A stretch of DNA of 64,000 bases, from positions 8,095 through 72,094 of the IMG/VR virus record IMGVR_UViG_3300022555_000023; one strand, 5' to 3'. The notes under the pieces were generated by a model that had not been told where the DNA came from, did not search any database, and saw only the letters and a list, made by a program, of their open reading frames with translations. How positions within the stretch are numbered: position 1 is the stretch's first letter; each line of letters starts with the position of its first letter. Shown piece after piece: positions 1 through 64,000 of this stretch. Origin of the DNA: a virus. Its lineage: Duplodnaviria; Heunggongvirae; Uroviricota; Caudoviricetes. The position numbers and the translations under genes are program-made.

Positions 1-1115
1 CCACCAAAGTCACGGGCGATCTTGGCGGGCATTTTGCCTGCGGGTGTGGGGCGATCAGCAGCCTGCCGCACACCAATGCGAGCACGGTTCGCGTCGGCGG
101 CTGCCTTATCGGCGGCCTGCACCCGCCGCGACATCGCCTCGTCGGTCGTGCTCAGTTGCGGTTTGGCAGCCGGTGGCGGAGCAACCGGGGCAGGCGGTGC
201 CACTGGTGCTGGGTTGGCAGCCTGCCACATGGCCTTGTGAGCGTCGTAAGCCTTCGCCGCCATGCGGTGGTGATTCTCGTTTTCCAGGGCCAGGGCGAAC
301 ATGGCCATCTTGTCGGGATCTTTGATCTTGCCGATGCGACGTTCCAGGGCGGCGTCGTCCATCGTCCTGAGACGCTTGTACTCATGGTCCATCGCCTTCT
401 CATAGGCACGCTCGCCCATGCGGTTGCGTAGATCGTCATGATCCGGCATTCGGTACTTGGCTCGTGGGGCGGCACCGCCGGATCCACCGCCGTTATCCGG
501 AGCCAACTTTGCTCCGCCCGCACCGCCCGACCACTGGTTACCGTGGAAAGGATGACCCGCAAGATCACCAAGCTCAAGGTCAAGGCCGCGGGAAAGCTTG
601 CCCGTGGACGACTTGTCGTCGTGATCAACGGCGGCGTCTTCGTGGGCACGGGCTAACGCACTGTAGGCCGCAGAAAGCTTCTCGTGCATGTCCTGGTGGT
701 TCGCGCCGTGCTCGGATGCCTCGCGACTATCGGCACGGTTATACTCCCTGCCGCGTAGCGGGCCGTCCGTGGGGCCGTCCTCGGCTGACTGACTGTATTT
801 GGCCGCCATCTTCTCAGCGTAGTCCTGGGCCGCACCGTGTGCGTTGGAGGCGGTGTCGTGATCGCTGCTGTTGCACTTCGGGCCGCACTTGCTGCTGGCC
901 TTCTGGGCATCATCTGAGGACGCCGTTACCTCGTCATCGTCATGGGTATCGACGCCCCGTTTGTCCGCTACACGCTTCAGGCGTTCGACGGTGTCGCGAG
1001 CCTTACCTACAGCGGCCCAGCGACCGTTCTCGTCGCGGGCCTGGTCGCCGCCCAGAGAAATAGCCTTGCCGCTAACCGGAAGGCTGAGAAACATATCGAC
1101 GATGAAGTTCTGCAT
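1..1115 (-). CDS. virion-associated protein with GHxFHGNQ[YW] module (C-terminus beyond window edge)
   Basis: Hand translation: ATG at 1115 with AAGGTGG SD stays open to base 1, so it is missing from the ORF track. N-terminus MQNFIVDMFLS is paralogous to 1125..1646. LELGDLAGHPFHGNQW is encoded at 531..578. Confidence 0.75.
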   Translation of the reverse strand, partial: MQNFIVDMFLSLPVSGKAISLGGDQARDENGRWAAVGKARDTVERLKRVADKRGVDTHDDDEVTASSDDAQKASSKCGPKCNSSDHDTASNAHGAAQDYAEKMAAKYSQSAEDGPTDGPLRGREYNRADSREASEHGANHQDMHEKLSAAYSALARAHEDAAVDHDDKSSTGKLSRGLDLELGDLAGHPFHGNQWSGGAGGAKLAPDNGGGSGGAAPRAKYRMPDHDDLRNRMGERAYEKAMDHEYKRLRTMDDAALERRIGKIKDPDKMAMFALALENENHHRMAAKAYDAHKAMWQAANPAPVAPPAPVAPPPAAKPQLSTTDEAMSRRVQAADKAAADANRARIGVRQAADRPTPAGKMPAKIARDFG

Positions 1116-1124
1116 GATACCACC

Positions 1125-1646
1125 TTATTCGTAATATACGCCGCCCAGGTCTCCCCGCACCTTCTTCAGGCCGGCATCCAAGTTGGCTTGCTCCCGAGCA
1201 CTAACGCGTCGCGGCTTGGACTTGGCTTCAGGATGATCGGCCTCGATGGATTTGGCGGCAGCCTCGTTGGCTGCCTTGGCCTTCATCTGGGCACTGGCGG
1301 CTTCACCGTCACGAGTTACGTCGCGGTAGTCGACGTGATTGTAAGTATCCTCGTGCTCCAGCCACGCCTTCTTATGATATTTTGCTGCGGAACGGTAAGC
1401 CACAACGGCCTTGCCGAACTTGCCTTTGGCGAGATGACCCTTAGCCTCGTCTGCCTTGGCCTGGGCCATGTCCGCATGATTCTTGGCACCCATAGCACCG
1501 TTCAGTGCTCTGGTCTTAGCGTTGGCCTCGGACGACGCGGTCTCGGCTGATGCAGTATACTGATTGCCGTGAAACGCGTGACCCGCCACGTCGCCCAGAA
1601 CGAGCGACGGCTGGCTCAAGAATAGATCGACGATGTAATTCTGCAC
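1125..1646 (-). CDS. small Ala/Lys-rich protein with N-proximal GHxFHGNQY module
   Basis: GTG start after AAGGAGA. MQNYIVDLFLSQPSLVLGDVAGHAFHGNQY, module at 1557..1604. Confidence 0.75.
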   Translation of the reverse strand: MQNYIVDLFLSQPSLVLGDVAGHAFHGNQYTASAETASSEANAKTRALNGAMGAKNHADMAQAKADEAKGHLAKGKFGKAVVAYRSAAKYHKKAWLEHEDTYNHVDYRDVTRDGEAASAQMKAKAANEAAAKSIEADHPEAKSKPRRVSAREQANLDAGLKKVRGDLGGVYYE

Positions 1647-1664
1647 GGCGGTCTCCTTTGATAT

Positions 1665-3203
1665 TTACTTCGCCAGAGCAGCCATACGCTCGGCCATCAC
1701 CACTGTCGCGGGACGTTCCAGAACCCATGCACCCTGGCTGAACACCAGAGGCAGGTTCTCGCCACGGCTCAGGGACACCAAACGTTCACCCGCGGCCTTG
1801 GCGAGGTCGTGTTTTCCCGCCCGCTTAAGGGCACCGACGAAGCGTTCCAGTTTGTCCTTGTTCTTGATCTTGTTGATGCGAGTGGCCAAGTCGCGGTCGT
1901 TCATGGTCAGAATTCGCATCTGCTCATGCTCTTCATTCGATGTGGCGGCCACCACCTTCTTCTCGGCCCGCCCGTAACTCTTGGTCTGACGGGCAGCCGG
2001 CTTGACGTCGCTGCGGAGAACGGGCTTGCCTTCACCTGGGGCACGCTCGACAATCCGCTTGGCCGCCGCACGGGCTCCCACCGCAGCACCAGCCTCGCCA
2101 CCGGCGTACTGGTTGCCGTGGAACGCGTGCCCGGCCTGTTCGAGAACGAGGTCGCCGTGGCTCAGGGAGGTGTCCTGACCACCGCCCTTCGCGTCCCACT
2201 TGTCGCAGTCGGCATCGTGCTTGGCCATCAGGGCGTTCATGGACGCACGGCTCGGGGCACCCTTCTTGCCGAAGGCCAGTTTCAGATCACCGCGACTCAG
2301 GGCTGCCGGTGCGGCTGCGGCTTCATCGTGGGACGCCTGGTTGATTTTCTTCCATCCCTTGTCGCGGCTGGCCCGCAGGGAATAGATATCCTCTAGCGGG
2401 ATGGCCCGCACGGGAATCTTCTTCTCGATGCCGCCCTGCTCCGCTGCCTTGGGCTTGCTGTTGCCGCCTTGCAGGAGATTCTTCTTGAGTTCCTTCACCT
2501 CTTCCGCCGGCAGGACGCGGCCCGTGGCATTGTCACGCCACTGCTCGTGCTCGCGTCGCACGTTGCCCTTGGCGTCGGTGTGCGGACGAAGCTGGAGGTA
2601 TTCACGTCCGGTATCGACGTGCTTGATGATCTGGGGGTTGTCGGCATCGTGCTGGCCGGCACCTTCGGGATGGGCCTTCGAGACCCACATGGGCTGCTTC
2701 TCGAAGTCCTGATCGAGACCCTCACGGCCCTGCTGGGCCTGCACGTTCTTCTCGTAATTGAACCCGACGTGGAAACGACCGACCGCTTCGCGGGTGACGC
2801 CCTGCGGGTACAGCTCCTCGGTCTTCTTGCCCTTGTTCGGATGCTCGCCGCCGTCCGCTGCGATGCCACGGTGCTTCTTGACCAGTTCACCGTTGGCTGC
2901 GGAGAAGACCTTACGGTGGGCGACGCTGATGATGTTGTTGCCCTTCTTGAGGTCGTTGTTCAGGAACTCGCGGGTCTTCGCACCGTGGATGCTGCCCGGC
3001 CCGTACTGGTTCCCGTGGAACTCGTGTCCCGTCACATCGCCCAATCGAAGAACTTCAAACTCGCCGCAGCCAAGGGACAGAAGGAGAACATCCGTCGTCG
3101 GCTTGCTGCTCGTGCCCAGCTTGATTTCCTTCGTACCGAAAAGCTGGTTACTCAGGCTCATGGCCCAGTCACCCACCGGACGGTTATCGAACATCCTCGT
3201 CAT
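1665..3203 (-). CDS. large protein with two GHxFHGNQY modules
   Basis: ORF 1665..3293 trimmed to ATG 3203 (AAGGAGAA SD, 5-nt spacer). LRLGDVTGHEFHGNQY at 3003..3050 and LVLEQAGHAFHGNQY at 2106..2150. Confidence 0.75.
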   Translation of the reverse strand: MTRMFDNRPVGDWAMSLSNQLFGTKEIKLGTSSKPTTDVLLLSLGCGEFEVLRLGDVTGHEFHGNQYGPGSIHGAKTREFLNNDLKKGNNIISVAHRKVFSAANGELVKKHRGIAADGGEHPNKGKKTEELYPQGVTREAVGRFHVGFNYEKNVQAQQGREGLDQDFEKQPMWVSKAHPEGAGQHDADNPQIIKHVDTGREYLQLRPHTDAKGNVRREHEQWRDNATGRVLPAEEVKELKKNLLQGGNSKPKAAEQGGIEKKIPVRAIPLEDIYSLRASRDKGWKKINQASHDEAAAAPAALSRGDLKLAFGKKGAPSRASMNALMAKHDADCDKWDAKGGGQDTSLSHGDLVLEQAGHAFHGNQYAGGEAGAAVGARAAAKRIVERAPGEGKPVLRSDVKPAARQTKSYGRAEKKVVAATSNEEHEQMRILTMNDRDLATRINKIKNKDKLERFVGALKRAGKHDLAKAAGERLVSLSRGENLPLVFSQGAWVLERPATVVMAERMAALAK

Positions 3204-3231
3204 GACGATTCTCCTTTGTAAGATCATTTGA

Positions 3232-4299
3232 TTAGACAATACCCTGCAGCACGGCTGCTGTGCGTCCAACCATAGACGCGATGGTGACTCCAATCGGGTT
3301 CAGTAGCTGGCCCGCGTTCTTGGTTCCGCCGTTGGGCAGGATGACCCAATACGGATCGGTGCCCGCTGCTGGTGCGGCTATGCCAAGAATCTTACAGAAG
3401 TTGTAGGGACCGATGAGACCCGTAAGACCCAGACCGTTCGGGATGCCGGCGGCGGTCGGTGCTGTGCCGGTAATCGCCCGGTAGCACATGTAGGTGCTGC
3501 CGTTTGTCGCAAGCATCCCAGGAACGTAGGACGTACCGCCCGCGTAGGCTCCGGGCGAACCGATACTGGTCGTGGCCGTGATGCTGGTCAACCACCGCAT
3601 CGTGGTGTTGGGGTTGCCCCAGTCCTTGATGTTGTAAGCCTCGCTGTACTGAGCCAGACTTCCGCCCGTCGTCAGCAAGGTTCCAGGCTGGCGAGCGTTA
3701 CCGGACACTCCGTAGCCGTCGCTGACACCCTGCGAAACGTTGGGTCCGAAAAGCTGGGAGGTCTGACCTGCGGCGATGTTCTGCACGTCAACCCGCACCT
3801 GATCGAGGACGTCCACCACCGTACCGTAGACCGCCCGCAGTCCGATGACCGCACCCGTGCCGCTGCTGGCCGCACCGGAGGAGTTGACAGCCGTGGTCGT
3901 GGCGAAGCCCGCCTTGTATCCCGTACCGGGAACCAAGGGCAAGACGGCGGTCACACCGCCCGTCGCGCTGATTCTGGCCACCACCACCTTGCCGCCCGAC
4001 GCCCCGGTCTGCACCAGGGTCAGGATGTCGCCGATGCGGTAGTTCTGCCCCGCACCGCCCGGCTGTGTGGCAGCCTTGGCCCAGGGTAGAAGGTCCGAGC
4101 CTGACGTCAGCACCGCCCGTCGAAACGGCTTCTTGTAGAAGGCGTCGATGGCCGCGTACTGCGTGGCCGAGATGTAGCCCGCTGTCGTGCCCGGCCCAGT
4201 GTACATGAGGCGGGCCATTCGCAGCAGGGCGAACTGGAAGTAGCGAATCTTCCGCCGCGGCGGCATTTCGCTGGACTGGTAGGTCTTCAATGTGGCCAT
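3232..4299 (-). CDS. putative virion structural protein, Gly/Thr/Ala-rich
   Basis: 355-aa ORF with ACGGAG SD. The composition resembles beta-rich fibre or decoration proteins. No family recognised. Confidence 0.6.
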   Translation of the reverse strand: MATLKTYQSSEMPPRRKIRYFQFALLRMARLMYTGPGTTAGYISATQYAAIDAFYKKPFRRAVLTSGSDLLPWAKAATQPGGAGQNYRIGDILTLVQTGASGGKVVVARISATGGVTAVLPLVPGTGYKAGFATTTAVNSSGAASSGTGAVIGLRAVYGTVVDVLDQVRVDVQNIAAGQTSQLFGPNVSQGVSDGYGVSGNARQPGTLLTTGGSLAQYSEAYNIKDWGNPNTTMRWLTSITATTSIGSPGAYAGGTSYVPGMLATNGSTYMCYRAITGTAPTAAGIPNGLGLTGLIGPYNFCKILGIAAPAAGTDPYWVILPNGGTKNAGQLLNPIGVTIASMVGRTAAVLQGIV

Positions 4300-4320
4300 T
4301 GTAATGGTGCTCCGTATGGT

Positions 4321-4824
4321 TTACTGAACTTCGGCGTCCGCCGTGCCGGTGACACGCGCTTGCAGGCCCGCTTCCCGCATGGCACGCACCACGCGTGCCC
4401 CGCAGTCGATGATCACGATCATAGCGTCCGTCTCAATGCGGGCCTGTGCGCCATTTCGCGAGACGGTTTGTTGAATTGCGTAGGTGTCCGTTGACCGGCG
4501 ACGCAGAGTGGCCAGGGTGCGTTCCAACGCGTGCAGCCTGTTCACAATGGTCGGATCCGGTTCGGGCACGCTGCCCACCACCGTGGGATCGCCGAAGCGG
4601 CGTCGCAGGAGGATGCCCTGCATTTCCCAGATGGCTCGGGCCAATTCCGCCGTGCGGCTTGCCAGGCCATCACCTGTGGCGATGTCCTCGATATCGGCGA
4701 GGAGGACGTCAAGGACAGCCTCGTCGGGATATGGCGTGCGGGGCGGCGGAGTGTATTGCGGCTGCTCGCGGATGATGCGACGGCGGCTGCTGGTGTTCGT
4801 TGTTGATTCGGCTACTTCTGGCAT
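4321..4824 (-). CDS. hypothetical protein
   Basis: 167-aa ORF with TAGGAGA SD. Confidence 0.65.
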   Translation of the reverse strand: MPEVAESTTNTSSRRRIIREQPQYTPPPRTPYPDEAVLDVLLADIEDIATGDGLASRTAELARAIWEMQGILLRRRFGDPTVVGSVPEPDPTIVNRLHALERTLATLRRRSTDTYAIQQTVSRNGAQARIETDAMIVIIDCGARVVRAMREAGLQARVTGTADAEVQ

Positions 4825-4863
4825 TTCGGAAATCTCCTAATTCGGCTTCGGATGATCGCGGGC

Positions 4864-5559
4864 TTATTTGCCCGCCTTGTGCTGCTCCCATGCAGCTTTG
4901 TTGACGTAGTACTGGCTGTGCTCATGCACGCTTGGCGACTGCCCCTTGGGCGTGACCAGCACCTGATTGTTTTGGGATCGCGTCGCGCTGCCACCGGCGG
5001 GATTGTGCTCGACGTAATCGCCTGCGGGAAGATGACCCGCGTAGGGCACACCGGCCTGATATCCGTGCGACGGGATTTTGCCGGCGGGAACGGTGACGGC
5101 TGACGCGAGCTTTGTTGCTTCGGCGTCGTGATTGGCCGCCTCTTCGAGATGACCCTTGACCTTGTTCTGATACTCCCGCTTGTTCTCCTGCCACTTTTCT
5201 AATGGCTCGTAACCTTCATCCTCGTACCGTGACGCGGGGTATGGAACCTTGGGGGCGGCTGGGAAATCGTCGAGGGCCTCGTTGATGACACTGGCCGCAC
5301 GCCGGTTCAAGTCGGCTGCGGTCTTATGGGCCTCGGGCGTGTTCTTATCGTAAGCATCGTTCGTGGCGTCGATGGCCTTATCGGAAGCCTTATCGGGATC
5401 GCCGCCGTCCGTGTACTGATTGCCGCGAAACTTGTGGCCGGCAACATCACCCAGAACCAGGTCACCGCCACGAAGGTTATCATGACTCAAGGTCATGTCG
5501 GAAGCGTGGCCCGGCTTGATTCCCAAAAAGGTGTCAATGGTCTTGTTCAGGCTCGACAT
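4864..5559 (-). CDS. protein with GHxFRGNQY module
   Basis: ORF trimmed to ATG 5559 (MSSLNKTIDTF). LVLGDVAGHKFRGNQY at 5413..5460. Confidence 0.7.
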   Translation of the reverse strand: MSSLNKTIDTFLGIKPGHASDMTLSHDNLRGGDLVLGDVAGHKFRGNQYTDGGDPDKASDKAIDATNDAYDKNTPEAHKTAADLNRRAASVINEALDDFPAAPKVPYPASRYEDEGYEPLEKWQENKREYQNKVKGHLEEAANHDAEATKLASAVTVPAGKIPSHGYQAGVPYAGHLPAGDYVEHNPAGGSATRSQNNQVLVTPKGQSPSVHEHSQYYVNKAAWEQHKAGK

Positions 5560-5613
5560 GATGTTACCTATGATACGATATGACGCAGCAGCACTGCAAG
5601 GGCTTAACTGCAT

Positions 5614-5689
5614 TGACTTCCATAATACACGGTTGGGGCAATCTTAGCGATACCATTACTTTTCTCATTTTACAATGATCTAAGTATGA
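5614..5689 (-). promoter_or_regulatory. AT-rich intergenic spacer, candidate promoter
   Basis: One of the few AT-rich gaps in the window. The minus strand contains TTGTAA-N17-TATCGC and TGTATTATGG (extended -10-like). Confidence 0.3.
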
Positions 5690-8600
5690 TCAACCCTTGG
5701 CATGCTGCTCAGCTTGGCGACGATAGAATCGTGCCCGACCGAAGTGATTACTCGCTCGGTTCGTGCTGCCGGCAGCTCGGTGCTTCACGGCAGAATCGGC
5801 AAACGCCTCAGATGCCCTGACTGCCAACGAGGCTTTCTCGCCCGGTGATGCCGTGGATGCTCGGTACGCCTTGCCCGCCTGCTGGGCCGTCTTCATGGCC
5901 GCGTCAGCACGCTCCTGCATGGCCGCGTAAGCTGGATGATCCTTGAGCTTGCCCTTGCGGTCTTCAAACTCGTGGTCGCTGGCCCCGTGCTCGTGCAGGT
6001 GCATGAAGGCCATCAGGGCTCGGGCCTGCTCGTCATGGTCTTCGGTTCCGGGCTGGTCTCCGACCGCCTCGGCCAGCTTGGCGGCCTTCATGTGCTTCAC
6101 CGCGGCATCGCCCAGGCGGTTGCCGATCCAGTGGTGCATGGAATCCTCGATGTCGGGCGTCAGGGCCTGCGGCGGTCCACCGTGGTGGTGGGCGTTCATG
6201 GCCTCGCCCGCAGCTATGCGGGCGGCGTAGTCGGCCTGCTCGTACTGGATAGCCTTCTTCGCGTCGGGCTCCTTGGGCTGGCCAGCACTGTACTGATTGC
6301 CGCGGAATTCATGCCCCGCAACGTCACCAAGCTCCAGCGGCACATCCAGACTCAACCGAGCGTCGCGGGGGCGGCGGGGAGGATGGGCTTCAGCCTGGGC
6401 CTTGGCCGCGTTATCTCGCAGGGCCTGCATCCTGCCGGCGGATGGCAGTCTGACCACGTGCTCGCCTGCTCCGCGTATGCGTCGCGATTCCTCCTCGTGT
6501 TCGCGAGCCGCAGAGATTGCTGCCTTCTGGGCGGCGTGGTGCATGCTGGCGAACTCCAGGCTGACGTCACTGCCGTCTTCTTCATGATGCTGGGCGGCGA
6601 GAACATGACCTTTAGCAGCCTTCTGGAACTGCTCGGCGGCCTTATCATGATCTGCCGCCGCACCGGAGGCAATGGCTTTCTTCGCCGTCACCAGGGCCAC
6701 GTTGTTATCGCTGGTCGACGCGATGCTCTTGGCTAGTGCGCCCTTCTGCACCGTACCGGCTAGGGGGAACAACTTATAGTTCCGGATGGCGGCGTTAGCC
6801 TTGGCAGATGATTCTGTTGCCGTGAACTGGTTGCCATGAAACGCGTGCCCTGCGACGTCACCAAGCTCGATAGGTAGATCATGACTCAGGCCCTTGATCT
6901 GGAAATCATTCTGACGGCCCTGCACGTTGGCATTGTGAGCATCCCCGTACTTGCGACCATGCTCGTCATCATCTTCCGGGTTCCAGCCGGCGGCAATGGC
7001 CTGCCTACGCATCTCATCTGCCTGGAGACTCATGCGTTTTCCCTGAGCCATCGAAGTATGACGTGTTGCCAGGTCTTCCAGCTTCTCAGGATCATTGGCA
7101 GCACTCTTCGCCACGGGCAAACCACGGTTCTCATACACGCCCCGCACGGTTCTGCCGACAGCCGCAGCCTCCCTCAGATGACCCGCAGCATCGAGATGAT
7201 GCTGTATGGCCTCGGGTGTATCCCCGGCAGCCAGAGCCCGTGATGCTGCTTGTCCAGCCTGCGTTGTATGGTACTTGTGCTCAACGTAGGCTGACATACT
7301 TACATCATTTGCCGCCGCGTGCGTATCATCATGAAGTTGCTGAGCTGCCGTGACTGCATTGCTTTGCGCTACCGCCGGCAATGCAGTCAAATCTGTCTGG
7401 GGACGGTCATGATACGGCTCGATCATATTCTTACCCACGCTTTGCTGCGGGTTTATGGGCAGTCCCGCATCGTGCGTGATCACAACAGCATTGCCGCGGT
7501 CTTCGACGACCCGGAAGTCACGAGCATCATCTCCGGGATCCTGCCACTCCGGTTTGATGGCTACCCGCTGGCCTGCCAGGTACTGGCCGTGCTGCTCGGC
7601 GGCTCCCTCCAGATACTTAGCCGTCTCAATATGCTCTCGTGCCGCCATTCTGTGCTGGCCGCGTTCAAGCTGGGTCAGCCTTGGTGCCTCAGAGGCATTC
7701 GCATGACCTTCGGCGGCGTCGCGACAACGTGATGCTGCGGCAGAATACAGGCCGTCCTTGACGAGACGCTTCGCATCATCTGAAGCGTCCACATGACGTT
7801 TGCCAGCCCGTGCGCCCTTCGTACTGTTGGTGGCGTCACTAGCCTTCTTCACAGCATCAACGGCTCCCTGGTGCGTGTACTGATTCCCGTGGAACTCGTG
7901 ACCTGCAACGTCACCAAGCTCAAGATCAATATTTAGGCCATGACCTAAATTTAGGTCATCGGCTAACGCGGTGTCAGTTTGGCTCATGGCCATATCCTCT
8001 GGTTTGGTACTTCCAGTCCAAGACTGGAGATGATGGTTCGCCAGTTCCTGTAGGGCCTCGCCGGCAGAGCGACAGGCGTCGGCGGCGTCTTCATGATATG
8101 AATCGTGACCATCGGAACTGTTCAGGTCAGCATCGTTGTGCAGGTCGGCTGTGTGATGATACTCGTTCGCAGCCCTCGCACAGGCTTTGAAAGCAGCGTC
8201 GTTCGACCGGCCCGAGGCTGACTCCTTCAGGGCGACCACGGCTGCCGTGTTGGCCGCACCGTGTGCGTCGCGTGCGGCTGCTCCGCGGCGACCGGGCGGT
8301 GAGCCAATGGCTTCCTTGCTGGCCTTGGCGGCGTAGTCTACGGCCTCCTGTGCGGTCGCGGCGAACCTCCCACGGGCGTCCCGTTCCTGGCCCTCGCCGT
8401 GGCTGGCCCGCAGATCTCCCCGCAGGGCGGTAGCTCCGTCGCCAACAGCGTCGTCCTTGGGCTGGCACGTCTGGCCGCAGGTCGGGCACTTACCATCCTG
8501 ACACGCACCCTTGCAGGCCGGGCAGGTGGCATCCTGGCTCAATGCGGCGTCCTTACCGCCACCGATGAGAACCGGGTGTCCGTTGATCGTGACCCAATGA

Positions 8601-9442
8601 GCATCGTCCGGAAGTTTGGATCCGGCGTTGTGCGTGCGGGCCTTCACGCGGTGCTGGGATGCTGCATCGGACAGGCCCGCCTTCTCGGCCTTGCGGGCTG
8701 CGTCATTCCGGTCTAGATAAGCGTTCCTGTGCGCCCGCCGCAGGTTGACCAGATTGCCGTGGGACGGATCCGCACGGTGGGCGTCCTCGGCGGATTTGAC
8801 CTGGGACGCACGACGGTCGGCCCGTGCAGATGCCGTGGCGTGCTTCTTCAGGTTGCCAGCCTTTTCCTTTTCGGCCTTCTTGGCAGCTTCGGCCTTCGCC
8901 TTATCATCTGCAACCTTTTTATCGGCGGCGGCCTTCTCCCTGGCCAGTCGTTGGCTGCGGGCCACGAAGCCCTCCTGTGGAGTCTGGGCGAGATTTCTGC
9001 GGCCCACGTTAAGAACGCGTCCAATAGCACGGTCGCCAAACACGTTCGTGTTCCAGGCCCCGCCCCGTCCGCGGTTGCGGCCCGCGTCGGTTCGGTCCTT
9101 GACGAACTTCTGCCAGTGCTTCTTGTCGGCTGCGGACATCATATCATGGGAGATCTCGTGATGCCCGCCGGGGTTGGCCTCCTGGTCATGCATCATATCG
9201 TATGCATGGTCGGCAGACTTGGCCGGGCCGTACAGGTTACCTTCTGATATTCCGGGCTGCTCGATGTAGTCGCTGTGGAAGTCGCTGCCCATCTCCGACC
9301 GCATGCGGTCGGCTTTATCTTCATCGGGATAAGGTGCGACGGCGCAGTACCATTTGCCCTTCTCGGGTTCAAAGACCACGCAGTCCCGCTGCACGGACAG
9401 AATCAGGGCGGGCATCTCAACGGGGATATCTAGGGCTGACAT
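5690..9442 (-). CDS. very large Ala-rich protein with three GHxF[HR]GNQ[YF] modules and a Cys-rich knuckle
   Basis: Start moved to ATG 9442 (AAGGATG SD), giving 1250 aa. Modules at 7877..7924, 6824..6871 and 6290..6337. CPACKGACQDGKCPTCGQTC cluster. Confidence 0.8.
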   Translation of the reverse strand: MSALDIPVEMPALILSVQRDCVVFEPEKGKWYCAVAPYPDEDKADRMRSEMGSDFHSDYIEQPGISEGNLYGPAKSADHAYDMMHDQEANPGGHHEISHDMMSAADKKHWQKFVKDRTDAGRNRGRGGAWNTNVFGDRAIGRVLNVGRRNLAQTPQEGFVARSQRLAREKAAADKKVADDKAKAEAAKKAEKEKAGNLKKHATASARADRRASQVKSAEDAHRADPSHGNLVNLRRAHRNAYLDRNDAARKAEKAGLSDAASQHRVKARTHNAGSKLPDDAHWVTINGHPVLIGGGKDAALSQDATCPACKGACQDGKCPTCGQTCQPKDDAVGDGATALRGDLRASHGEGQERDARGRFAATAQEAVDYAAKASKEAIGSPPGRRGAAARDAHGAANTAAVVALKESASGRSNDAAFKACARAANEYHHTADLHNDADLNSSDGHDSYHEDAADACRSAGEALQELANHHLQSWTGSTKPEDMAMSQTDTALADDLNLGHGLNIDLELGDVAGHEFHGNQYTHQGAVDAVKKASDATNSTKGARAGKRHVDASDDAKRLVKDGLYSAAASRCRDAAEGHANASEAPRLTQLERGQHRMAAREHIETAKYLEGAAEQHGQYLAGQRVAIKPEWQDPGDDARDFRVVEDRGNAVVITHDAGLPINPQQSVGKNMIEPYHDRPQTDLTALPAVAQSNAVTAAQQLHDDTHAAANDVSMSAYVEHKYHTTQAGQAASRALAAGDTPEAIQHHLDAAGHLREAAAVGRTVRGVYENRGLPVAKSAANDPEKLEDLATRHTSMAQGKRMSLQADEMRRQAIAAGWNPEDDDEHGRKYGDAHNANVQGRQNDFQIKGLSHDLPIELGDVAGHAFHGNQFTATESSAKANAAIRNYKLFPLAGTVQKGALAKSIASTSDNNVALVTAKKAIASGAAADHDKAAEQFQKAAKGHVLAAQHHEEDGSDVSLEFASMHHAAQKAAISAAREHEEESRRIRGAGEHVVRLPSAGRMQALRDNAAKAQAEAHPPRRPRDARLSLDVPLELGDVAGHEFRGNQYSAGQPKEPDAKKAIQYEQADYAARIAAGEAMNAHHHGGPPQALTPDIEDSMHHWIGNRLGDAAVKHMKAAKLAEAVGDQPGTEDHDEQARALMAFMHLHEHGASDHEFEDRKGKLKDHPAYAAMQERADAAMKTAQQAGKAYRASTASPGEKASLAVRASEAFADSAVKHRAAGSTNRASNHFGRARFYRRQAEQHAKG

Positions 9443-9672
9443 GATACATCCTTGGTTAGCGGCGGGCATGCTTCATGCGGTTCATGGCATGCCAAACATC
9501 GCAGGCATAATGATGCTGCGATGAAATTTGTGGCTTCAGTGATGAACTTCTCACGACGAGACGCTTCGTCCTTCTCATAGCGGCGGAACTTCTCATACAG
9601 GTTCTCAGCCAGGCGGCGAGCAAACTCGTCGTGATTACGCATCGCATCTCGGGCCTCCGTATCACATAGCAT
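9430..9672 (-). CDS. hypothetical small helical protein
   Basis: Part of ORF 9430..9735. RNHDEFARRLAENLYEKFRRYEKDEA looks protein-like. Start uncertain. Confidence 0.4.
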   Translation of the reverse strand: MLCDTEARDAMRNHDEFARRLAENLYEKFRRYEKDEASRREKFITEATNFIAASLCLRCLACHEPHEACPPLTKDVSCQP

Positions 9673-9698
9673 AACGGATGAAGGCCGTTCAGGCGACG

Positions 9699-10139
9699 TT
9701 ATGGCTTGGGGCACGGCCCGCCCGCGGGGCAGCACGCTTTCTCTAGCGGCACCTTGATGGCGTAAGTGCAGACCGACTGATCGAACTTGCCCAACTGCTT
9801 AGCCTTATCATTGGAGTAGCTGGCTTCACATGTTCCCGGATACTCGCCGTTGGGCACGCAGGCACATAGCTCGTGTTTGACCACGCAGCCGCAGGGACTG
9901 ACGCTCTTGATCATGTGCAACGTCTTGGGCTGCTCGGGATTGGGCTTGCCGTCTTTGAACGCCGGCGGCTTGGTCATGTAGTCGTAGACCGTGGCTTTGC
10001 ACGGCCCATTCTTATGCGGGCACTCGGCAGGCACGGGAGCCGAGATGATGACCAGGCCGGGGTGCGTGACGTCGGGACATTCAATCTCGAAGTCGGCCCC
10101 AATGAAAGATGCTGCCAGTAGTAACGCTGCGGTTAACAT
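9699..10139 (-). CDS. secreted cysteine-rich protein
   Basis: TAGGAGA SD. Signal-like N-terminus MLTAALLLAASFIGA. 12 Cys in 146 aa. Confidence 0.7.
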   Translation of the reverse strand: MLTAALLLAASFIGADFEIECPDVTHPGLVIISAPVPAECPHKNGPCKATVYDYMTKPPAFKDGKPNPEQPKTLHMIKSVSPCGCVVKHELCACVPNGEYPGTCEASYSNDKAKQLGKFDQSVCTYAIKVPLEKACCPAGGPCPKP

Positions 10140-10160
10140 GATCTGTCTCCTAGAGGTTAG

Positions 10161-10337
10161 TTACTCAGACCAATCTGAGATTTGAGCGTAACGCTTTGCG
10201 ATATCCAGTTCGATCTGGAGCCGCTTGTTTTGTGCCCCGCTGCTGCACGCCTCGCCGCACCAATGATTCGCGGCGGCCAGCAAGATGATATTCAGGCAGA
10301 CAGAAATAATTAGGGCTGTGAGTAATACGGCGATCAT
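10161..10337 (-). CDS. small membrane protein (58 aa)
   Basis: Below the ORF-track cutoff. GGAGGAAAT then ATG 10337. MIAVLLTALIISVCLNIILLAAA transmembrane helix. 4-nt overlap with 10334..10579. Confidence 0.55.
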   Translation of the reverse strand: MIAVLLTALIISVCLNIILLAAANHWCGEACSSGAQNKRLQIELDIAKRYAQISDWSE

Positions 10338-10579
10338 ATTTCCTCCGTGTTGGTTCGACAGGTCGCTTCCTCCATACGAATGATCATGTCGTAGATACGA
10401 CGTGTTGACTCGTTGCAGGTTGCATCTGGCCCGGCCCGGCTGCCTACTTCATCGGTCTGCAACCACGATTCGTCTACGGCGGAGACCTTCGTATCGACGT
10501 GCGTGCGAGTGTTGGTCTCACGTATCCGCCCCAGGGTATTTTCCATGCGAAGCAAACGCTGCTTCAGGCTGTGTATCAT
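10334..10579 (-). CDS. hypothetical protein
   Basis: 81-aa ORF, AGGGGG upstream of ATG. Confidence 0.6.
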   Translation of the reverse strand: MIHSLKQRLLRMENTLGRIRETNTRTHVDTKVSAVDESWLQTDEVGSRAGPDATCNESTRRIYDMIIRMEEATCRTNTEEI

Positions 10580-11283
10580 ATTGAGCCCCCTGGAAATGCA
10601 GCCCGCCCAGTCATTGGGCTTAAACGTTGCTCGCCTCGGGTGCTTCTAGATTTAAATGTGGGGCGGGGGCCTGAATCTGTTGCCGGGTCGGAAAAGCGAG
10701 TGGCGGCTGTGTTTGGCGCGTCCGACCCGATTTTCAAAGCTGTAGTCCCCGTGACCCCCCGTCCATGAGAAGCATCACGTCTCCTGTCTACATAGATACT
10801 GTCTACATAGATACTGTCTACATAGATACTGTCTACATAGATACTGTCTACATCCGCCCCCATGACTTCCGTTTGCTTCGGTATGATATCCTTATCATAT
10901 TGTTGTTGAATCAACGTGTGACGCGACGCACAACCACGCAACATGTCTATACAGATCTTGTTACGTCGCTGTGCGTTCATTACGCTACTCCTGTACACCG
11001 TCTTCGATCACGCGACGCAACCGTGATCTCCTGCGATCACTGGATGTCTTGCGTTGCACACGTCCATTAGATTACAGTTACTGTTCGCGTGTGTATGATC
11101 TTCATTCATCGTTCGTTTCATGAAGACGCGTCCTGTCACGCGTCTCACGCTCGTCCTTGGGTTTAAATCTTCCCTTAGAGTTGCCCAGCCATCTGTATGA
11201 CGTACACATCGTGCAACGCACGCTGCGTCTACGCTTACCGTTGGTCTTACGTCGTGTGCCCATGTGCGTGTGTGATCTCGTGG
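10580..11283. other. ~700-bp non-coding gap with tandem repeat and hairpins (candidate origin or regulatory hub)
   Basis: Only low-complexity or Arg-rich ORFs here. Inverted repeats GATCACG-N9-CGTGATC (~11007) and GACGCGT-N6-ACGCGTC (~11124). Stem GGGTCGGA..TCCGACCC (~10686-10729). Confidence 0.5.
10784..10854. repeat. 15-bp tandem repeat CTGTCTACATAGATA x 4.7
   Basis: Perfect head-to-tail copies read directly from the sequence. Confidence 0.95.
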
Positions 11284-11478
11284 CTAACAGATGATCTTGG
11301 GTTGTTGGTCAGGCAGCGGGTCTCCAGTCGTTACCCTATTGGGCACACGTGGGTCCTGGATAGGCGGGCCAACAGGAAACGTCCCTAGCCCAGGCTGCAC
11401 TGTAGGCCCGCATGCACACGACCGCACCCACGGGGCGTTGGCCCTTCCACACTTCGGGCACGTCCATCCTTCGTTCAT
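11284..11478 (-). CDS. small zinc-ribbon protein
   Basis: WTCPKCGRANAPWVRSCACG, a RanBP2-like CxxC..CxC pattern. Confidence 0.65.
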   Translation of the reverse strand: MNEGWTCPKCGRANAPWVRSCACGPTVQPGLGTFPVGPPIQDPRVPNRVTTGDPLPDQQPKIIC

Positions 11479-11666
11479 GGCTTGGCTACCTCATGTGCCG
11501 TAATAGTGATACTGCCGCCCGCGTCAACGACCGGCTTATCGTTGGCGACCAATTGGCGTAACAGGCCGATGGCACTTAGGCCGTGAAATTGGGCCTCTGT
11601 GTAACTGGCCTGTGTGATGATCATGTTGTCCTTGTCCTTGGCGACAACGTTGTAGGTCATGGTCAT
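11475..11666 (-). CDS. hypothetical protein
   Basis: Trimmed to ATG 11666 (GGAGCC SD, ATGA overlap with the stop of 11663..12226). Confidence 0.55.
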   Translation of the reverse strand: MTMTYNVVAKDKDNMIITQASYTEAQFHGLSAIGLLRQLVANDKPVVDAGGSITITAHEVAKP

Positions 11667-12226
11667 GATTTCGGCTCCTGTGATGTTGAAAAGTAAATAC
11701 AATCGCTCTCGTGAAAATGCCTTGTTGTTCCGCCCTTGTAAATCTTGATTTCGGCCTGTGGGAATTCCTCGTGGAACATGGCCTCAGTTAATACGTGCAA
11801 ATGCAACTTGTCTGTGGGCCAGTTAATCGGCTCGAAGACTCGCAGCACTTTTGCACATGACTTCGCCTTCCTTAGTATCATTCTGGGATCGACTACATGC
11901 TGCAGCACGTTGAAGATCCACGCTTCATCGAAAATCGAGGGTGCCTCGTACTGCTCGAACGGCAGGGGGATGATCTCGACGTCGTCTCGTTGCAGCTTGT
12001 CATGATACGCGACCCACAGCGGATCAACGTTCACGGCTCTGCGAAACATCGGCAAGTTGCCGCATACCGGAAAGTTTCCACCGCCGATCTCCAGGATCGT
12101 TCTGTCTGCTACGTCCTCGGCTGTGATGGCGAGATACTGGAAAACCTCATAGTTTCGGCGACTAACATCAGCGTTCTGGCCGTGATGCTTCTCATGGCTC
12201 TGGGCCTCGATCCATTGTTTGTTCAT
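11663..12226 (-). CDS. class I SAM-dependent methyltransferase
   Basis: Motif I ILEIGGG. Later AWIFNVLQHVVDP is typical of Methyltransf_11/23-like folds. Confidence 0.75.
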   Translation of the reverse strand: MNKQWIEAQSHEKHHGQNADVSRRNYEVFQYLAITAEDVADRTILEIGGGNFPVCGNLPMFRRAVNVDPLWVAYHDKLQRDDVEIIPLPFEQYEAPSIFDEAWIFNVLQHVVDPRMILRKAKSCAKVLRVFEPINWPTDKLHLHVLTEAMFHEEFPQAEIKIYKGGTTRHFHESDCIYFSTSQEPKS

Positions 12227-12471
12227 TTTGGCCCCTTCAAGCTCGTCATACTATCGTACAACAGGAAAGCGGTTCGTTGAAATTCTCGCACTGCCTTTCT
12301 CAACTTGGTCTGGGCCTCGCTGGATGCGGCTTTAATATCCATCATTTTTAAGGCCCTTGTGTCGGCCTCGATATTCGCGGCCAGATGAGCGGCCCTCAAA
12401 TTGGCTTGTGGATCCGGCTCGGGTTTTACGGGATTTTCGGGCAAGCTGGCTATGGTCAGTTTACGATCCAT
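12223..12471 (-). CDS. hypothetical protein
   Basis: 82-aa ORF, 4-nt overlap with downstream gene. Confidence 0.55.
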   Translation of the reverse strand: MDRKLTIASLPENPVKPEPDPQANLRAAHLAANIEADTRALKMMDIKAASSEAQTKLRKAVREFQRTAFLLYDSMTSLKGPK

Positions 12472-12475
12472 GATA

Positions 12476-13177
12476 TTACGCCAGCCTGTACTTCGTGAAC
12501 GTCCAGAAGGTCTCGAACAATGGGCAGTAGCGGCAGAACCTGTGAAACTCCGCCGTAGCCTCGTCCTGGAGAAGCCTGATGATTCTGGTTTCAGACTTCG
12601 ACTTGTGCTCGCCGGTTTGTGATATGACCCACTTGCCGCGGAAGGCCCGCGCTAGATTGAGCCTGTAATCCTCGGATGCATGAGTCGGCTCGACAGTCAT
12701 ATCATCAAAAACAACGTCGTACTTGTCGGCGTTCTCGTACAAGTATCGGAACGCGTCACCTACGTTCACGTGCAGCTTGTGGGCCTCGCCGTTAAGGCTT
12801 ATGGGAAAGTGCCGCCGGCAAACGTCGAGAACCTCGCTATCAATCTCACAGCATGTGACTCGTGCCACGTTGGGCAGGTCGCATAGCTCGGCTGCCAGGC
12901 TGCCGTCGCCTCCGCCCATGATCAAGACCCGCATGTGATCCATGTCGGGCAGCAGGTCGAGCATAGCCCGATCATACTCAGTATCACTGTTGGCCGACAT
13001 AACATCGTCGCCCACGATGAGGGTCTTGCCATGAGCCTCATGATCCATGACCCTAATGATCTGAAAAGGCGACTTGCGCTCTTCGAGAATTCCAGAGAAC
13101 TTGTACCTGACCGGCCCGACGCGGTCTTCACTGTAGATAGTCAGGGATAATCCGTCATCGTCCCACTGTGAGTTCAT
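12476..13177 (-). CDS. spermidine synthase-like aminopropyltransferase
   Basis: SPFQIIRV..GKTLIVGDDVMSANSDTEYDRAM, VLIMGGGDGS and CEIDSEVLDVCRRHFP match the spermidine synthase (SpeE) family pattern. Confidence 0.7.
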   Translation of the reverse strand: MNSQWDDDGLSLTIYSEDRVGPVRYKFSGILEERKSPFQIIRVMDHEAHGKTLIVGDDVMSANSDTEYDRAMLDLLPDMDHMRVLIMGGGDGSLAAELCDLPNVARVTCCEIDSEVLDVCRRHFPISLNGEAHKLHVNVGDAFRYLYENADKYDVVFDDMTVEPTHASEDYRLNLARAFRGKWVISQTGEHKSKSETRIIRLLQDEATAEFHRFCRYCPLFETFWTFTKYRLA

Positions 13178-13718
13178 TTGTCTTTCCTGTCAGGTCATCG
13201 TGAGGTGCATCCCGATACAGGAAGTTAACTTTCCTGAACTTGGGCTTGAATCGTTCGTCGATCATCTTCAGGACGACCGACTGGTCATACGGCTTGCACG
13301 AGAAGATATCGAAGTACATGCTGCCGATGCGGTTGTCGCCGTGCATGGAGATGTTACTGGTTGTGATAAGCTGTAACGCACTCCAGCCACCATCGGAATC
13401 CGTGCCGAAGTTATACAGGAACGGCTCGCCCACGGCGGTCATCTTGATGGCCGCGACCAGATCCTTGATGAACTTCTTGATCTGCTTGCCGTCGTCGATG
13501 TTCTTGTTGCAGCCGGAGCAGTCCACCATCATGTGAAAGCCCCAATGCTCCTTGCCGTCTTCGCCCGTGAACAGATCATTTCGGGGATCGCGTTTGAGGT
13601 CGACTACGGGCGACTCGGGAATCGCGGCGGCATCTACGGGAGCGTCGCCCTGGGCCAGTTTGAGGTCGGCCTCGCGACCAGGCCGCAGGGACAGGAAAGA
13701 ATTCAGTTCGTGGTTCAT
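13155..13718 (-). CDS. S-adenosylmethionine decarboxylase-like (pyruvoyl proenzyme type)
   Basis: GFHMMVDCSGC.., LQLITTSNISMHGD.. and YFDIFSCKPYD resemble class 1 AdoMetDC. T-S sits where the E-S self-cleavage site normally lies. Confidence 0.6.
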   Translation of the reverse strand: MNHELNSFLSLRPGREADLKLAQGDAPVDAAAIPESPVVDLKRDPRNDLFTGEDGKEHWGFHMMVDCSGCNKNIDDGKQIKKFIKDLVAAIKMTAVGEPFLYNFGTDSDGGWSALQLITTSNISMHGDNRIGSMYFDIFSCKPYDQSVVLKMIDERFKPKFRKVNFLYRDAPHDDLTGKTNELTVGR

Positions 13719-14008
13719 ACTATTGCGCCTCTCGTGATATGAAAATGAGCGTGGCCCGCACTCGATGCGTCGATGCTCGGCTCGATGGTTATCGTGTCAA
13801 AGTCCTCGTCGCCAATCAACGTCCACGTATGATCCTGTCGTGCCGGATGGCACAAGATGTACTGGTCGTCGATGGCTTCGCGTCCCTTATGATGAAACTG
13901 TACCGCCAACCTGATATTCCTGCAACAGGGACAGTCGAACGTCAGGCCCACAAGTACGGTCTCGCCGGCGAAGGTCCACCACCGCGGGTTCAGTTCTCTC
14001 AGCCTCAT
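13715..14008 (-). CDS. DUF6527-like protein
   Basis: CPCC..W..IGDEDFDTITIEPSI..H.HFHITRGAIV pattern as I recall it for DUF6527. Confidence 0.45.
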   Translation of the reverse strand: MRLRELNPRWWTFAGETVLVGLTFDCPCCRNIRLAVQFHHKGREAIDDQYILCHPARQDHTWTLIGDEDFDTITIEPSIDASSAGHAHFHITRGAIV

Positions 14009-14607
14009 GATTTCCCTTCATGAAACTCGATGCCCACAATCCTGGGCACGCTGCCTTCGTACATCGTGGCTTGTTCGTTGGCTCGCCGGATGTCAACTTC
14101 GGTCTGCTTGAAGGGCAGGGTCAGGCATCGGAACCAGGCCGACACGACCTTGCCGTTGTGGGTCTCGATATCGAGGTAGTTACCCTCGCTATGCACGCTG
14201 CCGCCGTAGTATCGCGTGCCCTTGGCCCGGCAGGCGGCCTGTTGGTGCTTATGCCCACCGAAGGCCAGCAGGCCCGCTAGAAAGCCGTGTATGCGAGCCA
14301 GGGCCGTGGGCTTGGGCTGTTGTTCGCTTACAAAAGGCGGCTCGACGAGATGCTCGATGATATTGCGGGCGTCGCGTAGCAGGTCGCACGACATCCAGCG
14401 GCCCGCGTCTTTGTGCTGGCGGGACGCCTCGTCGAGTTGCTCCAGAACCGGCACTTCTTCGAGATTCTCCCGAATGAACACGGCCTTCTTCTCTGGGAAC
14501 CAGGCGGGCCACGAGCATACCATACAGTCGACTCCGCGATAGCCTTCGACTCGCAGCATAGTACCGTCGCCGGCACGATCACGAACGATACTGTTCTCGC
14601 GGATCAT
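14005..14607 (-). CDS. hypothetical protein
   Basis: ORF trimmed to ATG 14607 (ACGGAGA SD), which removes the overlap with 14621..15130. Confidence 0.6.
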   Translation of the reverse strand: MIRENSIVRDRAGDGTMLRVEGYRGVDCMVCSWPAWFPEKKAVFIRENLEEVPVLEQLDEASRQHKDAGRWMSCDLLRDARNIIEHLVEPPFVSEQQPKPTALARIHGFLAGLLAFGGHKHQQAACRAKGTRYYGGSVHSEGNYLDIETHNGKVVSAWFRCLTLPFKQTEVDIRRANEQATMYEGSVPRIVGIEFHEGKS

Positions 14608-14620
14608 AATATGATCTCCG

Positions 14621-15130
14621 TTAGGGCTTGTTGGCCTTCGGAATTTCCGGAGCCAGCGGGATATCAACCAGAGGAACCGTAGGATGCGGGCTATGCGTTC
14701 CCTGCCGCGACATCACGATCTTGACGGTCGATAGCACCTCGTCGATCTTCTTCTCGTTGTTCGCGGCGATACTGGCCGCAGCGTCGATCTTCTTGTTGCC
14801 GTCCTCGACTTTGGCGAGGGCTTTGTCGACATCGGTCTTGATGGCCGTAACAGTGGACTCGATGCCAGCCACCTTGGCCGATGTTTCGACTTGCCGAGTG
14901 CTCACCGTAGTAAGCCAAGTCTTCATGCTGTCCACCGTGACCTCGTCCTTGGTCTGCTGCACGAGCTTCGCGTCATGATCGGCCTGGCAATGGTTGCGAT
15001 ACTCGATATAGCCGATGACCACACCGATGCATCCGAACAGTCCTAACCACAATTCCCAACGGGTGTTGGTCTTTGGGCCGTGTTTGCTGGTCATCTTGAT
15101 TTCAACGTCGTTGGCGTCGGTCGACATCAT
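14621..15130 (-). CDS. single-pass membrane protein with coiled-coil ectodomain
   Basis: WELWLGLFGCIGVVIGYI transmembrane helix followed by heptad-like repeats. Confidence 0.6.
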   Translation of the reverse strand: MMSTDANDVEIKMTSKHGPKTNTRWELWLGLFGCIGVVIGYIEYRNHCQADHDAKLVQQTKDEVTVDSMKTWLTTVSTRQVETSAKVAGIESTVTAIKTDVDKALAKVEDGNKKIDAAASIAANNEKKIDEVLSTVKIVMSRQGTHSPHPTVPLVDIPLAPEIPKANKP

Positions 15131-15501
15131 TTGCCTCCAGTGGACTTGCCCTTCAGTTCTTCGATTTCTTTCTGCATATTCGAGATGACCACGCCTCGAT
15201 CAGAAAGTACCTTCTTCATGTCGTTGATATCTTCCTGCATGGTTTTCATATACTCGCCATTCTTGGCGATAGCTGCCGCATTACTCTTCATCTGGCTGGG
15301 CACGTATCCCGAGTCGCTGGCCAGATTGATCAACAGGATCGCGAGGAGCAAACCCATGAAGCCCAGCACCGCATATAGAATCTTGCGTAACGTCCTGATT
15401 TCCGGATCCGTGTATCGGCTCGCCTCCTGATGATTTGTGGGCTTAGTGCGAAGCCTCAGACAGCATCTTACCGTTTTCAGGAAATAACCGCCACATCGCA
15501 A
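15127..15501 (-). CDS. single-pass membrane protein with coiled-coil
   Basis: ILYAVLGFMGLLLAILLINL transmembrane helix plus helical tail. Start codon uncertain. Confidence 0.5.
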   Translation of the reverse strand: MRCGGYFLKTVRCCLRLRTKPTNHQEASRYTDPEIRTLRKILYAVLGFMGLLLAILLINLASDSGYVPSQMKSNAAAIAKNGEYMKTMQEDINDMKKVLSDRGVVISNMQKEIEELKGKSTGGK

Positions 15502-15502
15502 A

Positions 15503-15616
15503 TTACGGGCTGATAACTCGACGAAAAGATTCGCAGTGCATCAACACATAAACCGTAAGGCACGAGGTCATGATAGAAACTATCGCAGCCACGATCATAA
15601 CATAAGCCAACTTCAT
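15503..15616 (-). CDS. small membrane protein (37 aa)
   Basis: MKLAYVMIVAAIVSIMTSCLTVYVLM. Trimmed from ORF 15503..15700. Confidence 0.45.
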   Translation of the reverse strand: MKLAYVMIVAAIVSIMTSCLTVYVLMHCESFRRVISP

Positions 15617-15624
15617 GATATGCC

Positions 15625-15972
15625 TCACGCGAACAGTATGAACACCGAAAGCAGGGCTTCCAGTGCCGATAGGATCTGTGGCAAGTGACCCTCGATCCAA
15701 GTGATGATACTGCCCCAGTTGAACGTGGCCATCATCAGTTCGCCGATGCCGTAGCCGAGGTTATCAGCGGCGGCCATCGATGCGACCTTACCATGCATGA
15801 CGTCGATCAGGTTGCACGTCTCGCCTTTGTCGTTCTTCCGCATGGGCCGGGCTAGGGCTTCATGCACCGTGTCGGCCTGCTGCTGCGTGATCTTGCCCGC
15901 CCGCAACTGCGTGTGGGTCGCCCGATACATTGCCAAGCTGAACAGCGGATGGTGGAATAGGGCTTCGCTCAT
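15625..15972 (-). CDS. hypothetical protein
   Basis: ATG 15972 has an AAGGGA SD. Alternative start at 16047. Confidence 0.55.
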   Translation of the reverse strand: MSEALFHHPLFSLAMYRATHTQLRAGKITQQQADTVHEALARPMRKNDKGETCNLIDVMHGKVASMAAADNLGYGIGELMMATFNWGSIITWIEGHLPQILSALEALLSVFILFA

Positions 15973-16059
15973 GTTAAAAATCCCTTGGGTTTCAGGTGCG
16001 TTCCAGCCTAAGTAGCCAGTCGCGTGCGTGGTTTCGATACCGCCCATTATAGCCTGCTA

Positions 16060-16458
16060 TCAGAAACCGTCCTGAGCCTCGTTGCGGGCCGCAACCAGGC
16101 GTTCCAGTTCGGCCTCCAGATCGCGGACTCGCTCCTCGGTAGCAAAGTCGGCAACCCTGCCGCACATGCGTTCCATGAGGCTGAGCAGGTACATGCTCTT
16201 GCCACTGCGGGCATGACGGATCCAGTCGGCCACGAAGCCCTCCAGAACTTCATCCGTCATCTGGGCTCGGATAGCCGCCTGGATGCGGTTCTGCTCGCGC
16301 ACATACGGATTGCCGCCACTGCACCGATTACCTCTGAGAAACTTGCCCGACACCGGATCCCTGCCCGATGATGTCGACGTTGCTGCTTCGGTGGGCAACG
16401 CCGGCGGATCCTGCTTCGTATTCGGGTCGGAAGTGATACGCCTTCGATTGATACTCAT
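16060..16458 (-). CDS. hypothetical protein, possibly small-terminase-like; N-terminal RRRI tag
   Basis: MSINRRRITSDP. The GNRCSGGNPYVRE stretch is reminiscent of DUF5681-type small terminases (weak). Confidence 0.5.
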   Translation of the reverse strand: MSINRRRITSDPNTKQDPPALPTEAATSTSSGRDPVSGKFLRGNRCSGGNPYVREQNRIQAAIRAQMTDEVLEGFVADWIRHARSGKSMYLLSLMERMCGRVADFATEERVRDLEAELERLVAARNEAQDGF

Positions 16459-16607
16459 TATCGTCCTACCAGTTGAATTACCGGCTGCGTTCCGGTCGCC
16501 GTAGATCGCTACCGCGTGCGGCAGCCAGGCAACCCACAGATAAAAACGCAGCATCCATAACCATCGATCTTACATCGGGACCGGACTGCGTCAATACAAG
16601 TTAGCGG

Positions 16608-16850
16608 TTATTTCAGATCTTTCATCCAAAGATCATACTCTAACGCCACGTCGCGGTACTGCCTATGAAAGTGTTCCACGCTTTCGGCATCCCGCAGTTC
16701 GCTTGCGATCTGCATAGCACAAATGTTCCTGATCATTCGCAGATGGTAACCGATTACGCGTCGCAGTTGTTTGCACGCTTTGATCAACTGCCACGCACAT
16801 GCCAGGTTGATGAACGCGGCGGCGATAAAAACGAACCACATAACGGTCAC
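16608..16850 (-). CDS. small membrane protein
   Basis: MTVMWFVFIAAAFINLACAW transmembrane helix. Confidence 0.6.
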   Translation of the reverse strand: MTVMWFVFIAAAFINLACAWQLIKACKQLRRVIGYHLRMIRNICAMQIASELRDAESVEHFHRQYRDVALEYDLWMKDLK

Positions 16851-17599
16851 AGTTCACCACCGTTGGGCAGATTCTGGATGCGTCGTCGCTTCGGGCGTAA
16901 CTGCGGAGCAGTCGCACCAGGCGGGTCACGCAGATTGGGAATGCACGGCTCTTGGTCGATTTGCCGAATGCTGGCAAAAACGGCGGGCGGTATCTGCATC
17001 GCACGCATCACTCGCTGTTCTAACTCACGCATCTCCTCGGTGATATCTCGGGCTCGCGGCGTATTGGGGTTGCGCGGCTCACACGTCGGCCCAGTTGGTA
17101 CGACGTAGCGAAGATCGAGGGCGTCTTCAATACTACCGCCGTTGTGGACGCTTGGAATGACCGCGACCACCGAATCATGCATTGGGGCCGCTGTATAGCG
17201 GTGCCGATCCATCGCGTCGCGGAACGGCTCCATCGCTTCAAACGCACCATTCAGTGCCGTATCCAGGCCCGTACCAGCGAACACGTCCATCAGGGTGCGG
17301 CCCTGCGGCGGGTCTCGCAGTTCGGGCGGCTCAGGCCGCGGCGTTGCGCTCTGCACAGCCCACCGTAGACAATGCAAAGAGTTGATCATACAACTGCTCC
17401 ATCCCGATGGTGACGACGGATCAGGACTTGAATGTCTGATCACAGCTTCGCCCGCTTCCTTCAGAGCATCGCGATGCTGGGTGATGCGGGCGACGAAGTT
17501 GACCAGTTCATGATACTCCTCAGACGACGCATGGTTGCGTCGGGCTTGGTTGTAATTCCCCAGCAGTCTGTCCAGCGTTCGTCGTTCGTCTTGCGTCAT
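16847..17599 (-). CDS. hypothetical protein with C-terminal RRRIQ tag
   Basis: 250-aa ORF ending ..PKRRRIQNLPNGGEL*. Confidence 0.65.
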   Translation of the reverse strand: MTQDERRTLDRLLGNYNQARRNHASSEEYHELVNFVARITQHRDALKEAGEAVIRHSSPDPSSPSGWSSCMINSLHCLRWAVQSATPRPEPPELRDPPQGRTLMDVFAGTGLDTALNGAFEAMEPFRDAMDRHRYTAAPMHDSVVAVIPSVHNGGSIEDALDLRYVVPTGPTCEPRNPNTPRARDITEEMRELEQRVMRAMQIPPAVFASIRQIDQEPCIPNLRDPPGATAPQLRPKRRRIQNLPNGGEL

Positions 17600-17603
17600 G
17601 ATT

Positions 17604-18068
17604 TTACTCCATCCATGCCAGACACCCCGGCGTGCTACATCGTCCCCAGCAATGCCCGTTGATAGCCGCTATCGATAGCGTCAGCCGCCCGCCGCAGCCA
17701 GTCGGGCAATCTACGGTCTCCTGAGCGTTCTGGCGTTTGTGGCGGCTCCTGAAGGCATCCACGGTATCGGCGGCCATAGCATGACGTTCGAGAATACGGA
17801 TTAGTTCGATGTTCCTGGCTCGGCCCTCGGCCCGCGTGAACATAGCGAAATGATCACACGGCACGCGGTTTGAGTCCGATGCGTCGCTCAGTTTCCGGCA
17901 CGGTGCACGCAGTGCCCAGCCGATGTCAACCCCGCCTATCAGTCGCCTGATATCGATGTCCATAGCACACGGACGATCCTCTAACATGCCGCGAAAATGT
18001 CGGCATATCTGATCAGGCCCGGCCATCTTCGGGGCGGTTCTCATCCTGCGTCGTTCAGGCATGGTCAT
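17604..18068 (-). CDS. Cys-rich protein with N-terminal ERRRM tag
   Basis: MTMPERRRMRT.. CPTGCGG..GHCWGRCSTPGC. Confidence 0.65.
   Translation of the reverse strand: MTMPERRRMRTAPKMAGPDQICRHFRGMLEDRPCAMDIDIRRLIGGVDIGWALRAPCRKLSDASDSNRVPCDHFAMFTRAEGRARNIELIRILERHAMAADTVDAFRSRHKRQNAQETVDCPTGCGGRLTLSIAAINGHCWGRCSTPGCLAWME
17618..17625 (-). promoter_or_regulatory. GTGTCTGG junction motif
   Basis: 18 nt upstream of ATG 17599. Confidence 0.5.
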
Positions 18069-18111
18069 CTTTCAGTGGCGACGGCTTCATCATACGATGA
18101 CGCAATCACGA

Positions 18112-18963
18112 TCATAGTTCACCACCTTCACCCACGGGATTGTCGATGAAGTCCAGAAACTGTCGGCGTTGGTGGCCAGTCATGCTGCGAACTTGGTCTA
18201 CTGTCCAGCCATAGTATTCAGCCAGGCGTAGCTCGATGCAATCCTCGGGCGGTCGCAGGCCGATCATTACGATGTCCCACACGTTAGTGTTGTTGTTTCC
18301 GTTGCGGCCAACCAGCATGACCGTGCCCAGGGATAAGCTGCGTCGGACCGTGCTGGGCGACTCGCGGCCCGCACGAATGTTCTCCACGATGACTCCAGTA
18401 TCACGCACCTTGATCCGCACGCCAGACGGCTCCATACGGTCGGACATCAGCATCATGGCGTGTGCTTCGCCCAGTGGCCGCAGTTCCTCCAGCAGCACGC
18501 ACGACAGTATCTGGCTATATGAATCCGACCGCCGTCTGGTGAAGCATGACGTCATTTTGCGTCGTTCGACTGTTCTCGTGATTCGGAGTCGCTCCGGACG
18601 CTGCCGAACGTCATTGATCTCGATAACGATGAGGTTTTCTACAGTGCCACGATCACACCGCGGGTTAAATCGTGGGTCAGCAAACGTATTGCGATAACGT
18701 GGGTTTGGGTAGTTCTCATTCACGAGAGCATCACGACCATCGGAGAAACAGATCTCAGTCTCGGTTATGATCACCAAGTTTCGCGGCCCGCCAAAGTTGG
18801 ACCAGGCACATCGTAGCTCGACATCGTAGACTGACGGCACGCGTCCACCGACCAGAAGCGGCCTGATGTACATAACCAGGGCATTGACGTTGTGGCCCAG
18901 GCTGTCGGCGATGACCTTCATCATCACCTTGCCCGCCTTCGTGATCACGAGCATACCCGTCAT
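18112..18963 (-). CDS. hypothetical protein
   Basis: 283-aa ORF ending ..GEGGEL*. Confidence 0.65.
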   Translation of the reverse strand: MTGMLVITKAGKVMMKVIADSLGHNVNALVMYIRPLLVGGRVPSVYDVELRCAWSNFGGPRNLVIITETEICFSDGRDALVNENYPNPRYRNTFADPRFNPRCDRGTVENLIVIEINDVRQRPERLRITRTVERRKMTSCFTRRRSDSYSQILSCVLLEELRPLGEAHAMMLMSDRMEPSGVRIKVRDTGVIVENIRAGRESPSTVRRSLSLGTVMLVGRNGNNNTNVWDIVMIGLRPPEDCIELRLAEYYGWTVDQVRSMTGHQRRQFLDFIDNPVGEGGEL

Positions 18964-19247
18964 AAACTACACCGTAATCTTTCTAGAGTTGGATCGTAGC
19001 GATAGTTGTGCTTGACGCAGATATCCTGACACTGCTCCCAGGTGATGTTGCCCGCCTTGTACTGAGCAATCGCGTCGTTGGCCGCCGCCCGGTCGGCGTT
19101 CAGTTCGGCCCGCAGCTTCACCACCATATCGTGTAGCGGGCCGCGGTGCGGCTGGCACTTGTGCAGGGGCAGGCCCAGTGCCTGGAAGAACCGGCCCAGC
19201 CAGCCGATCTGGTCACCACACTTCTGACAACAGCTACTCGGGTACAT
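18960..19247 (-). CDS. hypothetical protein (N-terminal CxxC)
   Basis: 95-aa ORF, 4-nt overlap. Confidence 0.6.
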   Translation of the reverse strand: MYPSSCCQKCGDQIGWLGRFFQALGLPLHKCQPHRGPLHDMVVKLRAELNADRAAANDAIAQYKAGNITWEQCQDICVKHNYRYDPTLERLRCSL

Positions 19248-19518
19248 GATCTTCTCCTGGGCCTATCGCGGCCATCACTCGATGGTAGAGATCTTCAGGG
19301 AACTCGGGAAGCTGTAGTTCGCTTCTCACAATCTTCCCGATATCGGCACGCTCCAGTTCCAAACACGTGCGGATAATATCGTTTTGGGCGACGACGAACT
19401 CATCGTAGGGCTTCGTCGAGTCAAACTCGTTCTGGAACCGAATCAGCGTCTGCTGCGATACGCCCGATAGGTTCTTCCACACCTCACGCATCAACACAAC
19501 TCGATCATTTTCTGTCAT
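19234..19518 (-). CDS. hypothetical protein
   Basis: 94-aa ORF. Confidence 0.6.
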   Translation of the reverse strand: MTENDRVVLMREVWKNLSGVSQQTLIRFQNEFDSTKPYDEFVVAQNDIIRTCLELERADIGKIVRSELQLPEFPEDLYHRVMAAIGPGEDHVPE

Positions 19519-19570
19519 GATTTCGCCTTACAAATTAATCGTGGATCTCTTGTTTAGTAACGCCACCCAT

Positions 19571-19798
19571 TTAATTTGCCACCCATCCCAGGTTGTTGTG
19601 CCATACCACGTCGCCGCGCTCCCGCGGCGTCAGTTCACGATAGTAGTCTCGATGCGACCAGTGATAGTTACGATCCTCACCATCGTGGTGAACCCGCGGC
19701 TTCACATGCAGGAGGTTGCCGTCCACGTCACCGACAATGAACTCGCATCCCGCACGCGGGCCTTGTATCTGGATCACTATGTCACCCGCTTCGATCAT
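19571..19798 (-). CDS. hypothetical protein
   Basis: 75-aa ORF. Confidence 0.55.
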   Translation of the reverse strand: MIEAGDIVIQIQGPRAGCEFIVGDVDGNLLHVKPRVHHDGEDRNYHWSHRDYYRELTPRERGDVVWHNNLGWVAN

Positions 19799-20756
19799 TA
19801 TTTCGTACCTTCACGCAACGGTCCCACGACTCACCAAACACCCTCTCCCAGTCATTGCTGCTCACATCGAGGTAGCGGGCAACCCAGGATCGCACGTCAA
19901 GCCGGGTTTGCAGGCCCTCGCGGTGCTTGATCAGGGACAGGCCGGCGTCTGGCGTACCGGGCCGCAGGTCGTCGATGCTCAGGCGGGGCACGTCGGGCAG
20001 CAGTGGCCGCACCACGTCGCTGAAGGCCCGATAGTAGTCCGGAATGCCTGTGTCGCTAGGCAGGGCCAAACTGAACGCCAGGGGCGGGTATAGCTGGCCG
20101 TGCATTTCATCCTCCAGCCAGCAATGTACCTCCCGCACCTTGCCGCGAGCAAGCCTTCGCAGGGGCACGACATGCTCCTTCCACGTGAACTCGCCCGTGC
20201 CTTGCCAGATATCGAAGAATCCGCTGTCGTATGATCCCGGCTGGCAGTCCTTCAGGAACTGGAACAGGTCGGCTCGCACCACGCGTCGGTATTCCTTCCG
20301 CAGGGCCATGCGGCACAGATTCGGCCACACCAAGTCGATGATACGCTGGTCGTTCTCCACGACGGTGATGCCCTTGACCCGGCGATTGTAAGTCGCGTAT
20401 GTGGGAGCAACTCCCAAGCCCAGACCGCCGATCAGGGTATTGCCGTGCAGATACTGGACGGCGTCGTCCATCTGCCATAGCTCGCAGGGCACTGTGGACA
20501 TCCACGTGCCGCCCTCGTACTTCAGGGCGTTCGTGATGACGTCACTGGAGAACCGCAGCGAGACTGGTCGCTTTCCCATCAGAATCGCGTTACGCATCGA
20601 CACCAGATCGATGGGTACGCCGGCCTTGATGGTACTGATCACCACCTCGACGTCCTCGATCTTGCCGGGAGGTATCATCGGCATGCGTCGCAGCAGGCGG
20701 CACATGCGAGTGTTCGTATCCTCGGGCGTCTTGTTGCGTACCAGGGTTCGGCTCAT
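19782..20756 (-). CDS. Rossmann-fold SAM-methyltransferase/spermidine-synthase-like protein
   Basis: LIGGLGLGVAPTYA..GITVVENDQRIIDL..DSGFFDIW resembles motifs I, II and the post-I acidic residue. Confidence 0.5.
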   Translation of the reverse strand: MSRTLVRNKTPEDTNTRMCRLLRRMPMIPPGKIEDVEVVISTIKAGVPIDLVSMRNAILMGKRPVSLRFSSDVITNALKYEGGTWMSTVPCELWQMDDAVQYLHGNTLIGGLGLGVAPTYATYNRRVKGITVVENDQRIIDLVWPNLCRMALRKEYRRVVRADLFQFLKDCQPGSYDSGFFDIWQGTGEFTWKEHVVPLRRLARGKVREVHCWLEDEMHGQLYPPLAFSLALPSDTGIPDYYRAFSDVVRPLLPDVPRLSIDDLRPGTPDAGLSLIKHREGLQTRLDVRSWVARYLDVSSNDWERVFGESWDRCVKVRNNDRSG

Positions 20757-21016
20757 TGTCCATCACTCCTTTTCGTAAAATCACCGGGAAACACAGCACG
20801 TTCCAAACGATCAATACGTGCAAGTATGTCCGCACTAGCGGTCTCCGTAATAACTGAAATATTCGCTAGTGCGGAATCCAGCAGTTCATCGATGGCTTGT
20901 GATCTGTACATCCGCCTGCCGATCTGACCCTGACGCATAACACGATATGCCTCGATCTTTTGATACCGAGTTTTGCGAATTCGAGCGTCTTTCGATAGTT
21001 TTGGAACGTTCTCCAT
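20753..21016 (-). CDS. hypothetical protein
   Basis: 87-aa ORF, 4-nt overlap. Confidence 0.6.
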   Translation of the reverse strand: MENVPKLSKDARIRKTRYQKIEAYRVMRQGQIGRRMYRSQAIDELLDSALANISVITETASADILARIDRLERAVFPGDFTKRSDGQ

Positions 21017-21387
21017 TAGTCTCCAAGCTCCTCTTCGATCTGCTGGTCGATACCCGCCAGAAGCGTCGCTACCTGTATCTCGACCGAATGACGCAGGGCA
21101 CGCAGGGCCAGCAGCCGTGTCGAGTACAGAAACTTCGGATCCTGCGTCGTCGTATGATCATCTTGCCCAAAGGCATGGCTGACGCAGCCTGAACAGGCGG
21201 GCTCAACATGCGGCCCGCTGTGGCCACCGATGTAGTTGTTGTAGAGAAAGCCCTTGGTCAGGCCGCTGCCGCTGGGCGGGGCAACGTCGGGCCTCACGTC
21301 CTCGGTAAACCGCATGGCCTTCGCCAGCCTGAGTTCCTGCTGCAGGTCTGCCATTGCCTGCTGTTCCTTCTTCGTCATAGCCATCAT
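21016..21387 (-). CDS. hypothetical protein
   Basis: Trimmed to MMAMTKKEQQ (AAAGGA SD). Confidence 0.55.
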   Translation of the reverse strand: MMAMTKKEQQAMADLQQELRLAKAMRFTEDVRPDVAPPSGSGLTKGFLYNNYIGGHSGPHVEPACSGCVSHAFGQDDHTTTQDPKFLYSTRLLALRALRHSVEIQVATLLAGIDQQIEEELGD

Positions 21388-21532
21388 ACGTCCTTTACTC
21401 GGAAAGTGATCTTCAGTACGCCCGCCATCAACCGCTTTGCCACGGGTTCCCAAAGCTGGCCGTCGTAAAAGCGTGTACGGGGCCGCTGGTTACAAGAATA
21501 TTGGTCACGATAGTGATTCTCCTATGCCTTAT

Positions 21533-21540
21533 CCAGACAC
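21533..21540 (-). promoter_or_regulatory. GTGTCTGG junction motif
   Basis: 13 nt after stop 21554. Followed by ATAAGGCATAGGAG. Confidence 0.5.
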
Positions 21541-21553
21541 GGGAGGTTCAATA

Positions 21554-21733
21554 TCATTTGTGAATCAAATAGATCGTCGGCTGCGGCTGAGGTGATTCAG
21601 GCGTGCCACGGTAGTACTTAGCCGTAACCAGAGTGTTCTCGTCCAGGCGACCAAGCTCCAGGATTACCTGAGTCTGATCCAGTTCCTGCCGCGGTATCGC
21701 CTCAAGCCATTGCAGAAGTTGCAGGCCAGTCAT
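21554..21733 (-). CDS. small hypothetical protein (59 aa)
   Basis: Below the ORF-track cutoff: MTGLQLLQWLEAIPRQELDQ.. A junction motif follows its stop. Confidence 0.5.
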   Translation of the reverse strand: MTGLQLLQWLEAIPRQELDQTQVILELGRLDENTLVTAKYYRGTPESPQPQPTIYLIHK

Positions 21734-21747
21734 GATTTGTCACCTTA

Positions 21748-22098
21748 TCAGATCATCTCCACGATATCGTGGGCCAACTCATCGGGCCAACGGTCACCAC
21801 GACGTTGATCTTCAGCCAATTCAGTACCAAGCCATCGAATCTTCAGATCGGCGGCTGTCGGCCACACACGCTTGTACTTTACGGCGTTATGCATAACGTC
21901 GTCGGTGACACTCGTGTCGTATTCATCGACAACCGCGTTTGGAACGAAAACAACGGCGTCACGACCACGATGGCCGTACCACGGCTGATCTAGTCCGACG
22001 CTAAGGCGTCCTTTGGCGTTAGCTATCGCGTCCGATTTGCTCGTATGAATCGAACACATATAGCCATCTTTCAAGTTCTTAACAGCGTAAAGCAACAT
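21748..22098 (-). CDS. hypothetical protein
   Basis: 116-aa ORF. Confidence 0.65.
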   Translation of the reverse strand: MLLYAVKNLKDGYMCSIHTSKSDAIANAKGRLSVGLDQPWYGHRGRDAVVFVPNAVVDEYDTSVTDDVMHNAVKYKRVWPTAADLKIRWLGTELAEDQRRGDRWPDELAHDIVEMI

Positions 22099-22143
22099 GA
22101 TTCATACCTCCTATCACACTGGACACGGCCCGCCAATATGATA

Positions 22144-22455
22144 TTAGTTCATTTCGGGGCCGAAATGCGGAGAATTCGGATCGCCGACCGCCTGGTTCAG
22201 GCTTTCCGCCGGCGGATCCGCGATCACCTCGATGCCGGGCGGCGGTTCGGTCCACTGATCGCCCAGTTGCGATTTCCAGAACTCGATCATGCCGGGCAGG
22301 CAGTGTGCCGCGGCGTCAGCCCAGGTCGGCCAACGGCCACGCAGTTCGCGGAACCGCATTTGATAGTAGATGCTGCTCGCGTTATGAGGGAAATGCGGCT
22401 CATGTTTGTGGCCGCAGACCGGGCACATATCCTTGGACGGAGGGAGTAGAAGCAT
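22144..22455 (-). CDS. hypothetical protein (CxxC..H)
   Basis: MCPVCGHKHEPHFPHN..PTWADAAAHC. Confidence 0.6.
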   Translation of the reverse strand: MLLLPPSKDMCPVCGHKHEPHFPHNASSIYYQMRFRELRGRWPTWADAAAHCLPGMIEFWKSQLGDQWTEPPPGIEVIADPPAESLNQAVGDPNSPHFGPEMN

Positions 22456-23078
22456 TACGGTGCGAACTCCAGAGTTTCCATGTGCCTTCGACTCCTAAGT
22501 ATATCTTCGTGCGACACGCGAGGTGGTCTGAACTCGTTGCGCACCACGCGACCGTTCATGAGTTCGTTGTAATCAAAACGAACTTCAGTGGCCTGTCTAA
22601 ATGAGACGTCCTCACAGGCGAAGTCACACAGAGCGTTCTTAAATATGATAGCTATTCGTGGAATAAGAAGTTCGCCGCGAATGAACCTGCGTCCTCGATC
22701 ACGCAGACGATACCAGCCCTTCTTCAATACGCGTTCCTCGCGCCCGGCCACAATGATCAACTCAAATCGCTGCTCGACTACACCCCAGTGTCGCATATAC
22801 GATGAATCGCCCCATGATCCACTCGTGGTGTTATCGTGACCCTCAACTAGCCTGACAATCTCAATCCACTCCTCGCCGGTATTGTCGGTATATTCCTGCA
22901 TCCACTTCAGTATGCAGCAGTATTCACTAACGAATGGCCGTGGATAGAGACAGCACAGCCCTCCGCACACCTCACAGTGAAACTTCTCGCAGTCCCATAG
23001 ACGTCTCTCGTAATCTTCCTGCGTCTGGCGTATAACCGTCTCACGAGTAATAGTTTGCATCCGGCGTCGTTCGGGCAT
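22455..23078 (-). CDS. hypothetical protein with N-terminal ERRRMQT tag
   Basis: MPERRRMQTITRE after AAGGAGAA SD. Confidence 0.7.
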   Translation of the reverse strand: MPERRRMQTITRETVIRQTQEDYERRLWDCEKFHCEVCGGLCCLYPRPFVSEYCCILKWMQEYTDNTGEEWIEIVRLVEGHDNTTSGSWGDSSYMRHWGVVEQRFELIIVAGREERVLKKGWYRLRDRGRRFIRGELLIPRIAIIFKNALCDFACEDVSFRQATEVRFDYNELMNGRVVRNEFRPPRVSHEDILRSRRHMETLEFAP

Positions 23079-23235
23079 CGCGTTTCTCCTTCTCGTAAGC
23101 TAAGGCCAACGTCAGATTTACCGTTAGCACCGAGGATAAATGCTGCTGTTCAGGCGGCGTATTGATGTACCGCTGCACGGCTTCGCGGGCCGCTGGCGAT
23201 AGACTTTCAAGATAGCGGTCGATGTCGAACATCAT
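23041..23235 (-). CDS. hypothetical protein
   Basis: 64-aa ORF. Confidence 0.5.
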   Translation of the reverse strand: MMFDIDRYLESLSPAAREAVQRYINTPPEQQHLSSVLTVNLTLALAYEKEKRDARTTPDANYYS

Positions 23236-23420
23236 CCTATCCAGACATGCGGGTAGTCGCTCATGTGGCCCTCGTAAATCAACCAGAACACTTCGTCTCC
23301 GCCGATGGTCTCACCGCTTTCGGATGCATAATCATCGATCATGTTTCTGATCTCGGTTGGGCCGACGTTCTGGCCTGCGGTCAGGCGTTGCTGTAAGTAG
23401 TCTAGTAGGCTCATGATCAA
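23232..23420 (-). CDS. hypothetical protein
   Basis: 62-aa ORF, 4-nt overlaps on both sides. Confidence 0.55.
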   Translation of the reverse strand: MIMSLLDYLQQRLTAGQNVGPTEIRNMIDDYASESGETIGGDEVFWLIYEGHMSDYPHVWIG

Positions 23421-23794
23421 AGCTCCCAGCCAGGCCGCGATGATGGCGGCGGTGCAGGTGGTTCGGGCGGCGGTGTCTGCATGCGGCGGCGTACTATGAC
23501 TGGCCTCGTCAGTTCCCGTACCAGGGCGATCATAGCGTTTGTGGCAGTCTCAACGTCGGGCATGCGGCGACTCATGAAGGCCGCCTGCCTGTCTTCCAGT
23601 ATCTGCTTAATGCGGTTCTTGACGTCTTCGTCGGACATAACCTCGCGGCCACGCACGAAGTCCTCGGAGAACCGCATGATCTGGCCACGATACTCTGACT
23701 TACGATAGGCATCGTTGGCCGCGACGAGGCGGGTTAGTAGATTATGCAGAAAGTCGGTGTCGCCTTGGTTCATGCCTAACCAGACACGGCTCAC
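23417..23794 (-). CDS. hypothetical protein with C-terminal RRRMQT tag
   Basis: ..VRRRMQTPPPEPPAPPPSSRPGWEL*. Start is GTG 23794 or ATG 23773. Confidence 0.6.
   Translation of the reverse strand: MSRVWLGMNQGDTDFLHNLLTRLVAANDAYRKSEYRGQIMRFSEDFVRGREVMSDEDVKNRIKQILEDRQAAFMSRRMPDVETATNAMIALVRELTRPVIVRRRMQTPPPEPPAPPPSSRPGWEL
23780..23787 (-). promoter_or_regulatory. GTGTCTGG junction motif
   Basis: Between stop 23791 and ATG 23773. Confidence 0.5.
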
Positions 23795-24003
23795 CGAGAT
23801 GATTCAGGCACTGTCCCGCCCTGGGGTTTGGCTCGCTCTAGATTAGCCTCGCGTGCGCTCAGGTTGATGGGCTTCGACCGGCAGCCATGACACAGCGTGT
23901 GGTACTTTTCCTTCGGCTGGAACGTCTGATAACACCGCATACACGGTCGCTTCGGGGGCAGGTCTTCTGCGTCATCTTCTTCGATTAGAACGTCCGTGCT
24001 CAT
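23791..24003 (-). CDS. small zinc-ribbon protein
   Basis: CMRCYQ..CHGCR. Confidence 0.6.
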   Translation of the reverse strand: MSTDVLIEEDDAEDLPPKRPCMRCYQTFQPKEKYHTLCHGCRSKPINLSAREANLERAKPQGGTVPESSR

Positions 24004-24256
24004 GCTGCTTCCTTATTTCTACAAGTCGGCGGGCCGTCACCTCGATGGCCCCGGCTCGCACAGCTACTGCCCGCCGTGCTCGGGTTAGGTCGTAATGATC
24101 GCCGTGCCGCCATCCCCTTCGCAAGCCGATACTGCGGGCGAACGCTTCGAGTTCCGCGTCGCTGTCGGCCATAAGATGACAGGCTTCAGCATAGGGCCAG
24201 TTGCGGATAAACGCCATAGACGTATCACGTAGATCATCCACGTAGACCGACATCAC
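23972..24256 (-). CDS. DUF4031-like protein
   Basis: CHLMADSDAELEAFARSIGLRRGW..DHYDL..R..AVRAGA matches my memory of DUF4031. Confidence 0.5.
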   Translation of the reverse strand: MMSVYVDDLRDTSMAFIRNWPYAEACHLMADSDAELEAFARSIGLRRGWRHGDHYDLTRARRAVAVRAGAIEVTARRLVEIRKQHEHGRSNRRR

Positions 24257-24560
24257 TACTCTGCTGCCTCTCCATCCTGGCCATCATTTCGTTGTAGCTC
24301 GTCACGTCACGCGGCAGGATGGGTCGAGGCTGCCTCCCAGTGTAGTGCGTAAATAACTTGGCGTGTTCCTCGCAGTAGAACGTCGTCCAGCCCATCACAT
24401 AGTCCATAACCGACTTGCCGCCCAGGCCACTGAAGAACACCGGCGTCTGAATTTCCTCAAAGGCCAGGGTGGGTTTGGTCCTGCACTCCTCGCCTGGCTT
24501 ACCGAGAAACTTACCATAGAAGTTATGGTTGTGCTGACAAACGTGAATATCTGTGCTCAT
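24234..24560 (-). CDS. hypothetical protein
   Basis: 108-aa ORF. Confidence 0.6.
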   Translation of the reverse strand: MSTDIHVCQHNHNFYGKFLGKPGEECRTKPTLAFEEIQTPVFFSGLGGKSVMDYVMGWTTFYCEEHAKLFTHYTGRQPRPILPRDVTSYNEMMARMERQQSSDVGLRG

Positions 24561-24901
24561 GACTTCGGCTTTTGCTTCAGTTCGTCGATGTATCGGCCCA
24601 GACGTTCAGACACGTGCAGCAAGTCCTCGTTCTCATATACGGCGTTGCAATCCTCCTCGGTTTCGCACGGCAGCACGGCGCAGCACAACAGTTCGTACCG
24701 CAGCCGGCGGTTGATGATGTGCATCTCCGATAGCTGGCACTCCAAGGAGTGTTGGTCCCGTCCATCGGAATCGATGCGGCTGCCACACACCCATGCGTAT
24801 GGCATGCCGCTGATTCTCCTGGTCGGCTGGGCACCACACTTCTGACAGTGATCCTTTGGAAACTTACTGTCGGGGCAGTAGTTCTGTAGATCGGTGTTCA
24901 T
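24557..24901 (-). CDS. Cys-rich hypothetical protein
   Basis: Trimmed to MNTDLQNYCPD.., ATGA overlap with 24898..25041. Confidence 0.55.
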   Translation of the reverse strand: MNTDLQNYCPDSKFPKDHCQKCGAQPTRRISGMPYAWVCGSRIDSDGRDQHSLECQLSEMHIINRRLRYELLCCAVLPCETEEDCNAVYENEDLLHVSERLGRYIDELKQKPKS

Positions 24902-25041
24902 GATCGCGGACTCATTAGAACGAGGCAAACCAGAGCGGCTACAGTCAGCACCACCATCACGATAAACGTCCAGCAGCCCATCGCGTTGCAGCGGCACGGC
25001 CAGTAGCCGCACTCCTGGCACTTCATAGTTCGGTCGTTCAT
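24898..25041 (-). CDS. small zinc-ribbon/transmembrane protein (47 aa)
   Basis: MNDRTMKCQECGYWPCRCNAMGCWTFIVMVVLTVAALVCLVL. ATGA overlaps at both ends. This is the last 47 codons of the spurious long ORF 24898..25419. Confidence 0.5.
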   Translation of the reverse strand: MNDRTMKCQECGYWPCRCNAMGCWTFIVMVVLTVAALVCLVLMSPRS

Positions 25042-25328
25042 TGTCGCGGGGCTGGCTTGTCGGCGGGGCCATGATGACCCTCGGCAACGGGGCCTTCGAC
25101 GTAGTCGGGCTGCGTCATGACCGGCTTCTCGCTGATCACGTTCAGGCGGCACACATCCATCCAGTACTGGTCGAGGCGTTTGCCGTCTTTGTCGAAGCCG
25201 AGGTCCAGGGTCGCCTGGATGCAACCGTACAGGTCGAACGAGATCGACGAGCAGACGCCCTCCAGTCCGGTGACCTTGTCTTTGACCTTGTGGCCCAGCA
25301 GGGCCAGATGCTGTTGTACGTTCGTCAC
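25038..25328 (-). CDS. hypothetical protein
   Basis: 96-aa ORF, GTG after AAGGAGA. Confidence 0.6.
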   Translation of the reverse strand: MTNVQQHLALLGHKVKDKVTGLEGVCSSISFDLYGCIQATLDLGFDKDGKRLDQYWMDVCRLNVISEKPVMTQPDYVEGPVAEGHHGPADKPAPRQ

Positions 25329-25844
25329 TTATGATTCTCCTTGGGTTTGTATTTTGCGTCGTTCGATCACCTTCTCCTCGGCGGCGATGCGGCGTGCCAG
25401 GCTGGCAACAAATCTCCACGTCGGGGCCGAGGAATCGAACCAGGGCGCACTTACGGTTACCTTACCAAACACCGTAGCACCAGGGGCTCCCCACCATCTC
25501 TGGCCACGAGTTGTGATCGGCATGATCTCGATGAGCCCAGCCCACTGTGGGATATCATCGTGCGTCAGCAGGCCACCAGGCGTTGCGTAGTAAAACTCGT
25601 TGCACAGCATCCTGGCCCGGCGTTGCTTCATGCGATTCTTAACGTCGCTGCGAAAATCGGGGCGTGATACTTTGATCTCGATGGATACCCGCCGGCAGCG
25701 ACGGTCGGATTCTATTCCCCATAAGTCCATCGTGCGCTCGCCGTCGTCGCCGAAGCCTGACCCGACACGCATCTGCCGCATCCAGATCATTTTTCCCCAG
25801 GCCCGCATGTTCCGCACGGCGTGTTCGACTTCATCGGCAGTCAC
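25329..25844 (-). CDS. PD-(D/E)xK nuclease-fold protein (MmcB-like), C-terminal ERRKIQT tag
   Basis: D..SIEIKVSRPDF..NEFYYATPGGL pattern. Ends VIERRKIQTQGES*. Confidence 0.55.
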   Translation of the reverse strand: MTADEVEHAVRNMRAWGKMIWMRQMRVGSGFGDDGERTMDLWGIESDRRCRRVSIEIKVSRPDFRSDVKNRMKQRRARMLCNEFYYATPGGLLTHDDIPQWAGLIEIMPITTRGQRWWGAPGATVFGKVTVSAPWFDSSAPTWRFVASLARRIAAEEKVIERRKIQTQGES

Positions 25845-26028
25845 GCAGTATCTCCAGCATGGTGTCGGTGATCTCGACGTTGGTGGCCAGCAGCCTGCCG
25901 TTATGCAGTACGCGACCGTCCGCTTTGAACCGCAATTGGTTATCAGGGCCGGCAGCCAAGACGATCTCGTTAGATTCGGTGGCCTTAGCGTGGCGACCGA
26001 TCACTATCGTATCGTGTACGTCGATCAT
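25831..26028 (-). CDS. hypothetical protein
   Basis: 65-aa ORF. Confidence 0.5.
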   Translation of the reverse strand: MIDVHDTIVIGRHAKATESNEIVLAAGPDNQLRFKADGRVLHNGRLLATNVEITDTMLEILRDCR

Positions 26029-26234
26029 CTCGACCTCACGGGCTTCAGCACGGGGCGACCGTTCTCGATCACAGACTGCACCATATCATCGGAGAAGTCC
26101 GGGGCGTCGATGGCCTCGGTTAGAATGACTCCCGTGACGGTGGCTCCATCACGAACGGATCCGTCTGGAACCACCATCGTCAGCGGCGGGCCATTATTGA
26201 ACTCAAGCGTCAGCATGCGTACCTTCATTTGCAA
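26025..26234 (-). CDS. hypothetical protein
   Basis: 69-aa ORF, 4-nt overlap. Confidence 0.5.
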   Translation of the reverse strand: MQMKVRMLTLEFNNGPPLTMVVPDGSVRDGATVTGVILTEAIDAPDFSDDMVQSVIENGRPVLKPVRSR

Positions 26235-26590
26235 TGAATCCTTACCTTACGTGATGCGTCCTCAAACTTCCGCAGGCCGCTCAGGAACTTCGCGGTATCC
26301 CGCTGACTGCGGGCCGCCTTGACTGTAATGGCGTTGATTTCAGCACGCACGACGCCCTCCGCCCGCCTCTCGATCTTCAGCAGAGCCTTGGCCATCATCC
26401 AGCAGTGCCAATGCGCTTCTTCAAGCGTGAACTCGAACCCGCGACCGAAGTCGAAGTACTGATTGCCAACCACAAGCCATGTGCGGCACTCCTTGCGGCC
26501 CGTGACGCGAATCCAGCGATCAGCACAGTCCCGTTCTTGCACGGTAGCCTTTGGCGGAAGTACCGGCTTGTAATGTCGCGTCGTGATCAT
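26225..26590 (-). CDS. hypothetical protein
   Basis: Trimmed to ATG 26590 (ATGA overlap with upstream stop). Confidence 0.55.
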   Translation of the reverse strand: MITTRHYKPVLPPKATVQERDCADRWIRVTGRKECRTWLVVGNQYFDFGRGFEFTLEEAHWHCWMMAKALLKIERRAEGVVRAEINAITVKAARSQRDTAKFLSGLRKFEDASRKVRIHCK

Positions 26591-26793
26591 AGTTGATGCC
26601 TCCAGTGCGTCGGTTGATAGTAAACGTACATGCCACCATCCATGAACCACAGTCGCCCGTTCGAGCCACCACGCCGCATCCGCTGGATGTTCCGTTCGCC
26701 CTCGTGGTCGCTGATTTTGGTCTCGACGGCTACATCCATCGGCGGCGAAGTGTCCGTGATCGGCTGCCAGGTTTGTATGTAGCGTCGGGTCAT
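26587..26793 (-). CDS. DUF551-like small protein with N-terminal TRRYIQT
   Basis: Trimmed to ATG 26793 (ATGA overlap). W.PI..P...THW pattern. Confidence 0.45.
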   Translation of the reverse strand: MTRRYIQTWQPITDTSPPMDVAVETKISDHEGERNIQRMRRGGSNGRLWFMDGGMYVYYQPTHWRHQL

Positions 26794-27221
26794 CGCTTCA
26801 TCACCTTCGTTAGTGTTCGGATCGCGTAGCAAACATGGCTGCCGCAGGCACAGTTCTCACCATGCAGCAGCACCGGAGCAGGCAGGTCGCGTCTCAAGGC
26901 GGCAATAGATTCATCGATAGCCGCAGCAAGCTCACCCTGACGGTTGCTGACGGCCAGGGCGGGCCGCAGTAGGGCATCGAGTTTTGGCAAAGGAAAGAAC
27001 TTGTGTGCCTTACCTCCCTTGCCTACGTTCATCATGGCCATCACTGCCTCGCCGGGATTATTCTTGTCCGGCGGCATCCGAGACCACAGGCCCTGCTTGC
27101 CGTCGATCATGAACACCTGTCGCCCGCAATGAATGATGCGTGCCGAGACTGTGTTGGGGTAGTTTTCGATATGGGCCATTTCTCGCACGTCGATTTCTTT
27201 TTGACAGTGAGGACACTTCAT
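26790..27221 (-). CDS. zinc-ribbon protein
   Basis: MKCPHCQ.., later CACGSHVC. Confidence 0.6.
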   Translation of the reverse strand: MKCPHCQKEIDVREMAHIENYPNTVSARIIHCGRQVFMIDGKQGLWSRMPPDKNNPGEAVMAMMNVGKGGKAHKFFPLPKLDALLRPALAVSNRQGELAAAIDESIAALRRDLPAPVLLHGENCACGSHVCYAIRTLTKVMKR

Positions 27222-27625
27222 TTACACGTTCCCATGTTCTGGCCGCACCGCGGGCATACGCCTTCGATGGTCTTGCCGCACACGCATACGAGGTCGGGCT
27301 GATCCTTCATGACGTTAGTCCCTCGTGCCATATTTGCAACCGCTAGGTCTACGGGCGGCTTCGACATCTCCTCCACCCAGGCAATCCATCTATCCCATCG
27401 AGCCACCGTCGCCATCTGCTTCTCGTACCGGCGGGCACGTTCGCCGTCGCTCAGGCAGCTATGCGGCTTCGCAAACTTGTCGGCCCACTGCTGGCTCTTC
27501 GCCCGCTGGGCCTTCAGGTAGATCAGCAGGCCGATAGCCGGGGCCTTCTCCGCATCAGTCTGCTTGAATCCGCAGGCCGGGCAATAGGGCGTCGTGACTT
27601 CGGTTCCGCAGCGGCAAGTGCTCAT
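27218..27625 (-). CDS. double zinc-ribbon protein
   Basis: Trimmed to ATG 27625 (GGAGGAG SD, ATGA overlap). CRCG..CPACG and CVCG..CPRCG. Confidence 0.6.
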   Translation of the reverse strand: MSTCRCGTEVTTPYCPACGFKQTDAEKAPAIGLLIYLKAQRAKSQQWADKFAKPHSCLSDGERARRYEKQMATVARWDRWIAWVEEMSKPPVDLAVANMARGTNVMKDQPDLVCVCGKTIEGVCPRCGQNMGTCK

Positions 27626-27840
27626 GTGGGCTCCTCCATCGCCTTGCGGTTGCTGTGCTGGTACTGAGCGAATGTATCGGCCAGCCAGTATGAGCGACTC
27701 GCCAAGCAGTCCACGCACACCAGGGTGATGCTGGCGTTCCCCGGCATGTTGGCCCGCGGATGCGGGATCTCGCCGTAGGTCGCCAGTCGCCACGTGCGAT
27801 GGCCGCAGAACAGCCTCTTCAAGAAGTGGATGATTCTCAT
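27622..27840 (-). CDS. hypothetical protein
   Basis: 72-aa ORF. Confidence 0.5.
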   Translation of the reverse strand: MRIIHFLKRLFCGHRTWRLATYGEIPHPRANMPGNASITLVCVDCLASRSYWLADTFAQYQHSNRKAMEEPT

Positions 27841-28082
27841 GGCTTCTCCGCCTTCATGCTGATCACGCAGAACGACTCGCTGCGGGAAATCTGGCCACCG
27901 TTCTGATAGTTGAACTTGTGGTACAAAATATGATGCCCCTGCCAGTCGAAGGTAGACCAGCCGTTGCCCACCTCGCGGACGTTCGTCGCTCCCGTGGGAA
28001 GGGTGTCACTGGTCGGGGCCACCGTGGTTTCGCCGCAGCCGATACATAAAACCAGCAGGGCTAGAGCTAGAAGTCGTTTCAT
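27837..28082 (-). CDS. lipoprotein
   Basis: AAGGAGGA SD, MKRLLALALLVLCIGCG lipobox. Confidence 0.7.
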   Translation of the reverse strand: MKRLLALALLVLCIGCGETTVAPTSDTLPTGATNVREVGNGWSTFDWQGHHILYHKFNYQNGGQISRSESFCVISMKAEKP

Positions 28083-28474
28083 GTTTGGATCCTCCTTCGC
28101 GTTGGGGTGGCAGGGGCCGCTGTTTGGCCCCACAGGCGGTCAAAGTCACTGGCCAGCCGTTCTATCGACCTGCGGGCGACGGGCTCACGTGCGGCCACAG
28201 GCGGCGTCACAGCGGGTCGTGACGGGGCCTGGGCTGGCGTTCGGGTAGTTAAGGCCGATACATCGGCCAGGGGCTTGTCCCAGGCGGGCAAACCGGCGTC
28301 TTCCTCGCCCCACGGCAAATGGCCGGGAGCCTCGCCGGTCTCGGACCTCGTGTACTGGCCGAACTTGTCCCGAACCATGACCACCGGCGGCCCAGACTTA
28401 TTTATGAGCCCGTGGAAGATGATCTCGGCAGTAGCTTGGTCGATGTCGTGCATGGTGCTTTCAATACTGGACAC
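28079..28474 (-). CDS. hypothetical protein ending in RRRIQT
   Basis: ..ATPTRRRIQT*. Here the tag codons CGA AGG AGG ATC CAA ACA double as the SD of the lipoprotein gene. Confidence 0.6.
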   Translation of the reverse strand: MSSIESTMHDIDQATAEIIFHGLINKSGPPVVMVRDKFGQYTRSETGEAPGHLPWGEEDAGLPAWDKPLADVSALTTRTPAQAPSRPAVTPPVAAREPVARRSIERLASDFDRLWGQTAAPATPTRRRIQT

Positions 28475-28617
28475 CGCTGCGGCGTATGATTATCCCAGGG
28501 CAGCCTCTCGTATTCACGATCTGGATGATGACAGGAGAACCCGCCGTGGCTGTCCAGGTTATGAACGCAGCCCCAGCAATACGGCCCATCGTCGCACTGC
28601 TTCGGTCCAACTTGCAT
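28402..28617 (-). CDS. Cys/His-rich small protein (71 aa)
   Basis: MQVGPKQCDDGPYCWGCVHN.., TGATG junction with 28617..28889. Its 3' end overlaps the next gene. Confidence 0.45.
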   Translation of the reverse strand: MQVGPKQCDDGPYCWGCVHNLDSHGGFSCHHPDREYERLPWDNHTPQRCPVLKAPCTTSTKLLPRSSSTGS

Positions 28618-28889
28618 CACCCGTCCTCCATCAGTCGCACGTTGTTTTCTTCCCACGGGCTTGGATCGTCGCTCCCGCCATGTTCCATCGGACAGCCTGG
28701 GCCGGCTGAGAATAGCTGGGCCGGTCGGCTGCTGATCGTGTCGCGGAACAGTTCGTCGGCACACTCACGGCAGTACATCATCTCGTGGCAGTGCGGCGTG
28801 ATGCCGGCTCGCGATAGCTTATCCATACGATTTGATGGATCGAATCTACACCGGCACGCTTTGCAGGTAGGCCGCAGGTCACTCATCAT
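28617..28889 (-). CDS. zinc-ribbon protein
   Basis: CKACRC..HCH..CREC, ATGA overlap with the upstream gene. Confidence 0.6.
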   Translation of the reverse strand: MMSDLRPTCKACRCRFDPSNRMDKLSRAGITPHCHEMMYCRECADELFRDTISSRPAQLFSAGPGCPMEHGGSDDPSPWEENNVRLMEDG

Positions 28890-29251
28890 AGCCCCTTCTG
28901 ATCACGCTCCAGTTTGATGCGGGGACTGTTCAAGTACCTGTGCATCTCACGCCACAGGCGGCGGGACTCATCGGTCAGCCATATTAGGTAGTCCAGTGGA
29001 ACAGCATCGATACGCTTACCCTCGTACTTCCCAAACCTCATGGTCGCCGTCTGGCCATAGGCTTTGGCCTCGACATCGTTCATGGGTACGGTCGCCGCAG
29101 TTCCCTGTTCCGGACGAACAGGTGCTGGTAGCCAGGGACTTATCAGTTCGCCTAAACGATTAGCAACAATACGACGACCGAGATCATTCATATCACTAAC
29201 TTCGCTAATGACCAAGGCTGCCAACTCGGATGCAACTTCACCTGGACTCAT
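28886..29251 (-). CDS. DUF3820-like protein
   Basis: MRFGKYEGKRIDAVPLDYLIWL signature. The N-terminal 42 aa are paralogous to 30046..30177. Confidence 0.6.
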   Translation of the reverse strand: MSPGEVASELAALVISEVSDMNDLGRRIVANRLGELISPWLPAPVRPEQGTAATVPMNDVEAKAYGQTATMRFGKYEGKRIDAVPLDYLIWLTDESRRLWREMHRYLNSPRIKLERDQKGL

Positions 29252-29793
29252 TTAGGTTGATTCCTTACTAAATTCCGTTCCACAATCGCCTCTGCAACTC
29301 GAAGTAAAGGCCCCTCACCCCAGACACCCATAGCGTTATTCACTAGTAACCAAACAATTCTAATGTTACCCTGAACGTAACCACACGATGGATCAATACG
29401 ATCTAACGACATCTTTCCGTAGTCAGTAGTTTGCTCAAACGGCATAGCCGTTATAGCACAAACACCGCCCTGTAAATCATAAACCTGACGCAGGTATTCT
29501 AGCGATATGTTGCAATCCAGGTTACGTCTGGCACTACGAGCACGTGCGTTTCGCATCATACACTCTAACGCTATGGAAACATCTACGTGACGACGATCTC
29601 GATGCTTGCGTTGACTCTTGCCAATTATCGCCCTTGCCTTGTCTGGATCATTCTTCCAAAGTTCTGCCCATCTTTTTGCACTACGCATATTTATAGATTC
29701 ACGATTCCGTAGGTAACACTGGCGATTTGTGTACCTCTTTCTAGCCTTCCTAATTTCTTCAGGACTTGTTTGAATTCGTCGTCGTTCTAGCAT
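29248..29793 (-). CDS. HNH homing endonuclease, N-terminal ERRRIQT
   Basis: TAAGGAGC SD before ATG 29793 (MLERRRIQT). ..SLDRIDPSCGYVQGNIRIVWLLVNNAMG. Locally AT-richer than its surroundings. Confidence 0.75.
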   Translation of the reverse strand: MLERRRIQTSPEEIRKARKRYTNRQCYLRNRESINMRSAKRWAELWKNDPDKARAIIGKSQRKHRDRRHVDVSIALECMMRNARARSARRNLDCNISLEYLRQVYDLQGGVCAITAMPFEQTTDYGKMSLDRIDPSCGYVQGNIRIVWLLVNNAMGVWGEGPLLRVAEAIVERNLVRNQPK

Positions 29794-29926
29794 GGCGATG
29801 CTCCTTATGCAGTCCGCCAGAGGCCCTGGAGCATCGCCAAACGCAGACAGGGCGTGGCGGACATGATTTGGGCATTGGCGATGCTCGACTAGACTCATGG
29901 TACATTAAACCACAGCCGATAGCAAC

Positions 29927-30177
29927 TCACGGCTTCACCTTCGCTTTCGCCGCCTTCTCCCGCATCGCCGCGGTCGCCCGCAGGAACGCCTCGGCGTAGT
30001 CAAGCTGGCCCTGAACGTAGCCGTCGTGCCAGTCCTGCGAAGAGTTTACATCAGGAAGGGCTGGATGACCTCGGCGAGCCTATTGGCCACAATACGCCGA
30101 CCAAGGTCGTCCATACCCTTCACCTCATCGTTGAGGATGGCTACAAGCTCGGCTGCGACTTCTGCTGGGCTGTTCAT
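29927..30177 (-). pseudogene. frameshifted paralogue of the 5' part of 28886..29251
   Basis: The 43-aa ORF 30046..30177 (MNSPAEVAAELVAILNDEVKGMDDLGRRIVANRLAEVIQPFLM*) is about 60 percent identical to the N-terminus of 28886..29251. Similarity (LPDVN vs LPAPV) continues in another frame down to stop 29927. Confidence 0.5.
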
Positions 30178-30410
30178 GGCATGTGTCCGAAATAGCGGCT
30201 AACCGCGGTATATGATGCTTCGCCGTAGCACACGTGCATCCAAATGGCAGCAGCGATCCACCGAGGCAATTGTGCCCAAGATTTATCCCATTGATAGAGT
30301 GCCCAACTAATCGTTGACCACCCAAAGTAAAACGCCAAAGCATCGTATCCCACGGACAGAACGACCGCCGTGCAACAGATGCTCGCTAGTATGATCGATA
30401 GCGTGCTCAT
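30174..30410 (-). CDS. membrane protein
   Basis: Two or three hydrophobic helices, ATGA overlap downstream. Confidence 0.6.
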   Translation of the reverse strand: MSTLSIILASICCTAVVLSVGYDALAFYFGWSTISWALYQWDKSWAQLPRWIAAAIWMHVCYGEASYTAVSRYFGHMP

Positions 30411-30463
30411 GTTTGTTAACCTCCTACGTTCAGGTTAACAGTCATCCGCAAGCCGTGCAAGGC

Positions 30464-31177
30464 TTACGGCATCGTTGTCATTCTCCGTTTGCTCATGAGC
30501 TTGGTGTAGACATGCTGGAGGCCACCCTGCACCTCGGCGAAGAACTCATCGTCGGCATCGCAGCGGTCCAGAAGCTCCTCCAGCCAGGCGTTGGCCCACT
30601 TCGTGATCTTCTTGCGGCTACCCTCGGCCACCTCTTCCAGTTCAGCCACCTTCTTCTTCAGGTCGGTGATGGTTTTCTCGTGCAGGCCGATGAGCTTCAC
30701 CAGTTGCAAGGCTTCGGGCTTGTCTGTGTCGCAGCCCCACACCAGGGCATGGATGATATCCCGCAAATCCGGGTAACCTTCGCCCTTAACGCCGGTAGCC
30801 TTGACGACGATGTTGCAGCACGCGATGTTCTTCGCCACCAGCATCTCGGCCAGTTCCTTCACGCCCGTGCCGGGCGGGACGTCCTTCGGGTTGAGGTGAT
30901 GCTCCATGATCGCCTTCGCCCGGTACATGGCCTCGACGCTACAGTGCTTGGCCGCGGCCAACTGCTCGTTCGCCTTGTCGAGTTCCATGCCACGCAGGTT
31001 GGACTCGAAGCTGTGATGATCTTTCAGGCGTTCGGCGTTCTTCAAACGAGACATCACCGCTTTGGCGGCGTCCACGATGTCGACGATGCTGTCGTCAGGC
31101 TCGGGTATCAGAACGTCCCGCACCTCCTTCAGTATCTTGGAAAGGTCGTGGGCCGGTCCTACGCTACTATCGCTCAT
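30464..31177 (-). CDS. hypothetical helical protein
   Basis: 237-aa ORF with AAGGAGAA SD. Confidence 0.7.
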   Translation of the reverse strand: MSDSSVGPAHDLSKILKEVRDVLIPEPDDSIVDIVDAAKAVMSRLKNAERLKDHHSFESNLRGMELDKANEQLAAAKHCSVEAMYRAKAIMEHHLNPKDVPPGTGVKELAEMLVAKNIACCNIVVKATGVKGEGYPDLRDIIHALVWGCDTDKPEALQLVKLIGLHEKTITDLKKKVAELEEVAEGSRKKITKWANAWLEELLDRCDADDEFFAEVQGGLQHVYTKLMSKRRMTTMP

Positions 31178-31199
31178 GGTTTGTTCTCCTTATGCTGTA

Positions 31200-31207
31200 C
31201 CAGACAC
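31200..31207 (-). promoter_or_regulatory. GTGTCTGG junction motif
   Basis: 22 nt upstream of ATG 31177, just after two hairpins. Confidence 0.5.
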
Positions 31208-31223
31208 ATGCTAAATGAGGGCA

Positions 31224-31250
31224 GGGAGTAGAACGTGAGATACTACTCCC
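31224..31250 (-). terminator. 8-bp stem hairpin GGGAGTAG/CTACTCCC
   Basis: Lies after the stop of 31284..32711. A second hairpin GCGAAT/ATTCGC sits at 31262..31276. No clear U-tract. Confidence 0.4.
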
Positions 31251-31283
31251 CTGACAATGCTGCGAATACAATTCGCGGCTTGT

Positions 31284-32711
31284 TTACTTCACGGCCTCGG
31301 CGGTCTTGACCGCAGCCTTGGCCTTCGCGGGCGGCACGTCCGCTGTGGGCATCGACAATAGCATGGTTGGCCCTGCACCGCTGCTGCCGTTCATTAGGTA
31401 CACCGGCATGCGGCCATCCCAGGTCTCCAGCATGCGGCTCTGGATTTCAAGCTGCTTCAGCATCAGGTACGCCTGCGGGTTCTCCTGAAGTTTCTGTAGC
31501 TCATACGCCTTGGCGTCGGCGACAGCCTGGATGCCCTTGGCTTCGCCCTGCTTGATGGCCAGCACCTTGGCTGCCTCGCCCTCGCCCACGGCCTGCAAAG
31601 CCTTCTTACGCTCCGTGGCGGCTTCCTGTTCGGCCTTGGCGACGTTCTTGTCCTGCTGCTGCTGGAAGACCTTGTCAATGGATGTCTGGATGTTAGGATT
31701 TGCGTAGGTCAAACCACCCTTCATACCAATGCTTGTGATGGTAATTCCTCGCTCGACGAAGTACTTCTGAGCCTCGTCTCGCATCGCCTTCAGGAACTCG
31801 GTCTTCCTATTGCGACCTTCATCCATCGTGTACTTGGCCGCCTCGTCGGAGAAAACCCGCTGGAGAACGGCTCGCACCTCGGTATCCATGACGTCTTCAA
31901 GCCCTACGGTCTTAACGACGTAGTCATCCTTGTATCCGCCGCCCGCCTTGATGACCCTATCCTTGTTCGCCGGATAGTTGAAGAAGAACTTAACCGCGTC
32001 TTCCTCAGTCAGAATACGGGCAACGATGGAGATGCCGCAGGAGAAGTTCACCGAATCACTGGACTCGACGTCAATGGCCTGGTCCCTGAACGACGTTCCT
32101 GTGTGCGGGGCTGCGGTCCACTCTCGCGTACATGGAACGCGATCTACAATGAAAACCTGAGCGTCGGGGATAAACTTGCCGTTGTTCCAACCATGACCCA
32201 TGTCCTGCCAGCGGTACGGAATAAGGATGCGCTTCGACTGCACCCAGGGTTTGCCCTCGGCAGTCTGCTGAATGAACATCTGCGTGGTCTTCGTCGCCGT
32301 TTGCTTGCTGTTGTCCTCCTTCTTCACCATGAATGCCGTCTCGGAATTACCGACATCGACGAAGACCGGAGTATCGTAGGGCGACTGACACCCACCGACA
32401 AGCAATAGCAGCAACAACGCTGGTGACATACTGGTCGCAAAGGTTTTGCCCGCCTTCGTGGCGCGCTTCAGTTCGGGCATGAAGGTCAGCAAGGTCAGCA
32501 GGGAGAACGAAGTCCAGATGATCGTGCCTGGGTACTGCTTGGCGACTTGCCAGAATCGCATGTTCTGCTGCTCATGCCGGGAGCGACTGTGATCAAGCTG
32601 GTTGTAAGCCATTTGGTCGTTCACCTCCGGAACGACAGCGTAGTGCCAGTAGCTGTGAGCCACCAATGCAGCCACGAACATGAATCCTATCAGAAACACT
32701 TTTGCAAACAT
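31284..32711 (-). CDS. SPFH/band-7 (prohibitin/HflK-like) membrane protein
   Basis: N-terminal transmembrane helices and an internal lipobox-like LLLLLVGGC. The SPFH core and Ala/Glu/Lys-rich coiled coil (..QQQDKNVAKAEQEAATERKKAL..) are typical of the family. Confidence 0.8.
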   Translation of the reverse strand: MFAKVFLIGFMFVAALVAHSYWHYAVVPEVNDQMAYNQLDHSRSRHEQQNMRFWQVAKQYPGTIIWTSFSLLTLLTFMPELKRATKAGKTFATSMSPALLLLLLVGGCQSPYDTPVFVDVGNSETAFMVKKEDNSKQTATKTTQMFIQQTAEGKPWVQSKRILIPYRWQDMGHGWNNGKFIPDAQVFIVDRVPCTREWTAAPHTGTSFRDQAIDVESSDSVNFSCGISIVARILTEEDAVKFFFNYPANKDRVIKAGGGYKDDYVVKTVGLEDVMDTEVRAVLQRVFSDEAAKYTMDEGRNRKTEFLKAMRDEAQKYFVERGITITSIGMKGGLTYANPNIQTSIDKVFQQQQDKNVAKAEQEAATERKKALQAVGEGEAAKVLAIKQGEAKGIQAVADAKAYELQKLQENPQAYLMLKQLEIQSRMLETWDGRMPVYLMNGSSGAGPTMLLSMPTADVPPAKAKAAVKTAEAVK

Positions 32712-32753
32712 AAATCACCTCCGGGTCTAGAAATAGGGTAAAACGTCATTGAG

Positions 32754-32789
32754 CATCCAGACACGTCGGGTTCGTATGACGCCTGGATG
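32754..32789 (-). promoter_or_regulatory. hairpin CAUCCAG-G-CGUC/GACG-UGU-CUGGAUG containing the junction motif
   Basis: Imperfect inverted repeat read from the sequence, between lipoprotein stop 32792 and SPFH start 32711. Confidence 0.5.
32757..32764 (-). promoter_or_regulatory. GTGTCTGG junction motif
   Basis: 45 nt upstream of ATG 32711. Forms the 3' arm of the hairpin. Confidence 0.5.
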
Positions 32790-32791
32790 AT

Positions 32792-32938
32792 TTAGCGAGC
32801 CACCTCAACTGCGACGGTGGTCGCTACGATATCGGGGTGGCCGTCCTGATGAGTGTCGGTGATCGCGTACCGCGTCACCACCTTCGATCCTGCACAACCC
32901 GCACATACTAACAGAACCAGAATAGCTACGATCCGCAT
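32792..32938 (-). CDS. small lipoprotein (48 aa)
   Basis: Below the ORF-track cutoff. MRIVAILVLLVCAGCAG lipobox. Confidence 0.55.
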   Translation of the reverse strand: MRIVAILVLLVCAGCAGSKVVTRYAITDTHQDGHPDIVATTVAVEVAR

Positions 32939-32968
32939 GATATCATCCTTGACTCTAGGGTTTGTAAT

Positions 32969-33385
32969 CTACTCGCACACTGGTTTGATTCGGCTGCCCG
33001 GCACGTTGTTCTTGAGGCACGCGGGACACAGCACCGGGTCTTCGGTCTGCCAGCCCTTGGCCTCGTGGTCGTCCTTGCGTTGCAGGCGGGTGCAGTAATG
33101 GCACTGGAGGCGTTGCGGCTTCCCACGTCGCACACGCAGGCCCGACAGTGGCATACCTGCGGCGGCCATAGCCAGTAGCGGCGAGAAGGACATCGGGCGT
33201 CGTTTTACGGGCATGCCGGTCTTGGGCGGGCCTGCTATCTGTACCATAACGGCGTCTTTGCCAGTCTCGTCCTTCACCACCTGCATGGCATCTTCCAGGT
33301 TGGCGGGCGGTATGCTGCTGTCGGAAGTATTCACAATAATCGTTCCTCCATTATTGATGATGTCGCGTAAGCGTTCTTTGTCCAT
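32969..33385 (-). CDS. hypothetical protein
   Basis: 138-aa ORF, C-terminal CHYC..CPAC. Confidence 0.6.
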   Translation of the reverse strand: MDKERLRDIINNGGTIIVNTSDSSIPPANLEDAMQVVKDETGKDAVMVQIAGPPKTGMPVKRRPMSFSPLLAMAAAGMPLSGLRVRRGKPQRLQCHYCTRLQRKDDHEAKGWQTEDPVLCPACLKNNVPGSRIKPVCE

Positions 33386-33428
33386 TGGTCACCGTACTAA
33401 GTTGAAGCAGTGGTCGTTCAGCCGTACC

Positions 33429-33626
33429 TTATCTCCTGGTTTCACGTTTGTCCCGCACTAGACGCCGGCGGTCGGTCGAAACTGGATCGGCCTTGCGTCG
33501 TTCTTTGGCCCTGGTGGCTCGACGGGCGTCCCGCCACCATACCATACGATGATACGTTACGTCTATAAACACCACCAGCAGTAGACCCAGGCCACCACCT
33601 ATCATCACGCACATGATCTCACGCAT
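33429..33626 (-). CDS. small membrane protein
   Basis: MCVMIGGGLGLLLVVFIDV transmembrane helix. Confidence 0.55.
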   Translation of the reverse strand: MREIMCVMIGGGLGLLLVVFIDVTYHRMVWWRDARRATRAKERRKADPVSTDRRRLVRDKRETRR

Positions 33627-34609
33627 TACAGTTCTCCCGTGGACTGAATCCTTCGTCGCACGACGGTTCGCTTGCCGCGTGTAATCTTTCTTCGTTTGAC
33701 TGGTTCCGGACCAAGACGGTTCAACGTCCAGCCGACCGGCAGGACGATGCCATGCTCGGTTTCTCTGTCCATCAGGCCGGCAAGTATCGTGATAGCCAGT
33801 TGGCTGTTGCTGACAACTCGGCTGCCCTGGCGAGACTCACCGGGCGGGTATGTCAGCACCCATATCACGCGGTCGGTATTTGCCTCGACGTGGGCAATAA
33901 TACGTTGTTCAGCATTAACGAACGTTCGCGGCAGCGTGTAGCCCACGGGAAGCCGCTGGACGTTCGGCTCGGCGGGCGTCACCTGGCTGTGGGATCGCAG
34001 TCGTCGCAGATCGGCTTCTGTAATATAGGGCTGATGTTGCTGCTCAACTGCTGCTTCCAGTCGGCGTATAAACTCCGCTCGCGGTACGTCACCACGACCG
34101 AAAAGGTTGCTGAATGACATCGCGTCAGCGTGTGCGCTCGAATAGTTACTGTCCTGCGTCAGCAAGCTGCCCGGTATTCCCAGCGACTCATTAGCCCGCC
34201 GTGCGGCGTCGGTGGTAACAGCGGCTATGGCCTCGGGCGTCGGTGGTGGCGGTGTTGGCCCCAAGCGATGCTGTCGCCGCTCGGGTGGCCGGGCTCCATA
34301 CATAGGCGGAATATCCAGTCGGGATCCACGTCGACGGGCTTCGATGATGTTGGCCGCATGACCGTAGTCCTCACGGTTCCGCTGCGGGTAGAGATGAATA
34401 ATACTGTCAGTATCACTAATCTGCTGACCAAACGGCAGCCCTTCCTGAATAACGATGTATTCTCCGGTTCGCAGGCCGTAGAGGGACACAAGGTGCATGG
34501 CGTCGATGAAATGGCGGTCGCCGTCAGACATGCTGGTGACGTAGCCGGGATGCACTGCGTACCGCGGCCCGTTCATCGGTTCAGGATTGTTTGGGTTCTG
34601 CTGTGGCAT
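33626..34609 (-). CDS. hypothetical protein, YPPG-domain paralogue with C-terminal RRRIQS tag
   Basis: ..VIWVLTYPPGESRQGSRVVSNSQLAITILAGL.. and ..VVRRRIQSTGEL*. Paralogous to 37026..37583. Confidence 0.7.
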   Translation of the reverse strand: MPQQNPNNPEPMNGPRYAVHPGYVTSMSDGDRHFIDAMHLVSLYGLRTGEYIVIQEGLPFGQQISDTDSIIHLYPQRNREDYGHAANIIEARRRGSRLDIPPMYGARPPERRQHRLGPTPPPPTPEAIAAVTTDAARRANESLGIPGSLLTQDSNYSSAHADAMSFSNLFGRGDVPRAEFIRRLEAAVEQQHQPYITEADLRRLRSHSQVTPAEPNVQRLPVGYTLPRTFVNAEQRIIAHVEANTDRVIWVLTYPPGESRQGSRVVSNSQLAITILAGLMDRETEHGIVLPVGWTLNRLGPEPVKRRKITRGKRTVVRRRIQSTGEL

Positions 34610-34764
34610 GACGCTAAGCTCCTACCTTCGACGCGAAAGATCACTGCCCCGCACCCAGGTTAGTCCGCCACCTCGATGATTTCCGTTGTGTCCTTGCCAG
34701 TACGAGCATCGACAGCCGCGACACTCTTCTGGACACGGGCCGAACAGCCATCGTAAGAGTCTCT

Positions 34765-35175
34765 TCACGGCTTCACCGCAATCTGTCGTTCCAATTCGTG
34801 GATACGGGCCTGGGCCTGCCGGTACAGCTCAACCGGCACGGTCGTGGGGTCGACCTTCACCGCCCGGTTCTGGAGACGCTGAATGGCTCGCAGATCTTCC
34901 AGGCTTTTGTCGCGGCGACGATTGAGAATGGCACGAAGCTGAAAGTTCTCATCCTTGATCTCCTCCAGAGCCTCGACCAAGGGTATGCCGCCGTACTGCA
35001 AGGTCACGCCCGCCAGGAGCCCTTCCAGTTCCTCGATGCGGTTACGGGCGGCCTGAGCCATCTCGGAGCAGTGTGCCCCGTACAACGGCCCCTTGCGGGC
35101 GATCTCGGCCAGGGCTTGCAAGAGAAGTTCGTTAGCTTCATCTACCGGATCGGCATTGTCGATGGGCGGTTCCAC
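34765..35175 (-). CDS. hypothetical coiled-coil protein
   Basis: Start moved to GTG 35175 (AAGGAGA SD). Confidence 0.55.
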   Translation of the reverse strand: MEPPIDNADPVDEANELLLQALAEIARKGPLYGAHCSEMAQAARNRIEELEGLLAGVTLQYGGIPLVEALEEIKDENFQLRAILNRRRDKSLEDLRAIQRLQNRAVKVDPTTVPVELYRQAQARIHELERQIAVKP

Positions 35176-35255
35176 GGCGTTTCTCCTTTTGGGCCAGCAC
35201 ACGGCGGCCACGTTCGGTAATCGTGATGCTGCAGTATCGTCGCCGCACCCACCGT

Positions 35256-35693
35256 TTAACCAGACACTGCACTTCTATCACGGTAATGTACTTTGCGATG
35301 ACAGTTTGAACAAAGCACTATGCACTTCCGAACCTCGGCTATGATTAGATCAATGGGAACACTAGTATTTATCATGTGCCTAACGCTATCAACTTTCTCG
35401 CCAGTAACATGATGAAAATCTAAACACGCAATATGCGTTTCCCCACACGAGCATCTATCAACACCGAGCACAGCAAGTAGACGTAACTTCATGTTCTCGC
35501 TACGCTTCCGATAACGTATACGACATGATTCCCGTGCATAGCTCGTTCTTACATAAATCCTCGCAGCCTCTCTTCGGCATGATAGACACGTGGATACGGG
35601 CCGACCGCGTGACATACAGAAGTTGCCCGTAATCGGTTTAGTGTACCCACATTTAGCACATCGCTTCGTTGCTATTTTCTGTCGTTCAACCAC
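35256..35693 (-). CDS. HNH homing endonuclease
   Basis: CSCGE..LDFHHV..N..CSNCHRKVH. N-terminus MVERQKIAT. AT-richer than its flanks. Confidence 0.8.
   Translation of the reverse strand: MVERQKIATKRCAKCGYTKPITGNFCMSRGRPVSTCLSCRREAARIYVRTSYARESCRIRYRKRSENMKLRLLAVLGVDRCSCGETHIACLDFHHVTGEKVDSVRHMINTSVPIDLIIAEVRKCIVLCSNCHRKVHYRDRSAVSG
35260..35267 (-). promoter_or_regulatory. GTGTCTGG junction motif
   Basis: Overlaps the last codons and stop of HNH gene 35256..35693. Confidence 0.5.
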
Positions 35694-35715
35694 GACTGTT
35701 CTCCAAACGCCGCCC

Positions 35716-35760
35716 GCCCCACCAGCAGAAGTAGCCGCGAAGTTAGATCGCTGGTGGGGC
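35716..35760 (-). terminator. perfect 11-bp stem hairpin GCCCCACCAGC/GCTGGTGGGGC
   Basis: Read from the sequence, 23-nt loop, about 20 nt upstream of the HNH start. Confidence 0.4.
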
Positions 35761-35822
35761 GTTTGGCGTGTACGGGAGTTCGCGGCTACCGTCGAGTTAA
35801 CAACTCAGTATAGCTTATCATA

Positions 35823-36005
35823 TCAAACAGTACAACACATATCCACGGTTCGGCGTTGCAGCAACTCATCCAGACACCGCGACTCAAATCGAGACACCCG
35901 TATCATCTGCCTGAATCGCAGTCCGTAGACACTGTCCCAGATATAGGCCATGTCCCAGCCGTACTTGGCCGTATCCCGCAGGATTTGTAGCTGCCGGCGG
36001 GTCAT
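35823..36005 (-). CDS. small hypothetical protein
   Basis: 60-aa ORF, MTRRQLQIL.., 4-nt overlap with the epimerase stop. Confidence 0.45.
   Translation of the reverse strand: MTRRQLQILRDTAKYGWDMAYIWDSVYGLRFRQMIRVSRFESRCLDELLQRRTVDMCCTV
35870..35877 (-). promoter_or_regulatory. GTGTCTGG junction motif
   Basis: In or near small ORF 35823..36005. Degenerate copy GTGTCTCG at 35890..35897. Confidence 0.4.
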
Positions 36006-37012
36006 ATCGTGTCATGCACCGTGCGTTTGCCGGCCTTGCGGTCGTGATACTGAGCTTCTATCCAAGCAAATGTTCGTGCCAGGCCGACGCGGAACGATGT
36101 CCGTGGCTGCCAGCCCAGGTAGTGCTGAATCATCGTGTTGTCGCTGTTGCGACCAGCCACACCCTTGGGGGCACTGAGATCGTACAGTCGCTTCAGCTTC
36201 ACGCCTCCGATTTCCTCGGCGATATCCACCAAGTCATTGACAGAGATCGACTCATTGGATCCGAGGTTGATGGGCGTCGCGATAAGATCACTGCATTGCG
36301 TAATACGGTCGATGCCGTCCAGACAGTCCTCGATCCACATGTAGCTGCGATTCTGCGTGCCGTCGCCCCATATCGTGATCTCGTGCTTGCCGGTTTCCCT
36401 GGCCTCGATCACCTTGCGGCAGATAGCTGCTGGTGCCTTCTCACGGCCACCGTCCCACGTGCCGTGCGGGCCGTAGACGTTGTGGAAGCGGGCGATGAAG
36501 GTCTTCATGCCGCGTTCGGCCCAATACTCCTGACAGAACATCTCCGAGAGGAGCTTCTCCCAGCCGTAACCACGCTCCGCCATCGCGGGGTAGGCATCAG
36601 TCTCCTTCAGTGCCAGGCACTCGGCAGTCTTCTGCAAGTTGATGTTGTAGGCACAGGCTGACGATGAGTAGAAATACTTCTGGCAACCAGCACGCCAGGC
36701 GGCTTCGATCATGTGAGTATTAATCAACACGCTTCGCAGGCACTGGATACGGAACCTCTCGATGAAGCCCATGCCACCCATATCGGCTGCCAGGTTGTAG
36801 ACTGCGGTCGCGCCCTCACATACGCGATGGCAGTTCTCCTCGATGCTCACATCAAGACTCAGGTTCTCGACGCCGTCGCTGACCTGATACCAGTCGGGCA
36901 GTGGCTTCTTATCCACAGCCCTGATGTGAACATGACCTTTCTCGTTAAGTCGTCGCACTAATGATCCGCCGATGAACCCACCGGACCCTGTAACCACAAT
37001 CACGTCGCTCAC
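36002..37012 (-). CDS. NAD-dependent sugar-nucleotide epimerase, GDP-mannose 3,5-epimerase-like
   Basis: Start moved to GTG 37012 (TAAGGAGAA SD) just before VTGSGGFIGG. NLAADMGGMGFI, YSSSACAY, YGWEKL and GTWDGGREKAPAA closely match my memory of the GDP-mannose 3,5-epimerase (GME) family. Confidence 0.8.
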   Translation of the reverse strand: MSDVIVVTGSGGFIGGSLVRRLNEKGHVHIRAVDKKPLPDWYQVSDGVENLSLDVSIEENCHRVCEGATAVYNLAADMGGMGFIERFRIQCLRSVLINTHMIEAAWRAGCQKYFYSSSACAYNINLQKTAECLALKETDAYPAMAERGYGWEKLLSEMFCQEYWAERGMKTFIARFHNVYGPHGTWDGGREKAPAAICRKVIEARETGKHEITIWGDGTQNRSYMWIEDCLDGIDRITQCSDLIATPINLGSNESISVNDLVDIAEEIGGVKLKRLYDLSAPKGVAGRNSDNTMIQHYLGWQPRTSFRVGLARTFAWIEAQYHDRKAGKRTVHDTI

Positions 37013-37025
37013 GCTTAATTTCTCC

Positions 37026-37583
37026 TTAGATTTCACCACTATCGGGTAATGTTTGAATACGTCGCCGCACCGGCCTGGGTGCGTCTTCCATCGCTGGCGT
37101 CCATAACTGGCCACCGTTGGTTTCGATCCACTGCGGAATCACAGGCGGACCTACGCTCTCCAGCCGCCATCCTATTTCACCAGGCTCGGAGGCAGGAAGG
37201 GCTACACCCACCGGCCAGCGGTCGCAGCTTTCCAGGGCCTGTAGTATTTGAACCGATAATTCACAGTTTTCGACTTCCCTGCCACCCTGATAAGATCTGC
37301 CGGGCGGATAGTACAGCACCCAGGCACGCTGGTTCGACGGGCAGGCTGCGGCGATTGCCGACTCTGGCCTGTTCGTGTGCCGCCGGCGGTCGATCCACTC
37401 CCGCATCTTCTGGTAGGCTTCACTCGATGGCAACACGCTCAGATACACGCAGTCACCTACATAATTGGCTGTTGGCATGAATACGTCGTATTCACCAACC
37501 ACCAAACCGTAGTTCTGCACTAGCATACGGGCTTCGGTTATGTCACCGTTCCGTTGCGGGCATATTATATAGTGACTCGGCAT
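37026..37583 (-). CDS. hypothetical protein, YPPG-domain paralogue with C-terminal RRRIQT tag
   Basis: ..AWVLYYPPGRSYQGGREVENCELSVQILQAL.. and ..PVRRRIQTLPDSGEI*. Confidence 0.7.
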   Translation of the reverse strand: MPSHYIICPQRNGDITEARMLVQNYGLVVGEYDVFMPTANYVGDCVYLSVLPSSEAYQKMREWIDRRRHTNRPESAIAAACPSNQRAWVLYYPPGRSYQGGREVENCELSVQILQALESCDRWPVGVALPASEPGEIGWRLESVGPPVIPQWIETNGGQLWTPAMEDAPRPVRRRIQTLPDSGEI

Positions 37584-38210
37584 TTACTTCACGCCAGAAA
37601 ATACCCACGCCGACAGCCTCTGGTACGTTCCGCCGAACATATTAACGACGTGTCGAATGCCCTTCATCACCACCTCGCTGGCAAACGTCCACACGAAGCT
37701 CCAGGGCCACAGGGTCACCCAGGCCACGAGCCTCTTGCGGTTCGGAGCGAACGACGGCGGCTGAATGTGCGGTGGCTTGTCCTCCGACCACTTCATGCCG
37801 TAGTTATTAATGAACCGATAGGATCCGTTCTTGACCCAACCGTCCTCGGTGTTGGGGTTATCAACGTAGTGATCGTTGACGTAGTTACGTGACACGCCGT
37901 TCAGATACGCAGCGTGTGCAGCGTTATATTCCTTCAGCACCCGCTTCAGGAATATGATCCATCGGGGAAAGCTCCAGAGCATTCCAAGAACCACCCAGGC
38001 AATCGGATAAAGCACAAAGTGCCAGGGATGCTCCAGCATCAGCGGCCACAGATTGCCGAATAACAGCCAGGCCAACAGGAATGCGACCACACCGAATACG
38101 GTCCAGCCGGGAGCATCATCGTTCTCGGCACAGAAAAAGAACATGGCGGTTGCCACCACCAGCAGCAAGTAGAATGCTAGGCTGCCGAGGACAAAGATCG
38201 AGGTAAACAT
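37584..38210 (-). CDS. multi-pass membrane protein
   Basis: Trimmed to ATG 38210 (AAGGAGA SD). Several hydrophobic helices. Confidence 0.65.
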   Translation of the reverse strand: MFTSIFVLGSLAFYLLLVVATAMFFFCAENDDAPGWTVFGVVAFLLAWLLFGNLWPLMLEHPWHFVLYPIAWVVLGMLWSFPRWIIFLKRVLKEYNAAHAAYLNGVSRNYVNDHYVDNPNTEDGWVKNGSYRFINNYGMKWSEDKPPHIQPPSFAPNRKRLVAWVTLWPWSFVWTFASEVVMKGIRHVVNMFGGTYQRLSAWVFSGVK

Positions 38211-38226
38211 GACGTGTCTCCTTGTG

Positions 38227-38412
38227 TTAAGATTCTTCCTCGCCTTCGGTTTTGTCCGATAGGCTTTCCATCCAGCGTGCGATACCGTCTCGCTCACCAG
38301 CATCATCAGTGTAACGCATCGCCAGCCGCAGGGTCACCAGGGCGTCGGCGTAATGCCCACCCTCCTGCTGCTGCGATGCTTGTCTCAGAAGGTCATCGTA
38401 TCGCGGGCTCAT
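38227..38412 (-). CDS. small hypothetical protein
   Basis: 61-aa ORF. Confidence 0.5.
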   Translation of the reverse strand: MSPRYDDLLRQASQQQEGGHYADALVTLRLAMRYTDDAGERDGIARWMESLSDKTEGEEES

Positions 38413-38681
38413 GCTTCGTACTTCGCCTCGGCGACGCGGGCCTTGGCCTCCATCTCCCTCGCGGCAGAGGTGTACTTCGTCATCTCTACGCTGTCACCGT
38501 CTGCATCCAGGTGCGACGGGGGCCATCCGTGCTTGCGAACGGAAAGCATCATGCGGTTCCAGCACTTGAGTAACGTATTACAAACGGCGGTGATAACACC
38601 AGCAAACAGGGCCAATATCATGAACGTCCCGCAAAACGACCAGAAGCCAGCGGTGCCATGTTCCAAGATGTTCTCGATCAT
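38409..38681 (-). CDS. membrane protein
   Basis: Trimmed to MIENILEHG.. FWSFCGTFMILALFAGVITAV transmembrane helix. Confidence 0.5.
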   Translation of the reverse strand: MIENILEHGTAGFWSFCGTFMILALFAGVITAVCNTLLKCWNRMMLSVRKHGWPPSHLDADGDSVEMTKYTSAAREMEAKARVAEAKYEA

Positions 38682-38683
38682 AT

Positions 38684-38881
38684 TTATTGTCCTGCCAAGT
38701 ACAGCCCCAGGCGTATCGACGTCAGAATTACGGCGGATAGCACGCAGAGCACTACTGCACCTAACACGCACGCATGACGACAGTCACAATCAGGATGACG
38801 TTTGATCTGCACCAGGGCATAGATACTCAGTATCAAGGCTAAGGTCACAGACGAGAGAACGGCGACGCATACGATTATCAT
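38684..38881 (-). CDS. small two-helix membrane protein
   Basis: Trimmed to MIIVCVAVLSSVTLALIL (GAGG SD). Confidence 0.5.
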   Translation of the reverse strand: MIIVCVAVLSSVTLALILSIYALVQIKRHPDCDCRHACVLGAVVLCVLSAVILTSIRLGLYLAGQ

Positions 38882-38889
38882 ATTATACC

Positions 38890-39108
38890 TCACCAGCTTC
38901 TCTGGCGACATTCGGTCACCAGCCTCTGCCAACATGCATCACAGTGTACACCAGCAACCAGTCCGTTGTCGATACGCCACTGACCGGGCCTACCACAAGA
39001 ACATAACCGTTCCTTCTTCAATTTGGCCTTTCGCTTCTTCATCATACGACGGTAGTCTCTCCACGTCCGCCGGCGTTCGCTGCCGTTCATGTATCGTCGA
39101 GGGTTCAT
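38890..39108 (-). CDS. basic Cys4 protein
   Basis: CSCG..CDAC, Arg/Lys-rich N-terminus. Confidence 0.5.
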   Translation of the reverse strand: MNPRRYMNGSERRRTWRDYRRMMKKRKAKLKKERLCSCGRPGQWRIDNGLVAGVHCDACWQRLVTECRQRSW

Positions 39109-39137
39109 GGGGGATATGAGGCAGTTGTGTTGTCGCC

Positions 39138-40289
39138 TTACGTGGCATCTGGACCCCGCCGTGCATAAGCATCCCAGCCAAGGGCCGTAACGTCCTCATG
39201 CGAGGCTTCCGATATCATCACCAGAGCGTCGATCAGCTTCAAGTCTCGCAAAGCGGCCAGATGCTGCTTGATGCCGTCCAGTAGGGTAACGCAGCCCTCG
39301 CTTTGCAGATGCTCTAGAAACAGACTGCGAATCTCCTGCCGTTCACGATGATACACTTCATTCATGCGTTCCACCTCGGTGATACTGAGGTGAACCTCCT
39401 GCATGAGATCGTCCACCATAATCTCGATGTTCGGATCCTTGTCCTGGAGCTTGCGGCAGTTCCGCCACCAGAACACGGCGTTCTCCCGCAGCTTCTTCGC
39501 CTCGCCATCCAGCTTCTGACGTTCCTGCATAAACACCATGAGGTTGTGGAACTCGATAGACCAACCGTGCTGACCTTCCTGGAGATCGATCTCGTCACCT
39601 CGCAGGCCGTGGGCGATAGCCTGGAATTTAGCCCGCACTGCTTCGTATTCTACTCGTGTAGCGTTGTAATCTGTCTCCAGTGCCGCCATCTTCCGCGTAA
39701 TCTCGTGGCACTTCTTTTCCCAAGTGTCACGACTGAGTTTCAGGCCGTGAACCATCGTCAGCACGCGACCCAGCGTCGGGTTGCCTGGTTTGCTGGCAAC
39801 GTACTGGTCGCAAATCTTGTCGATGCTGTTCAGCACACCCAGGGCTGCATGCAGCTTCTTGAACAGGACGTCGGAGCAGGAATGCCCACCGTGCGTGCCT
39901 GTGGGCCACGCGTAGCCGCACGTGCAGCATACGCTAGTCTTCGGGTCGCGTACCGGCTGCATGAACGCAGGCTGCTGCTTCTCCTCCAGGCCGATAGCTC
40001 GACGAATGATACGGTTCAAAGCCTCCAGAGGTTTCACGCGGGCTTCCGGTTCCAGGTTGAGCAGGGAGGCACAGATCACCTTCTCGTCCATGCACTCGTG
40101 GCACTCGCAGGGCCTGCCCGTAGGCTCGCCACGCACCGTAGCCTGCATGCCGTGGCAGCGATGCTCCCAGCCGTCCCGCACGTTACAGCCGTCGCAGATG
40201 TTCGGCGGCAGGTCGATGTGGGCTACCGTGCAGCCCTCGGCCTGTAACTCAGCGGTCGTCTTCTCTGGTTCATCGATCAGGTCGGCCAC
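39138..40289 (-). CDS. hypothetical protein (N-terminal Cys/His cluster, helical C-terminus)
   Basis: 383-aa ORF. Confidence 0.7.
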   Translation of the reverse strand: MADLIDEPEKTTAELQAEGCTVAHIDLPPNICDGCNVRDGWEHRCHGMQATVRGEPTGRPCECHECMDEKVICASLLNLEPEARVKPLEALNRIIRRAIGLEEKQQPAFMQPVRDPKTSVCCTCGYAWPTGTHGGHSCSDVLFKKLHAALGVLNSIDKICDQYVASKPGNPTLGRVLTMVHGLKLSRDTWEKKCHEITRKMAALETDYNATRVEYEAVRAKFQAIAHGLRGDEIDLQEGQHGWSIEFHNLMVFMQERQKLDGEAKKLRENAVFWWRNCRKLQDKDPNIEIMVDDLMQEVHLSITEVERMNEVYHRERQEIRSLFLEHLQSEGCVTLLDGIKQHLAALRDLKLIDALVMISEASHEDVTALGWDAYARRGPDAT

Positions 40290-40710
40290 GGTCCTGCCGC
40301 AGTGCGAGCATCCGCCGGTGCAGACAGCCGTGCGGGGTCATCGGCCCGTGACAGGTTGGGCATGTATTCATAGCAGTCTCCTTTACAAGATTCGGGTAGG
40401 GCATACGGGCCAGCAGCTTGTCGGCCTCCTCGGGCGTGACGCTGACCGGAAGATCGTAATCTTCGGTGTTGGCCAGGATGCCGTCCGCACAGAAGTCAAG
40501 GGTGATGTCGCTGTGCCGCACCGCCTCTTCGACCACGCGGATGGCGTCGGCCCGCGTGAAGCACAGGGCGAACTCCTGCGAGTCATAAGCCTTGATGATC
40601 GTATCGACGGCGAGGCAGTGATCCGAAGCGCACTGGAGAACGCCAGTGCGGTTGCGTGCCCGCAGGAACTCGATGGCCTGCTGCAACGATGACTTGACGG
40701 TATCGCTCAT
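40270..40710 (-). CDS. hypothetical protein
   Basis: 146-aa ORF. Confidence 0.6.
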   Translation of the reverse strand: MSDTVKSSLQQAIEFLRARNRTGVLQCASDHCLAVDTIIKAYDSQEFALCFTRADAIRVVEEAVRHSDITLDFCADGILANTEDYDLPVSVTPEEADKLLARMPYPNLVKETAMNTCPTCHGPMTPHGCLHRRMLALRQDRGRPDR

Positions 40711-41354
40711 GATTTATCCTTGGGAAGTAGTTTGAACTCTTCGGGCTTGTAACCACCGCGGGTGCCATCGTCGAAACGGATGGTGTACAACAAACCGATC
40801 ATCTCGTTGAACCCCACGATCTCGCCAGGTACGCCCCACTTACGTTCGCCGAGAAGATCGGCAAACAACTGATTCTCGGTCTCGGTGCGAACGGTACGCG
40901 ACCTCGTCGTCACGACTCGCGTGCCCAGCGGTATCGGGGGCCACATCACCTCAACATCGCTGGCGTCCTCCAGCGTCTCCAGTTCGGCCCGTTCGTATTC
41001 ATAGCTGGAACGATCTCGCAGGATGTGCCAGGCCAGCCAGCCGTTGTTGGTGTCGATGGCCCGCTTGATGCGGTTGTAATCATCGGTCTCCTGCTGCCAG
41101 GCGTTCAGCGACCGCCGGTACTGCTTGAACGTCTCCTTCGCCGCAGCCTGCATGGACGCTGGCATCTTCTCGATGTCGGCCTCCGCGAAGTCGGGCTTCG
41201 TGGGAGCGACGCCAGGGGCGTAGTACCAGCCGCCCTCATCGAAACGGGCCTTCAGGACTGACAGTGCAGCCTGGGCCAGCAGTTTGTCGGTCGATGCGTC
41301 GAAGTGGCGGGTGCCGTGCTTTTCTTCCAGAACGAGAATGCGTTTCATGATCAT
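40707..41354 (-). CDS. hypothetical protein
   Basis: 215-aa ORF, 4-nt overlaps. Confidence 0.65.
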   Translation of the reverse strand: MIMKRILVLEEKHGTRHFDASTDKLLAQAALSVLKARFDEGGWYYAPGVAPTKPDFAEADIEKMPASMQAAAKETFKQYRRSLNAWQQETDDYNRIKRAIDTNNGWLAWHILRDRSSYEYERAELETLEDASDVEVMWPPIPLGTRVVTTRSRTVRTETENQLFADLLGERKWGVPGEIVGFNEMIGLLYTIRFDDGTRGGYKPEEFKLLPKDKS

Positions 41355-42040
41355 CCACGGGGTTCGTCGCCGGGAACGACAGCTTCGCCCAGCGGCATGG
41401 GTCGGTTCTCAGGGTATTCGGGATACGTCTTGGGATGGGCGGCGTGCCATGCAACAGCAGCCTCCTGATTCTTGCGATCCTCGTCGTCGCGGGCCTGTGT
41501 AATACGCTTGTGGGCCTCGATCAGTTCCAGGCGGGCCTCCTCCTTCTTCGCCTCTTCATCCAGGTCGGGGGCGATCTCCACAACCGCCTCGGTATCCGGG
41601 TCGGTTGCCGGCAGTTCGGTCTGATCGTCGCCGCTGCTGTGGCTATGCTCCATCTCGGCGGGCATATCACCGAACGTCTCGCCCAGGTAGCGGAAGACGT
41701 AGTCGAGGATGCTCTTGGCATACCGCACGCACGTCTCGCCCTTGGTGTAACCCATAGGCTCAAACTTCGTGTGGCTGAACTTCTCCACGAGCTTGTACAG
41801 CGGCCACCCGCTTTGCAGGCAGAAGCTGGTCAGGGTGGCGATGCCGTCGAGCAGGCCGTCGATGGTGCTGCCCTCCTTCCGCGTCGTCAGGAAGATCTCG
41901 CACAGCCTGCCGTCAGGAAAGGTGTTCGAGATGATGAAGAATTCGACCGGATCGGGCGACGTGCCGTCATCGGACATGGCGAGGATGGTGGCCTTGTGCG
42001 TCAGGCCAAATCGGGTCTCGGTTGGTTTTTCACGGTTCAT
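41351..42040 (-). CDS. TSCPD-domain-like protein
   Basis: Trimmed to ATG 42040 (AAGGAGA SD). GRLCEIFLTTRKEGSTIDGLLDGIATLTSFCLQSGWP..AKSILDYVFRYL resembles the ribonucleotide-reductase-associated TSCPD domain. Confidence 0.5.
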   Translation of the reverse strand: MNREKPTETRFGLTHKATILAMSDDGTSPDPVEFFIISNTFPDGRLCEIFLTTRKEGSTIDGLLDGIATLTSFCLQSGWPLYKLVEKFSHTKFEPMGYTKGETCVRYAKSILDYVFRYLGETFGDMPAEMEHSHSSGDDQTELPATDPDTEAVVEIAPDLDEEAKKEEARLELIEAHKRITQARDDEDRKNQEAAVAWHAAHPKTYPEYPENRPMPLGEAVVPGDEPRG

Positions 42041-42189
42041 ATCGGTCTCCTTGATAAGGGCGGAACGGGCGAGCGACGCCTCCGAATCACAGAGAGTCAC
42101 TAGGCCCGAAGGCCACGCCATTCTAAGGGATGCCGTGCGTAGCGATCCCAACCATCCCTGCGTCGTAACGCCGCCCGCACCATGCATCA

Positions 42190-42197
42190 CCAGACAC
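42190..42197 (-). promoter_or_regulatory. GTGTCTGG junction motif
   Basis: 3 nt after the stop of 42201..42686. Confidence 0.5.
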
Positions 42198-42200
42198 GAA

Positions 42201-42686
42201 CTACATACCGGAAAACACAATAATCCAGTCGTGCAATGAACTGCCTGACGATACGTTAGCTACATAAACTTGCTGGCTTTTTAGCCCGAGGGCATTCACA
42301 TACAGCTCCTTGACCACCCAGTGTTCATCCTGCCACGCCAACTGAACTGTAATTGGTGATTTAAGGCTTGCCGCACGAGCATCGTCTTTCCATTCGGATG
42401 ACGGTATAGAGTACTCGTCGCGGAACGTAACCGTCGCCGTGTACGGCGTTATCATCGAATCCGTCTTCTTGACATCATAATGCAAGTCATGAGCAGTCGC
42501 ACCACGCGGCGTGCCGCGTGCCACGCGAGCCAGAATATCCTTCATGGCCGAGACTGGATCGGGTTTGACCGGAACGGAAACCAGGACAGGATCAGCAGAC
42601 TGTTTGGCGTTGGGTGTCGACGTTACGGATGTCTCGAACGAGCATCCGGCAACGATCAACAAAAGTACGAGACTCGCAAACTTCAT
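42201..42686 (-). CDS. lipoprotein
   Basis: Trimmed to MKFASLVLLLIVAGCS lipobox. Confidence 0.7.
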   Translation of the reverse strand: MKFASLVLLLIVAGCSFETSVTSTPNAKQSADPVLVSVPVKPDPVSAMKDILARVARGTPRGATAHDLHYDVKKTDSMITPYTATVTFRDEYSIPSSEWKDDARAASLKSPITVQLAWQDEHWVVKELYVNALGLKSQQVYVANVSSGSSLHDWIIVFSGM

Positions 42687-42732
42687 GATACTACCTTTCG
42701 AGTTAGTGGAGATGTAAACCTGCATCACGTCA

Positions 42733-42740
42733 CCAGACAC
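42733..42740 (-). promoter_or_regulatory. GTGTCTGG junction motif
   Basis: Abuts stop TAG of 42740..43669, 46 nt upstream of ATG 42686. Confidence 0.5.
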
Positions 42741-43669
42741 TACTCAAGCGGTGCATTTCCGATATCATATCTCCCGTCACCGGCTCGCGTCAGGGTGCGG
42801 TACTGAAACGGCATTACGCCAGCGTTGGGCGGGGATTGGCTATCGGGTACGATATCGAACGATGGATGATATACAATGAACGCAAACGCCGCACGATGCG
42901 GCTCGTGGTGAACGCTGCGTATGACAGCCCCGTGCGGCAATTCGGGGTCGATGCCGACCACGATGTAGTCGGGATCCTCGCGGTAGAAGGCGATCAGCAG
43001 TTCTCGCTCGCGGATGTAGTATATCATCTCGCGGCGTTCCCGGTTGGGGGCATGGGACATGTCCATGACTCGCCCGCGGGCCACGCCACGCAAATCTTCA
43101 CCGATGGCGGGGCATCGCGGTTGGGCCTCGCAGATGACTCCCGATTGACCGTTTCCCATGTGGAACGCTAGGTTCTCGGGGCCACCCAGCGGTAACGGGG
43201 CTGCCCGCCCGCCTGAACGCGGCACGTTGCTCACGTTGGGCCTTGCGGAAGATACGCGGCCCGTTTCCGTACTATGCCACTGAAGCCGCCTGTCGAGGTT
43301 TACGGCCTCGTCAAAGGCTACGCCGCTGATCTCCTGTCCGCGAAGCGGTACGTTATCCGGTGGAACCCACAGCCCGGCGATACCGGCACGCTGCCCTGGC
43401 GGGTAGGCCACCTCCATGTTCAGCACCACCTGACCGTTACACACATAAGCTGTACAGTTCCTAACCGTCGCCGGCTCACCGTTGATGTTGATGAATCGGT
43501 TCATCAAGTCGACGTTGATGTTGCCCGGGTCAGGGCTCGCGATCCTCATACCGAATTGACCGGCACGCATCGGTTCGGGGCGTAGGGACGGCGGAACGGG
43601 TGGCGGACCACCTGTGTTCATACGTCGTCGAACTACAGGCGGTGTCTGGATGCGTCTACGTTCGGGCAT
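42740..43669 (-). CDS. hypothetical protein with doubled N-terminal tag
   Basis: MPERRRIQTPPVVRRRMNTGGPP.. after TAGGAGCA SD. Confidence 0.7.
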   Translation of the reverse strand: MPERRRIQTPPVVRRRMNTGGPPPVPPSLRPEPMRAGQFGMRIASPDPGNINVDLMNRFININGEPATVRNCTAYVCNGQVVLNMEVAYPPGQRAGIAGLWVPPDNVPLRGQEISGVAFDEAVNLDRRLQWHSTETGRVSSARPNVSNVPRSGGRAAPLPLGGPENLAFHMGNGQSGVICEAQPRCPAIGEDLRGVARGRVMDMSHAPNRERREMIYYIRERELLIAFYREDPDYIVVGIDPELPHGAVIRSVHHEPHRAAFAFIVYHPSFDIVPDSQSPPNAGVMPFQYRTLTRAGDGRYDIGNAPLE

Positions 43670-43697
43670 GACTTGCTCCTATACGACGTCTAGACAC
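43642..43697 (-). promoter_or_regulatory. imperfect inverted repeat bracketing SD and ATG of 42740..43669
   Basis: Minus strand: GTGTCTAGACGTCG..TAGGAG..ATG..GACGCATCCAGACAC. Outer 6-8 bp plus an inner CGUC/GACG pairing are possible. Confidence 0.4.
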
Positions 43698-44519
43698 GAA
43701 GATTCGCTTTACTTCGTCCACATCGGTGCGGAGCGTAACCAGTTGCCGCATGATTGCCAGTCCATCATCGCGGAACTTCAGCAGGGCGGCCCTGCGGGAC
43801 GCGCTGACCTTAACTGAATCGATGTTATCGTAAATAGCGTCGATGCTGCCCCACTGCCGAATAGCCTCGCTGGCCGTCTTCTCGCCCCATCCCGGACAAC
43901 CAGGCACACCGTCTCCAGAATCACCAGCGAGGGTCTGATAATCAATCCACTGACGCGGCGTCAGGCCCTTCTGATCGAGAAGAAGCTGCGGCGTCATCCA
44001 CTCAATGTTTGTGATACCCGATCCCAACAGGTGGAACTTCTTGATGATCGTTACGCGGTCGGCAACCAAGCACTGGTTGAGGTCTTTGTCGGGCGACGCG
44101 AGCACGGCATCACTGCCCACGGCGACCGCCCTGGCGGCTAAGGCAGCTAGGCAATCATCCGCTTCAAAACCGTTTACCTGAACCACCACGGCCCAGTCCT
44201 TCAGCACGCCCAGAGCATTCTCCAGTACGAAGTGCAGGTTCTCGTCGTGCGGGCGTTCGCCCCGTTTGGCCTTATAGGGCGGATAGAGATCATGCCGGAA
44301 GCTCCTGCGGTCGAGGCACACCACCACCAGCTTCGGCTGTAGGTTCCGCGTCAGGGCGTCGATGCGGCGCACCACAGTCTCCAGCACATCGTGCCCGTTG
44401 TTGGCATGGTAGATAGTGTGCAGCCAGTTCGTACCGTCGATGCCGAGATAGACTTGACGGCTGGCCCGTGTGGTAGCGACATCGAACAATGATCGATCCG
44501 GGCGGCGGATTGCCATCAT
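43656..44519 (-). CDS. 5'-3' exonuclease / flap endonuclease (Pol I N-terminal domain family)
   Basis: IDGTNWLH, YKAKRGERP, GFEADDCLAALA and a helix-3-turn-helix segment LAGDSGDGVPGCPGWGEKTA. C-terminus ..SRRRIGASHART*. Confidence 0.85.
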   Translation of the reverse strand: MMAIRRPDRSLFDVATTRASRQVYLGIDGTNWLHTIYHANNGHDVLETVVRRIDALTRNLQPKLVVVCLDRRSFRHDLYPPYKAKRGERPHDENLHFVLENALGVLKDWAVVVQVNGFEADDCLAALAARAVAVGSDAVLASPDKDLNQCLVADRVTIIKKFHLLGSGITNIEWMTPQLLLDQKGLTPRQWIDYQTLAGDSGDGVPGCPGWGEKTASEAIRQWGSIDAIYDNIDSVKVSASRRAALLKFRDDGLAIMRQLVTLRTDVDEVKRIFVSRRRIGASHART

Positions 44520-44995
44520 ATCCTCACGGATACGTGAACTCCGGTCAGCAGCGACTTGGTCACTCCCGCCGGCATCTCGGAGCTTGAATATTCCTTGCGG
44601 CCCAGCGATATGCTCAGCACGGTCAGGCCGGTCCGTAGCTCGAACTCTCGCACCAGCGTGCCCACCGATTCAGCTAACGCTATTTTGGCTCGCTTGGCCT
44701 CGTCGATGTTCATGCTTTGGATTTCCGGTACTTTGACCTCGTTCATCAGGGCGCACATCTTACGGATGGCCTTCTCCTCGATCTGGCGGATGCGGGCGAC
44801 GGTGGTCTTGAAGATGTGGGCCACCTCCTGAAATGTGTAGCAGTAGCCATCGCCAAAACCGAACCGCAGCTTGAGTATCTCACGCTCGCGATAGGTGATC
44901 TTGCTGAGATGAATCACTACAGCGTCTTTGCCCAGCACGGAGATCGCCGTGCCGAACTTTTGCAGTACTTCAGATCTTGTTGGTTTTTTGGTCAT
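44516..44995 (-). CDS. sigma-70 region-4-like helix-turn-helix protein
   Basis: Trimmed to ATG 44995. REREILKLRFGFGDGYCYTFQEVAHIFKTTVARIRQIEEKAIRKM is a region 4.2 signature. I recognise no region 2. Confidence 0.65.
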   Translation of the reverse strand: MTKKPTRSEVLQKFGTAISVLGKDAVVIHLSKITYREREILKLRFGFGDGYCYTFQEVAHIFKTTVARIRQIEEKAIRKMCALMNEVKVPEIQSMNIDEAKRAKIALAESVGTLVREFELRTGLTVLSISLGRKEYSSSEMPAGVTKSLLTGVHVSVRI

Positions 44996-44996
44996 A

Positions 44997-46211
44997 TTAC
45001 TTCTTTCCGAATCTAAGCCAAATATCACTGCCACTACCACAGGCCGGGCTGAACCAAACACGCTCGCGGCCCGCGTTCCCGCGAAGAAACTGCCCGCCCT
45101 TCTCTACCTTCTTGTTAGCCCCATCCTGACCCTGGTTTCCGTAGCCTCCTGCGGCTGTCCACGCGTGAACTGCCCATCCGTTCTGCTCAAGGATATCACC
45201 TTCCGGTGTATAGCCGCAGTACGCGATGCGGTAGATATTCGTGTCTTTGTTCGCTCGGCACCACGCGGGGTCGGTATGCTGGATGCACCACTCCTTGATC
45301 TTGGTGCTGATGTCGGCATCCTGATTTGTGTATAGGGTGCCGTTGAAGTTGGCATCAGCACCGTAGGGCGGGTCGAACATGATGCCTATTTTGCCCGTTC
45401 CCGTGAACGCGGGCGTCACGGCCCGCGACCAGTCACCGCTGAGGACTAATGTCTGTCGCATGCGGTACGACAGGGCTCGCATCCACGACTTGAGGTAGTC
45501 AAGCTCCTGCCGCAGCACGCCCCGGTTCCCCACGCAGGGCACGCTACAGGTGATGCCGTTGCCGTCCCGTCGCGGGTCGTCCTTCTCCAGGCACACAAGC
45601 TCGTCGTTGATGACGTACCACGGGCCGTCGCCGCTACAGAACCCACCGCCCAGCTTCATGCAGATGCCCCACAGCCACCACGCGCCGAGCTTCACGTCAC
45701 AGAAGTCGGTACTGCCGCCCACGAGCTTCCGCATGCGATCCCTGGATCGCGTGAGGTGCGAGTGGATGGCGTGCAGTTCCATCTCGGCCAGCATGATACC
45801 GTTGCAGATCTCAGCCACCTCGTCGGGATGACGGCTGATGGCCCTCCACGCGTTCACCAGGAGGGCATCGTAGTCGTTGAGGACTTCACGGCCCACCCAC
45901 GGCTGTGGTCGCACGAGGTACGTTGCTGCGGATCCCATGCACGGCTCGATATAGCAGTCGAGGGTCTTGGGATCCAGGCGACTCCATATCTCATTAGCGA
46001 CACCGCTTTTTCCGCCGAAGTACGGATAGGGGGCAACAAGTAGCTTCTCGTCCACGTTCCCGCTATCACCAATATGCCTGCGAGCAGGGGTCGCAATCGA
46101 GCGACGGACGAGGGTACGCTGGTCGGATGTCGGTTCTTCCGCGACGGGAACCTCCACGGACGAGATGATGCGGCGTCGTGTAGGTACGGTTTCGATATTT
46201 CGGCGTTCCAT
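44997..46211 (-). CDS. Dam-like (D12 class) N6-adenine DNA methyltransferase
   Basis: YPYFGGKSGVANEIW..YIEPCMGSAA..NDYDALLVN and catalytic DPPY (IMFDPPYGA). N-terminus MERRNIETVPTRRRII. Confidence 0.8.
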   Translation of the reverse strand: MERRNIETVPTRRRIISSVEVPVAEEPTSDQRTLVRRSIATPARRHIGDSGNVDEKLLVAPYPYFGGKSGVANEIWSRLDPKTLDCYIEPCMGSAATYLVRPQPWVGREVLNDYDALLVNAWRAISRHPDEVAEICNGIMLAEMELHAIHSHLTRSRDRMRKLVGGSTDFCDVKLGAWWLWGICMKLGGGFCSGDGPWYVINDELVCLEKDDPRRDGNGITCSVPCVGNRGVLRQELDYLKSWMRALSYRMRQTLVLSGDWSRAVTPAFTGTGKIGIMFDPPYGADANFNGTLYTNQDADISTKIKEWCIQHTDPAWCRANKDTNIYRIAYCGYTPEGDILEQNGWAVHAWTAAGGYGNQGQDGANKKVEKGGQFLRGNAGRERVWFSPACGSGSDIWLRFGKK

Positions 46212-46442
46212 TTACTTCGGCTTTCCTTTACTCCCTAGTTTAGACGCGGCCCATTCCAGTCGATCCTGGGCGACGCGAGCGATGCGTCGTAGCTCAGCCG
46301 AATCAAACCGGCTGGCCTGCATAACTTCAACAAACTCAACATCGGTTTTGGCCATCCGAGCCATATCAAGGGGATCGGTGGGCCACAGAGATTCACTGTG
46401 AATTCTGTTCGTGGGTTTGTGCGGCTGCGGCCTGGGCTTCAT
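46212..46442 (-). CDS. hypothetical protein
   Basis: 76-aa ORF. Confidence 0.55.
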   Translation of the reverse strand: MKPRPQPHKPTNRIHSESLWPTDPLDMARMAKTDVEFVEVMQASRFDSAELRRIARVAQDRLEWAASKLGSKGKPK

Positions 46443-46552
46443 GGTGATCTCCTATTCCATCGCCTGACTGCTTCGGTCAGGCCCGCGGCTGCGATCTTGG
46501 GATACCAGTAGCTCAGACAGTTCTTCTGAATGTTGTCGATGATACTACTCAT
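46439..46552 (-). CDS. small hypothetical protein (37 aa)
   Basis: AAGAGGA SD before ATG 46552. Confidence 0.35.
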   Translation of the reverse strand: MSSIIDNIQKNCLSYWYPKIAAAGLTEAVRRWNRRSP

Positions 46553-46682
46553 CGGAATCCTCTTCGTTACAGATTTCTTTGTGACCACAGTCGACGTTCC
46601 TCGCCTTTCTTCTTGTACGGGGCTCGATATAGTGATTTGCATACAGGGCAAGGTTGGCAACCGTACATATTGCTGTTTGCAT
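46545..46682 (-). CDS. small hypothetical protein (45 aa)
   Basis: MQTAICTVANLALYANHYIEP.., the tail of ORF 46545..46826. Confidence 0.35.
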   Translation of the reverse strand: MQTAICTVANLALYANHYIEPRTRRKARNVDCGHKEICNEEDSDE

Positions 46683-46699
46683 GGTCGTGCTTGATGATG

Positions 46700-46882
46700 T
46701 TACTCGCCAGCTTCGGCATGTCTCGTCACCCATGTCGCCCGGCGTACCCGTCGCTGGCGACGCTCGATGTCGTGGTGTCGCTGGCAGTACCGCCCGGCCA
46801 CGGCCTTCTCTGGGCACTTGATGCACAGACCGGCCCGCTGGTGCAGTATCTGGTACTTCCGCTGCCGCGATACATGTTCCAT
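46700..46882 (-). CDS. small CxxC..CxxH protein
   Basis: Trimmed to MEHVSRQRKY..CIKCPEKAVAGRYCQRHH. Confidence 0.5.
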   Translation of the reverse strand: MEHVSRQRKYQILHQRAGLCIKCPEKAVAGRYCQRHHDIERRQRRVRRATWVTRHAEAGE

Positions 46883-46884
46883 GA

Positions 46885-47106
46885 CTAACCTATACCCGGC
46901 ACCTGAATAGAGCAGACCGTGTCGTTCGGCGTCGTACTGCTCCACGTGTCGCCGCGTTCATGGCCGACCACGTATGCTTGCAGGAGGCTCAGGCCCTTCT
47001 GAATCACCAGGGATGGTGTAAGGTCGTAAGCATCGCACATGTGGTCGATGAAGGCTTCGGCTTCCGGTGTGAACTCTATTTCCATGATATTACATCCATT
47101 GTCCAA
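46885..47106 (-). CDS. hypothetical protein
   Basis: 73-aa ORF. Confidence 0.55.
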   Translation of the reverse strand: MDNGCNIMEIEFTPEAEAFIDHMCDAYDLTPSLVIQKGLSLLQAYVVGHERGDTWSSTTPNDTVCSIQVPGIG

Positions 47107-48949
47107 GGTGGGATCCGCTTTCGTCGCGGGTCACGGTAAGTACACCATCAAACAACCCGCTGTCCAGGCTGCGGTGATCGACGATAAAGATTCGTTTGTT
47201 TTCCACGCGGGCTCGCGTGCGTAGAAAGTCCAGCAAGTCGGCAACACCCTGCACGTTCAGGTGTGCTGTCGGCTCGTCCCATATCTCGCAGTCGCACATC
47301 ACGCCTGCGTAGTCGCTGACCAGCTTCATCATGCCAACCGTAGTCGCTATCCGCAGACGCTGCACCTCGCCGCCGCAGTATGATTCCCACTTCGACGCAA
47401 TCTCCGAACCCGGAGGTGCGATCATGGTCTGCATGCCGTGGGATAAAGTGCCGGCCTTGGTTTTGCGTTCGACGACGAACTCCACATTCCATCCGTCCAG
47501 GCCGAGGGTCGCCACGTCGCTGTTCACGTGCGTTTCAAGCTGACGGAGAGCGTCCTCCATGATGCTCAGCCGCAGGTTCTTGAAGCCGCGGGTGGCCCAG
47601 AACTCCATGAACCGCTCATTCCGCTTCGCCACCCGCAGGTCGAACAGGCAGTCCCGCATGCTTTCGCCGAGGGCTCGCATGTTCTCCAGAGTTTCCTCAT
47701 ATTCCAGGGTGCGTTCACCGCTGGCACTAGCAGTCGCCTCCAGCCTCGCGATATCGGCCCGCACATGACGCAGATCGGCCTCGGATTGCTCGCGGGCGGA
47801 ATCGGTGCGGCGTACCTGGGTCTCCATCTCCTGCCGGGACCGCTGGAGGGTACTGACCGTGCGGTCATGCCCCGCCACCGTCTGGCGGATTTCGGTGAGG
47901 GATCGGCGGGCCTCAGTTTCAACGGTCTCCAGTTCCTGCCGTTTGGTCTTGGCCGCGGCCACCTTGTTCGCCCGCGTTGCAAGCTCGGTGTCGAAATGAT
48001 CTCGCGACACCACCTGCCCGCACTCCACGCAGCGGGGGAATGCCCGCTTCAGGCGTTCTACCTCGCCGCTCAGGCGTATGATCTCGGTTTTCTGGGCGGT
48101 TACCTTGGCCGACGCCCCGGCCTGTGCCGCCACAAGGTCTTCCACCTGTATCTGGGCCTCACGTCTCGCCGCTGTGGCCTCGTCTACGGCCCGCTGGGCT
48201 ATGTGTACCTTTCGCCGCATCCAGGCCACGTCCCGCCGCATAGAGGCTATGTCGGCCTCGTATTGGGTCGCTTCGGCCTCCAGGCGTGTACGGTCTTCCT
48301 CAAGCTGACGGCGGCTGCGGGTGATAATGGCGTCGAGGCTCGCCAATCGGTCGGCCACCTCCTCGTAACGGCCCTTCACCTGGGCTTGGTTGGTGCTGGC
48401 CTCCGCCGCCTTGATGGCTGCGGCGTTAGCGGCGTCCCTGGCTCGGGCAGCACACTCCTGCCAATAGTCCAGGCCAAGAACGAAACTGAACAGGGCCAGT
48501 TTCTCGGCGGGTAGCAGGTCAACGAAGTGGCGGGCGAACTGCCCAACCAATGCTGCGAAGCTGAAGCAATCGAAGTTCAGACCGATGGCTTGGTTCGCTG
48601 CGTCCTGATCGATTTCCTGGCCGTCGAGGGTGATGCTTCCGGGCTGCGTAGACCGCCGCATGATATGCTGCTGGTTGCCCTTCAGGTACTTCACCTCGAC
48701 CGCAGATGATCGCGGCCCGTTCCACGATGCCACTTCCCCGCCACGCAGGCCGCGTGACGTCTTGCCATAGAAACACCACGGGATGGACTCGACGAGGGTA
48801 GACTTGCCCGCACCGTTGGAATGTAGCTGGGGGGCGACGGTGTTGTCACCCCCAATCATGTATAATCCGGGACGTTCAGGAAGAACCCAGCGTGTTTCCT
48901 CGGCGAACGACTTGAATCCCTTCAGGGTGACTTCCTGTATATGCATCAT
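47090..48949 (-). CDS. Rad50/SbcC-like SMC-type recombination ATPase
   Basis: Walker A SNGAGKST, long coiled coil with a central CVECGQ hook-like CxxC, and C-terminal Walker B/D-loop RIFIVDH. Confidence 0.8.
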   Translation of the reverse strand: MMHIQEVTLKGFKSFAEETRWVLPERPGLYMIGGDNTVAPQLHSNGAGKSTLVESIPWCFYGKTSRGLRGGEVASWNGPRSSAVEVKYLKGNQQHIMRRSTQPGSITLDGQEIDQDAANQAIGLNFDCFSFAALVGQFARHFVDLLPAEKLALFSFVLGLDYWQECAARARDAANAAAIKAAEASTNQAQVKGRYEEVADRLASLDAIITRSRRQLEEDRTRLEAEATQYEADIASMRRDVAWMRRKVHIAQRAVDEATAARREAQIQVEDLVAAQAGASAKVTAQKTEIIRLSGEVERLKRAFPRCVECGQVVSRDHFDTELATRANKVAAAKTKRQELETVETEARRSLTEIRQTVAGHDRTVSTLQRSRQEMETQVRRTDSAREQSEADLRHVRADIARLEATASASGERTLEYEETLENMRALGESMRDCLFDLRVAKRNERFMEFWATRGFKNLRLSIMEDALRQLETHVNSDVATLGLDGWNVEFVVERKTKAGTLSHGMQTMIAPPGSEIASKWESYCGGEVQRLRIATTVGMMKLVSDYAGVMCDCEIWDEPTAHLNVQGVADLLDFLRTRARVENKRIFIVDHRSLDSGLFDGVLTVTRDESGSHLGQWM

Positions 48950-48964
48950 TTCTCCTTGAACCGA

Positions 48965-49312
48965 CTACCACGTGCGGTAGATGATCGGGTCGTCCACCCA
49001 CACCACGCGGCGGGTATATCCGTGACGTTGCTCGATGTAAGACGGCGGCTGAACTTGCTTCTTGCAGTTTCGCTGCTCGATACGGGACGGCGGCTGTACC
49101 TGATGCCAGACACCGCACTCGCCGCACTTCCGCCACTCGGGAGCAGGAACCACGGTGATCTCATACGTTGATTCCACCCACACCGGGGCCGGATAGACGG
49201 TGACGTTGTATGTCGTCTCGTCCCACACCTCTTGCCACGCCGCATTCGCCGTTCCGCAAAGCAGCATCATGGCACAAATCAAACCAGCAAACCACTTCAT
49301 GATGACCTCCAC
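48965..49312 (-). CDS. secreted protein with short internal repeats
   Basis: Signal-like MKWFAGLICAMMLLCGTANA. VQPPSRIEQR/VQPPSYIEQR duplication. Confidence 0.6.
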   Translation of the reverse strand: MEVIMKWFAGLICAMMLLCGTANAAWQEVWDETTYNVTVYPAPVWVESTYEITVVPAPEWRKCGECGVWHQVQPPSRIEQRNCKKQVQPPSYIEQRHGYTRRVVWVDDPIIYRTW

Positions 49313-49346
49313 AAGTTAGTATAGACCGACTGCCGCCGGCGTTCAA

Positions 49347-49646
49347 TCAACCACTACCGTCGCGGTAGTTTATTTCGTTATCGTCGTCATCTCCACCCGC
49401 AGACGCGTGCAGTAGCACGGCCTCACGTATGCCGCATGCAGCCGCCTGCTGAAAGAACCTAATTGCCTGGTCGGGGAACTCCGTGAACCGCCGGCGTACT
49501 GATTCCACGTCCTCGGTAGCCAGCCAGTTAAATAGGAAGTCCTGCACAGCATCATCTGTTTTCTCCCAGACGCTGCGTAGCTCCTCCAGAGCCATGTCCT
49601 GGTTCGACCGGCCACGCAGGAAAGCAATGCGTTCGTCTTCATTCAT
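49347..49646 (-). CDS. hypothetical protein
   Basis: 99-aa ORF. Confidence 0.6.
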   Translation of the reverse strand: MNEDERIAFLRGRSNQDMALEELRSVWEKTDDAVQDFLFNWLATEDVESVRRRFTEFPDQAIRFFQQAAACGIREAVLLHASAGGDDDDNEINYRDGSG

Positions 49647-49882
49647 GATTTCACCTCAGCCGCGTATGCGGCGTCCTCCTCGGCCTGGTTTCGTAAACCA
49701 AGCTCGACGTCCCATGTATTACCTCGTTGTAGGCTACACCACATGAACGATACATTCTTCCCACTATCGGTTTTTACTACATAAGTTTTACCGCTAGGTC
49801 CGCACTCATCGATAACGCCATGTAGCCCACGATGTTCCGCGGGATCGCATAGGACTTCTTCGCCTACACTGAACGTAGTCAT
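49643..49882 (-). CDS. hypothetical protein
   Basis: 79-aa ORF, 4-nt overlaps. Confidence 0.55.
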   Translation of the reverse strand: MTTFSVGEEVLCDPAEHRGLHGVIDECGPSGKTYVVKTDSGKNVSFMWCSLQRGNTWDVELGLRNQAEEDAAYAAEVKS

Positions 49883-50175
49883 GATTTCTTTTTCCCACCT
49901 CGGCGTTCCTCAATCCAGCCTGTAGCCCACTTCCGAGTCACATTCTCCAGAGCCTCACTAGCCAGCTTGGATTCCTTCGCTATGCGGGTCACGTCCTTCG
50001 TCATCTTCTTGGCGATCACGTCGCCGTGCTTGGCCATGATTCGCATGTAGCTGGCATGGCTCGCGAGCTTACCCACTCCCTCAGCCAGAGCGTAACGGAT
50101 GGTGTTCAACTGCGACAGAGTCATGGTCAAGGTGACCACGCTGGTTCGTTTGCTAGAATCAACGCTGATCTTCAT
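49879..50175 (-). CDS. hypothetical protein
   Basis: 98-aa ORF. Confidence 0.55.
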   Translation of the reverse strand: MKISVDSSKRTSVVTLTMTLSQLNTIRYALAEGVGKLASHASYMRIMAKHGDVIAKKMTKDVTRIAKESKLASEALENVTRKWATGWIEERRGGKKKS

Positions 50176-50468
50176 GATCTGCCCCGCTTTTTCTGTTCCG
50201 GATTACCAGTTCGCACTGCCCGATGCCGTTCACCCATACGTTCCAGCACCATATCAGCCAGCGTGCCCTTAACCCAGGACCGCTTGGCGAAGAACTCGAT
50301 TCTCAGTCGGGTTGCCGGAGGCGAGCAGCCGTTGTGATCGAAGAACGGTGTCTCGTTGCAAAAGTCGCCAACCTGATATTCCTTACCCCGATAGTAGATC
50401 GGGTCTTGGCCGCACCCAAGTGCGTCCAGAATATAGGCGGCCACCTCGGCTGTAACGTAGTTCGTCAT
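50172..50468 (-). CDS. hypothetical protein
   Basis: 98-aa ORF. Confidence 0.55.
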   Translation of the reverse strand: MTNYVTAEVAAYILDALGCGQDPIYYRGKEYQVGDFCNETPFFDHNGCSPPATRLRIEFFAKRSWVKGTLADMVLERMGERHRAVRTGNPEQKKRGRS

Positions 50469-50830
50469 GATTGGTCTTTCTTCTCTCGCCGGGCTGCTAT
50501 CAGCTTATGCAAAGCATGCCGGGCAGGCGACTGTGGGTCTTTGACCTTCTCGACAGCATCCTTCGACTCCTGGCGGCGGGTCTTGCGTGCTTTGCTGATC
50601 TTCGCCTGGTCGCCGGCATCCAGAAGTTCTACGATGCGGACAGCCAATTCGGTGTAGCGGGCCGCAATAAGATCAGCATGAGCAATCCTACCCGCAGCCA
50701 CCTCCTCGCTGGTCTTGCCAGCGGCGAGATCCTTCCGGACGTATCGCTTCGAGTGTCGCCGATAAGCTCGGGCTTGTTGCAGGGCCGCAAGCGTCGTCAG
50801 CAAATCGTAGCGGGACAGGTGCAGGAACAT
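50465..50830 (-). CDS. hypothetical protein
   Basis: 121-aa ORF. Confidence 0.55.
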   Translation of the reverse strand: MFLHLSRYDLLTTLAALQQARAYRRHSKRYVRKDLAAGKTSEEVAAGRIAHADLIAARYTELAVRIVELLDAGDQAKISKARKTRRQESKDAVEKVKDPQSPARHALHKLIAARREKKDQS

Positions 50831-51183
50831 CAGCGGCTACTCCGGGTCGATTCGGCCATAATGATTTCGCGGCAAAAACTACATGTGTGGGAGTAAAACA
50901 CGGCGTTCACGCACCCACATCGAACACAGGTCTCGTCTACAGAAACTCCACGCCTTATCAGACACTCGTAGCCGTCAGCGTTGGACGTTAGATCATCCAC
51001 GGCGATCCAGTATTCGGACGTTCCGCGGCTCGCACACCACACGTCCCAGTTCAGGTACAGATCGCCGGGCTTCACCGCACCACGCCATACACGATAGTGT
51101 CCTATCGGCAGTTCAATGACCGCTGGTTTGCCCTCCCGTAGTGGATCGTTGCCGAACTCCTGCGTGATGACCAAGGTATTCAT
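50830..51183 (-). CDS. hypothetical protein
   Basis: 117-aa ORF, C-terminal CVRCGC..CSFC. Confidence 0.55.
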   Translation of the reverse strand: MNTLVITQEFGNDPLREGKPAVIELPIGHYRVWRGAVKPGDLYLNWDVWCASRGTSEYWIAVDDLTSNADGYECLIRRGVSVDETCVRCGCVNAVFYSHTCSFCREIIMAESTRSSR

Positions 51184-51404
51184 CGTTTGCCTCCGATGTT
51201 CACGCCAAACATGGTTTCACCGTGCAGGCAGCGGCAGCACGGGCACATGCACGCAGGCTGGCACGGCATGTTGCCAGGATGACCGATATAGCCCTTGTGG
51301 CCACAGCCTAGATACATGCACTGCACGCCGGTGCTGCCGTCATCCAGCTTGCAGGCCCGGTACGATGGGAAACCCGAAGGTGCTGTGCCGTCGCCGATGA
51401 TCAT
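51180..51404 (-). CDS. small Cys-rich protein
   Basis: 74 aa with 10 Cys. Confidence 0.5.
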   Translation of the reverse strand: MIIGDGTAPSGFPSYRACKLDDGSTGVQCMYLGCGHKGYIGHPGNMPCQPACMCPCCRCLHGETMFGVNIGGKR

Positions 51405-51847
51405 ACTTGCCTCTCGACGTAAGTTGTGGAATCTCCCCAGGCCACGCCGGTCATATCCATGCTGATTAATCCTGCCTTGCGAACGTAATGCGTCACCAGC
51501 AAGTCGTTCTCAGGTTCGGGCAGGTAACCTATCGGCAGGCCCAGTTCCGCAGCGAAGAGTCGCTCCTCTCGCAGACCGACCGATTCCTGCCATCCCTCGA
51601 TCTCCGTGATCAGCATCGCCTGGCTACGTTCCAGCATCATGTGGTCGAACCGCTTCCAGTATTCCCAGTCCAGAGGCAGCCCGTGGGCCACAGCAATTGG
51701 GTGAGCATGCACGATAGGTGCGAACACGAAGCACCCGGCCCGCTTCAGAATCGATGCGCAGTGCGTCACGATCTCAAACCGCCGTCGCCTCACATCAGCG
51801 TCCTTGTGCGTGTACGGCGACGATAGGTAGATCAGCTTCCCTGTCAT
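51401..51847 (-). CDS. DUF1937 / nucleoside 2-deoxyribosyltransferase-like protein
   Basis: IYLSSPYTH..VFAPIVHAHP..W..D..GWQESVGLREE pattern. Confidence 0.5.
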   Translation of the reverse strand: MTGKLIYLSSPYTHKDADVRRRRFEIVTHCASILKRAGCFVFAPIVHAHPIAVAHGLPLDWEYWKRFDHMMLERSQAMLITEIEGWQESVGLREERLFAAELGLPIGYLPEPENDLLVTHYVRKAGLISMDMTGVAWGDSTTYVERQV

Positions 51848-52149
51848 TCTTCGTTACTCCCTAATCCCATGCCCGGCCTTACGCATGGCGGTACGGGCAA
51901 ATGATCGACGGTGCAGACCGTGTGGAACTCGCTGTGCTGCCCACGCGTCGTAACCTTGGATCCCAGGTAACTGGCGAGGTTCTCGGTAACCTCCTCCTGC
52001 GTTGCCTTCTTGCTCGTGTATAACTTCAACACCTTGCGAATCTCCTCAACCATGATTTCTCTGGTGAGGGTGATGTCCACCTCGTAGCAGTCAACGTCAT
52101 CGTTGATGGGACTGATGCATCTCAGGTCGGTGGTGTGTGTTACAATCAC
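51844..52149 (-). CDS. hypothetical protein
   Basis: 101-aa ORF. Confidence 0.55.
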   Translation of the reverse strand: MIVTHTTDLRCISPINDDVDCYEVDITLTREIMVEEIRKVLKLYTSKKATQEEVTENLASYLGSKVTTRGQHSEFHTVCTVDHLPVPPCVRPGMGLGSNEE

Positions 52150-52490
52150 AGCCCGCGCCTCCCTAGTATGCGACGGATGTCGGAAACTCCACTAATCGTG
52201 TTACCAACATTCCGAAACGGGGTCATGTTCCCTGGACGCAAACCGGATGAATTCGTCATCGGCGGTATTGGTTCCAGTTCCCGTTCCTCGGTGATCGGAG
52301 GCCCGCCCACGATGTTACCGTTTCGATTCTTCGCCGGGCGGGCAAGCAAATGCGTCACGGTGTCGTAACGAAGCACGTCGACCTGCTGACGGGTAGTTTT
52401 GTCCCGCACGCCGCGTCGCCATTCAGCAGGAATAGGGACGACATTGTCGTTGTCGTCGAATGCATGTCCCACCTCCCAGTCGATCAGCAT
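52146..52490 (-). CDS. hypothetical protein
   Basis: 114-aa ORF. Confidence 0.55.
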   Translation of the reverse strand: MLIDWEVGHAFDDNDNVVPIPAEWRRGVRDKTTRQQVDVLRYDTVTHLLARPAKNRNGNIVGGPPITEERELEPIPPMTNSSGLRPGNMTPFRNVGNTISGVSDIRRILGRRGL

Positions 52491-52741
52491 GACTTCAGTC
52501 TCTTTGCTATCGCGTCCAGTTCATCGAGCTTAGCCTTTAACCCACGCCACGCCTGAAGTTCGGTATCGGCCATGAACCCTTGATCCTTCAAGCCGTCGCT
52601 CCACGCGACATAAACCCAATACCGACCGTTGGCGTACCGCGTAATATCGTAATTAGAGAATCCGGGCAGCTTCATGCACTGCCGCTTGATGCTGTTGATC
52701 TCGTTGGCTGGTGCCCGTCTACTTGTTCCCATTGCCGACAC
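52484..52741 (-). CDS. hypothetical protein
   Basis: 85-aa ORF, start GTG 52741 or ATG 52732. Confidence 0.55.
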   Translation of the reverse strand: MSAMGTSRRAPANEINSIKRQCMKLPGFSNYDITRYANGRYWVYVAWSDGLKDQGFMADTELQAWRGLKAKLDELDAIAKRLKSC

Positions 52742-52765
52742 CTTACAGGTTATTTCTTATGCTAT

Positions 52766-52773
52766 CCAGACAC
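52766..52773 (-). promoter_or_regulatory. GTGTCTGG junction motif
   Basis: 13 nt after stop 52787, 24 nt upstream of start 52741. Confidence 0.5.
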
Positions 52774-52786
52774 TTGGCTGTCCGCG

Positions 52787-53149
52787 TCAGCCGCCACGCC
52801 GATAGTCGCGGGCGGCTTCATTGTAGCCAGCCGCGTTGCCCTCGGCAATCACGTCCTGTAGAAACCACCAGTACTTCTTCTTGATTTCCTGCCAGGCCGT
52901 CTCACCAGCAATCAGCTTGGCGTACACTTCATCATTCGTCCCATCACACTCCAGGCAAACGAACGGGTTGCCGCCCGGAACGCCAAGCTGGCAACACTGC
53001 GGCGTATTGGTCATGATGAACCGCAGTACATCGCCCTCCACGAAGTCATGCCCGCACAGGGCACAGGCAAACTGGCGATGCCTCGACCACGCCACCACTG
53101 TTGCGGCGTCAACTACATGCTGCTCTCCGTCGCACATTCCCCTGGGCAT
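52787..53149 (-). CDS. Cys-rich hypothetical protein
   Basis: 120-aa ORF, CALCGH..CLEC. Confidence 0.6.
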   Translation of the reverse strand: MPRGMCDGEQHVVDAATVVAWSRHRQFACALCGHDFVEGDVLRFIMTNTPQCCQLGVPGGNPFVCLECDGTNDEVYAKLIAGETAWQEIKKKYWWFLQDVIAEGNAAGYNEAARDYRRGG

Positions 53150-53151
53150 GA

Positions 53152-53511
53152 TTAATCCAACCGTTCTACCTTGTCCACAGTGTACTGCGATCCCTGCTGG
53201 GCCGGTGCAATCATGTACTGGTGATAATGAATCTTGACCTTGTGTCCGTCCAGGGCTTCCAGTTGCTGGCCGATGCCGTCGTCGCGGCTGGAGAACTCGA
53301 ACACATTCGTGCCCTTGTCCTCGCCGGACTTCCGCAAGTTGAAGTCGGACAGCTTCAGTTCGCCCTCCCAGGACTTCCAGATCACGCCCTTATTACTGAT
53401 CTTGTAAAGCTCGCCTGTACGCGAACCATCCGAATACTCGGGCATGAAACCGCCGCCTAGCTTGATGGCGGCACAGGACGGGATGAGAATTAGGGCTGCG
53501 ATAATAACCAC
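53152..53511 (-). CDS. lipoprotein
   Basis: VVIIAALILIPSCAA lipobox. The true start may lie upstream, because AAGGAG sits at about 53570 with no canonical start codon. Confidence 0.55.
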   Translation of the reverse strand: MVIIAALILIPSCAAIKLGGGFMPEYSDGSRTGELYKISNKGVIWKSWEGELKLSDFNLRKSGEDKGTNVFEFSSRDDGIGQQLEALDGHKVKIHYHQYMIAPAQQGSQYTVDKVERLD

Positions 53512-53615
53512 GATGCCCAGCTTGGCATTGCCGTCGAGGCGTCTGGGGGACTGATAGGAACGCGTAATGATCTCCTTGGGTCTGGTGTGCCTCGCGTTAC
53601 GTTACGCCCGGCTGA

Positions 53616-54686
53616 TCATTCAGACACAGATGATTCTAGACGTCGCCGCGTCAATTGCCGGCCTACGGTTTCCTCCGGGTTGGCCCGTGGAAACTGCGGG
53701 CCGGCCAAGCACGCCTTGCCCGCTGCCTTCAGGTCGTCGCTGATCTGGTCGGCGTTGCTGGCGCAGTAGTGATTGAACAGGTCACCGGGCGGCAGACGCC
53801 GGGCGGCCAAGTCCATCGGGCTCATGTGGTGAACATCGCGTTCCACGAGCCTGCACCCGCACAGCACGGCCCTTTGGCGTTCGGCAAACTCCTGCACCCG
53901 CCGGCGGCACTCGTTCCAGGTGTCAAACTCGGCCCGCTTCAGCCGCACCTCGATCTTGATCATGTCGCCGGGGTTCACCCGCATATCGGTAAGCCGGTCG
54001 GTGCCATCGATGACCAGCTTCCGCTTGGCCGGGAACGGCGGGTTGATATCCTCGTAGTCCCGACCACTGTCGAAGATCACCCGCGGTATGTATTCATCGC
54101 CGAAGTCAACGTGGTACGGTGCCCCGACATACTCGATGTTCGCCAGCCGCTGCGGAACATGAACGTCCCCGCAGTATACCCTCGCCCGCGTACCCGAGAA
54201 CGTCGAAGTCGGCAGGCCATCTAAACGCTTCCCGCCGCCGATACTGGCCCCGTGGAATGTCTGGTGGGCGAATATGTAGTCGAAGTCGGACATCCTGTAG
54301 CCTTCGGCGTACTGCCGCACAGCCCGCGTGTGAGGCAGGAACAGGCACTTGGACTCGCCGAGGGTGCGCTTGGTAGGCTCCAGAAAGAACTCCACGCCCG
54401 TATGCCGCAGCCAACGGAAGTAGGGCACGTCGGGGTTCACGTAATCGTGGTTGCCCATCAGAACGATAGTCGGAGCGGCGTCGTCGAGGAGTTTCAGCCC
54501 ATCGGCAATAGCGTTCGCCAGGGCCGAAGAGTGTCGATCCTTGGATTCCGTCAAATCCCCAAGGATTATGATATAGTTCACGTGCCGCCGCGTCGCCTCA
54601 CCCGCCAGCCACTCAAAGATTCTCAATCGATAGGCGTCTCGCAGGTTATCGGTCTCGTGCAGGTCGCTGGCTATCAGTAAGTTCAT
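53616..54686 (-). CDS. Mre11/SbcD-like metallophosphoesterase nuclease
   Basis: LIASDLHE, ILGDLTE, MGNHD and FAHQTFHGA calcineurin-like motifs. C-terminus ..LTRRRLESSVSE*. Confidence 0.8.
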   Translation of the reverse strand: MNLLIASDLHETDNLRDAYRLRIFEWLAGEATRRHVNYIIILGDLTESKDRHSSALANAIADGLKLLDDAAPTIVLMGNHDYVNPDVPYFRWLRHTGVEFFLEPTKRTLGESKCLFLPHTRAVRQYAEGYRMSDFDYIFAHQTFHGASIGGGKRLDGLPTSTFSGTRARVYCGDVHVPQRLANIEYVGAPYHVDFGDEYIPRVIFDSGRDYEDINPPFPAKRKLVIDGTDRLTDMRVNPGDMIKIEVRLKRAEFDTWNECRRRVQEFAERQRAVLCGCRLVERDVHHMSPMDLAARRLPPGDLFNHYCASNADQISDDLKAAGKACLAGPQFPRANPEETVGRQLTRRRLESSVSE

Positions 54687-54808
54687 GATGGTTCCTTAAC
54701 TCCGTAGCGGAACGGGCTTGTGATGTAGCCGTCAGTTCCTTCGCATAGTTCGGGCGTGTTCAGGTGGCGGATACATTCACGATACTTGTTGTATCGGGTG
54801 CTGTCCAC
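54683..54808 (-). CDS. small hypothetical protein (41 aa)
   Basis: GTG 54808, ATGA overlap with the Mre11-like start. Below the ORF-track cutoff. Confidence 0.35.
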   Translation of the reverse strand: MDSTRYNKYRECIRHLNTPELCEGTDGYITSPFRYGVKEPS

Positions 54809-54833
54809 CCGTACTAACAGACACCCGCACCGT

Positions 54834-55451
54834 TCACATCGCGGCTGAATTGATTCCGCCATTCGTCACCACGCCATAGTATGTGATCAGCAGGGCGTCG
54901 CATACCGCCATTTGCTCCTTCTTCGTCTTCTGCCACACGTCCAGATCGGGCATCAGTTCCTGAGCCCGCTTGCGGATATCCTCTTTGTGTTCAGCCTGGA
55001 GCAGTGCTTTGACCGCCTTGGTCGTCCGTGTGCTGCCGTCCTGCTTGCGGAAGTCCACGGGCACTGGCTTGCGGGTCGTCGGGATGTTCATGGCCCGCTG
55101 CCAAGTGGCGGGCTGCACCTTAACCGGGATGATATCCAGAGCTGTCATGAACGCCAGAAGTCGCCCGTAACCTACGCCAAACTTGAATGCCCCAGCCACG
55201 CCCATCGCATAGGCATGCACGGCCTCGATGTAGACGCTGACGTTGCTTGGATCCGCGATATGCTGCCGCAGCCAAGCCCACAGTTCGTCGTTCCCTTCGG
55301 GCATCCGCTTGACCAACATGATCGCGTTGGGTCCGGTCTCGGTGACAGCCAAGCCACCGTTCATGCCGGGATCGATACCCATGATCAGTCTGCGTTCGGG
55401 AGTGATCACCTCACGCCAGTCGGTAGTTTTAATGCGGCGGCGTTCGGTCAC
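54834..55451 (-). CDS. RuvC-like Holliday junction resolvase, N-terminal ERRRIKT
   Basis: IMGIDPGMNGG, VYIEAV, ..PATWQRAM.., VCDALLI catalytic pattern. Confidence 0.75.
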   Translation of the reverse strand: MTERRRIKTTDWREVITPERRLIMGIDPGMNGGLAVTETGPNAIMLVKRMPEGNDELWAWLRQHIADPSNVSVYIEAVHAYAMGVAGAFKFGVGYGRLLAFMTALDIIPVKVQPATWQRAMNIPTTRKPVPVDFRKQDGSTRTTKAVKALLQAEHKEDIRKRAQELMPDLDVWQKTKKEQMAVCDALLITYYGVVTNGGINSAAM

Positions 55452-55699
55452 GCGGTCTCCAGTTTATGCACCAGCCGTAGAAGCTCGATACCGACGTCCT
55501 TCAGGTCTGGGTAGTGCTGGCTTGCGGCAGCATAGGCCACAGCAGCCTCGCGGCACGAGGCGATGTGGCCTATGCTGCCACCACTGTCCAGACGCAGTAC
55601 GAAGTACACGGCGTTCGGGTCGCACGTCGTACCATCGGCCTTGGTGACCTTATACCGCTGGTGAAGTCCGTTAGGATTCTCTTCGGCTGTTGGTATCAT
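55448..55699 (-). CDS. hypothetical protein
   Basis: 83-aa ORF. Confidence 0.55.
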   Translation of the reverse strand: MIPTAEENPNGLHQRYKVTKADGTTCDPNAVYFVLRLDSGGSIGHIASCREAAVAYAAASQHYPDLKDVGIELLRLVHKLETA

Positions 55700-56013
55700 C
55701 CTATCTCATCCCTTGGGGTTCGGTTGCTCGGAACTTCACGATCACGCATGGCGTTGATCGCCTCCTGTGCCTTGCCTACGTTGGCGAAGGTACGAATGCC
55801 ATCAGTCTTGGCCACGTGATGCCGGCACCAGCCCGCACCATCGATAGGGAGATGCAGGGCTGGGTTCAGTTCGCAGTGCTCGGCCTCGGCGTTGTGGTTG
55901 CCGCTACAGTCGCTCTCCCTGTAATGAACACAGGTCGAACAGCAGCGTACCGGGTCATGGTAACCCATCTCATCCAGCAGGGCCTTCACCACGCTATCGT
56001 TCTTACTTCTCAC
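55696..56013 (-). CDS. Cys/His-rich hypothetical protein
   Basis: CCSTCVHY..C..HC..CRHH. Confidence 0.55.
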   Translation of the reverse strand: MRSKNDSVVKALLDEMGYHDPVRCCSTCVHYRESDCSGNHNAEAEHCELNPALHLPIDGAGWCRHHVAKTDGIRTFANVGKAQEAINAMRDREVPSNRTPRDEIG

Positions 56014-56024
56014 CTTCGACCTCC

Positions 56025-56564
56025 TTACGAATCTGCTCGCACTAAACCACCGTTTCGTATCTTCACCAGCATCGGGTCACCGTGCCGCTTGAACCGCTGG
56101 TAGTGCTTCCGACACATTCCTAATTCAAAGGACTGATCACCACAAAAACATACTACACTAGTTTTCCGCTTTCCTCGTTTCCCGTGCTGCCAGTGCCACT
56201 TAGTATGACATCGCGGGCATAGCGTCATTCGGTTAGACGGATCGTTGTTCTCTTTGTCGCCATCGATGTGATGTGTTCCTAACCGCTTCCGCTGTCGTTT
56301 GCACATCTCGCACCGCCGTTTCTTCGGCAGTTTGCTGTTCCTGGTTGCTACGGTCTCCAGAGACAGCTTCGGCACCTCGATCAGCTTGTAGCCGATGCGC
56401 TCGTTACGGCACAAGGCGACCTGCCGGTCGGCGGGCACGTGCGGCGTCTCGTTGCCGGCACCGACATAGGTCTGCTGCGATACGCCCCACACGTAGAAGG
56501 GCATGATGTATTCACCGTCCACGATCACGTGAACCGTATCGCCGGGTTTCGGTAAGGTAATCAT
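56025..56564 (-). CDS. HNH homing endonuclease
   Basis: CEMCKR..THHIDGDKENNDPSNRMTLCPRCHTKWH plus C-terminal CG..MCRKHYQRFKRHGDP. Confidence 0.85.
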   Translation of the reverse strand: MITLPKPGDTVHVIVDGEYIMPFYVWGVSQQTYVGAGNETPHVPADRQVALCRNERIGYKLIEVPKLSLETVATRNSKLPKKRRCEMCKRQRKRLGTHHIDGDKENNDPSNRMTLCPRCHTKWHWQHGKRGKRKTSVVCFCGDQSFELGMCRKHYQRFKRHGDPMLVKIRNGGLVRADS

Positions 56565-56731
56565 CCTAAGTCTTCTCCACAGTTATTACAGCGCATGTCA
56601 GGCTCCAGGGCGTTCACGTTATACCACACCACGCCGCCTGGATGATTTCGCACGCGGCACCAGAAATTCGTCCAACCCGTGCAGCCGTCGAACAGGTATA
56701 GCCACCAACTTAAACTAAACCATTTCATCAT
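56561..56731 (-). CDS. small hypothetical protein (56 aa)
   Basis: MMKWFSLSWWLYLFDGC..CNNCG, ATGA overlap with the HNH start. Confidence 0.45.
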   Translation of the reverse strand: MMKWFSLSWWLYLFDGCTGWTNFWCRVRNHPGGVVWYNVNALEPDMRCNNCGEDLG

Positions 56732-56821
56732 CGCATCCACAGGGTTGTTGCTAAATCACCCGGCACTTCGCGGGCCAGACGCACCTTGAAGTCGGGGAAC
56801 GGTACGTCATACACAACCAGT

Positions 56822-56829
56822 CCAGACAC
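56822..56829 (-). promoter_or_regulatory. GTGTCTGG junction motif
   Basis: Intergenic, 90 nt upstream of ATG 56731. Confidence 0.45.
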
Positions 56830-56863
56830 GGTGGCGTTGTACGCGTTGCAGATACGTGGTATA

Positions 56864-56871
56864 GTGTCTGC
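56864..56871 (+). promoter_or_regulatory. GTGTCTGC variant co-oriented with a plus-strand gene
   Basis: 1 nt upstream of ATG 56873 of the plus-strand HNH gene. Confidence 0.4.
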
Positions 56872-56872
56872 T

Positions 56873-57265
56873 ATGGATATCACGTGTAACCTCTGCGGCG
56901 TTCCTCAACCGACCACCGAATTTTCGGGACTACGCAACCGTTCGTATAGATGTAAAACGTGCTGCACAAAAAGGAAAAACGAGTGGCGACGTCAGGTACG
57001 GGTTGCTGTACTACAAATGCTCGGCGGATGTTGCTGCAAATGTGGGTACAACAAACATCCTGAAATATTACAAGCAGATCATATTGTTGCTATCGGCGGC
57101 GGACGTCATAGAACTGGTGATAACACGGTCAGGGCCTATAAAAACCCCGAACTCTACCAACTCATGTGCCCAAACTGCCATGCTCTGAAAACTATCAAGG
57201 ATAAGATCATTCTTCGGAACAAACAGACTAAACATTCAACGCCAAAGGCTACACCCGCCGCTTAG
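56873..57265 (+). CDS. HNH homing endonuclease (plus strand)
   Basis: Trimmed to MDITCNLCG. CCKCGY..ADHIVAIGGG..NPELYQLMCPNCHALK. GTGTCTGC lies 1 nt before the ATG. Confidence 0.75.
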   Translation: MDITCNLCGVPQPTTEFSGLRNRSYRCKTCCTKRKNEWRRQVRVAVLQMLGGCCCKCGYNKHPEILQADHIVAIGGGRHRTGDNTVRAYKNPELYQLMCPNCHALKTIKDKIILRNKQTKHSTPKATPAA

Positions 57266-57934
57266 AATGACCGACATCACCACGTCGCTCGGCACGTCTG
57301 GAAGCAGTTGTATCCTAAGATTCGTAAACTCAACATCATAGACCTTCAGCTTTGGTACGATCACTCGCGTACCACCCATCGCACGCCATTGTTGGAGTGG
57401 GATATTCCACCCATAACCATATCCAAAACTGCCCCATCCGATGGTCTTGCCGTTGCGGGACAGTGCGTTGTTCAGCAGCTTCGGCCCGCGATGTCCGTAA
57501 GCCTTCCAGATCATTCGCAGCGGAACCACAATCACGTCTTGCATTAGCCTGGCAATTTCATGATATAGCTCGGTCTTACTCTCAGCCTTCGAGACCTGGC
57601 AGTGGTGATGCCAGAACCAGTAGCATAACTGGTAGCCGCGGAGGCAGAAGTCGGCGTCCTTGCGCAGGCGGCTCTGATAGATGATCGCCTGGTCAGTGTT
57701 GCCGACCGACTTGCTCTCGAAGAACAGCCGGCGGGAATACTGGATGTCTGGACAAATCTCGCAGCGGCAGTCCGTCCGGAGTCGCACGCTGCTGGTGAGG
57801 CATGCGGTTGCTTCCTCCATGAAATCGCCCACCATCACGCGACACATACCGTGCGTCATCTCTTGCGTATCAAACATCATACGTTGACGTTCAACTGATC
57901 TCGGCTTCGGGAGTTGGTGTCGATTCAGCCTCAT
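57236..57934 (-). CDS. putative PD-(D/E)xK nuclease-fold protein
   Basis: CPDIQYSRRLFFESKSVG fits a D..(E/D)xK motif. N-proximal SVERQRMMF. Start uncertain. Confidence 0.4.
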   Translation of the reverse strand: MRLNRHQLPKPRSVERQRMMFDTQEMTHGMCRVMVGDFMEEATACLTSSVRLRTDCRCEICPDIQYSRRLFFESKSVGNTDQAIIYQSRLRKDADFCLRGYQLCYWFWHHHCQVSKAESKTELYHEIARLMQDVIVVPLRMIWKAYGHRGPKLLNNALSRNGKTIGWGSFGYGYGWNIPLQQWRAMGGTRVIVPKLKVYDVEFTNLRIQLLPDVPSDVVMSVILSGGCSLWR

Positions 57935-58005
57935 GATATCGTCTTTCCGTAACAACTCTTGCGTATTAGCAATAGCTTTGCTACAATAAAGCAAAGGAGA
58001 TAACT

Positions 58006-58479
58006 ATGTCCCGCCACGCCATACCACTTGATGTTAGATTCCACACTGTGCCCAAACGCCGAAGAATCGGAGGATGTTTGATCTGGATGGGCGGAACCAG
58101 AAGTGGCTATGGAATGATAGGATCCGGTGGCACGAACTCGAAGCCACTGTACGCCCACCGCGTCGCTTATGAACTCGCTTACGGCCCAATACCGGATGGT
58201 ATGTATGTCTGTCACCACTGTGATAACCCACCGTGCGTCGAGCCTACACACCTGTTCCTCGGAACACAGCAAGATAACGAAGACGACTGTGTTTCCAAAA
58301 GACGGCACATGCACGGAGCCACCCACTATAACGCTAAGATGACTACACCCCAGGTTATTGAAGCTCGTCTCCTTTACGCGACTGGTGAATTTGGGTACTA
58401 CCGACTCGGAATACGATTTAACGTCAACCCCACAACGATTCGTAACATCATCAAGGGCTATACACGACAGCTTGAATAG
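58006..58479 (+). CDS. HNH_3-type homing endonuclease (plus strand)
   Basis: AAGGAG SD. YAHRVAYELAYGPIPDGMYVCHHCDNPPCVEPTHLFLGTQQDN. Confidence 0.85.
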   Translation: MSRHAIPLDVRFHTVPKRRRIGGCLIWMGGTRSGYGMIGSGGTNSKPLYAHRVAYELAYGPIPDGMYVCHHCDNPPCVEPTHLFLGTQQDNEDDCVSKRRHMHGATHYNAKMTTPQVIEARLLYATGEFGYYRLGIRFNVNPTTIRNIIKGYTRQLE

Positions 58480-58483
58480 ACGT

Positions 58484-59044
58484 TCAAAATGGGACATCGT
58501 CCACCCTACCACGGTTCGCGGCTATGGTTCGCAGCCTAAGATTCCTATAAGAACAGTTCGCCCTATTCTTATCTCGATGATCTACATCGTAACCATCCGG
58601 TATTAGTTTTCGGCGAACGGCCATGTAAACTAATCTGTGAACCATAGCACCCTTGCGGTGACCGTTCCAGTAGATGCGGACGCTGGGGTAACCATTACGG
58701 TCTAAATCCTGCTTGAGGATGACCCACTGCTTCGTCCACTCGTGACAAACCTTGCGGTGCTTACGAACCACGCCGGTTATCGGATTGACCTTGAGATGAC
58801 CTTCCTCGATCAGTTGTAGTATTTGATCATCGGTCATCCTGCGGTATTTGCGCTCGCGGTAGTTTCGCAGCTTCTCGACGTAGACTGCGTCGGTTCGCCA
58901 TTTGCCGCCGCAGGCAAGGCACTTCACCTCGGAATACTTACTGGCCACCTCGTCGCCGGTCGTCGATGTAGCCACGAACCGCCGCGTGCAAACGTAGTTA
59001 CTCCGGGTTCTACATCCCGGCAGACAGCGGCAGCCTTGAGCCAT
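58484..59044 (-). CDS. HNH_3-type homing endonuclease
   Basis: NGYPSVRIYWNGHRKGAMVHRLVYMA..DVDHRDKNRANCSYRNLRL. Confidence 0.8.
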   Translation of the reverse strand: MAQGCRCLPGCRTRSNYVCTRRFVATSTTGDEVASKYSEVKCLACGGKWRTDAVYVEKLRNYRERKYRRMTDDQILQLIEEGHLKVNPITGVVRKHRKVCHEWTKQWVILKQDLDRNGYPSVRIYWNGHRKGAMVHRLVYMAVRRKLIPDGYDVDHRDKNRANCSYRNLRLRTIAANRGRVDDVPF

Positions 59045-59048
59045 AGTC

Positions 59049-59198
59049 TCATCCCTTGGTATTCCTGATGAATGGGCGTAGGAACCACCAGGGACGGCGT
59101 TCGGGCTGACCTGGGATATGGTGAACGAGACCCCACAGCCTGTCGTATTGTTGCTCGCTGAGCTTCAGGCCGTTAACGGCCCGGATAAATGCCCACAT
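59049..59198 (-). CDS. small hypothetical protein (49 aa)
   Basis: MWAFIRAVNGLKLSEQQYDRLWGLVHH.. Below the ORF-track cutoff. Confidence 0.4.
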   Translation of the reverse strand: MWAFIRAVNGLKLSEQQYDRLWGLVHHIPGQPERRPWWFLRPFIRNTKG

Positions 59199-59203
59199 GG
59201 TTC

Positions 59204-59416
59204 TCAGCGAGTCCACGGTTCACCTCTGTGGTTTAATCTCATGCGACGGTCGATGATACGTCGGGCCACACGCGATGCGCAGTCCAGATCTTCGGGCGAC
59301 AGAATACCTTGCTGTACAAGCTGAATCATGTGCATCGCCGCCTCATGAATCTTCGGATCATTCTGGTAACGCCGTTCGTCGTCCTCGGCCTGGCAGTTCA
59401 ACGGGTCGTCGTCCAT
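59204..59416 (-). CDS. hypothetical protein
   Basis: 70-aa ORF. Confidence 0.55.
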   Translation of the reverse strand: MDDDPLNCQAEDDERRYQNDPKIHEAAMHMIQLVQQGILSPEDLDCASRVARRIIDRRMRLNHRGEPWTR

Positions 59417-59417
59417 A

Positions 59418-59672
59418 TCATTCGTACCTCGGCTTTATTAACCACAGGTCGGGTCGGCCCTGAACTGATGTGATGCTAATAGAATGGGCGAAGGGAAACA
59501 TGGCCTTCGCCTGCTCCATCGCCTCGCCCGTGGTTTTGCCCAACACGATATGAGAATCGGGACGCGTGCTATCGTAAATCTCCGGTGATGACTCCAGCAC
59601 GCCGCGGACGACGAAGCCCACCACGTATCCTACAGCCACCGCAATTCCGGTTACGATCCACATGGCCGTCAC
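59418..59672 (-). CDS. small membrane protein
   Basis: MTAMWIVTGIAVAVGYVVGFVV transmembrane helix. Confidence 0.55.
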   Translation of the reverse strand: MTAMWIVTGIAVAVGYVVGFVVRGVLESSPEIYDSTRPDSHIVLGKTTGEAMEQAKAMFPFAHSISITSVQGRPDLWLIKPRYE

Positions 59673-59675
59673 CTC

Positions 59676-60248
59676 CTAGCGACGTCCGCGTCGTGCCGCC
59701 CAGCGAGCAAATAGGCCCTGGCGTTCGCGCCCGCCCCGTGACGATCCGTACTGATCACCCTGCGGTGTCGTTTCAGGGGCGACGGCTGGGGGCGTCTGGC
59801 CGACTTCGCGTCGGGCCTCGGCTGTTTGCAGGGGATGCGTGATAGCCCGCACAGCGTTTGCCACAGGGCCGTTGGGTCGATTGCCCACGAATAACTGGCA
59901 GAACTTGACCCCGTTGTTGTATGACGCTGCGGCCCCGGCGTAGGTAAAGTTGCCGGTTGTATTGCACGCCAGCCAGCCACTGCTGATAGCTCCGCCGTCG
60001 CAGCCGCCGAAGTCGGCCCATGATCCCCTGGGCAGGAACGCGAAGTCGTTCCCGGTGTGGTGATGCATGCCGTAACTGGCACGATAGTCGGCGCAGGCCA
60101 TCGCACCCTGCGTCATCGCTGCGTCCCGCTGGAATGCAGGCATACCGTGCTGGGCACGAATTGCGTTCACTTCATCGAGAGCATCGGTCGCGGCATTGGC
60201 AATGCCCGCAATGCATACGACCACAAAGAACAAAACTGACTTCATCAT
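59676..60248 (-). CDS. secreted CAP/SCP/PR-1-like protein
   Basis: Trimmed to ATG 60248 (TAGGAGGA SD). Signal MMKSVLFFVVVCIAGIANA. ALDEVNAIRAQHGMPAFQRDAAMTQGAMACAD resembles the SCP-like family. Confidence 0.55.
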   Translation of the reverse strand: MMKSVLFFVVVCIAGIANAATDALDEVNAIRAQHGMPAFQRDAAMTQGAMACADYRASYGMHHHTGNDFAFLPRGSWADFGGCDGGAISSGWLACNTTGNFTYAGAAASYNNGVKFCQLFVGNRPNGPVANAVRAITHPLQTAEARREVGQTPPAVAPETTPQGDQYGSSRGGRERQGLFARWAARRGRR

Positions 60249-60276
60249 CTTCTTCCTCCTAATGGTGAAATTCGCC

Positions 60277-61470
60277 TTAGCTACCGTACTTCGAGAAGTT
60301 CGGCGAGAATGACTCCTCGATCTTGTCCCACTCGGCCCGCACCACTGCGGACATACGCTTGGATTCGCTAATGTACATTTCACGCGGCTGTTTGTCCAGC
60401 CACTTCAGGTACGTTCCAGGTTTTCGTTCATCGAACAGTTCCCACTTCTTCACCTCAACTAACCAGTCTGCCATCGATTCGATGTCATCGATGCCGTAGT
60501 CAAAGATCACGGGGAACTCGCACTCGCGGAACGGCGGGCCACACTTGTTCTTCTTGCACTTGGCCTTGATGCGAACACCGACCACGCGTTCGATGCCGTT
60601 GACCGAGCGTTTGATCTGGCCAATATGCGACAGCCACACCACCCACGAAGCGTAGAAGTCCAGGGCTTTGCCGCCGGCACGCGTCGCCTTCTCGCCGAAC
60701 GATACATTCAGCTTGTCGCGTAGCTGCGAGATGACTATCAGGGTCACCTTGGCGGAGTTCAAAGGGCCGGCCAGGGTGCGGAAGAACTGTGACATGCGTT
60801 TGGCCTTCGCCATACCGTAACTGGCCTTGTCCATACCGCCATCCAGTTCGGCCTGATCGCTCAGGGCATCAAGGCTATCGATGATATACAAGCCTGGCAC
60901 GCGACGGCGTTCACACTCGGCAATGAAGTCCTTCACGTCCTGAAAGAACACCTCGACGATACGGCACTCCTCGACGAAGCTGATTCTGTCCATCGGCAGT
61001 CCCATGCGGCGGGCATAATTCACATCGAACGCGGCCTCGGCGTCGTTATATCGCGTGATGCCGGTCGGATAGGCGATGGAAAAGTTGGCACACGCCTCGA
61101 TGCATACGCCTGTCTTGTTCGTTGACTGCCAGCCAGCGAAGTTCACCACGCGGCCTTCAGGGAACGCTCCGCCACCACCACCACCAATCTCGCAGTCCAG
61201 AAGGGTACAGCCCGAACCGAATCGTTTAACACGGATATCCTCCATGTCGCCCGTGAGCCCGTAGGCCCCACCGTCGCGTACCAACGGCTCGTCATCGGTA
61301 TCGCGGGCGGTCTTGCGGCGAGTAGCCTTAGCCGTGCGACGTGGGGCTGCACGTGACCCGCGGGCCGGTGTTTCATCTTCGGTTGACTCGACGTCTTCGT
61401 CCTCTTCCTCACGCTGCGGAGGTGGGGGCGTTGCCGTTACGAGACGTCGTCGAACTATTTTCTTCGCCAT
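60277..61470 (-). CDS. RecA-fold recombinase-like ATPase
   Basis: Degenerate P-loop GWQSTNKTG, Walker B LYIIDSLDAL, GGKALDFYAS as in RecA. Acidic N-terminal region preceded by MAKKIVRRRLVT. Confidence 0.65.
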   Translation of the reverse strand: MAKKIVRRRLVTATPPPPQREEEDEDVESTEDETPARGSRAAPRRTAKATRRKTARDTDDEPLVRDGGAYGLTGDMEDIRVKRFGSGCTLLDCEIGGGGGGAFPEGRVVNFAGWQSTNKTGVCIEACANFSIAYPTGITRYNDAEAAFDVNYARRMGLPMDRISFVEECRIVEVFFQDVKDFIAECERRRVPGLYIIDSLDALSDQAELDGGMDKASYGMAKAKRMSQFFRTLAGPLNSAKVTLIVISQLRDKLNVSFGEKATRAGGKALDFYASWVVWLSHIGQIKRSVNGIERVVGVRIKAKCKKNKCGPPFRECEFPVIFDYGIDDIESMADWLVEVKKWELFDERKPGTYLKWLDKQPREMYISESKRMSAVVRAEWDKIEESFSPNFSKYGS

Positions 61471-61613
61471 GATCTAACCTTCCTGATGCCCCGTATGCAC
61501 AGTCCTATGAAGAAGACATACAACATTCCGGGTGCGGTCAAAATGATGAACGGGAAAGTCCAAATCTTGTGAACTTTCTCCGCCTCGTCGCATACGTCTA
61601 AAAACCAGTTCAT
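61455..61613 (-). CDS. small membrane protein (52 aa)
   Basis: GAGG SD, MNWFLDVC..FPFIILTAPGMLYVFFIGLCI. Overlaps the recombinase start. Confidence 0.45.
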   Translation of the reverse strand: MNWFLDVCDEAEKVHKIWTFPFIILTAPGMLYVFFIGLCIRGIRKVRSWRRK

Positions 61614-61638
61614 AGTTACCTCGGCTGACTAGACACGA

Positions 61639-61887
61639 TCACGGTTGCTTTCCCGTTTCCGTAGTCTGATACCGCATCCGCATCTCGACGCCTGACATAC
61701 CACAGCGAGGACAGCGTTGCCTGATGGAATCGTACTTGAACCAGTACGGCATGAAGAAGCACGGATGCGGTAGGCCACGGAGGCGTTCGCCTGGATCCAT
61801 CCGGTCAGCACTCGCCTGTCGAAGAAGTAGATCGATCTCGGCATCGTCATTATCGACAGGCGAGGTGACCGGACTCGCTGGAACCAT
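61639..61887 (-). CDS. hypothetical protein
   Basis: GGAGA SD 9 nt upstream. C-terminal CPRCG. Confidence 0.55.
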   Translation of the reverse strand: MVPASPVTSPVDNDDAEIDLLLRQASADRMDPGERLRGLPHPCFFMPYWFKYDSIRQRCPRCGMSGVEMRMRYQTTETGKQP

Positions 61888-61989
61888 AGCTCATGATCTC
61901 CATATAAAGCGAGCCCGGCTATTTCGGAATCGCCGCCGGGCGGGGCACGTGCAGGCCCCTCAGAGACCGTCGTCATCTGCATGCCTGCA

Positions 61990-62457
61990 CTTGTTCATTC
62001 TGCCGTAGAACGATCATATCGTTCGCGCCTGCATGTCGTTGACGCATTGCTGGCTTAACCGTTTTCGATACCATCGGTCGCTACGAGCTACCTACTGCAT
62101 CGTTCGTATCTAACCACCTCCGCTATCACCGTAGTATGCTAGGTAGGAGTGCAAACCCAGCGCGTCTACGAGCACATCGTCGTCTGATCCAAGAACAAAC
62201 CCGTCGCTTCGCAATCGGGTGGTGAAGGCTGGTCTCGCAGGCAACCCTGCCGCCTTGCGTTGACAGGCCATGCTGCGGTCGAGTGGAACGCCCATCAGGT
62301 GTGCTCAAGCGCGTCCATCCCAATCCGTCCTGATTCCGGCCAGCCCTCACCACCCGCCTCTCCCCCACTGGGACTGAGAGGCGAAGCCTTGCGGCTACCC
62401 ACCAGTCTACCCGTCGCCGGGTTTTCCTTCTAGTGCAGGTAGTCGCAATCATTCGGT
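61990..62457 (-). ncRNA. candidate structured non-coding RNA
   Basis: No convincing ORF. 17-bp long-range helix (62340..62356 with 62215..62232; its G-U pair is only valid on the minus-strand transcript). GCAA tetraloop hairpin at 62385..62396. 7-bp hairpin at 62356..62382. Confidence 0.35.
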
Positions 62458-63780
62458 TCAGCTTTCGCTGCGGCGGCGTCCCTCGGCCACGCGATCCCGC
62501 AAGCTCGTGCGTGCGGGCGGGGCGTCGTCGGCATCGGCGTCGCGGCTTCGGCTGCGGGTCTCGCGGGCCGGTGGGTCAGTAGCCTCCTCGGCAGCACGGC
62601 TGCTGCGGCGGCGGGCTGGCGGGGCGTCGTCGTGGCCCGTGTCGCGGGCTGGCGGCGGGTCACGGTCGTCATCGACGTCCGCGTCGGCTTCTCGGCTGCG
62701 GCCCCCGTTGCGGCCAGCACGGGCCGGTGGCGGGTCATCGTCGTGGTCGTCGCGGTCGCGTCCTCGCCCACGTGCGGGCGGCGGATCATCATCAACGTCA
62801 GCGTCGCGTCCCCGGATCGCCGGTCGGCGGGCTCGGTTGTCGTCATCGTCGTCGGCGATATCGCGTGCTCGGCTACGGCTGCCGCGATCACCATCGTCGT
62901 CGTCGCGGGCGTGCCTGCGGTCGTCACCGCGATTTCCACCGCCTCGGCGATCATCTCCACCTTCGTCGCGGTTGCGGCGTTGCCCGGCCAGAGCAGCCTT
63001 GATGTGCTCATAGTCGTGGAAGGTGAGAAGCTCGGGAATCGGATTCTCGGCGATGGTACGCAACCAGTCGTCCTGACGGTCAGGGTTGTCGCTCAGCGGC
63101 GTGCTGCGGCGAGCAATGGCGATGCCACCGTACTTCGTCTTGATGCCGGTGCCGGTCACAGAAAACTCGATGTCGAATCCCTCCTCGGGATGATCGATGC
63201 ACACGGCTTCGCGGGTTTCCTTGTCCATGCTCAGCTTGTTCAAGTCGCGGTCCATCGACCACGCCATGTTCCAAAGCTGCGGGCCACTGTTGCGTTCGTC
63301 GCGGTCGATCACGTATGCGATCACCCGCTTTGTCGGCTGAAGGTTGCGGATGTAATCGTCGAAGTCCTTATCCGCCATCGACATCCCAGCAGCACCCAGT
63401 GCGGCGACGCGTTCACGCTCTTCGCACACCGGGCAGGCTTCGCCCTTCATCTTCTTCAGGCAGAAGTACTTCTGATTGTCCGCGCCCACGCTGAAGTGAA
63501 CATAGACCTCCAGGCCAAAGTCATCGGCACCTTCCGGATCCCAGTCGTCGGAACGTGTGGGATGGACGATCCCCAGTTCTTCCAGCAGATGATCGTTCCA
63601 CGACGGCGGGCAGATACGCAGCCGCCAGTCGCCCTCCTTGATGGAGACGACGTCAACATCGCTGCGGAACAGCGAGTCGAAAGCACCACCGCTCTGGTTG
63701 GCACGCCGCTGTACGGTGGCCGATGAGCGTTCGCGGTATTGAAAACCGCCGCGATTTCGGTCGTTGCCTCTTGTAGGCAT
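62458..63780 (-). CDS. gp32-like single-stranded DNA-binding protein with repetitive Asp/Arg/Pro tail
   Basis: H-x11-C-x8-C-x2-C (YVHFSVGADNQKYFCLKKMKGEACPVCEE) mirrors the T4 gp32 zinc site. The C-terminal ~170 aa carry six D-rich (P)PPAR repeats. Confidence 0.75.
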   Translation of the reverse strand: MPTRGNDRNRGGFQYRERSSATVQRRANQSGGAFDSLFRSDVDVVSIKEGDWRLRICPPSWNDHLLEELGIVHPTRSDDWDPEGADDFGLEVYVHFSVGADNQKYFCLKKMKGEACPVCEERERVAALGAAGMSMADKDFDDYIRNLQPTKRVIAYVIDRDERNSGPQLWNMAWSMDRDLNKLSMDKETREAVCIDHPEEGFDIEFSVTGTGIKTKYGGIAIARRSTPLSDNPDRQDDWLRTIAENPIPELLTFHDYEHIKAALAGQRRNRDEGGDDRRGGGNRGDDRRHARDDDDGDRGSRSRARDIADDDDDNRARRPAIRGRDADVDDDPPPARGRGRDRDDHDDDPPPARAGRNGGRSREADADVDDDRDPPPARDTGHDDAPPARRRSSRAAEEATDPPARETRSRSRDADADDAPPARTSLRDRVAEGRRRSES

Positions 63781-63885
63781 GGGTTCACCTCATTGGTTAC
63801 AGGTTCTTGGTTCCAGCGTTACGGGTCGCCTTATCGTCCCGCTTGCTACTCCTACACTAAACACATCTGCCGTTGGCTTCCGCGA

Positions 63886-63999
63886 TCATTCTCGCGAGGT
63901 GCTGTTCATGCGACGTCGCTGGTCCGCCACGGCTTGGCGGGCCTCGTCACCTGCACGTTCTTCGGCGGCACGTCGGTCACCGGCGAGGCTTGCGTTGGC
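63886..63999 (-). CDS. hypothetical protein, 5' end beyond window
   Basis: Open frame from the window edge to TGA at 63886..63888. Confidence 0.4.
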   Translation of the reverse strand, partial: ANASLAGDRRAAEERAGDEARQAVADQRRRMNSTSRE

Positions 64000-64000
64000 C

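Follow-up and report, generated by a model that had tools for sequence, protein, structure and literature searches.

Why should a peptide of sixteen residues be kept almost unchanged in phage proteins that otherwise have little in common? The question is raised by a stretch of 64,000 nucleotides (the window), part of a phage genome that is circular and some 192 kb long, in which the form L-x-L-G-D-V-A-G-H-x-F-[HR]-G-N-Q-Y (the module) recurs through a gene cluster that adjoins an intein-bearing terminase gene and the portal gene.

The module and its copies

Eight copies of this main form (type A) had been listed in a reading of the DNA made from the sequence alone, and all eight are present exactly as placed, all on the minus strand. 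They lie at 531-578 (LELGDLAGHPFHGNQW, residues 180-195 of the protein here called gA), 1557-1604 (LVLGDVAGHAFHGNQY, gB residues 15-30), 2106-2150 (LVLEQAGHAFHGNQY, shorter by one residue and without the GD), 3003-3050 (LRLGDVTGHEFHGNQY), 5413-5460 (LVLGDVAGHKFRGNQY), 6290-6337 (LELGDVAGHEFRGNQY, gG residues 1036-1051, with LSLDVP just before), 6824-6871 (IELGDVAGHAFHGNQF, gG residues 858-873, with LSHDLP just before) and 7877-7924 (LELGDVAGHEFHGNQY, gG residues 507-522). Beyond these copies, the core pattern GH.F.GNQ[YWF] has no six-frame match in the 64 kb window, and it has none in 200 first-order Markov random windows; a looser pattern gives 8 matches, against 0.03 per random window. It is the peptide that is conserved and not a DNA repeat, because invariant residues are coded by differing synonymous codons (four codons for Gly8, AAC and AAT in the ratio 4:4 for Asn) and the copies are only 56-85% identical at the DNA level over 48 nt.

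The sequence-only reading had suspected a degenerate ninth copy in gA. This proves instead to be a distinct second recurrent motif, [QE]xRDxxGR[FW] (type B), at 1017-1055 on the minus strand (LGGDQARDENGRW, gA residues 21-33), with further copies in gG (8357-8398, minus strand, GEGQERDARGRFAA, residues 349-362) and in a neighbouring protein of 328 aa.

The gene cluster

The cluster extends past window position 1 and holds at least 12 modules in six genes, the gene order being gG-gF-gE-gD-gC-gB-gA-160aa-328aa-166aa-TerL(intein)-75aa-1677aa-85aa-portal. The carriers had been taken for five adjacent genes, which is not strictly so, since the module-free gE and gD separate gF from gC. All seven genes from gA to gG lie on the minus strand. 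gA (1..1115) is clipped by the window edge; on a public contig it is 820 aa long, with a second module at residue 492. Its conserved N-terminal leader, MQNFIVDMFLS (1083..1115, minus strand), is common to gB and the 328-aa neighbour (MSIIVDLFLS). gB (1125..1646, 173 aa) consists of this leader (residues 1-11), the module and a helical cassette, and a structure model of it, weak and built from the single sequence, predicts disorder over leader and module (pLDDT below 50). gC (1665..3203, 512 aa) has two modules, with their GH at residues 59 and 358. Inside the cluster, gD (3232..4299, 355 aa) is Gly/Thr/Ala-rich and is present as an identical protein on 9 public contigs, and gE (4321..4824, 167 aa) is Arg-rich and, at 87% identity to its counterpart in the relative described below, better conserved than any other gene of the cluster. 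gF (4864..5613), with one module, is 249 aa long as an open reading frame, but its likely start is at 5559, giving 231 aa with the leader MSSLNKTIDTFLG. gG (5690..9442, 1250 aa) has four cassettes, delimited by three modules of type A and one of type B. Public gene calls start at 9442 for gG (1250 aa), 3203 for gC (512 aa) and, in some samples, 5559 for gF (231 aa); counting from these starts, the first module has its GH at residue 22 in gB, 41 in gF and 59 in gC. The 1677-aa protein beyond the terminase has three modules and a kinase-like C-terminus.

As had been claimed, the segments between modules are dissimilar, and this holds for all 17 cassettes of the window phage compared with one another. 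No recognisable effector domain was found in these cassettes, nor a candidate protease in the sequenced neighbourhood, two observations that count against the tag function discussed below.

In a relative whose gD is 73% identical, the cassettes have been rearranged. One protein of 422 aa joins the gB leader and module (91% identity) to gA residues 180-500 (59%) and gB residues 14-173 (67%), and another of 291 aa joins a new leader to gA residues 484-820. All three breakpoints lie inside modules, and leader and module are better conserved than the cassettes.

Distribution of the module

The module was confirmed at 264 sites in IMG/VR, and a set of 1.8 billion proteins contains 1017 cluster representatives that carry it. 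It is almost absent from cellular genomes, and cultured phages give a single match, a DarA-like 'internal head protein' in the Dar-like cluster of Xanthomonas phage Rb1. In most phages it takes the form [VIL]-x-K-G-D-[VLY]-[PA]-G-H-x-F-[HR]-G-N-Q-[WY]-[TS]-x-G, with a Gly-rich linker behind it, and is 16-20 residues long. Eight positions, His, Asp, Asn and Gln among them, are invariant across hundreds of 50%-identity clusters; that these are kept while synonymous codons vary indicates strong selection on the peptide. It had been considered that the module could belong to a known globular repeat domain, but none of the Pfam, PHROG and NCBIfam models covers it, the cassettes are dissimilar and the gB region is predicted to be disordered. 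No published description was found in PDB sequences or the full-text literature, and, judged by sequence, the module appears to be a widespread tag for which we found no earlier description.

The company that the module keeps supports the earlier guess of internal or ejected virion proteins of MuF-like or polyvalent type, to which the terminase and portal neighbours and the Rb1 match also point. In related loci the module is found on multi-effector proteins and on fusions with MuF, portal or protease domains: 64 module proteins from IMG/VR loci include 9 MuF, 4 portal fusions and 1 S78_2 protease, together with kinase/HipA-like, Acb1, GNAT, topoisomerase IB, ART-PolyVal, exotoxin ART and 2H effectors, and 39 additional ones bring ParB_N, zeta toxin, NUDIX, Tpt1, PARP and InPase. 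A recurrent synteny places module genes after portal and S78_2 protease and before scaffold and major head protein. The module is nearly identical despite differing portal families (Portal_Mu, Phage_portal_3) and differing candidate proteases (S78_2, Mu-like_Pro, DUF2213-like), which is awkward for a single lineage-specific recognition partner. Up to 9 copies occur in one protein, whereas a targeting signal should be needed only once per polypeptide, and the 17 conserved positions exceed those of known prohead-protease sites; both features count against the reading preferred below.

Position of the module

In all six proteins checked, modules sit between recognised domains and never inside them. 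Examples are GNAT 220-321, module 365 and TopoIB 397-638; module 1102, ART 1147-1310 and module 1331; and MuF 673-767 followed by a module at 783. A domain-sized cassette is always found downstream of the module. Some 53-57% of proteins have their first module no more than 60 aa from the N-terminus, the earliest at residue 7 (module-bearing N-termini include MRNLAKGDLPGH, MQVLELGDKPGH and, in the window phage, MIIDVPIILGDTAGH), while in 90-95% the last module is separated from the C-terminus by 102-112 aa or more; the median gap between modules is 200-243 aa. For the IMG/VR loci the starts of open reading frames were set heuristically, but 149 public gene calls confirm the asymmetry between the two ends. 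Conserved leaders precede the first modules, MSNPF..L.P.W..EILKGD and ..LNAEIIxWVxFAKGD across phages and MQN[FY]IVD[ML]FLS in the window phage. A pure cleavage site predicts no asymmetry of this kind, which favours a handle that tags the cassette downstream.

A possible tag for capsid cargo

The reading that we prefer, with a confidence a little short of even, is that the module is a tag for capsid targeting, of the kind known from T4, standing before each cargo cassette and probably serving as a processing site too. The carrier proteins would probably be built into the phage head and then injected into the bacterial host. The module would be a portable address, a short linear motif at the N-terminal boundary of each cassette; a putative head-assembly component would recognise it and so load the downstream cassette into the procapsid, as modelled on the capsid-targeting sequences of T4 IPIII and P1 DarB. 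In multi-cassette proteins and in portal, MuF and protease fusions the module probably also marks the point at which a maturation protease would separate the parts. Since portal, MuF and protease domains enter the head unaided, the copies that trail them are more easily explained by cassette release, and favour such an additional separating role. If the tag reading is true, the window phage would have no fewer than 17 separate units of cargo, encoded by six genes that flank the terminase and portal genes.

Cleavage might be the whole function, with the module cut by the head-maturation protease or an embedded metallopeptidase and having no targeting role. Modules at every domain boundary, up to 9 in one protein, would suit this, as would the S78_2-like protease genes that have a module gene next to them in 18 of the 70 loci, the four proteins in which a module comes after the protease domain, and the HExxH (gluzincin-like) cassettes found in 41 of the 150 best-scoring module proteins (about 5 expected by chance); of 18 HExxH-cassette proteins in module loci, 16 also bear a module. 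Processing of polyvalent proteins by embedded peptidases has been proposed (Iyer et al. 2017, PMC5512222). However, a cleavage site would be pointless in N-terminal copies with just 2-10 residues upstream, modules are almost never close to the C-terminus, and the surroundings of the window cluster yielded no protease. The motif is also far longer and more conserved than the L/I-x-E sites of T4 or the Glu-at-P1 sites of phiKZ/SPN3US, and stays the same despite differing protease families; processing alone seems rather unlikely. Self-cleavage (by Asn chemistry, for example) or 2A-like translational skipping would need no dedicated protease and fits that independence. The invariant His, Asp, Asn and Gln would suit such a separator, and the module shares with eukaryotic-virus 2A peptides a length of about 18 aa and a place between domains. 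Yet bacterial precedent is absent, the conserved leaders and the N-terminal copies without upstream cargo would make no sense, and self-cleaving motifs normally lie within a folded domain while the module region is predicted to be unstructured; this is the least probable of the explanations.

A signal acting after packaging, at head exit or in the host, as an ejection, translocation or host-interaction motif, would account for effector-type carriers expected to act in the host, for N-terminal placement as is typical of export signals and for independence from capsid, portal and protease family. Against it, the module also occurs on fusions to portal and protease, whose place or action is inside the head, nothing points to a host partner, and internal copies could serve as N-terminal signals only once cleaved; we regard it as improbable. 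More doubtful still is a passive linker, a favoured hinge spread by copy-to-copy recombination and recognised by no partner. The breakpoints inside modules, the Gly-rich linker and the predicted disorder all suit a hinge, but it would not be expected to keep eight invariant positions while synonymous codons vary, or to show so strict an asymmetry between N- and C-termini, and copies as diverged as these over 48 nt are a poor substrate for homologous recombination.

Comparison with known systems

The tag reading has a parallel in the cargo-loading peptides of encapsulins, short, conserved sequences flanked by flexible linkers that dock cargo inside an HK97-fold shell. These differ in having another consensus, a usually C-terminal position and no proteolysis, and they are not known in tailed phages. 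The closer model is the T4 IPIII capsid-targeting sequence with its processing by gp21 (Mullaney and Black, as described in PMC9024508 and PMC10052503). As is proposed for the tag, this is a short N-terminal peptide, portable between cargos, on head-internal, ejected proteins; it sends cargo into the prohead and is cut there by the prohead protease. The two have no sequence resemblance, the T4 sequence being about 10 aa long and ending in L/I-x-E, and each T4 protein bears it once, always N-terminally, whereas the module has up to 9 internal copies, at domain boundaries, and is nearly identical across very different phages.

The Dar proteins of P1 are, like the module carriers, large antirestriction or effector proteins, and are packaged in the head; for DarB, 30 residues at the N-terminus are enough for incorporation (PMC9024508). 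The Rb1 protein provides a link to them, but the P1 authors report no consensus among the Dar N-termini (PMC9024508), in contrast to the strict consensus of the module over hundreds of protein clusters, and short-query tblastn detected no module in P1 proteins. In phiKZ and SPN3US, large phages with many paralogous head-internal proteins, as is proposed for the window phage, N-terminal propeptides (20-254 aa in SPN3US) are removed by the prohead protease at a shared motif (PMC10052503), of which one propeptide may have multiple copies. The protease cuts there after Glu, at a site that is short beside the 17 residues of the module, and the segments between sites are discarded propeptide rather than domain-sized cassettes that are often recognisable enzymes.

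The carriers belong with the polyvalent and MuF-associated effectors (PMC5512222), which are likewise phage-borne, multi-effector and MuF- or portal-linked and share ART-PolyVal, InPase, 2H, ParB, kinases and peptidases with them. Those proteins were proposed to be processed into units by an MPTase domain at sites left undefined, and the module is not mentioned there (PMC5512222). The module would supply their shared delimiter and bring many small proteins with a single cassette into the class.

The repeated module and its genes

All eight copies of the GNQ module reported in the sequence-only reading were recovered in place, on the minus strand and within long ORFs. The nine-residue core, GH.F.GNQ[YWF], has no further six-frame match in the 64 kb, and no match was obtained in 200 random windows of matched composition. 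Pairwise DNA identity between the copies is 56–85% over 48 nt, and the invariant Gly, Asn, His and Phe are each specified by several synonymous codons. Thus, the copies share a peptide and not a DNA sequence, and the synonymous codon variation rules out a DNA-level repeat or gene conversion behind them.

The copies had been assigned to five adjacent genes. Five module genes are present, but they are not strictly adjacent, since the module-free genes gE and gD lie between them. According to the gene calls of public assemblies, gA, which is cut by the window edge, encodes 820 aa in full, gB 173 aa, gC 512 aa, gF 231–249 aa and gG 1250 aa. The mid-cluster gD product (355 aa; window 3232–4299, minus strand) is rich in Gly, Thr and Ala, lacks His and is identical on nine public contigs; it was placed in no family, and four homologues were detectable. 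An hhalign comparison with the capsid family found at related loci (probability 0.1) gave no support for gD as the major capsid protein, and the AlphaFold model of gD was unusable (pLDDT 30.6).

The window is part of a circular metagenome contig of ~192 kb (ERZ27245846 k141_83342), to which window positions 1–9500 are identical and which carries T4-like replication and recombination genes (gp32-like, RecA/UvsX-like, SbcCD-like and a family A polymerase). Beyond window position 1 come, in order, the remainder of gA with a second module, three small genes, the large terminase gene with an intein, a 75-aa gene, the gene for a 1677-aa protein with three modules, one of them in its start (MIIDVPIILGDTAGHEFRGNQY), and a weak PI3/PI4-kinase-like match at its C-terminus, an 85-aa gene and the portal gene. 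At least 12 modules thus lie in six genes of this phage, on either side of its packaging genes, and they delimit 17 cassettes, almost all mutually dissimilar. Adjoining TerL and portal as it does, the cluster occupies the head-morphogenesis setting of polyvalent and MuF effectors. The window proteins fall in no Pfam, PHROGs or NCBIfam family, and the region had no match among 50,697 GenBank phages by megablast or tblastn. A search of viral and metagenome contigs with the N-terminus of the 1677-aa protein gave no confirmed locus, and a word-index protein search, whose index misses this family, returned no homologues of this N-terminus or of the module alignment.

Distribution and consensus

The sequence-only reading had tentatively linked motifs of this kind to MuF-like or polyvalent phage head proteins. 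A profile of the window's eight copies matched 1017 cluster representatives at E <= 0.001 among 1.84 billion (309 at E <= 1e-10), in proteins of up to 3461 aa with up to nine copies each. Scanning IMG/VR with GHxF[HR]GNQ gave 561 pattern matches, 264 of them confirmed; the 69 loci kept contain 207 modules in 127 non-redundant ORFs, with 1–8 modules per protein, and the module genes are always several same-strand neighbours. The logo of 199 copies reads [VIL]-x-K-G-D-[VLY]-[PA]-G-H-[PEA]-F-[HR]-G-N-Q-[WY]-[TS]-x-G, followed by a Gly-rich stretch. The G, D, G, H, F, G, N and Q and an aromatic residue are invariant, and the Leu in place of Lys seen in the window phage occurs in 12% of copies.

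Bacterial and archaeal genomes (596 Gb) had only 14 matches to a narrower pattern; the four that were confirmed are all on MAG contigs. The 50,697 GenBank phages yielded one module match. A 79-aa tblastn query of concatenated modules found nothing, BLAST being underpowered for a 17-aa motif, and of two 21-aa module queries the first gave one match and the second none; the rarity of the module in cultured phages is therefore no more than weakly supported. Arthrobacter phage Kovu, a cultured relative picked by capsid similarity, has the same synteny and lacks the module.

Proteins that carry the module

A MuF domain is present in nine of 64 module proteins from the loci; four others are portals with a C-terminal extension, and an XkdF-type S78_2 protease domain occurs in one. 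The remainder include PI3/PI4-kinase or HipA-like, Acb1, GNAT, topoisomerase IB, ART-PolyVal, exotoxin-type ADP-ribosyltransferase and 2H phosphoesterase domains, to which 39 more module proteins add ParB_N, zeta toxin, NUDIX, Tpt1, PARP, InPase and cytidylyltransferase. The polyvalent proteins of Iyer et al. (2017, PMC5512222) have this same set of domains, and their description does not mention the module motif. The presence of several unrelated effector domains on one polypeptide, a feature of the polyvalent class, is found in module-bearing relatives; in the window phage itself, the weak kinase-like C-terminus of the 1677-aa protein is the only effector domain recognised.

One gene arrangement recurs, in which the portal gene is followed by a long protein ending in an S78_2 protease domain, and the module genes sit between that protein and the genes for scaffold and major head protein. 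In a second group of loci the terminase is followed by a portal whose portal domain has a module behind it, and then by more module genes. The sole cultured example, Xanthomonas phage Rb1, has its module at about residue 745 of a 1221-aa protein, annotated as 'internal head protein', with InPase-like and DarA-like domains, beside a DarA-N protein, a metallopeptidase and a 2238-aa SNF2 protein, a cluster resembling the P1 Dar system. The DarA-like domain is the one, indirect, indication that such proteins may enter the virion and reach the host. Judged from sequence, the module can be placed in a class of head-associated, and probably ejected, proteins.

Position, leaders and flexibility

Six proteins have domains that can be recognised, and in all of them the module sits between domains, as a rule 30–50 residues ahead of the next: GNAT 220–321, module 365, TopoIB 397–638 (L068); module 1102, ART 1147–1310, module 1331 (L045); module 38, ART 99–241, module 493, and module 1114, kinase 1161–1293 (both L017); MuF 673–767, module 783 (L014); and module 1088, DUF7178 1136–1392 (L015). 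The two ends of the proteins are treated differently. The first module lies within 60 residues of the N-terminus in 53–57% of proteins and within 25 aa in 29%, often nearly at the start (MRNLAKGDLPGH, MQVLELGDKPGH, MSRLELGDTPGH); in the window phage it lies at residue 22 of gB, 41 of gF and 14 of the 1677-aa protein. The C-terminus is at least 102–112 residues past the last module in 90–95% of proteins, and spacing between modules is domain-sized (median 200–243 aa). This asymmetry and spacing indicate that a module and the cassette behind it form a unit.

Small proteins have conserved leaders before the first module, such as MSNPF..L.P.W..EILKGD, MSGFTT.ELLYPLTKGD and ..LNAEIIxWVxFAKGD. The otherwise dissimilar gA and gB share the leader MQN[FY]IVD[ML]FLS (1083–1115 and 1614–1646, both minus strand), a variant of which, MSIIVDLFLS, opens a 328-aa neighbour beyond the window edge (L070:16144–16176), while the gF leader is MSSLNKTIDTFLG (5521–5559, minus strand). 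In a single-sequence AlphaFold model of gB, leader and module (residues 1–32) have pLDDT below 50 and are followed by four confident helices, which is weak evidence that this region may be a flexible peptide. The sequence-only reading had allowed for a module lying within a known globular repeat domain. No Pfam, PHROGs or NCBIfam model covers it, and no PDB sequence matches the module profile, gG, gA or the 1677-aa protein; the flanks of the modules are non-homologous and, with the low pLDDT of the gB region, give no sign of a repeated folded domain.

Two further short elements were noted. An upstream extension of the module, (S)LD[VI]P[LI]EL, is present in the window lineage (6338–6355 and 6872–6889, minus strand). 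It also occurs without a module, at the gG N-terminus (MSALDIPVEM; 9395–9442, minus strand) and, without the GH..GNQ part, twice within the 3461-aa protein P0001 from the profile search, once right before a HAD-like DxDxT motif. A short element of gG (HWVTINGHPVLIGGG; 8555–8599, minus strand) resembles GRWVTMHGSPVFIKTG in the 1677-aa protein and GYWITTHGGHHVFILEGG in P0001; it may be a small domain, or else the third element of the recurrent kind.

A second motif

What had been taken for a possible ninth, degenerate module copy (LGGDQARDENGRW) is instead a different recurrent motif, type B, [KA][YF][ND]P[DN]Q[PE]RDxxGR[FW]xxGGG, which occupies the same kinds of position as the GNQ module. It is found at gA residues 21–33 (window 1017–1055, minus strand), at gG residues 349–362 (8357–8398, minus strand) and in the 328-aa neighbour. 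A 2298-aa protein (L061:5621–12514) has six type-B copies and one GNQ module, and further copies occur at L033, L059, L063, L066, L067 and L068. In the cultured Nocardia phage P3.1 (L085, 6246–7699), type B opens three consecutive genes between portal and capsid; two of the N-termini read MARNYKRDG[KR]GRFAK and the third, MARRKFNPRQPRDLRGRW, belongs to an annotated capsid maturation protease. At residues 5–18 of a protease, the motif makes better sense as a handle for incorporation than as a point of cleavage. A motif-string search of 8 million full texts found no description of either motif, and neither is described in the polyvalent-protein paper or in Pfam, PHROGs, NCBIfam or PDB sequences.

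Cassette shuffling in a relative

A related phage, whose gD and gE are 73% and 87% identical to those of the window phage, has the same cluster partitioned differently. Its 422-aa protein consists of the gB leader and module (91% identical over 32 aa), then gA 180–500, which in the window phage is the stretch flanked by the two gA modules (59%), and then the gB cassette (67%). Its 291-aa protein joins a new leader and module to the last gA cassette (gA 484–820, 51%). All three shuffling breakpoints lie inside modules. In addition, its gC has one extra module-bounded cassette and its gG lacks a block. Leaders and modules are better conserved between the two phages than cassettes, which diverge faster than gD and gE.

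Possible roles of the module

Two sets of contexts have to be accommodated. Some copies stand at the N-terminus with no sequence before them; together with the conserved leaders and the asymmetry between the two ends, they would suit a signal owned by the downstream cassette, so that the module may be an address tag like the capsid-targeting sequences of T4 IPIII and P1 DarB (PMC9024508); T4-type sequences likewise have an N-terminal placement on head-internal cargo. Other copies follow portal, MuF and protease domains, which reach the head on their own, or mark each of the domain boundaries in the giant proteins; these would suit a separating role, and the ejection proteins of SPN3US and phiKZ are processed in such a manner (PMC10052503). 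A T4-like combination of targeting and processing would account for all contexts and is the reading to which we tentatively incline. A cleavage site only, for which the domain boundaries speak and to which the N-terminal copies are less suited, seems unlikely. Known sites offer little likeness: the L/I-x-E pattern of the T4 gp21 site is absent from the logo of 199 modules, and the module lacks the conserved Glu found at P1 of the short phiKZ/SPN3US prohead-protease site. A gp21-type site in LELGD/PIELGD was ruled out because the Glu varies (LELGD, LVLGD, LRLGD), and an adenain-like (M/L/I)XGX-G site because in most phages KGD takes the place of LGD. The literature searched yielded no proteomic data on any module-bearing phage.

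The main difficulty for any reading that invokes an enzyme or a receptor is that the same 17 residues are kept despite different portal and protease families. The module might serve no lineage-specific enzyme as substrate and instead be a self-sufficient peptide able to act in any phage, either a self-cleaving separator, by which the giant proteins would become true phage polyproteins, or a cargo anchor on the inner face of the HK97-fold capsid. Each version would explain this constancy across portal, capsid and protease families; in the anchor version, cargo might be attached directly, even covalently through the invariant Asn. We nevertheless regard such a peptide as improbable, and a self-acting separator taken by itself as very improbable indeed. 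A signal acting at ejection or inside the host would agree with the effector repertoire; this reading is rather doubtful. A passive linker that doubles as a recombination junction would fit the breakpoints inside modules, set against the strict conservation of a peptide whose codons vary, and we give it little chance.

Candidate processing enzymes are present in some loci. S78_2-like domains occur in 18 of 70 loci, with protease domain then module in four of these proteins, and other locus groups have Mu-like_Pro or DUF2213-like proteins. Two families of gluzincin-like HExxH...ExxAExF cassettes, which Pfam does not recognise, either at all or as MPTase, the type of embedded processing peptidase proposed for polyvalent proteins, occur in 41 of the 150 best-scoring profile-search proteins (P0007–P0149), against ~5 of 150 by chance, and in 16 of 70 loci, where 16 of the 18 proteins with the cassette also bear the module (for example L036:8270–11347, L039:5272–8679, L047:3611–5896 and L033:1745–8488). 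These cassettes are candidate processing peptidases or effectors. No such enzyme was found in the window, its extension L070 or the loci of the related phage (L081–L083), a search that covered all but ~110 kb of the window phage's genome.

Targeting and processing signals on head-internal proteins are known as a general phenomenon; a strict, multi-copy, cassette-delimiting tag common to hundreds of protein clusters is not known to have been described. To our knowledge, the only current way to find injected proteins is proteomics on the virions of cultured phages. Should the module mark cargo packaged in the head, they would become readable from the sequences of uncultivated phages, including anti-defence enzymes such as Acb1, ADP-ribosyltransferases, kinases and nucleases, and the window phage alone would hold at least 17 candidate cargo units without known function. 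The module gives polyvalent proteins, earlier defined by domain content only, a defining delimiter, and the exchange of module-bounded cassettes between genes makes the evolution of the arsenal traceable. A short tag portable across many lineages is also a possible handle for loading foreign proteins into phage heads.

Other features near the cluster

The TerL intein has a LAGLIDADG-type domain and lies at the Walker A region (...ASRGAGKC / intein / SEMAKRK...; L070:17668–20433), which is uninterrupted in the TerL of the relative at L082 (ASRGAGKSEMAKRR). Upstream of the cluster is a perfect 15-bp tandem repeat, CTGTCTACATAGATA, in 4.7 copies (window 10784–10853); the window and a JGI contig have four full units and the 192-kb ENA contig two, so the repeat number varies between samples. 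A few kb upstream of the cluster are polyamine genes of the S-adenosylmethionine decarboxylase and spermidine synthase families (window 12476–13718, minus strand), kept in the same place in the related phage. Just upstream of its own cargo cluster, the related phage encodes a protein with response-regulator receiver and PAS-like domains (L081:4627–5574), which is unusual in a phage.

Follow-up and report, generated by a model that had tools for sequence, protein, structure and literature searches.

Short open reading frames in the gaps of a ~192-kb metagenomic phage genome: probable accessory genes mixed with the debris of gene loss

Are the short open reading frames (ORFs) that occupy the gaps between the longer genes of a phage genes in their own right? 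The question is raised by a 64,000-nt stretch of phage DNA (hereafter, the window), which is 100% identical to contig k141_83342 (192,532 bp) save for a 30-nt difference in repeat number. The termini of this contig overlap by 141 nt, and the source genome is a ~192-kb circular metagenomic phage that is uncultured. Nearly all genes of the window share one strand and form long polycistronic chains. Gene calls of the public pipeline have Pfam matches to RecA_N, AAA_23 (SbcC-like), Metallophos (SbcD-like), 5'-3' exonuclease and Sigma70_r4, and a DNA_pol_A match is found just outside the window; the window would belong to the early region of the phage, with its replication and recombination genes.

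The original prediction counted at least ten genes among eleven short ORFs (c1–c11; Table 1). All eleven were found where predicted, each of them an intact ORF of the minus strand, which is the coding one, closed by a stop codon. The start codon is GTG in c8 and ATG in the other ten, and six (c1, c2, c3, c5, c6 and c11) are included in the pipeline calls. The general idea, that real short genes sit in the gaps and are often linked to their neighbours through stop–start overlaps, is right. The number was overstated, since c6 and c7 fail as genes and c8 and c10 are unsettled: about seven of the eleven candidates look real, two are leftovers of deletion or frameshift and two are open, which puts the realistic count of genes at seven to nine. 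We consider it likely that the gaps contain real short accessory genes, debris of gene loss and one unsupported ORF (c8).

Table 1. Short ORFs discussed in the text, with positions in the window and the reading given to each.
ORF	Position	Strand	Description	Reading
c1	10161..10337	-	58 aa, N-terminal membrane helix (MIAVLLTALIISVCLNIILLAAA...)	likely real gene
c2	15503..15616	-	37 aa, single-helix membrane peptide	probably real
c3	21554..21733	-	59-aa soluble protein, conserved C-terminus (PQPTIYLIHK)	real, conserved gene
c4	24898..25041	-	47 aa, Cys-rich N-terminus (CxxC...CxC), then one membrane helix	probably real
c5	32792..32938	-	48-aa small lipoprotein, signal peptide ending LVCAGC/AGSK	real, conserved gene
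c6	46439..46552	-	37 aa, chimera formed by a deletion	not an independent gene
c7	46545..46682	-	mostly in an alternate frame of a zinc-ribbon gene	not a gene as proposed
c8	54683..54808	-	41-aa ORF, GTG start	status open
c9	56561..56731	-	56 aa, small-protein family with conserved Cys/His residues	real gene
c10	59049..59216	-	55 aa, revised start GTG 59216	probable gene
c11	61455..61613	-	52-aa membrane peptide: acidic N-terminus, one helix, basic tail (RGIRKVRSWRRK)	
Extra small gene	30046..30177	-	43 aa, pipeline-called, ATGA overlap onto upstream 78-aa gene	
Extra small gene	56728..56883	-	51 aa, GTG start, directly upstream of c9, pipeline-called	
Zinc-ribbon remnant	46567..46719	-	50-aa ORF (MPKLASNIIKH...CQPCPVC...), shortened by a 17-nt deletion	

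Three candidates, c3, c5 and c9, can on comparison of sequences be regarded as proven by homologs under purifying selection, a check in relatives that bore the prediction out (pN 0.25–0.35 against pS 0.77–1.06 over the three). Homologs were sought in a library of 1.84 billion representatives, and the best 150 of 222 matches were listed. Among these c3 has two homologs, P0162, at 62% identity (library-wide E 3e-9), and P0187 (53% identity, E 6.5e-8), the latter carried by an unrelated 297-kb phage-like contig; its pN is 0.26–0.29 versus a pS of 0.93–1.06, and its coding-score density ratio is 15–61. For c5 the same 150 matches include one homolog, the 47-aa P0252, in which the lipobox cysteine is aligned (LLVGC/SGTK). 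Library-wide phmmer aligns the two at 47% identity (E 7e-6), local tblastn at 55%, and pN is 0.35 versus a pS of 0.77. The c5 gene was found on 27 contigs and lies upstream of a gene for a 475-aa Band_7/SPFH membrane protein.

With other small lipoproteins (Lpp-type, phage o-spanins, surface-exclusion) c5 has in common the n-region (MR), the hydrophobic core and a lipobox in which the cysteine follows small residues (LVCAGC); this cysteine is conserved in the 47-aa homolog (LLVGC). It differs from o-spanins and lipoproteins in that no i-spanin, endolysin or holin is adjacent, its neighbours being a 138-aa orphan and the Band_7/SPFH protein, and in that position -3 of the lipobox is Cys or Val in place of the usual Leu. 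Profile searches returned no family match for c5, the weak matches being restricted to the signal peptide.

The third of these genes, c9, was missed by the public gene caller. Its family comprises ~200 representatives of 50%-identity clusters with full-length matches at 40–65% identity, and residues C25, R26, H30, E43, P44, C48 and C51 never vary in 15 sequences and are conserved to 90% or more in 83. Against L049, pN is 0.25 and pS 0.90, and the gene has an ATGA overlap at each end. No match to the family was found in Pfam, PHROGs or NCBIfam, and it is widespread but uncurated. The AlphaFold2 model of c9 has a mean pLDDT of 86.7, and neither a fold nor a sequence match was retrieved from PDB or BFVD. 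Small zinc-ribbon and zinc-knuckle proteins of the CxxC type are common in phage genomes. As in these, candidate ligands (C-x4-H ... C-x2-C) and a compact, confidently predicted fold are present in c9, which is distinguished from them by the C/H/C/C ligand pattern and by two Trp-rich helices at its N-terminus; the conserved Cys/His residues suggest that it may bind zinc. The zinc-ribbon peptides of the original prediction fit c9 and, in c4, the N-terminal part; a longer form of c8 may also qualify.

Among the best 150 of 222 matches, c1, c2, c4, c10 and c11 have only same-phage homologs: c1 retrieves itself only, none is listed for c2 or c4, and none for c10 beyond library entry P0139. The evidence for c1, c2 and c4, which lie within 10–30 kb, is intrinsic throughout. 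Part of it comes from hydropathy, measured as the maximum over a 19-residue stretch with a cut-off of 2.0. This value is reached by 0.1% of simulated ORFs and by four of the 124 coding-strand ORFs of 30–59 aa, namely c1, c2, c5 and c11, all of them intergenic. Shuffles of local composition gave p < 0.001 for c1, c4, c5 and c11 and p = 0.03 for c2. The value of c5 (2.44) was reached in 0 of 3000 shuffles, and so was that of c1 (2.88) in shuffles of its own composition. An identical c1 protein is present on 24 contigs, and the ORF overlaps the upstream 81-aa gene by 4 nt (ATGA); its coding score is neutral. It is likely to be a real gene, encoding a predicted single-pass membrane peptide. For c11 (hydropathy 2.31, reached by ~0.03% of local shuffles) the Shine-Dalgarno (SD) sequence is GAGG, the overlap with the RecA-like gene 16 nt and the coding score slightly low (density ratio 0.3–0.4). 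In the relative L048 the corresponding slot is taken by an unrelated 131-aa gene, and in L047 by a deletion remnant. We read c11 as likely a real gene whose slot, immediately upstream of the RecA-like gene, varies in content. The weakest member of the membrane group is c2, probably a real gene as well, which was found on 13 contigs and is preceded by a GAGG SD site overlapping the upstream stop codon (dG -5.7). Its hydropathy of 2.31 is reached in ~3% of local shuffles because the stretch is T-rich (37% T), and its coding score is low (density ratio ~0.15).

The case of c4 is complicated by the pipeline, which does not call it and places a 171-aa gene (24557–25072) over it in another frame. 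We regard c4 as probably the better model, replacing the N-terminal 57 codons of that call. These disputed codons have a GC3 of 0.73 when read in the c4 frame and of 0.54 in that of the 171-aa call, against a genome mean of 0.69. None of 3000 local shuffles matched the hydropathy of c4 (2.96), and none produced a Cys cluster followed by a 20-residue hydrophobic helix. The c4 model has two canonical ATGA junctions, upstream with a 96-aa gene and downstream with the ATG at 24901 that starts a 114-aa version of the next gene, whereas in the pipeline model the gene must overlap the upstream one by 35 nt, which is unusual. A single 171-aa gene starting at 25072, with c4 as a chance alternate-frame ORF, would be favoured by the GAGGG SD site at that start (dG -6.4), SD sites being absent from c4 and from ATG 24901, and by a coding score that is about equal in the two frames over most of 24900–25070 (a sliding score prefers the c4 frame at 24965–24995 only); set against the GC3, helix and junction evidence, this alternative is unlikely. 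Same-strand alternate-frame decoys passed the hydropathy test at a rate of 1 in 46, and the lone ORF behind this rate, which the test itself did not identify, is probably c4.

How much of the remainder might be due to chance? A gap-filling p was defined as the frequency with which an ORF covers as much of the gap in dinucleotide shuffles of that gap. It is 0.04 for c1, c9 and c10, 0.07 for c11, 0.11 for c4, 0.23–0.25 for c3 and c8, 0.33 for c5 and 0.54 for c2. Taken together, four of the nine gaps have p ≤ 0.043 and five p ≤ 0.065, and ORF presence in the gaps exceeds chance only weakly. ORFs of at least 30 aa in the same gaps number 35 on the minus strand and 24 on the plus strand. The coding score is neutral or low for c1, c2, c8, c9, c10 and c11; it is insensitive for genes of this sort, since it also fails on a demonstrably ancestral zinc-ribbon ORF.

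It might be argued that only c3, c5 and c9 are genes and that the rest are chance spacer ORFs, the pipeline calls of c1, c2 and c11 being false positives. Beyond the same phage, c1, c2, c4, c8, c10 and c11 have no homologs among the matches listed, their coding scores are neutral to low, and a single ORF fills a ~150-nt gap in 4–50% of shuffles. In addition, a hydropathy of 2.0 is reached by six of 163 antisense ORFs inside real genes, so that hydrophobic ORFs can arise without being genes. However, none of the four hydrophobic small ORFs of the coding strand lies inside a gene, the local-composition shuffles set c1, c4, c5 and c11 apart, and c5, which belongs to the same statistical class, is independently established by its homolog. 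The SD sites of c1 and c11 fall within the top 1–5% of the null distribution. The lack of homologs is uninformative here, because many longer genes of this phage are orphans too, such as the 283-aa anchor, for which no homolog at E ≤ 1e-10 was found in 5.8 billion sequences (1,290 word-sharing candidates scored). Restricting the genes to c3, c5 and c9 appears quite improbable.

Within the mixture of genes and debris that we favour, c10 is probably a gene that starts 18 nt further upstream than the ATG originally chosen (59049–59198, 49 aa). Two further assemblies of this phage have the 55-aa form among their gene calls, and its GTG is preceded by an AGAGG SD site (dG -7.1, versus -3.0 before the ATG). 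The coding score of c10 is neutral. In L048 the block formed by a 70-aa gene and c10 is missing. Neither c8, c10 nor c11 has a counterpart in the nearest relatives, an absence that says little against them, since slot content differs between relatives.

Two candidates are scars. Residues 1–25 of c6 correspond to the N-terminus of a 246/244-aa gene in the relatives R1 and R2 (96% and 84% identity), and for residues 26–37 the match is to the C-terminal end of an 83-aa zinc-ribbon gene with CxxC (L045 6924–7175, ...AEAVRRWNRRFS*). The ~3.6 kb that separate the two parent pieces in R1, containing DUF3310, ThyX and others, are missing from the window. As an independent gene c6 was rejected, being an in-frame join of the first 25 and the last 12 codons of unrelated genes. 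It owes its SD site, its start codon and the downstream ATGA overlap at its stop to the two parents, and it was accepted by the gene caller and in the original prediction because the fusion is in frame and keeps its translation signals; the 37-aa peptide is probably still translated, as predicted from these signals. By 8 nt c6 overlaps c7, of which the first ~30 codons are an alternate frame of the 62-aa zinc-ribbon gene of R1 (L039 11458–11646), only the last ~15 (DCGHKEICNEEDSDE) being in the ancestral frame. Substitutions relative to L039 number 7/5/22 on codon positions 1/2/3 of the non-c7 frame, the position with 22 being position 2 in the c7 frame. With this third-position bias in the other frame, no SD site and a low coding score, c7 was rejected as a gene; it was never called by the pipeline. 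The frame that shows the bias is that of the remnant at 46567–46719, which, in DNA and protein alignments to L039, shows a 17-nt deletion and lacks the second CxxC pair, and is probably a pseudogene frameshifted by that deletion. As in other phage gene remnants, c6 retains the beginning of one gene and the end, with its stop, of a second, and c7 and the remnant stem from a frameshifting deletion; c6 differs from such remnants in that its fusion happens to be in frame, with translation signals kept. A fusion analogous to c6 adjoins the RecA-like gene in L047.

The status of c8 is open, what speaks for it being the 4-nt ATGA overlap with the downstream SbcD-like gene. A longer version (54683–54862, 59 aa) starts with ATG and contains a CxxC, and no SD site was found at either the GTG or the ATG start. 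The coding score is neutral (density ratio 1.2–1.8), the pipeline never called c8, and no homolog of the 41-aa form is present among the best 150 of 222 matches. At the same position R1 has an unrelated 57-aa ORF with the same ATGA overlap, and L046 a spacer of just 35 nt. A reading in which all eleven candidates, or ten at the least, function as short genes is highly improbable and already largely refuted for c7: eleven intact coding-strand ORFs, seven overlaps with neighbours, six pipeline calls and above-chance gap filling as a set stand against a c7 out of frame with a conserved ancestral gene, a c6 made by deletion from the ends of two unrelated genes, and a c8 with neither SD site nor listed homolog and with a neutral score.

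The expectation that most of the candidates are translationally coupled holds as geometry, seven of the eleven (c1, c4, c6, c7, c8, c9 and c11) overlapping a neighbour; 4-nt overlaps occur at 28 of 95 junctions between robust genes of the genome. SD sites had also been predicted, and these are strong for c1 (GGAGG, dG -9.5) and c11 (dG -7.2), moderate for c2, c3, c5 and c6 (dG -4.9 to -5.8), weak at the starts originally chosen for c8, c9 and c10, and absent upstream of c4 and c7. Genes with an SD site of their own (c1, c2, c3, c5, c10 from GTG 59216, and c11) would initiate independently, and c4 and c9, without SD but with ATGA overlaps, would probably be translated by termination-reinitiation from the upstream gene; translation of every candidate is a prediction from sequence. 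Single-helix membrane proteins, as proposed, were recovered in c1, c2, c4, c5 and c11, and these five accessory genes would encode membrane-inserted or, in the case of the lipoprotein c5, membrane-anchored peptides of predicted topology. The small soluble proteins c3 and c9 would be products of accessory genes with homologs in other phages, c10 would be a probable further accessory gene, and the debris would consist of the in-frame fusion c6, left by the ~3.6-kb deletion, and of c7, which overlaps the frameshifted zinc-ribbon pseudogene. By analogy with what small membrane and zinc-binding proteins of phages commonly do, one might guess that the accessory products target the host envelope, or else proteins of the phage or its host.

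Phage genomes contain thousands of genes under 50–60 aa, many of them transmembrane. The candidates resemble the short accessory genes of early regions and variable slots in being coding-strand ORFs joined in chains by stop–start overlaps, in that many are single-pass membrane or Cys-rich peptides and most belong to no family, and in occupying slots whose content varies between related phages. They do not differ in kind, and are new instances known here through their sequences. The result is an ordinary clean-up of annotation and reveals no new kind of system.

Almost no unexplained space was claimed to remain beyond 10.6–11.3 and 61.9–62.5 kb, which did not hold: with every plausible gene added, gaps of 90 nt or more still number 14 and amount to 4.1 kb, including 35176–35822 and 56884–57235, neither of which had been named. 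Two small genes called by the pipeline had been overlooked in the original prediction. The one directly upstream of c9 has an AGAGG SD site (dG -6.5) and a coding-score density ratio of 9–25, and the one at 30046–30177 has the highest coding score among all small ORFs (density ratio 170–290).

The short ORFs of this phage are, on the whole, an ordinary phenomenon that is partly confirmed by our analysis, with one useful lead (the family of c9) and, in c6 and c7, a pair of false positives that are instructive (coordinates of c1–c11, the eleven proposed ORFs, are collected in the table). The original prediction counted at least ten plausible genes; the per-ORF probabilities sum to an expected total of about seven functional ones. 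All eleven are intact ORFs on the minus strand, each running from a start to a stop codon, and seven of them overlap the gene next to them. Their proposed Shine-Dalgarno (SD) sites and/or gene overlaps were upheld in part: SD sites are clear for c1 and c11 and moderate for c2, c3, c5 and c6, but absent or weak elsewhere at the proposed starts. The SD site of c10 is clear only when GTG 59216 is taken as the start, c4, c8 and c9 have the overlap as their sole translation signal, and c7 lacks an SD site and is preceded by a 202-nt untranslated stretch. Public gene-caller annotations (hereafter, the pipeline) include six of the eleven (c1, c2, c3, c5, c6 and c11); c4, c7, c8 and c9 were never called, and c10 was called only in other assemblies, as a 55-aa form.

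Coordinates of the short ORFs and of other features of the window and its relatives (hydropathy, maximum Kyte-Doolittle mean over 19 residues)
Feature	Position	Strand	Hydropathy	Remark
c1	10161–10337	minus	2.88	
c2	15503–15616	minus	2.31	
c3	21554–21733	minus		
c4	24898–25041	minus	2.96	
c5	32792–32938	minus	2.44	
c6	46439–46552	minus		
c7	46545–46682	minus		
c8	54683–54808	minus		
c9	56561–56731	minus		
c10	59049–59198	minus		55-aa form, 59049–59216
c11	61455–61613	minus	2.31	
171-aa call	24557–25072			overlaps c4
ORF at c7	46567–46719			
60-aa ORF	46700–46882	minus		not called by pipeline
154-aa ORF	17604–18068	minus		not called by pipeline
76-aa ORF	17432–17662	plus		called by pipeline
79-aa ORF	49643–49882	minus		not called by pipeline
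145-aa ORF	35256–35693			
Band_7/SPFH gene	31284–32711	minus		475 aa
205-aa gene	54834–55451			
Small called gene	30046–30177			
Small called gene	56728–56883			
HNH gene	58006–58479	plus		
HNH gene	58484–59044			
HNH gene	56025–56564			
Tandem repeat	10784–10853			15-bp unit, 4.7 copies
Gap	10580–11474			
Gap	35176–35822			
Gap	61888–62457			
Gap	56884–57235			
Inverted repeat	35707–35769			20-nt arms
Inverted repeat	62216–62356			17-nt arms, 94% complementary
205-aa gene homolog	L039, 522–2080			
Cas12f1-like_TNB gene	L039, 17755–19563			602 aa
Cas12f1-like_TNB gene	L046, 11085–12149			354 aa
100-aa gene	L047, 199–501			
Region compared with the 100-aa gene	L048, 115–755			

The presence of an ORF within a gap is weak evidence on its own. 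Shuffled gaps yield an ORF of equal gap coverage in 4–54% of trials, and comparison of the ORFs in gaps on the two strands (35 on the minus versus 24 on the plus strand) does not discriminate. Taken as a set, gap filling nevertheless exceeds the chance expectation, with four of nine gaps at p ≤ 0.043 and five of nine at p ≤ 0.065. Markov coding scores speak for c3, c4 and c5, and every other candidate scores neutral or low; since they are also poor on the ancestral zinc-ribbon ORF at the c7 locus, they were given little weight, being weakly informative on such short, compositionally odd genes.

The window is identical (100%) to part of the ENA metagenome contig k141_83342 (192,532 bp), save for a 30-nt change in repeat copy number near 10.8 kb. 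The ends of this contig overlap inside the window, mapping 141 nt apart, which is the usual mark of a circular assembly built with k = 141. Almost every gene lies on the minus strand, on which 104 pipeline gene calls were mapped between 9.7 and 64 kb; two genes were called on the plus strand. Pfam matches on these calls include RecA_N, AAA_23 (SbcC-like), Metallophos (SbcD-like), 5'-3' exonuclease, Sigma70_r4, Band_7, epimerase, spermine synthase and AdoMet decarboxylase, and a DNA_pol_A gene lies immediately outside the window. Megablast of 20 kb of the window retrieved no GenBank phage, and the closest cultured-phage proteins, from Edwardsiella and Vibrio phages, are 41% (RecA-like) and 31% (SbcC-like) identical; by these comparisons the phage appears to have no close cultured relative. 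Relatives in IMG/VR have in common with the window only a RecA-, SbcC-, SbcD- and SSB-like core (30–46% identity), and its small ORFs are absent from them. Identity to the window is 99.9% or more in the other assemblies of this phage, which therefore provide no diversity for selection tests. Loci of further relatives were retrieved with the SbcC-like protein (R1, loci L039–L044, 78% identity; R2, locus L045, 81%) and with the RecA-like protein (L047, 68%; L048, 59%; L046, 57%). A 283-aa anchor protein from the 10–30 kb region had no homolog at E ≤ 1e-10 (1,290 word-sharing candidates scored, 5.8 billion sequences), and scans of JGI metagenomes with a 324-aa protein and a RuvC-like 205-aa protein gave no match; these searches thus yielded no relatives in which to follow the frames of c1, c2 and c4.

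Pfam and PHROGs searches with c1–c10 returned only sub-threshold signal-peptide or transmembrane noise. In a library-wide search, nine candidates were joined as one query against 1.84 billion cluster representatives; among the best 150 of the 222 matches, c1, c2, c10 and c11 retrieved only themselves and c4 and c8 retrieved nothing. Homologs were found for c3, c5 and c9. Two proteins match c3 (62% and 53% identity), one of which (P0187) is carried by an unrelated 297-kb contig that has only c3 in common with the window. The match to c5 is a 47-aa protein (P0252; 47% identity library-wide, 55% by local tblastn) with the lipobox cysteine aligned. The contigs of P0252 and of the other c3 homolog, P0162 (811 and 578 nt, respectively), are too short for neighbouring candidates to be checked. 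Codon alignments of c3, c5 and c9 gave amino-acid-changing divergence (pN) of 0.25–0.35 versus silent divergence (pS) of 0.77–1.06, and pN being well below pS, these three are virtually certain to be functional genes. With the lipobox defined as [LVI][ASTVI][GAS]C closing a signal peptide, cysteine conserved, the putative signal peptide of c5 (ending ...LVLLVCAGC–AGSK; homolog ...VVLLVGC–SGTK) fits at the cysteine and at positions -1 and -2 and is atypical at position -3. The Band_7/SPFH protein encoded just downstream of c5 has an internal lipobox-like motif, LLLLLVGGCQSP, after N-terminal hydrophobic segments.

The c9 family is large: about 200 proteins of 54–80 aa match c9 over its full length at 40–65% identity. 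Little or no variation is seen at residues C25, R26, H30, E43, P44, C48 and C51. A zinc ribbon or knuckle has four conserved Cys/His ligands in two pairs; the candidates for them here (C25, H30, C48 and C51) show full or at least 90% conservation, a pattern which suggests zinc binding. Neither c9 nor 15 members of the family matched a relevant model in Pfam, PHROGs or NCBIfam, and tblastn against 50,697 GenBank phage records gave nothing at E ≤ 1e-3. The AlphaFold2 model of c9 is confident (pLDDT 86.7) and has no fold match in PDB or BFVD. In the window the neighbours of c9 are genes for recombination proteins and nucleases (an HNH gene and SbcCD-like genes), and one homolog, on the phage-like contig L049, sits between genes for an ERF recombinase and a LexA-type DNA-binding domain. 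A hand-made motif scan of GTDB genomes detected only two members, both in metagenome-assembled genomes. These widespread, uncurated phage proteins of about 55–80 aa have an invariant C-R-x3-H ... E-P-D-x2-C-x2-C signature and a confidently predicted fold without counterpart among solved or predicted viral structures. We consider it possible, though unlikely, that they act as an undescribed zinc-binding regulator or inhibitor of DNA-repair or defence proteins and are systematically missed by gene callers. Being large, phage-borne and outside Pfam, PHROGs and NCBIfam, the c9 family could reasonably be put forward for a new family entry and for functional study.

That many of the ORFs encode single-helix membrane peptides is borne out for c1, c2, c4, c5 and c11, each of which contains a 19-residue window with a mean hydropathy of 2.3–3.0, beyond chance; the criterion was a hydrophobic stretch of some 19–23 residues, enough to cross a membrane. 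Only 0.1% of simulated ORFs reach 2.0 or above; this value is reached by four of the 124 coding-strand ORFs of 30–59 aa, all four in gaps (c1, c2, c5 and c11), and by six of 163 antisense ORFs. Shuffles preserving each peptide's own composition gave p < 0.001 for c1, c4, c5 and c11 and about 0.03 for the T-rich c2. The test is supported by c5, which falls statistically in this class and is proven on separate grounds, by its homolog. We regard c1 as very probably a functional gene and c2, c4 and c11 as likely ones. A holin or spanin role for these peptides was considered and dropped because a lysis context is absent: no endolysin domain was found in the Pfam annotations of the pipeline calls or in a scan of the four genes adjoining c1, c2 and c4, and the only match to a holin model, c2 to Phage_r1t_holin, had E 0.066 (13.7 bits versus a cutoff of 26.9).

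For c4 there is a competing gene model, the 171-aa pipeline call, whose N-terminal 57 codons contain c4 in a different frame. The 171-aa call has an SD site before its start at 25072 and c4 has none, which counts against c4. The c4 frame is nevertheless favoured by its higher GC3 (0.73 versus 0.54 in the 171-aa frame), by two canonical ATGA junctions where the 171-aa model needs a 35-nt overlap, by a cluster of Cys residues ahead of a membrane helix, and by the sliding coding score over that helix. Considered against the longer call, c4 has a good chance of being the true gene, and the caller probably mis-started the neighbouring gene across it.

No counterpart of c8, c10 or c11 is present in the nearest relatives. 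All three sit in variable slots, so that their absence is weak evidence against them. At the place of c8, upstream of the SbcD-like gene, R1 carries a 57-aa ORF that is unrelated but shares the ATGA overlap. L048 lacks the block of a 70-aa gene and c10, and the slot upstream of the RecA-like gene, occupied here by c11, is taken up in L048 by a 131-aa gene and in L047 by a fusion remnant. For c8, whose sole signal is the overlap (a 59-aa ATG-start version with CxxC exists, likewise without an SD site), a function is conceivable, with the balance tilting somewhat against it. Support for c10 rises with the 55-aa form, because its start has an AGAGG SD site (dG -7.1) and the same form was called in two other assemblies; in this form the balance tips modestly towards a functional gene.

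Comparison with R1 and R2 removed two candidates. Residues 1–25 of c6 correspond to the N-terminus of a 246/244-aa gene in R1 and R2 (96% and 84% identity), and its last 12 residues to the C-terminal end of an 83-aa gene for a CxxC zinc-ribbon protein; the frame is kept in relatives only as two fragments of other genes. In R1 the two pieces are separated by about 3.6 kb (DUF3310, ThyX and others) missing from the window. Judged from this alignment, c6 is evidently a deletion scar whose translation signals come from its two parent genes; it is probably still translated and very unlikely to be a functional gene. At the position of c7, R1 has a 62-aa zinc-ribbon gene, which in the window is frameshifted by the loss of 17 nt. 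The N-terminal two thirds of the ancestral gene therefore fall in ORF 46567–46719, and only the last ~15 codons of c7 are ancestral. Substitutions relative to R1 number 7, 5 and 22 at codon positions 1, 2 and 3 of the ancestral frame, and position 3 there is position 2 of the c7 frame. The conserved frame is the other one: c7 is in the wrong reading frame, and a functional c7 is scarcely credible. A second deletion chimera of the c6 kind is present in L047: next to the RecA-like gene, on its upstream side, lies a 100-aa gene in which an 82-aa gene is fused to the last ~20 codons of the 131-aa gene of L048. Next to the zinc-ribbon remnant, between it and a 66-aa gene, the window has an insertion relative to R1 and R2 with a 60-aa ORF (MEHVSRQRKYQILHQRAGLCIKCPEKAVAGRYCQRHH..., CxxC...CxxH) of neutral coding score.

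As regards expression, genes with their own SD site would initiate independently within a polycistronic mRNA, and c4 and c9, with ATGA overlaps and no SD site, would probably be translated by ribosomes that reinitiate on reaching the stop codon of the upstream gene. Five of the predicted products are peptides inserted in the membrane or anchored to it, and two are small soluble proteins; by analogy, one may guess that they alter the host envelope or bind to proteins of the phage or its host, for example. The main worth of these results lies in annotation quality, and our understanding of phage biology is unchanged by them. At least one deeply conserved small gene (c9) was overlooked by a standard caller, which also took a deletion scar (c6) for a gene. 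Scars can inherit stop/start overlaps and SD sites, so such signals alone do not show a functional gene, and real genes were told from debris here only by comparison with relatives.

Several further features were noted. The uncalled 154-aa ORF, in place of which the pipeline called the 76-aa plus-strand ORF, is probably a real gene because it has a homolog on L049 (31% identity over 140 aa, E 3e-10), adjoining a Phage_rep_O-like gene. The 79-aa ORF, with ATGA overlaps at both ends and a good SD site (dG -7.9), is judged a real gene because L046 encodes a homolog that is 43% identical to it over 79 aa (E 1e-13). In R1 the homolog of the 205-aa gene is split by an HNH endonuclease gene and its C-terminal half is duplicated downstream as a 137-aa ORF, nearly identical to the version in the window; this arrangement resembles what the insertion of a homing endonuclease would leave behind. 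Several HNH genes are present in the window, and the plus-strand one is found in some assemblies of the phage and replaced by different genes in others. Genes with a Cas12f1-like_TNB domain, as in TnpB, occur in the replication/recombination region of L039 and L046, and none lies at the corresponding place in the window.

The claim that almost no unexplained space would remain proved too optimistic: 14 gaps of at least 90 nt (4.1 kb) are left, the four largest being listed in the table, and two small pipeline-called genes had been overlooked, the first of which (30046–30177) has the best coding score among small ORFs. The gene-free stretch near 10.8 kb is the largest non-coding one and lies at the boundary of a 61%-GC block (1–10 kb) and a 53–59%-GC block (10–62 kb). 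It contains a perfect tandem repeat of CTGTCTACATAGATA, of which the otherwise identical source contig has two extra copies (30 nt); copy number therefore varies, and an iteron-like origin and a regulatory array are possible readings of the repeat. No RNA family was matched by Rfam over the whole window, including the other three large gaps, which are without a credible gene; the 145-aa ORF in one of them has a non-coding-like score. Inverted repeats are present in two of these gaps.
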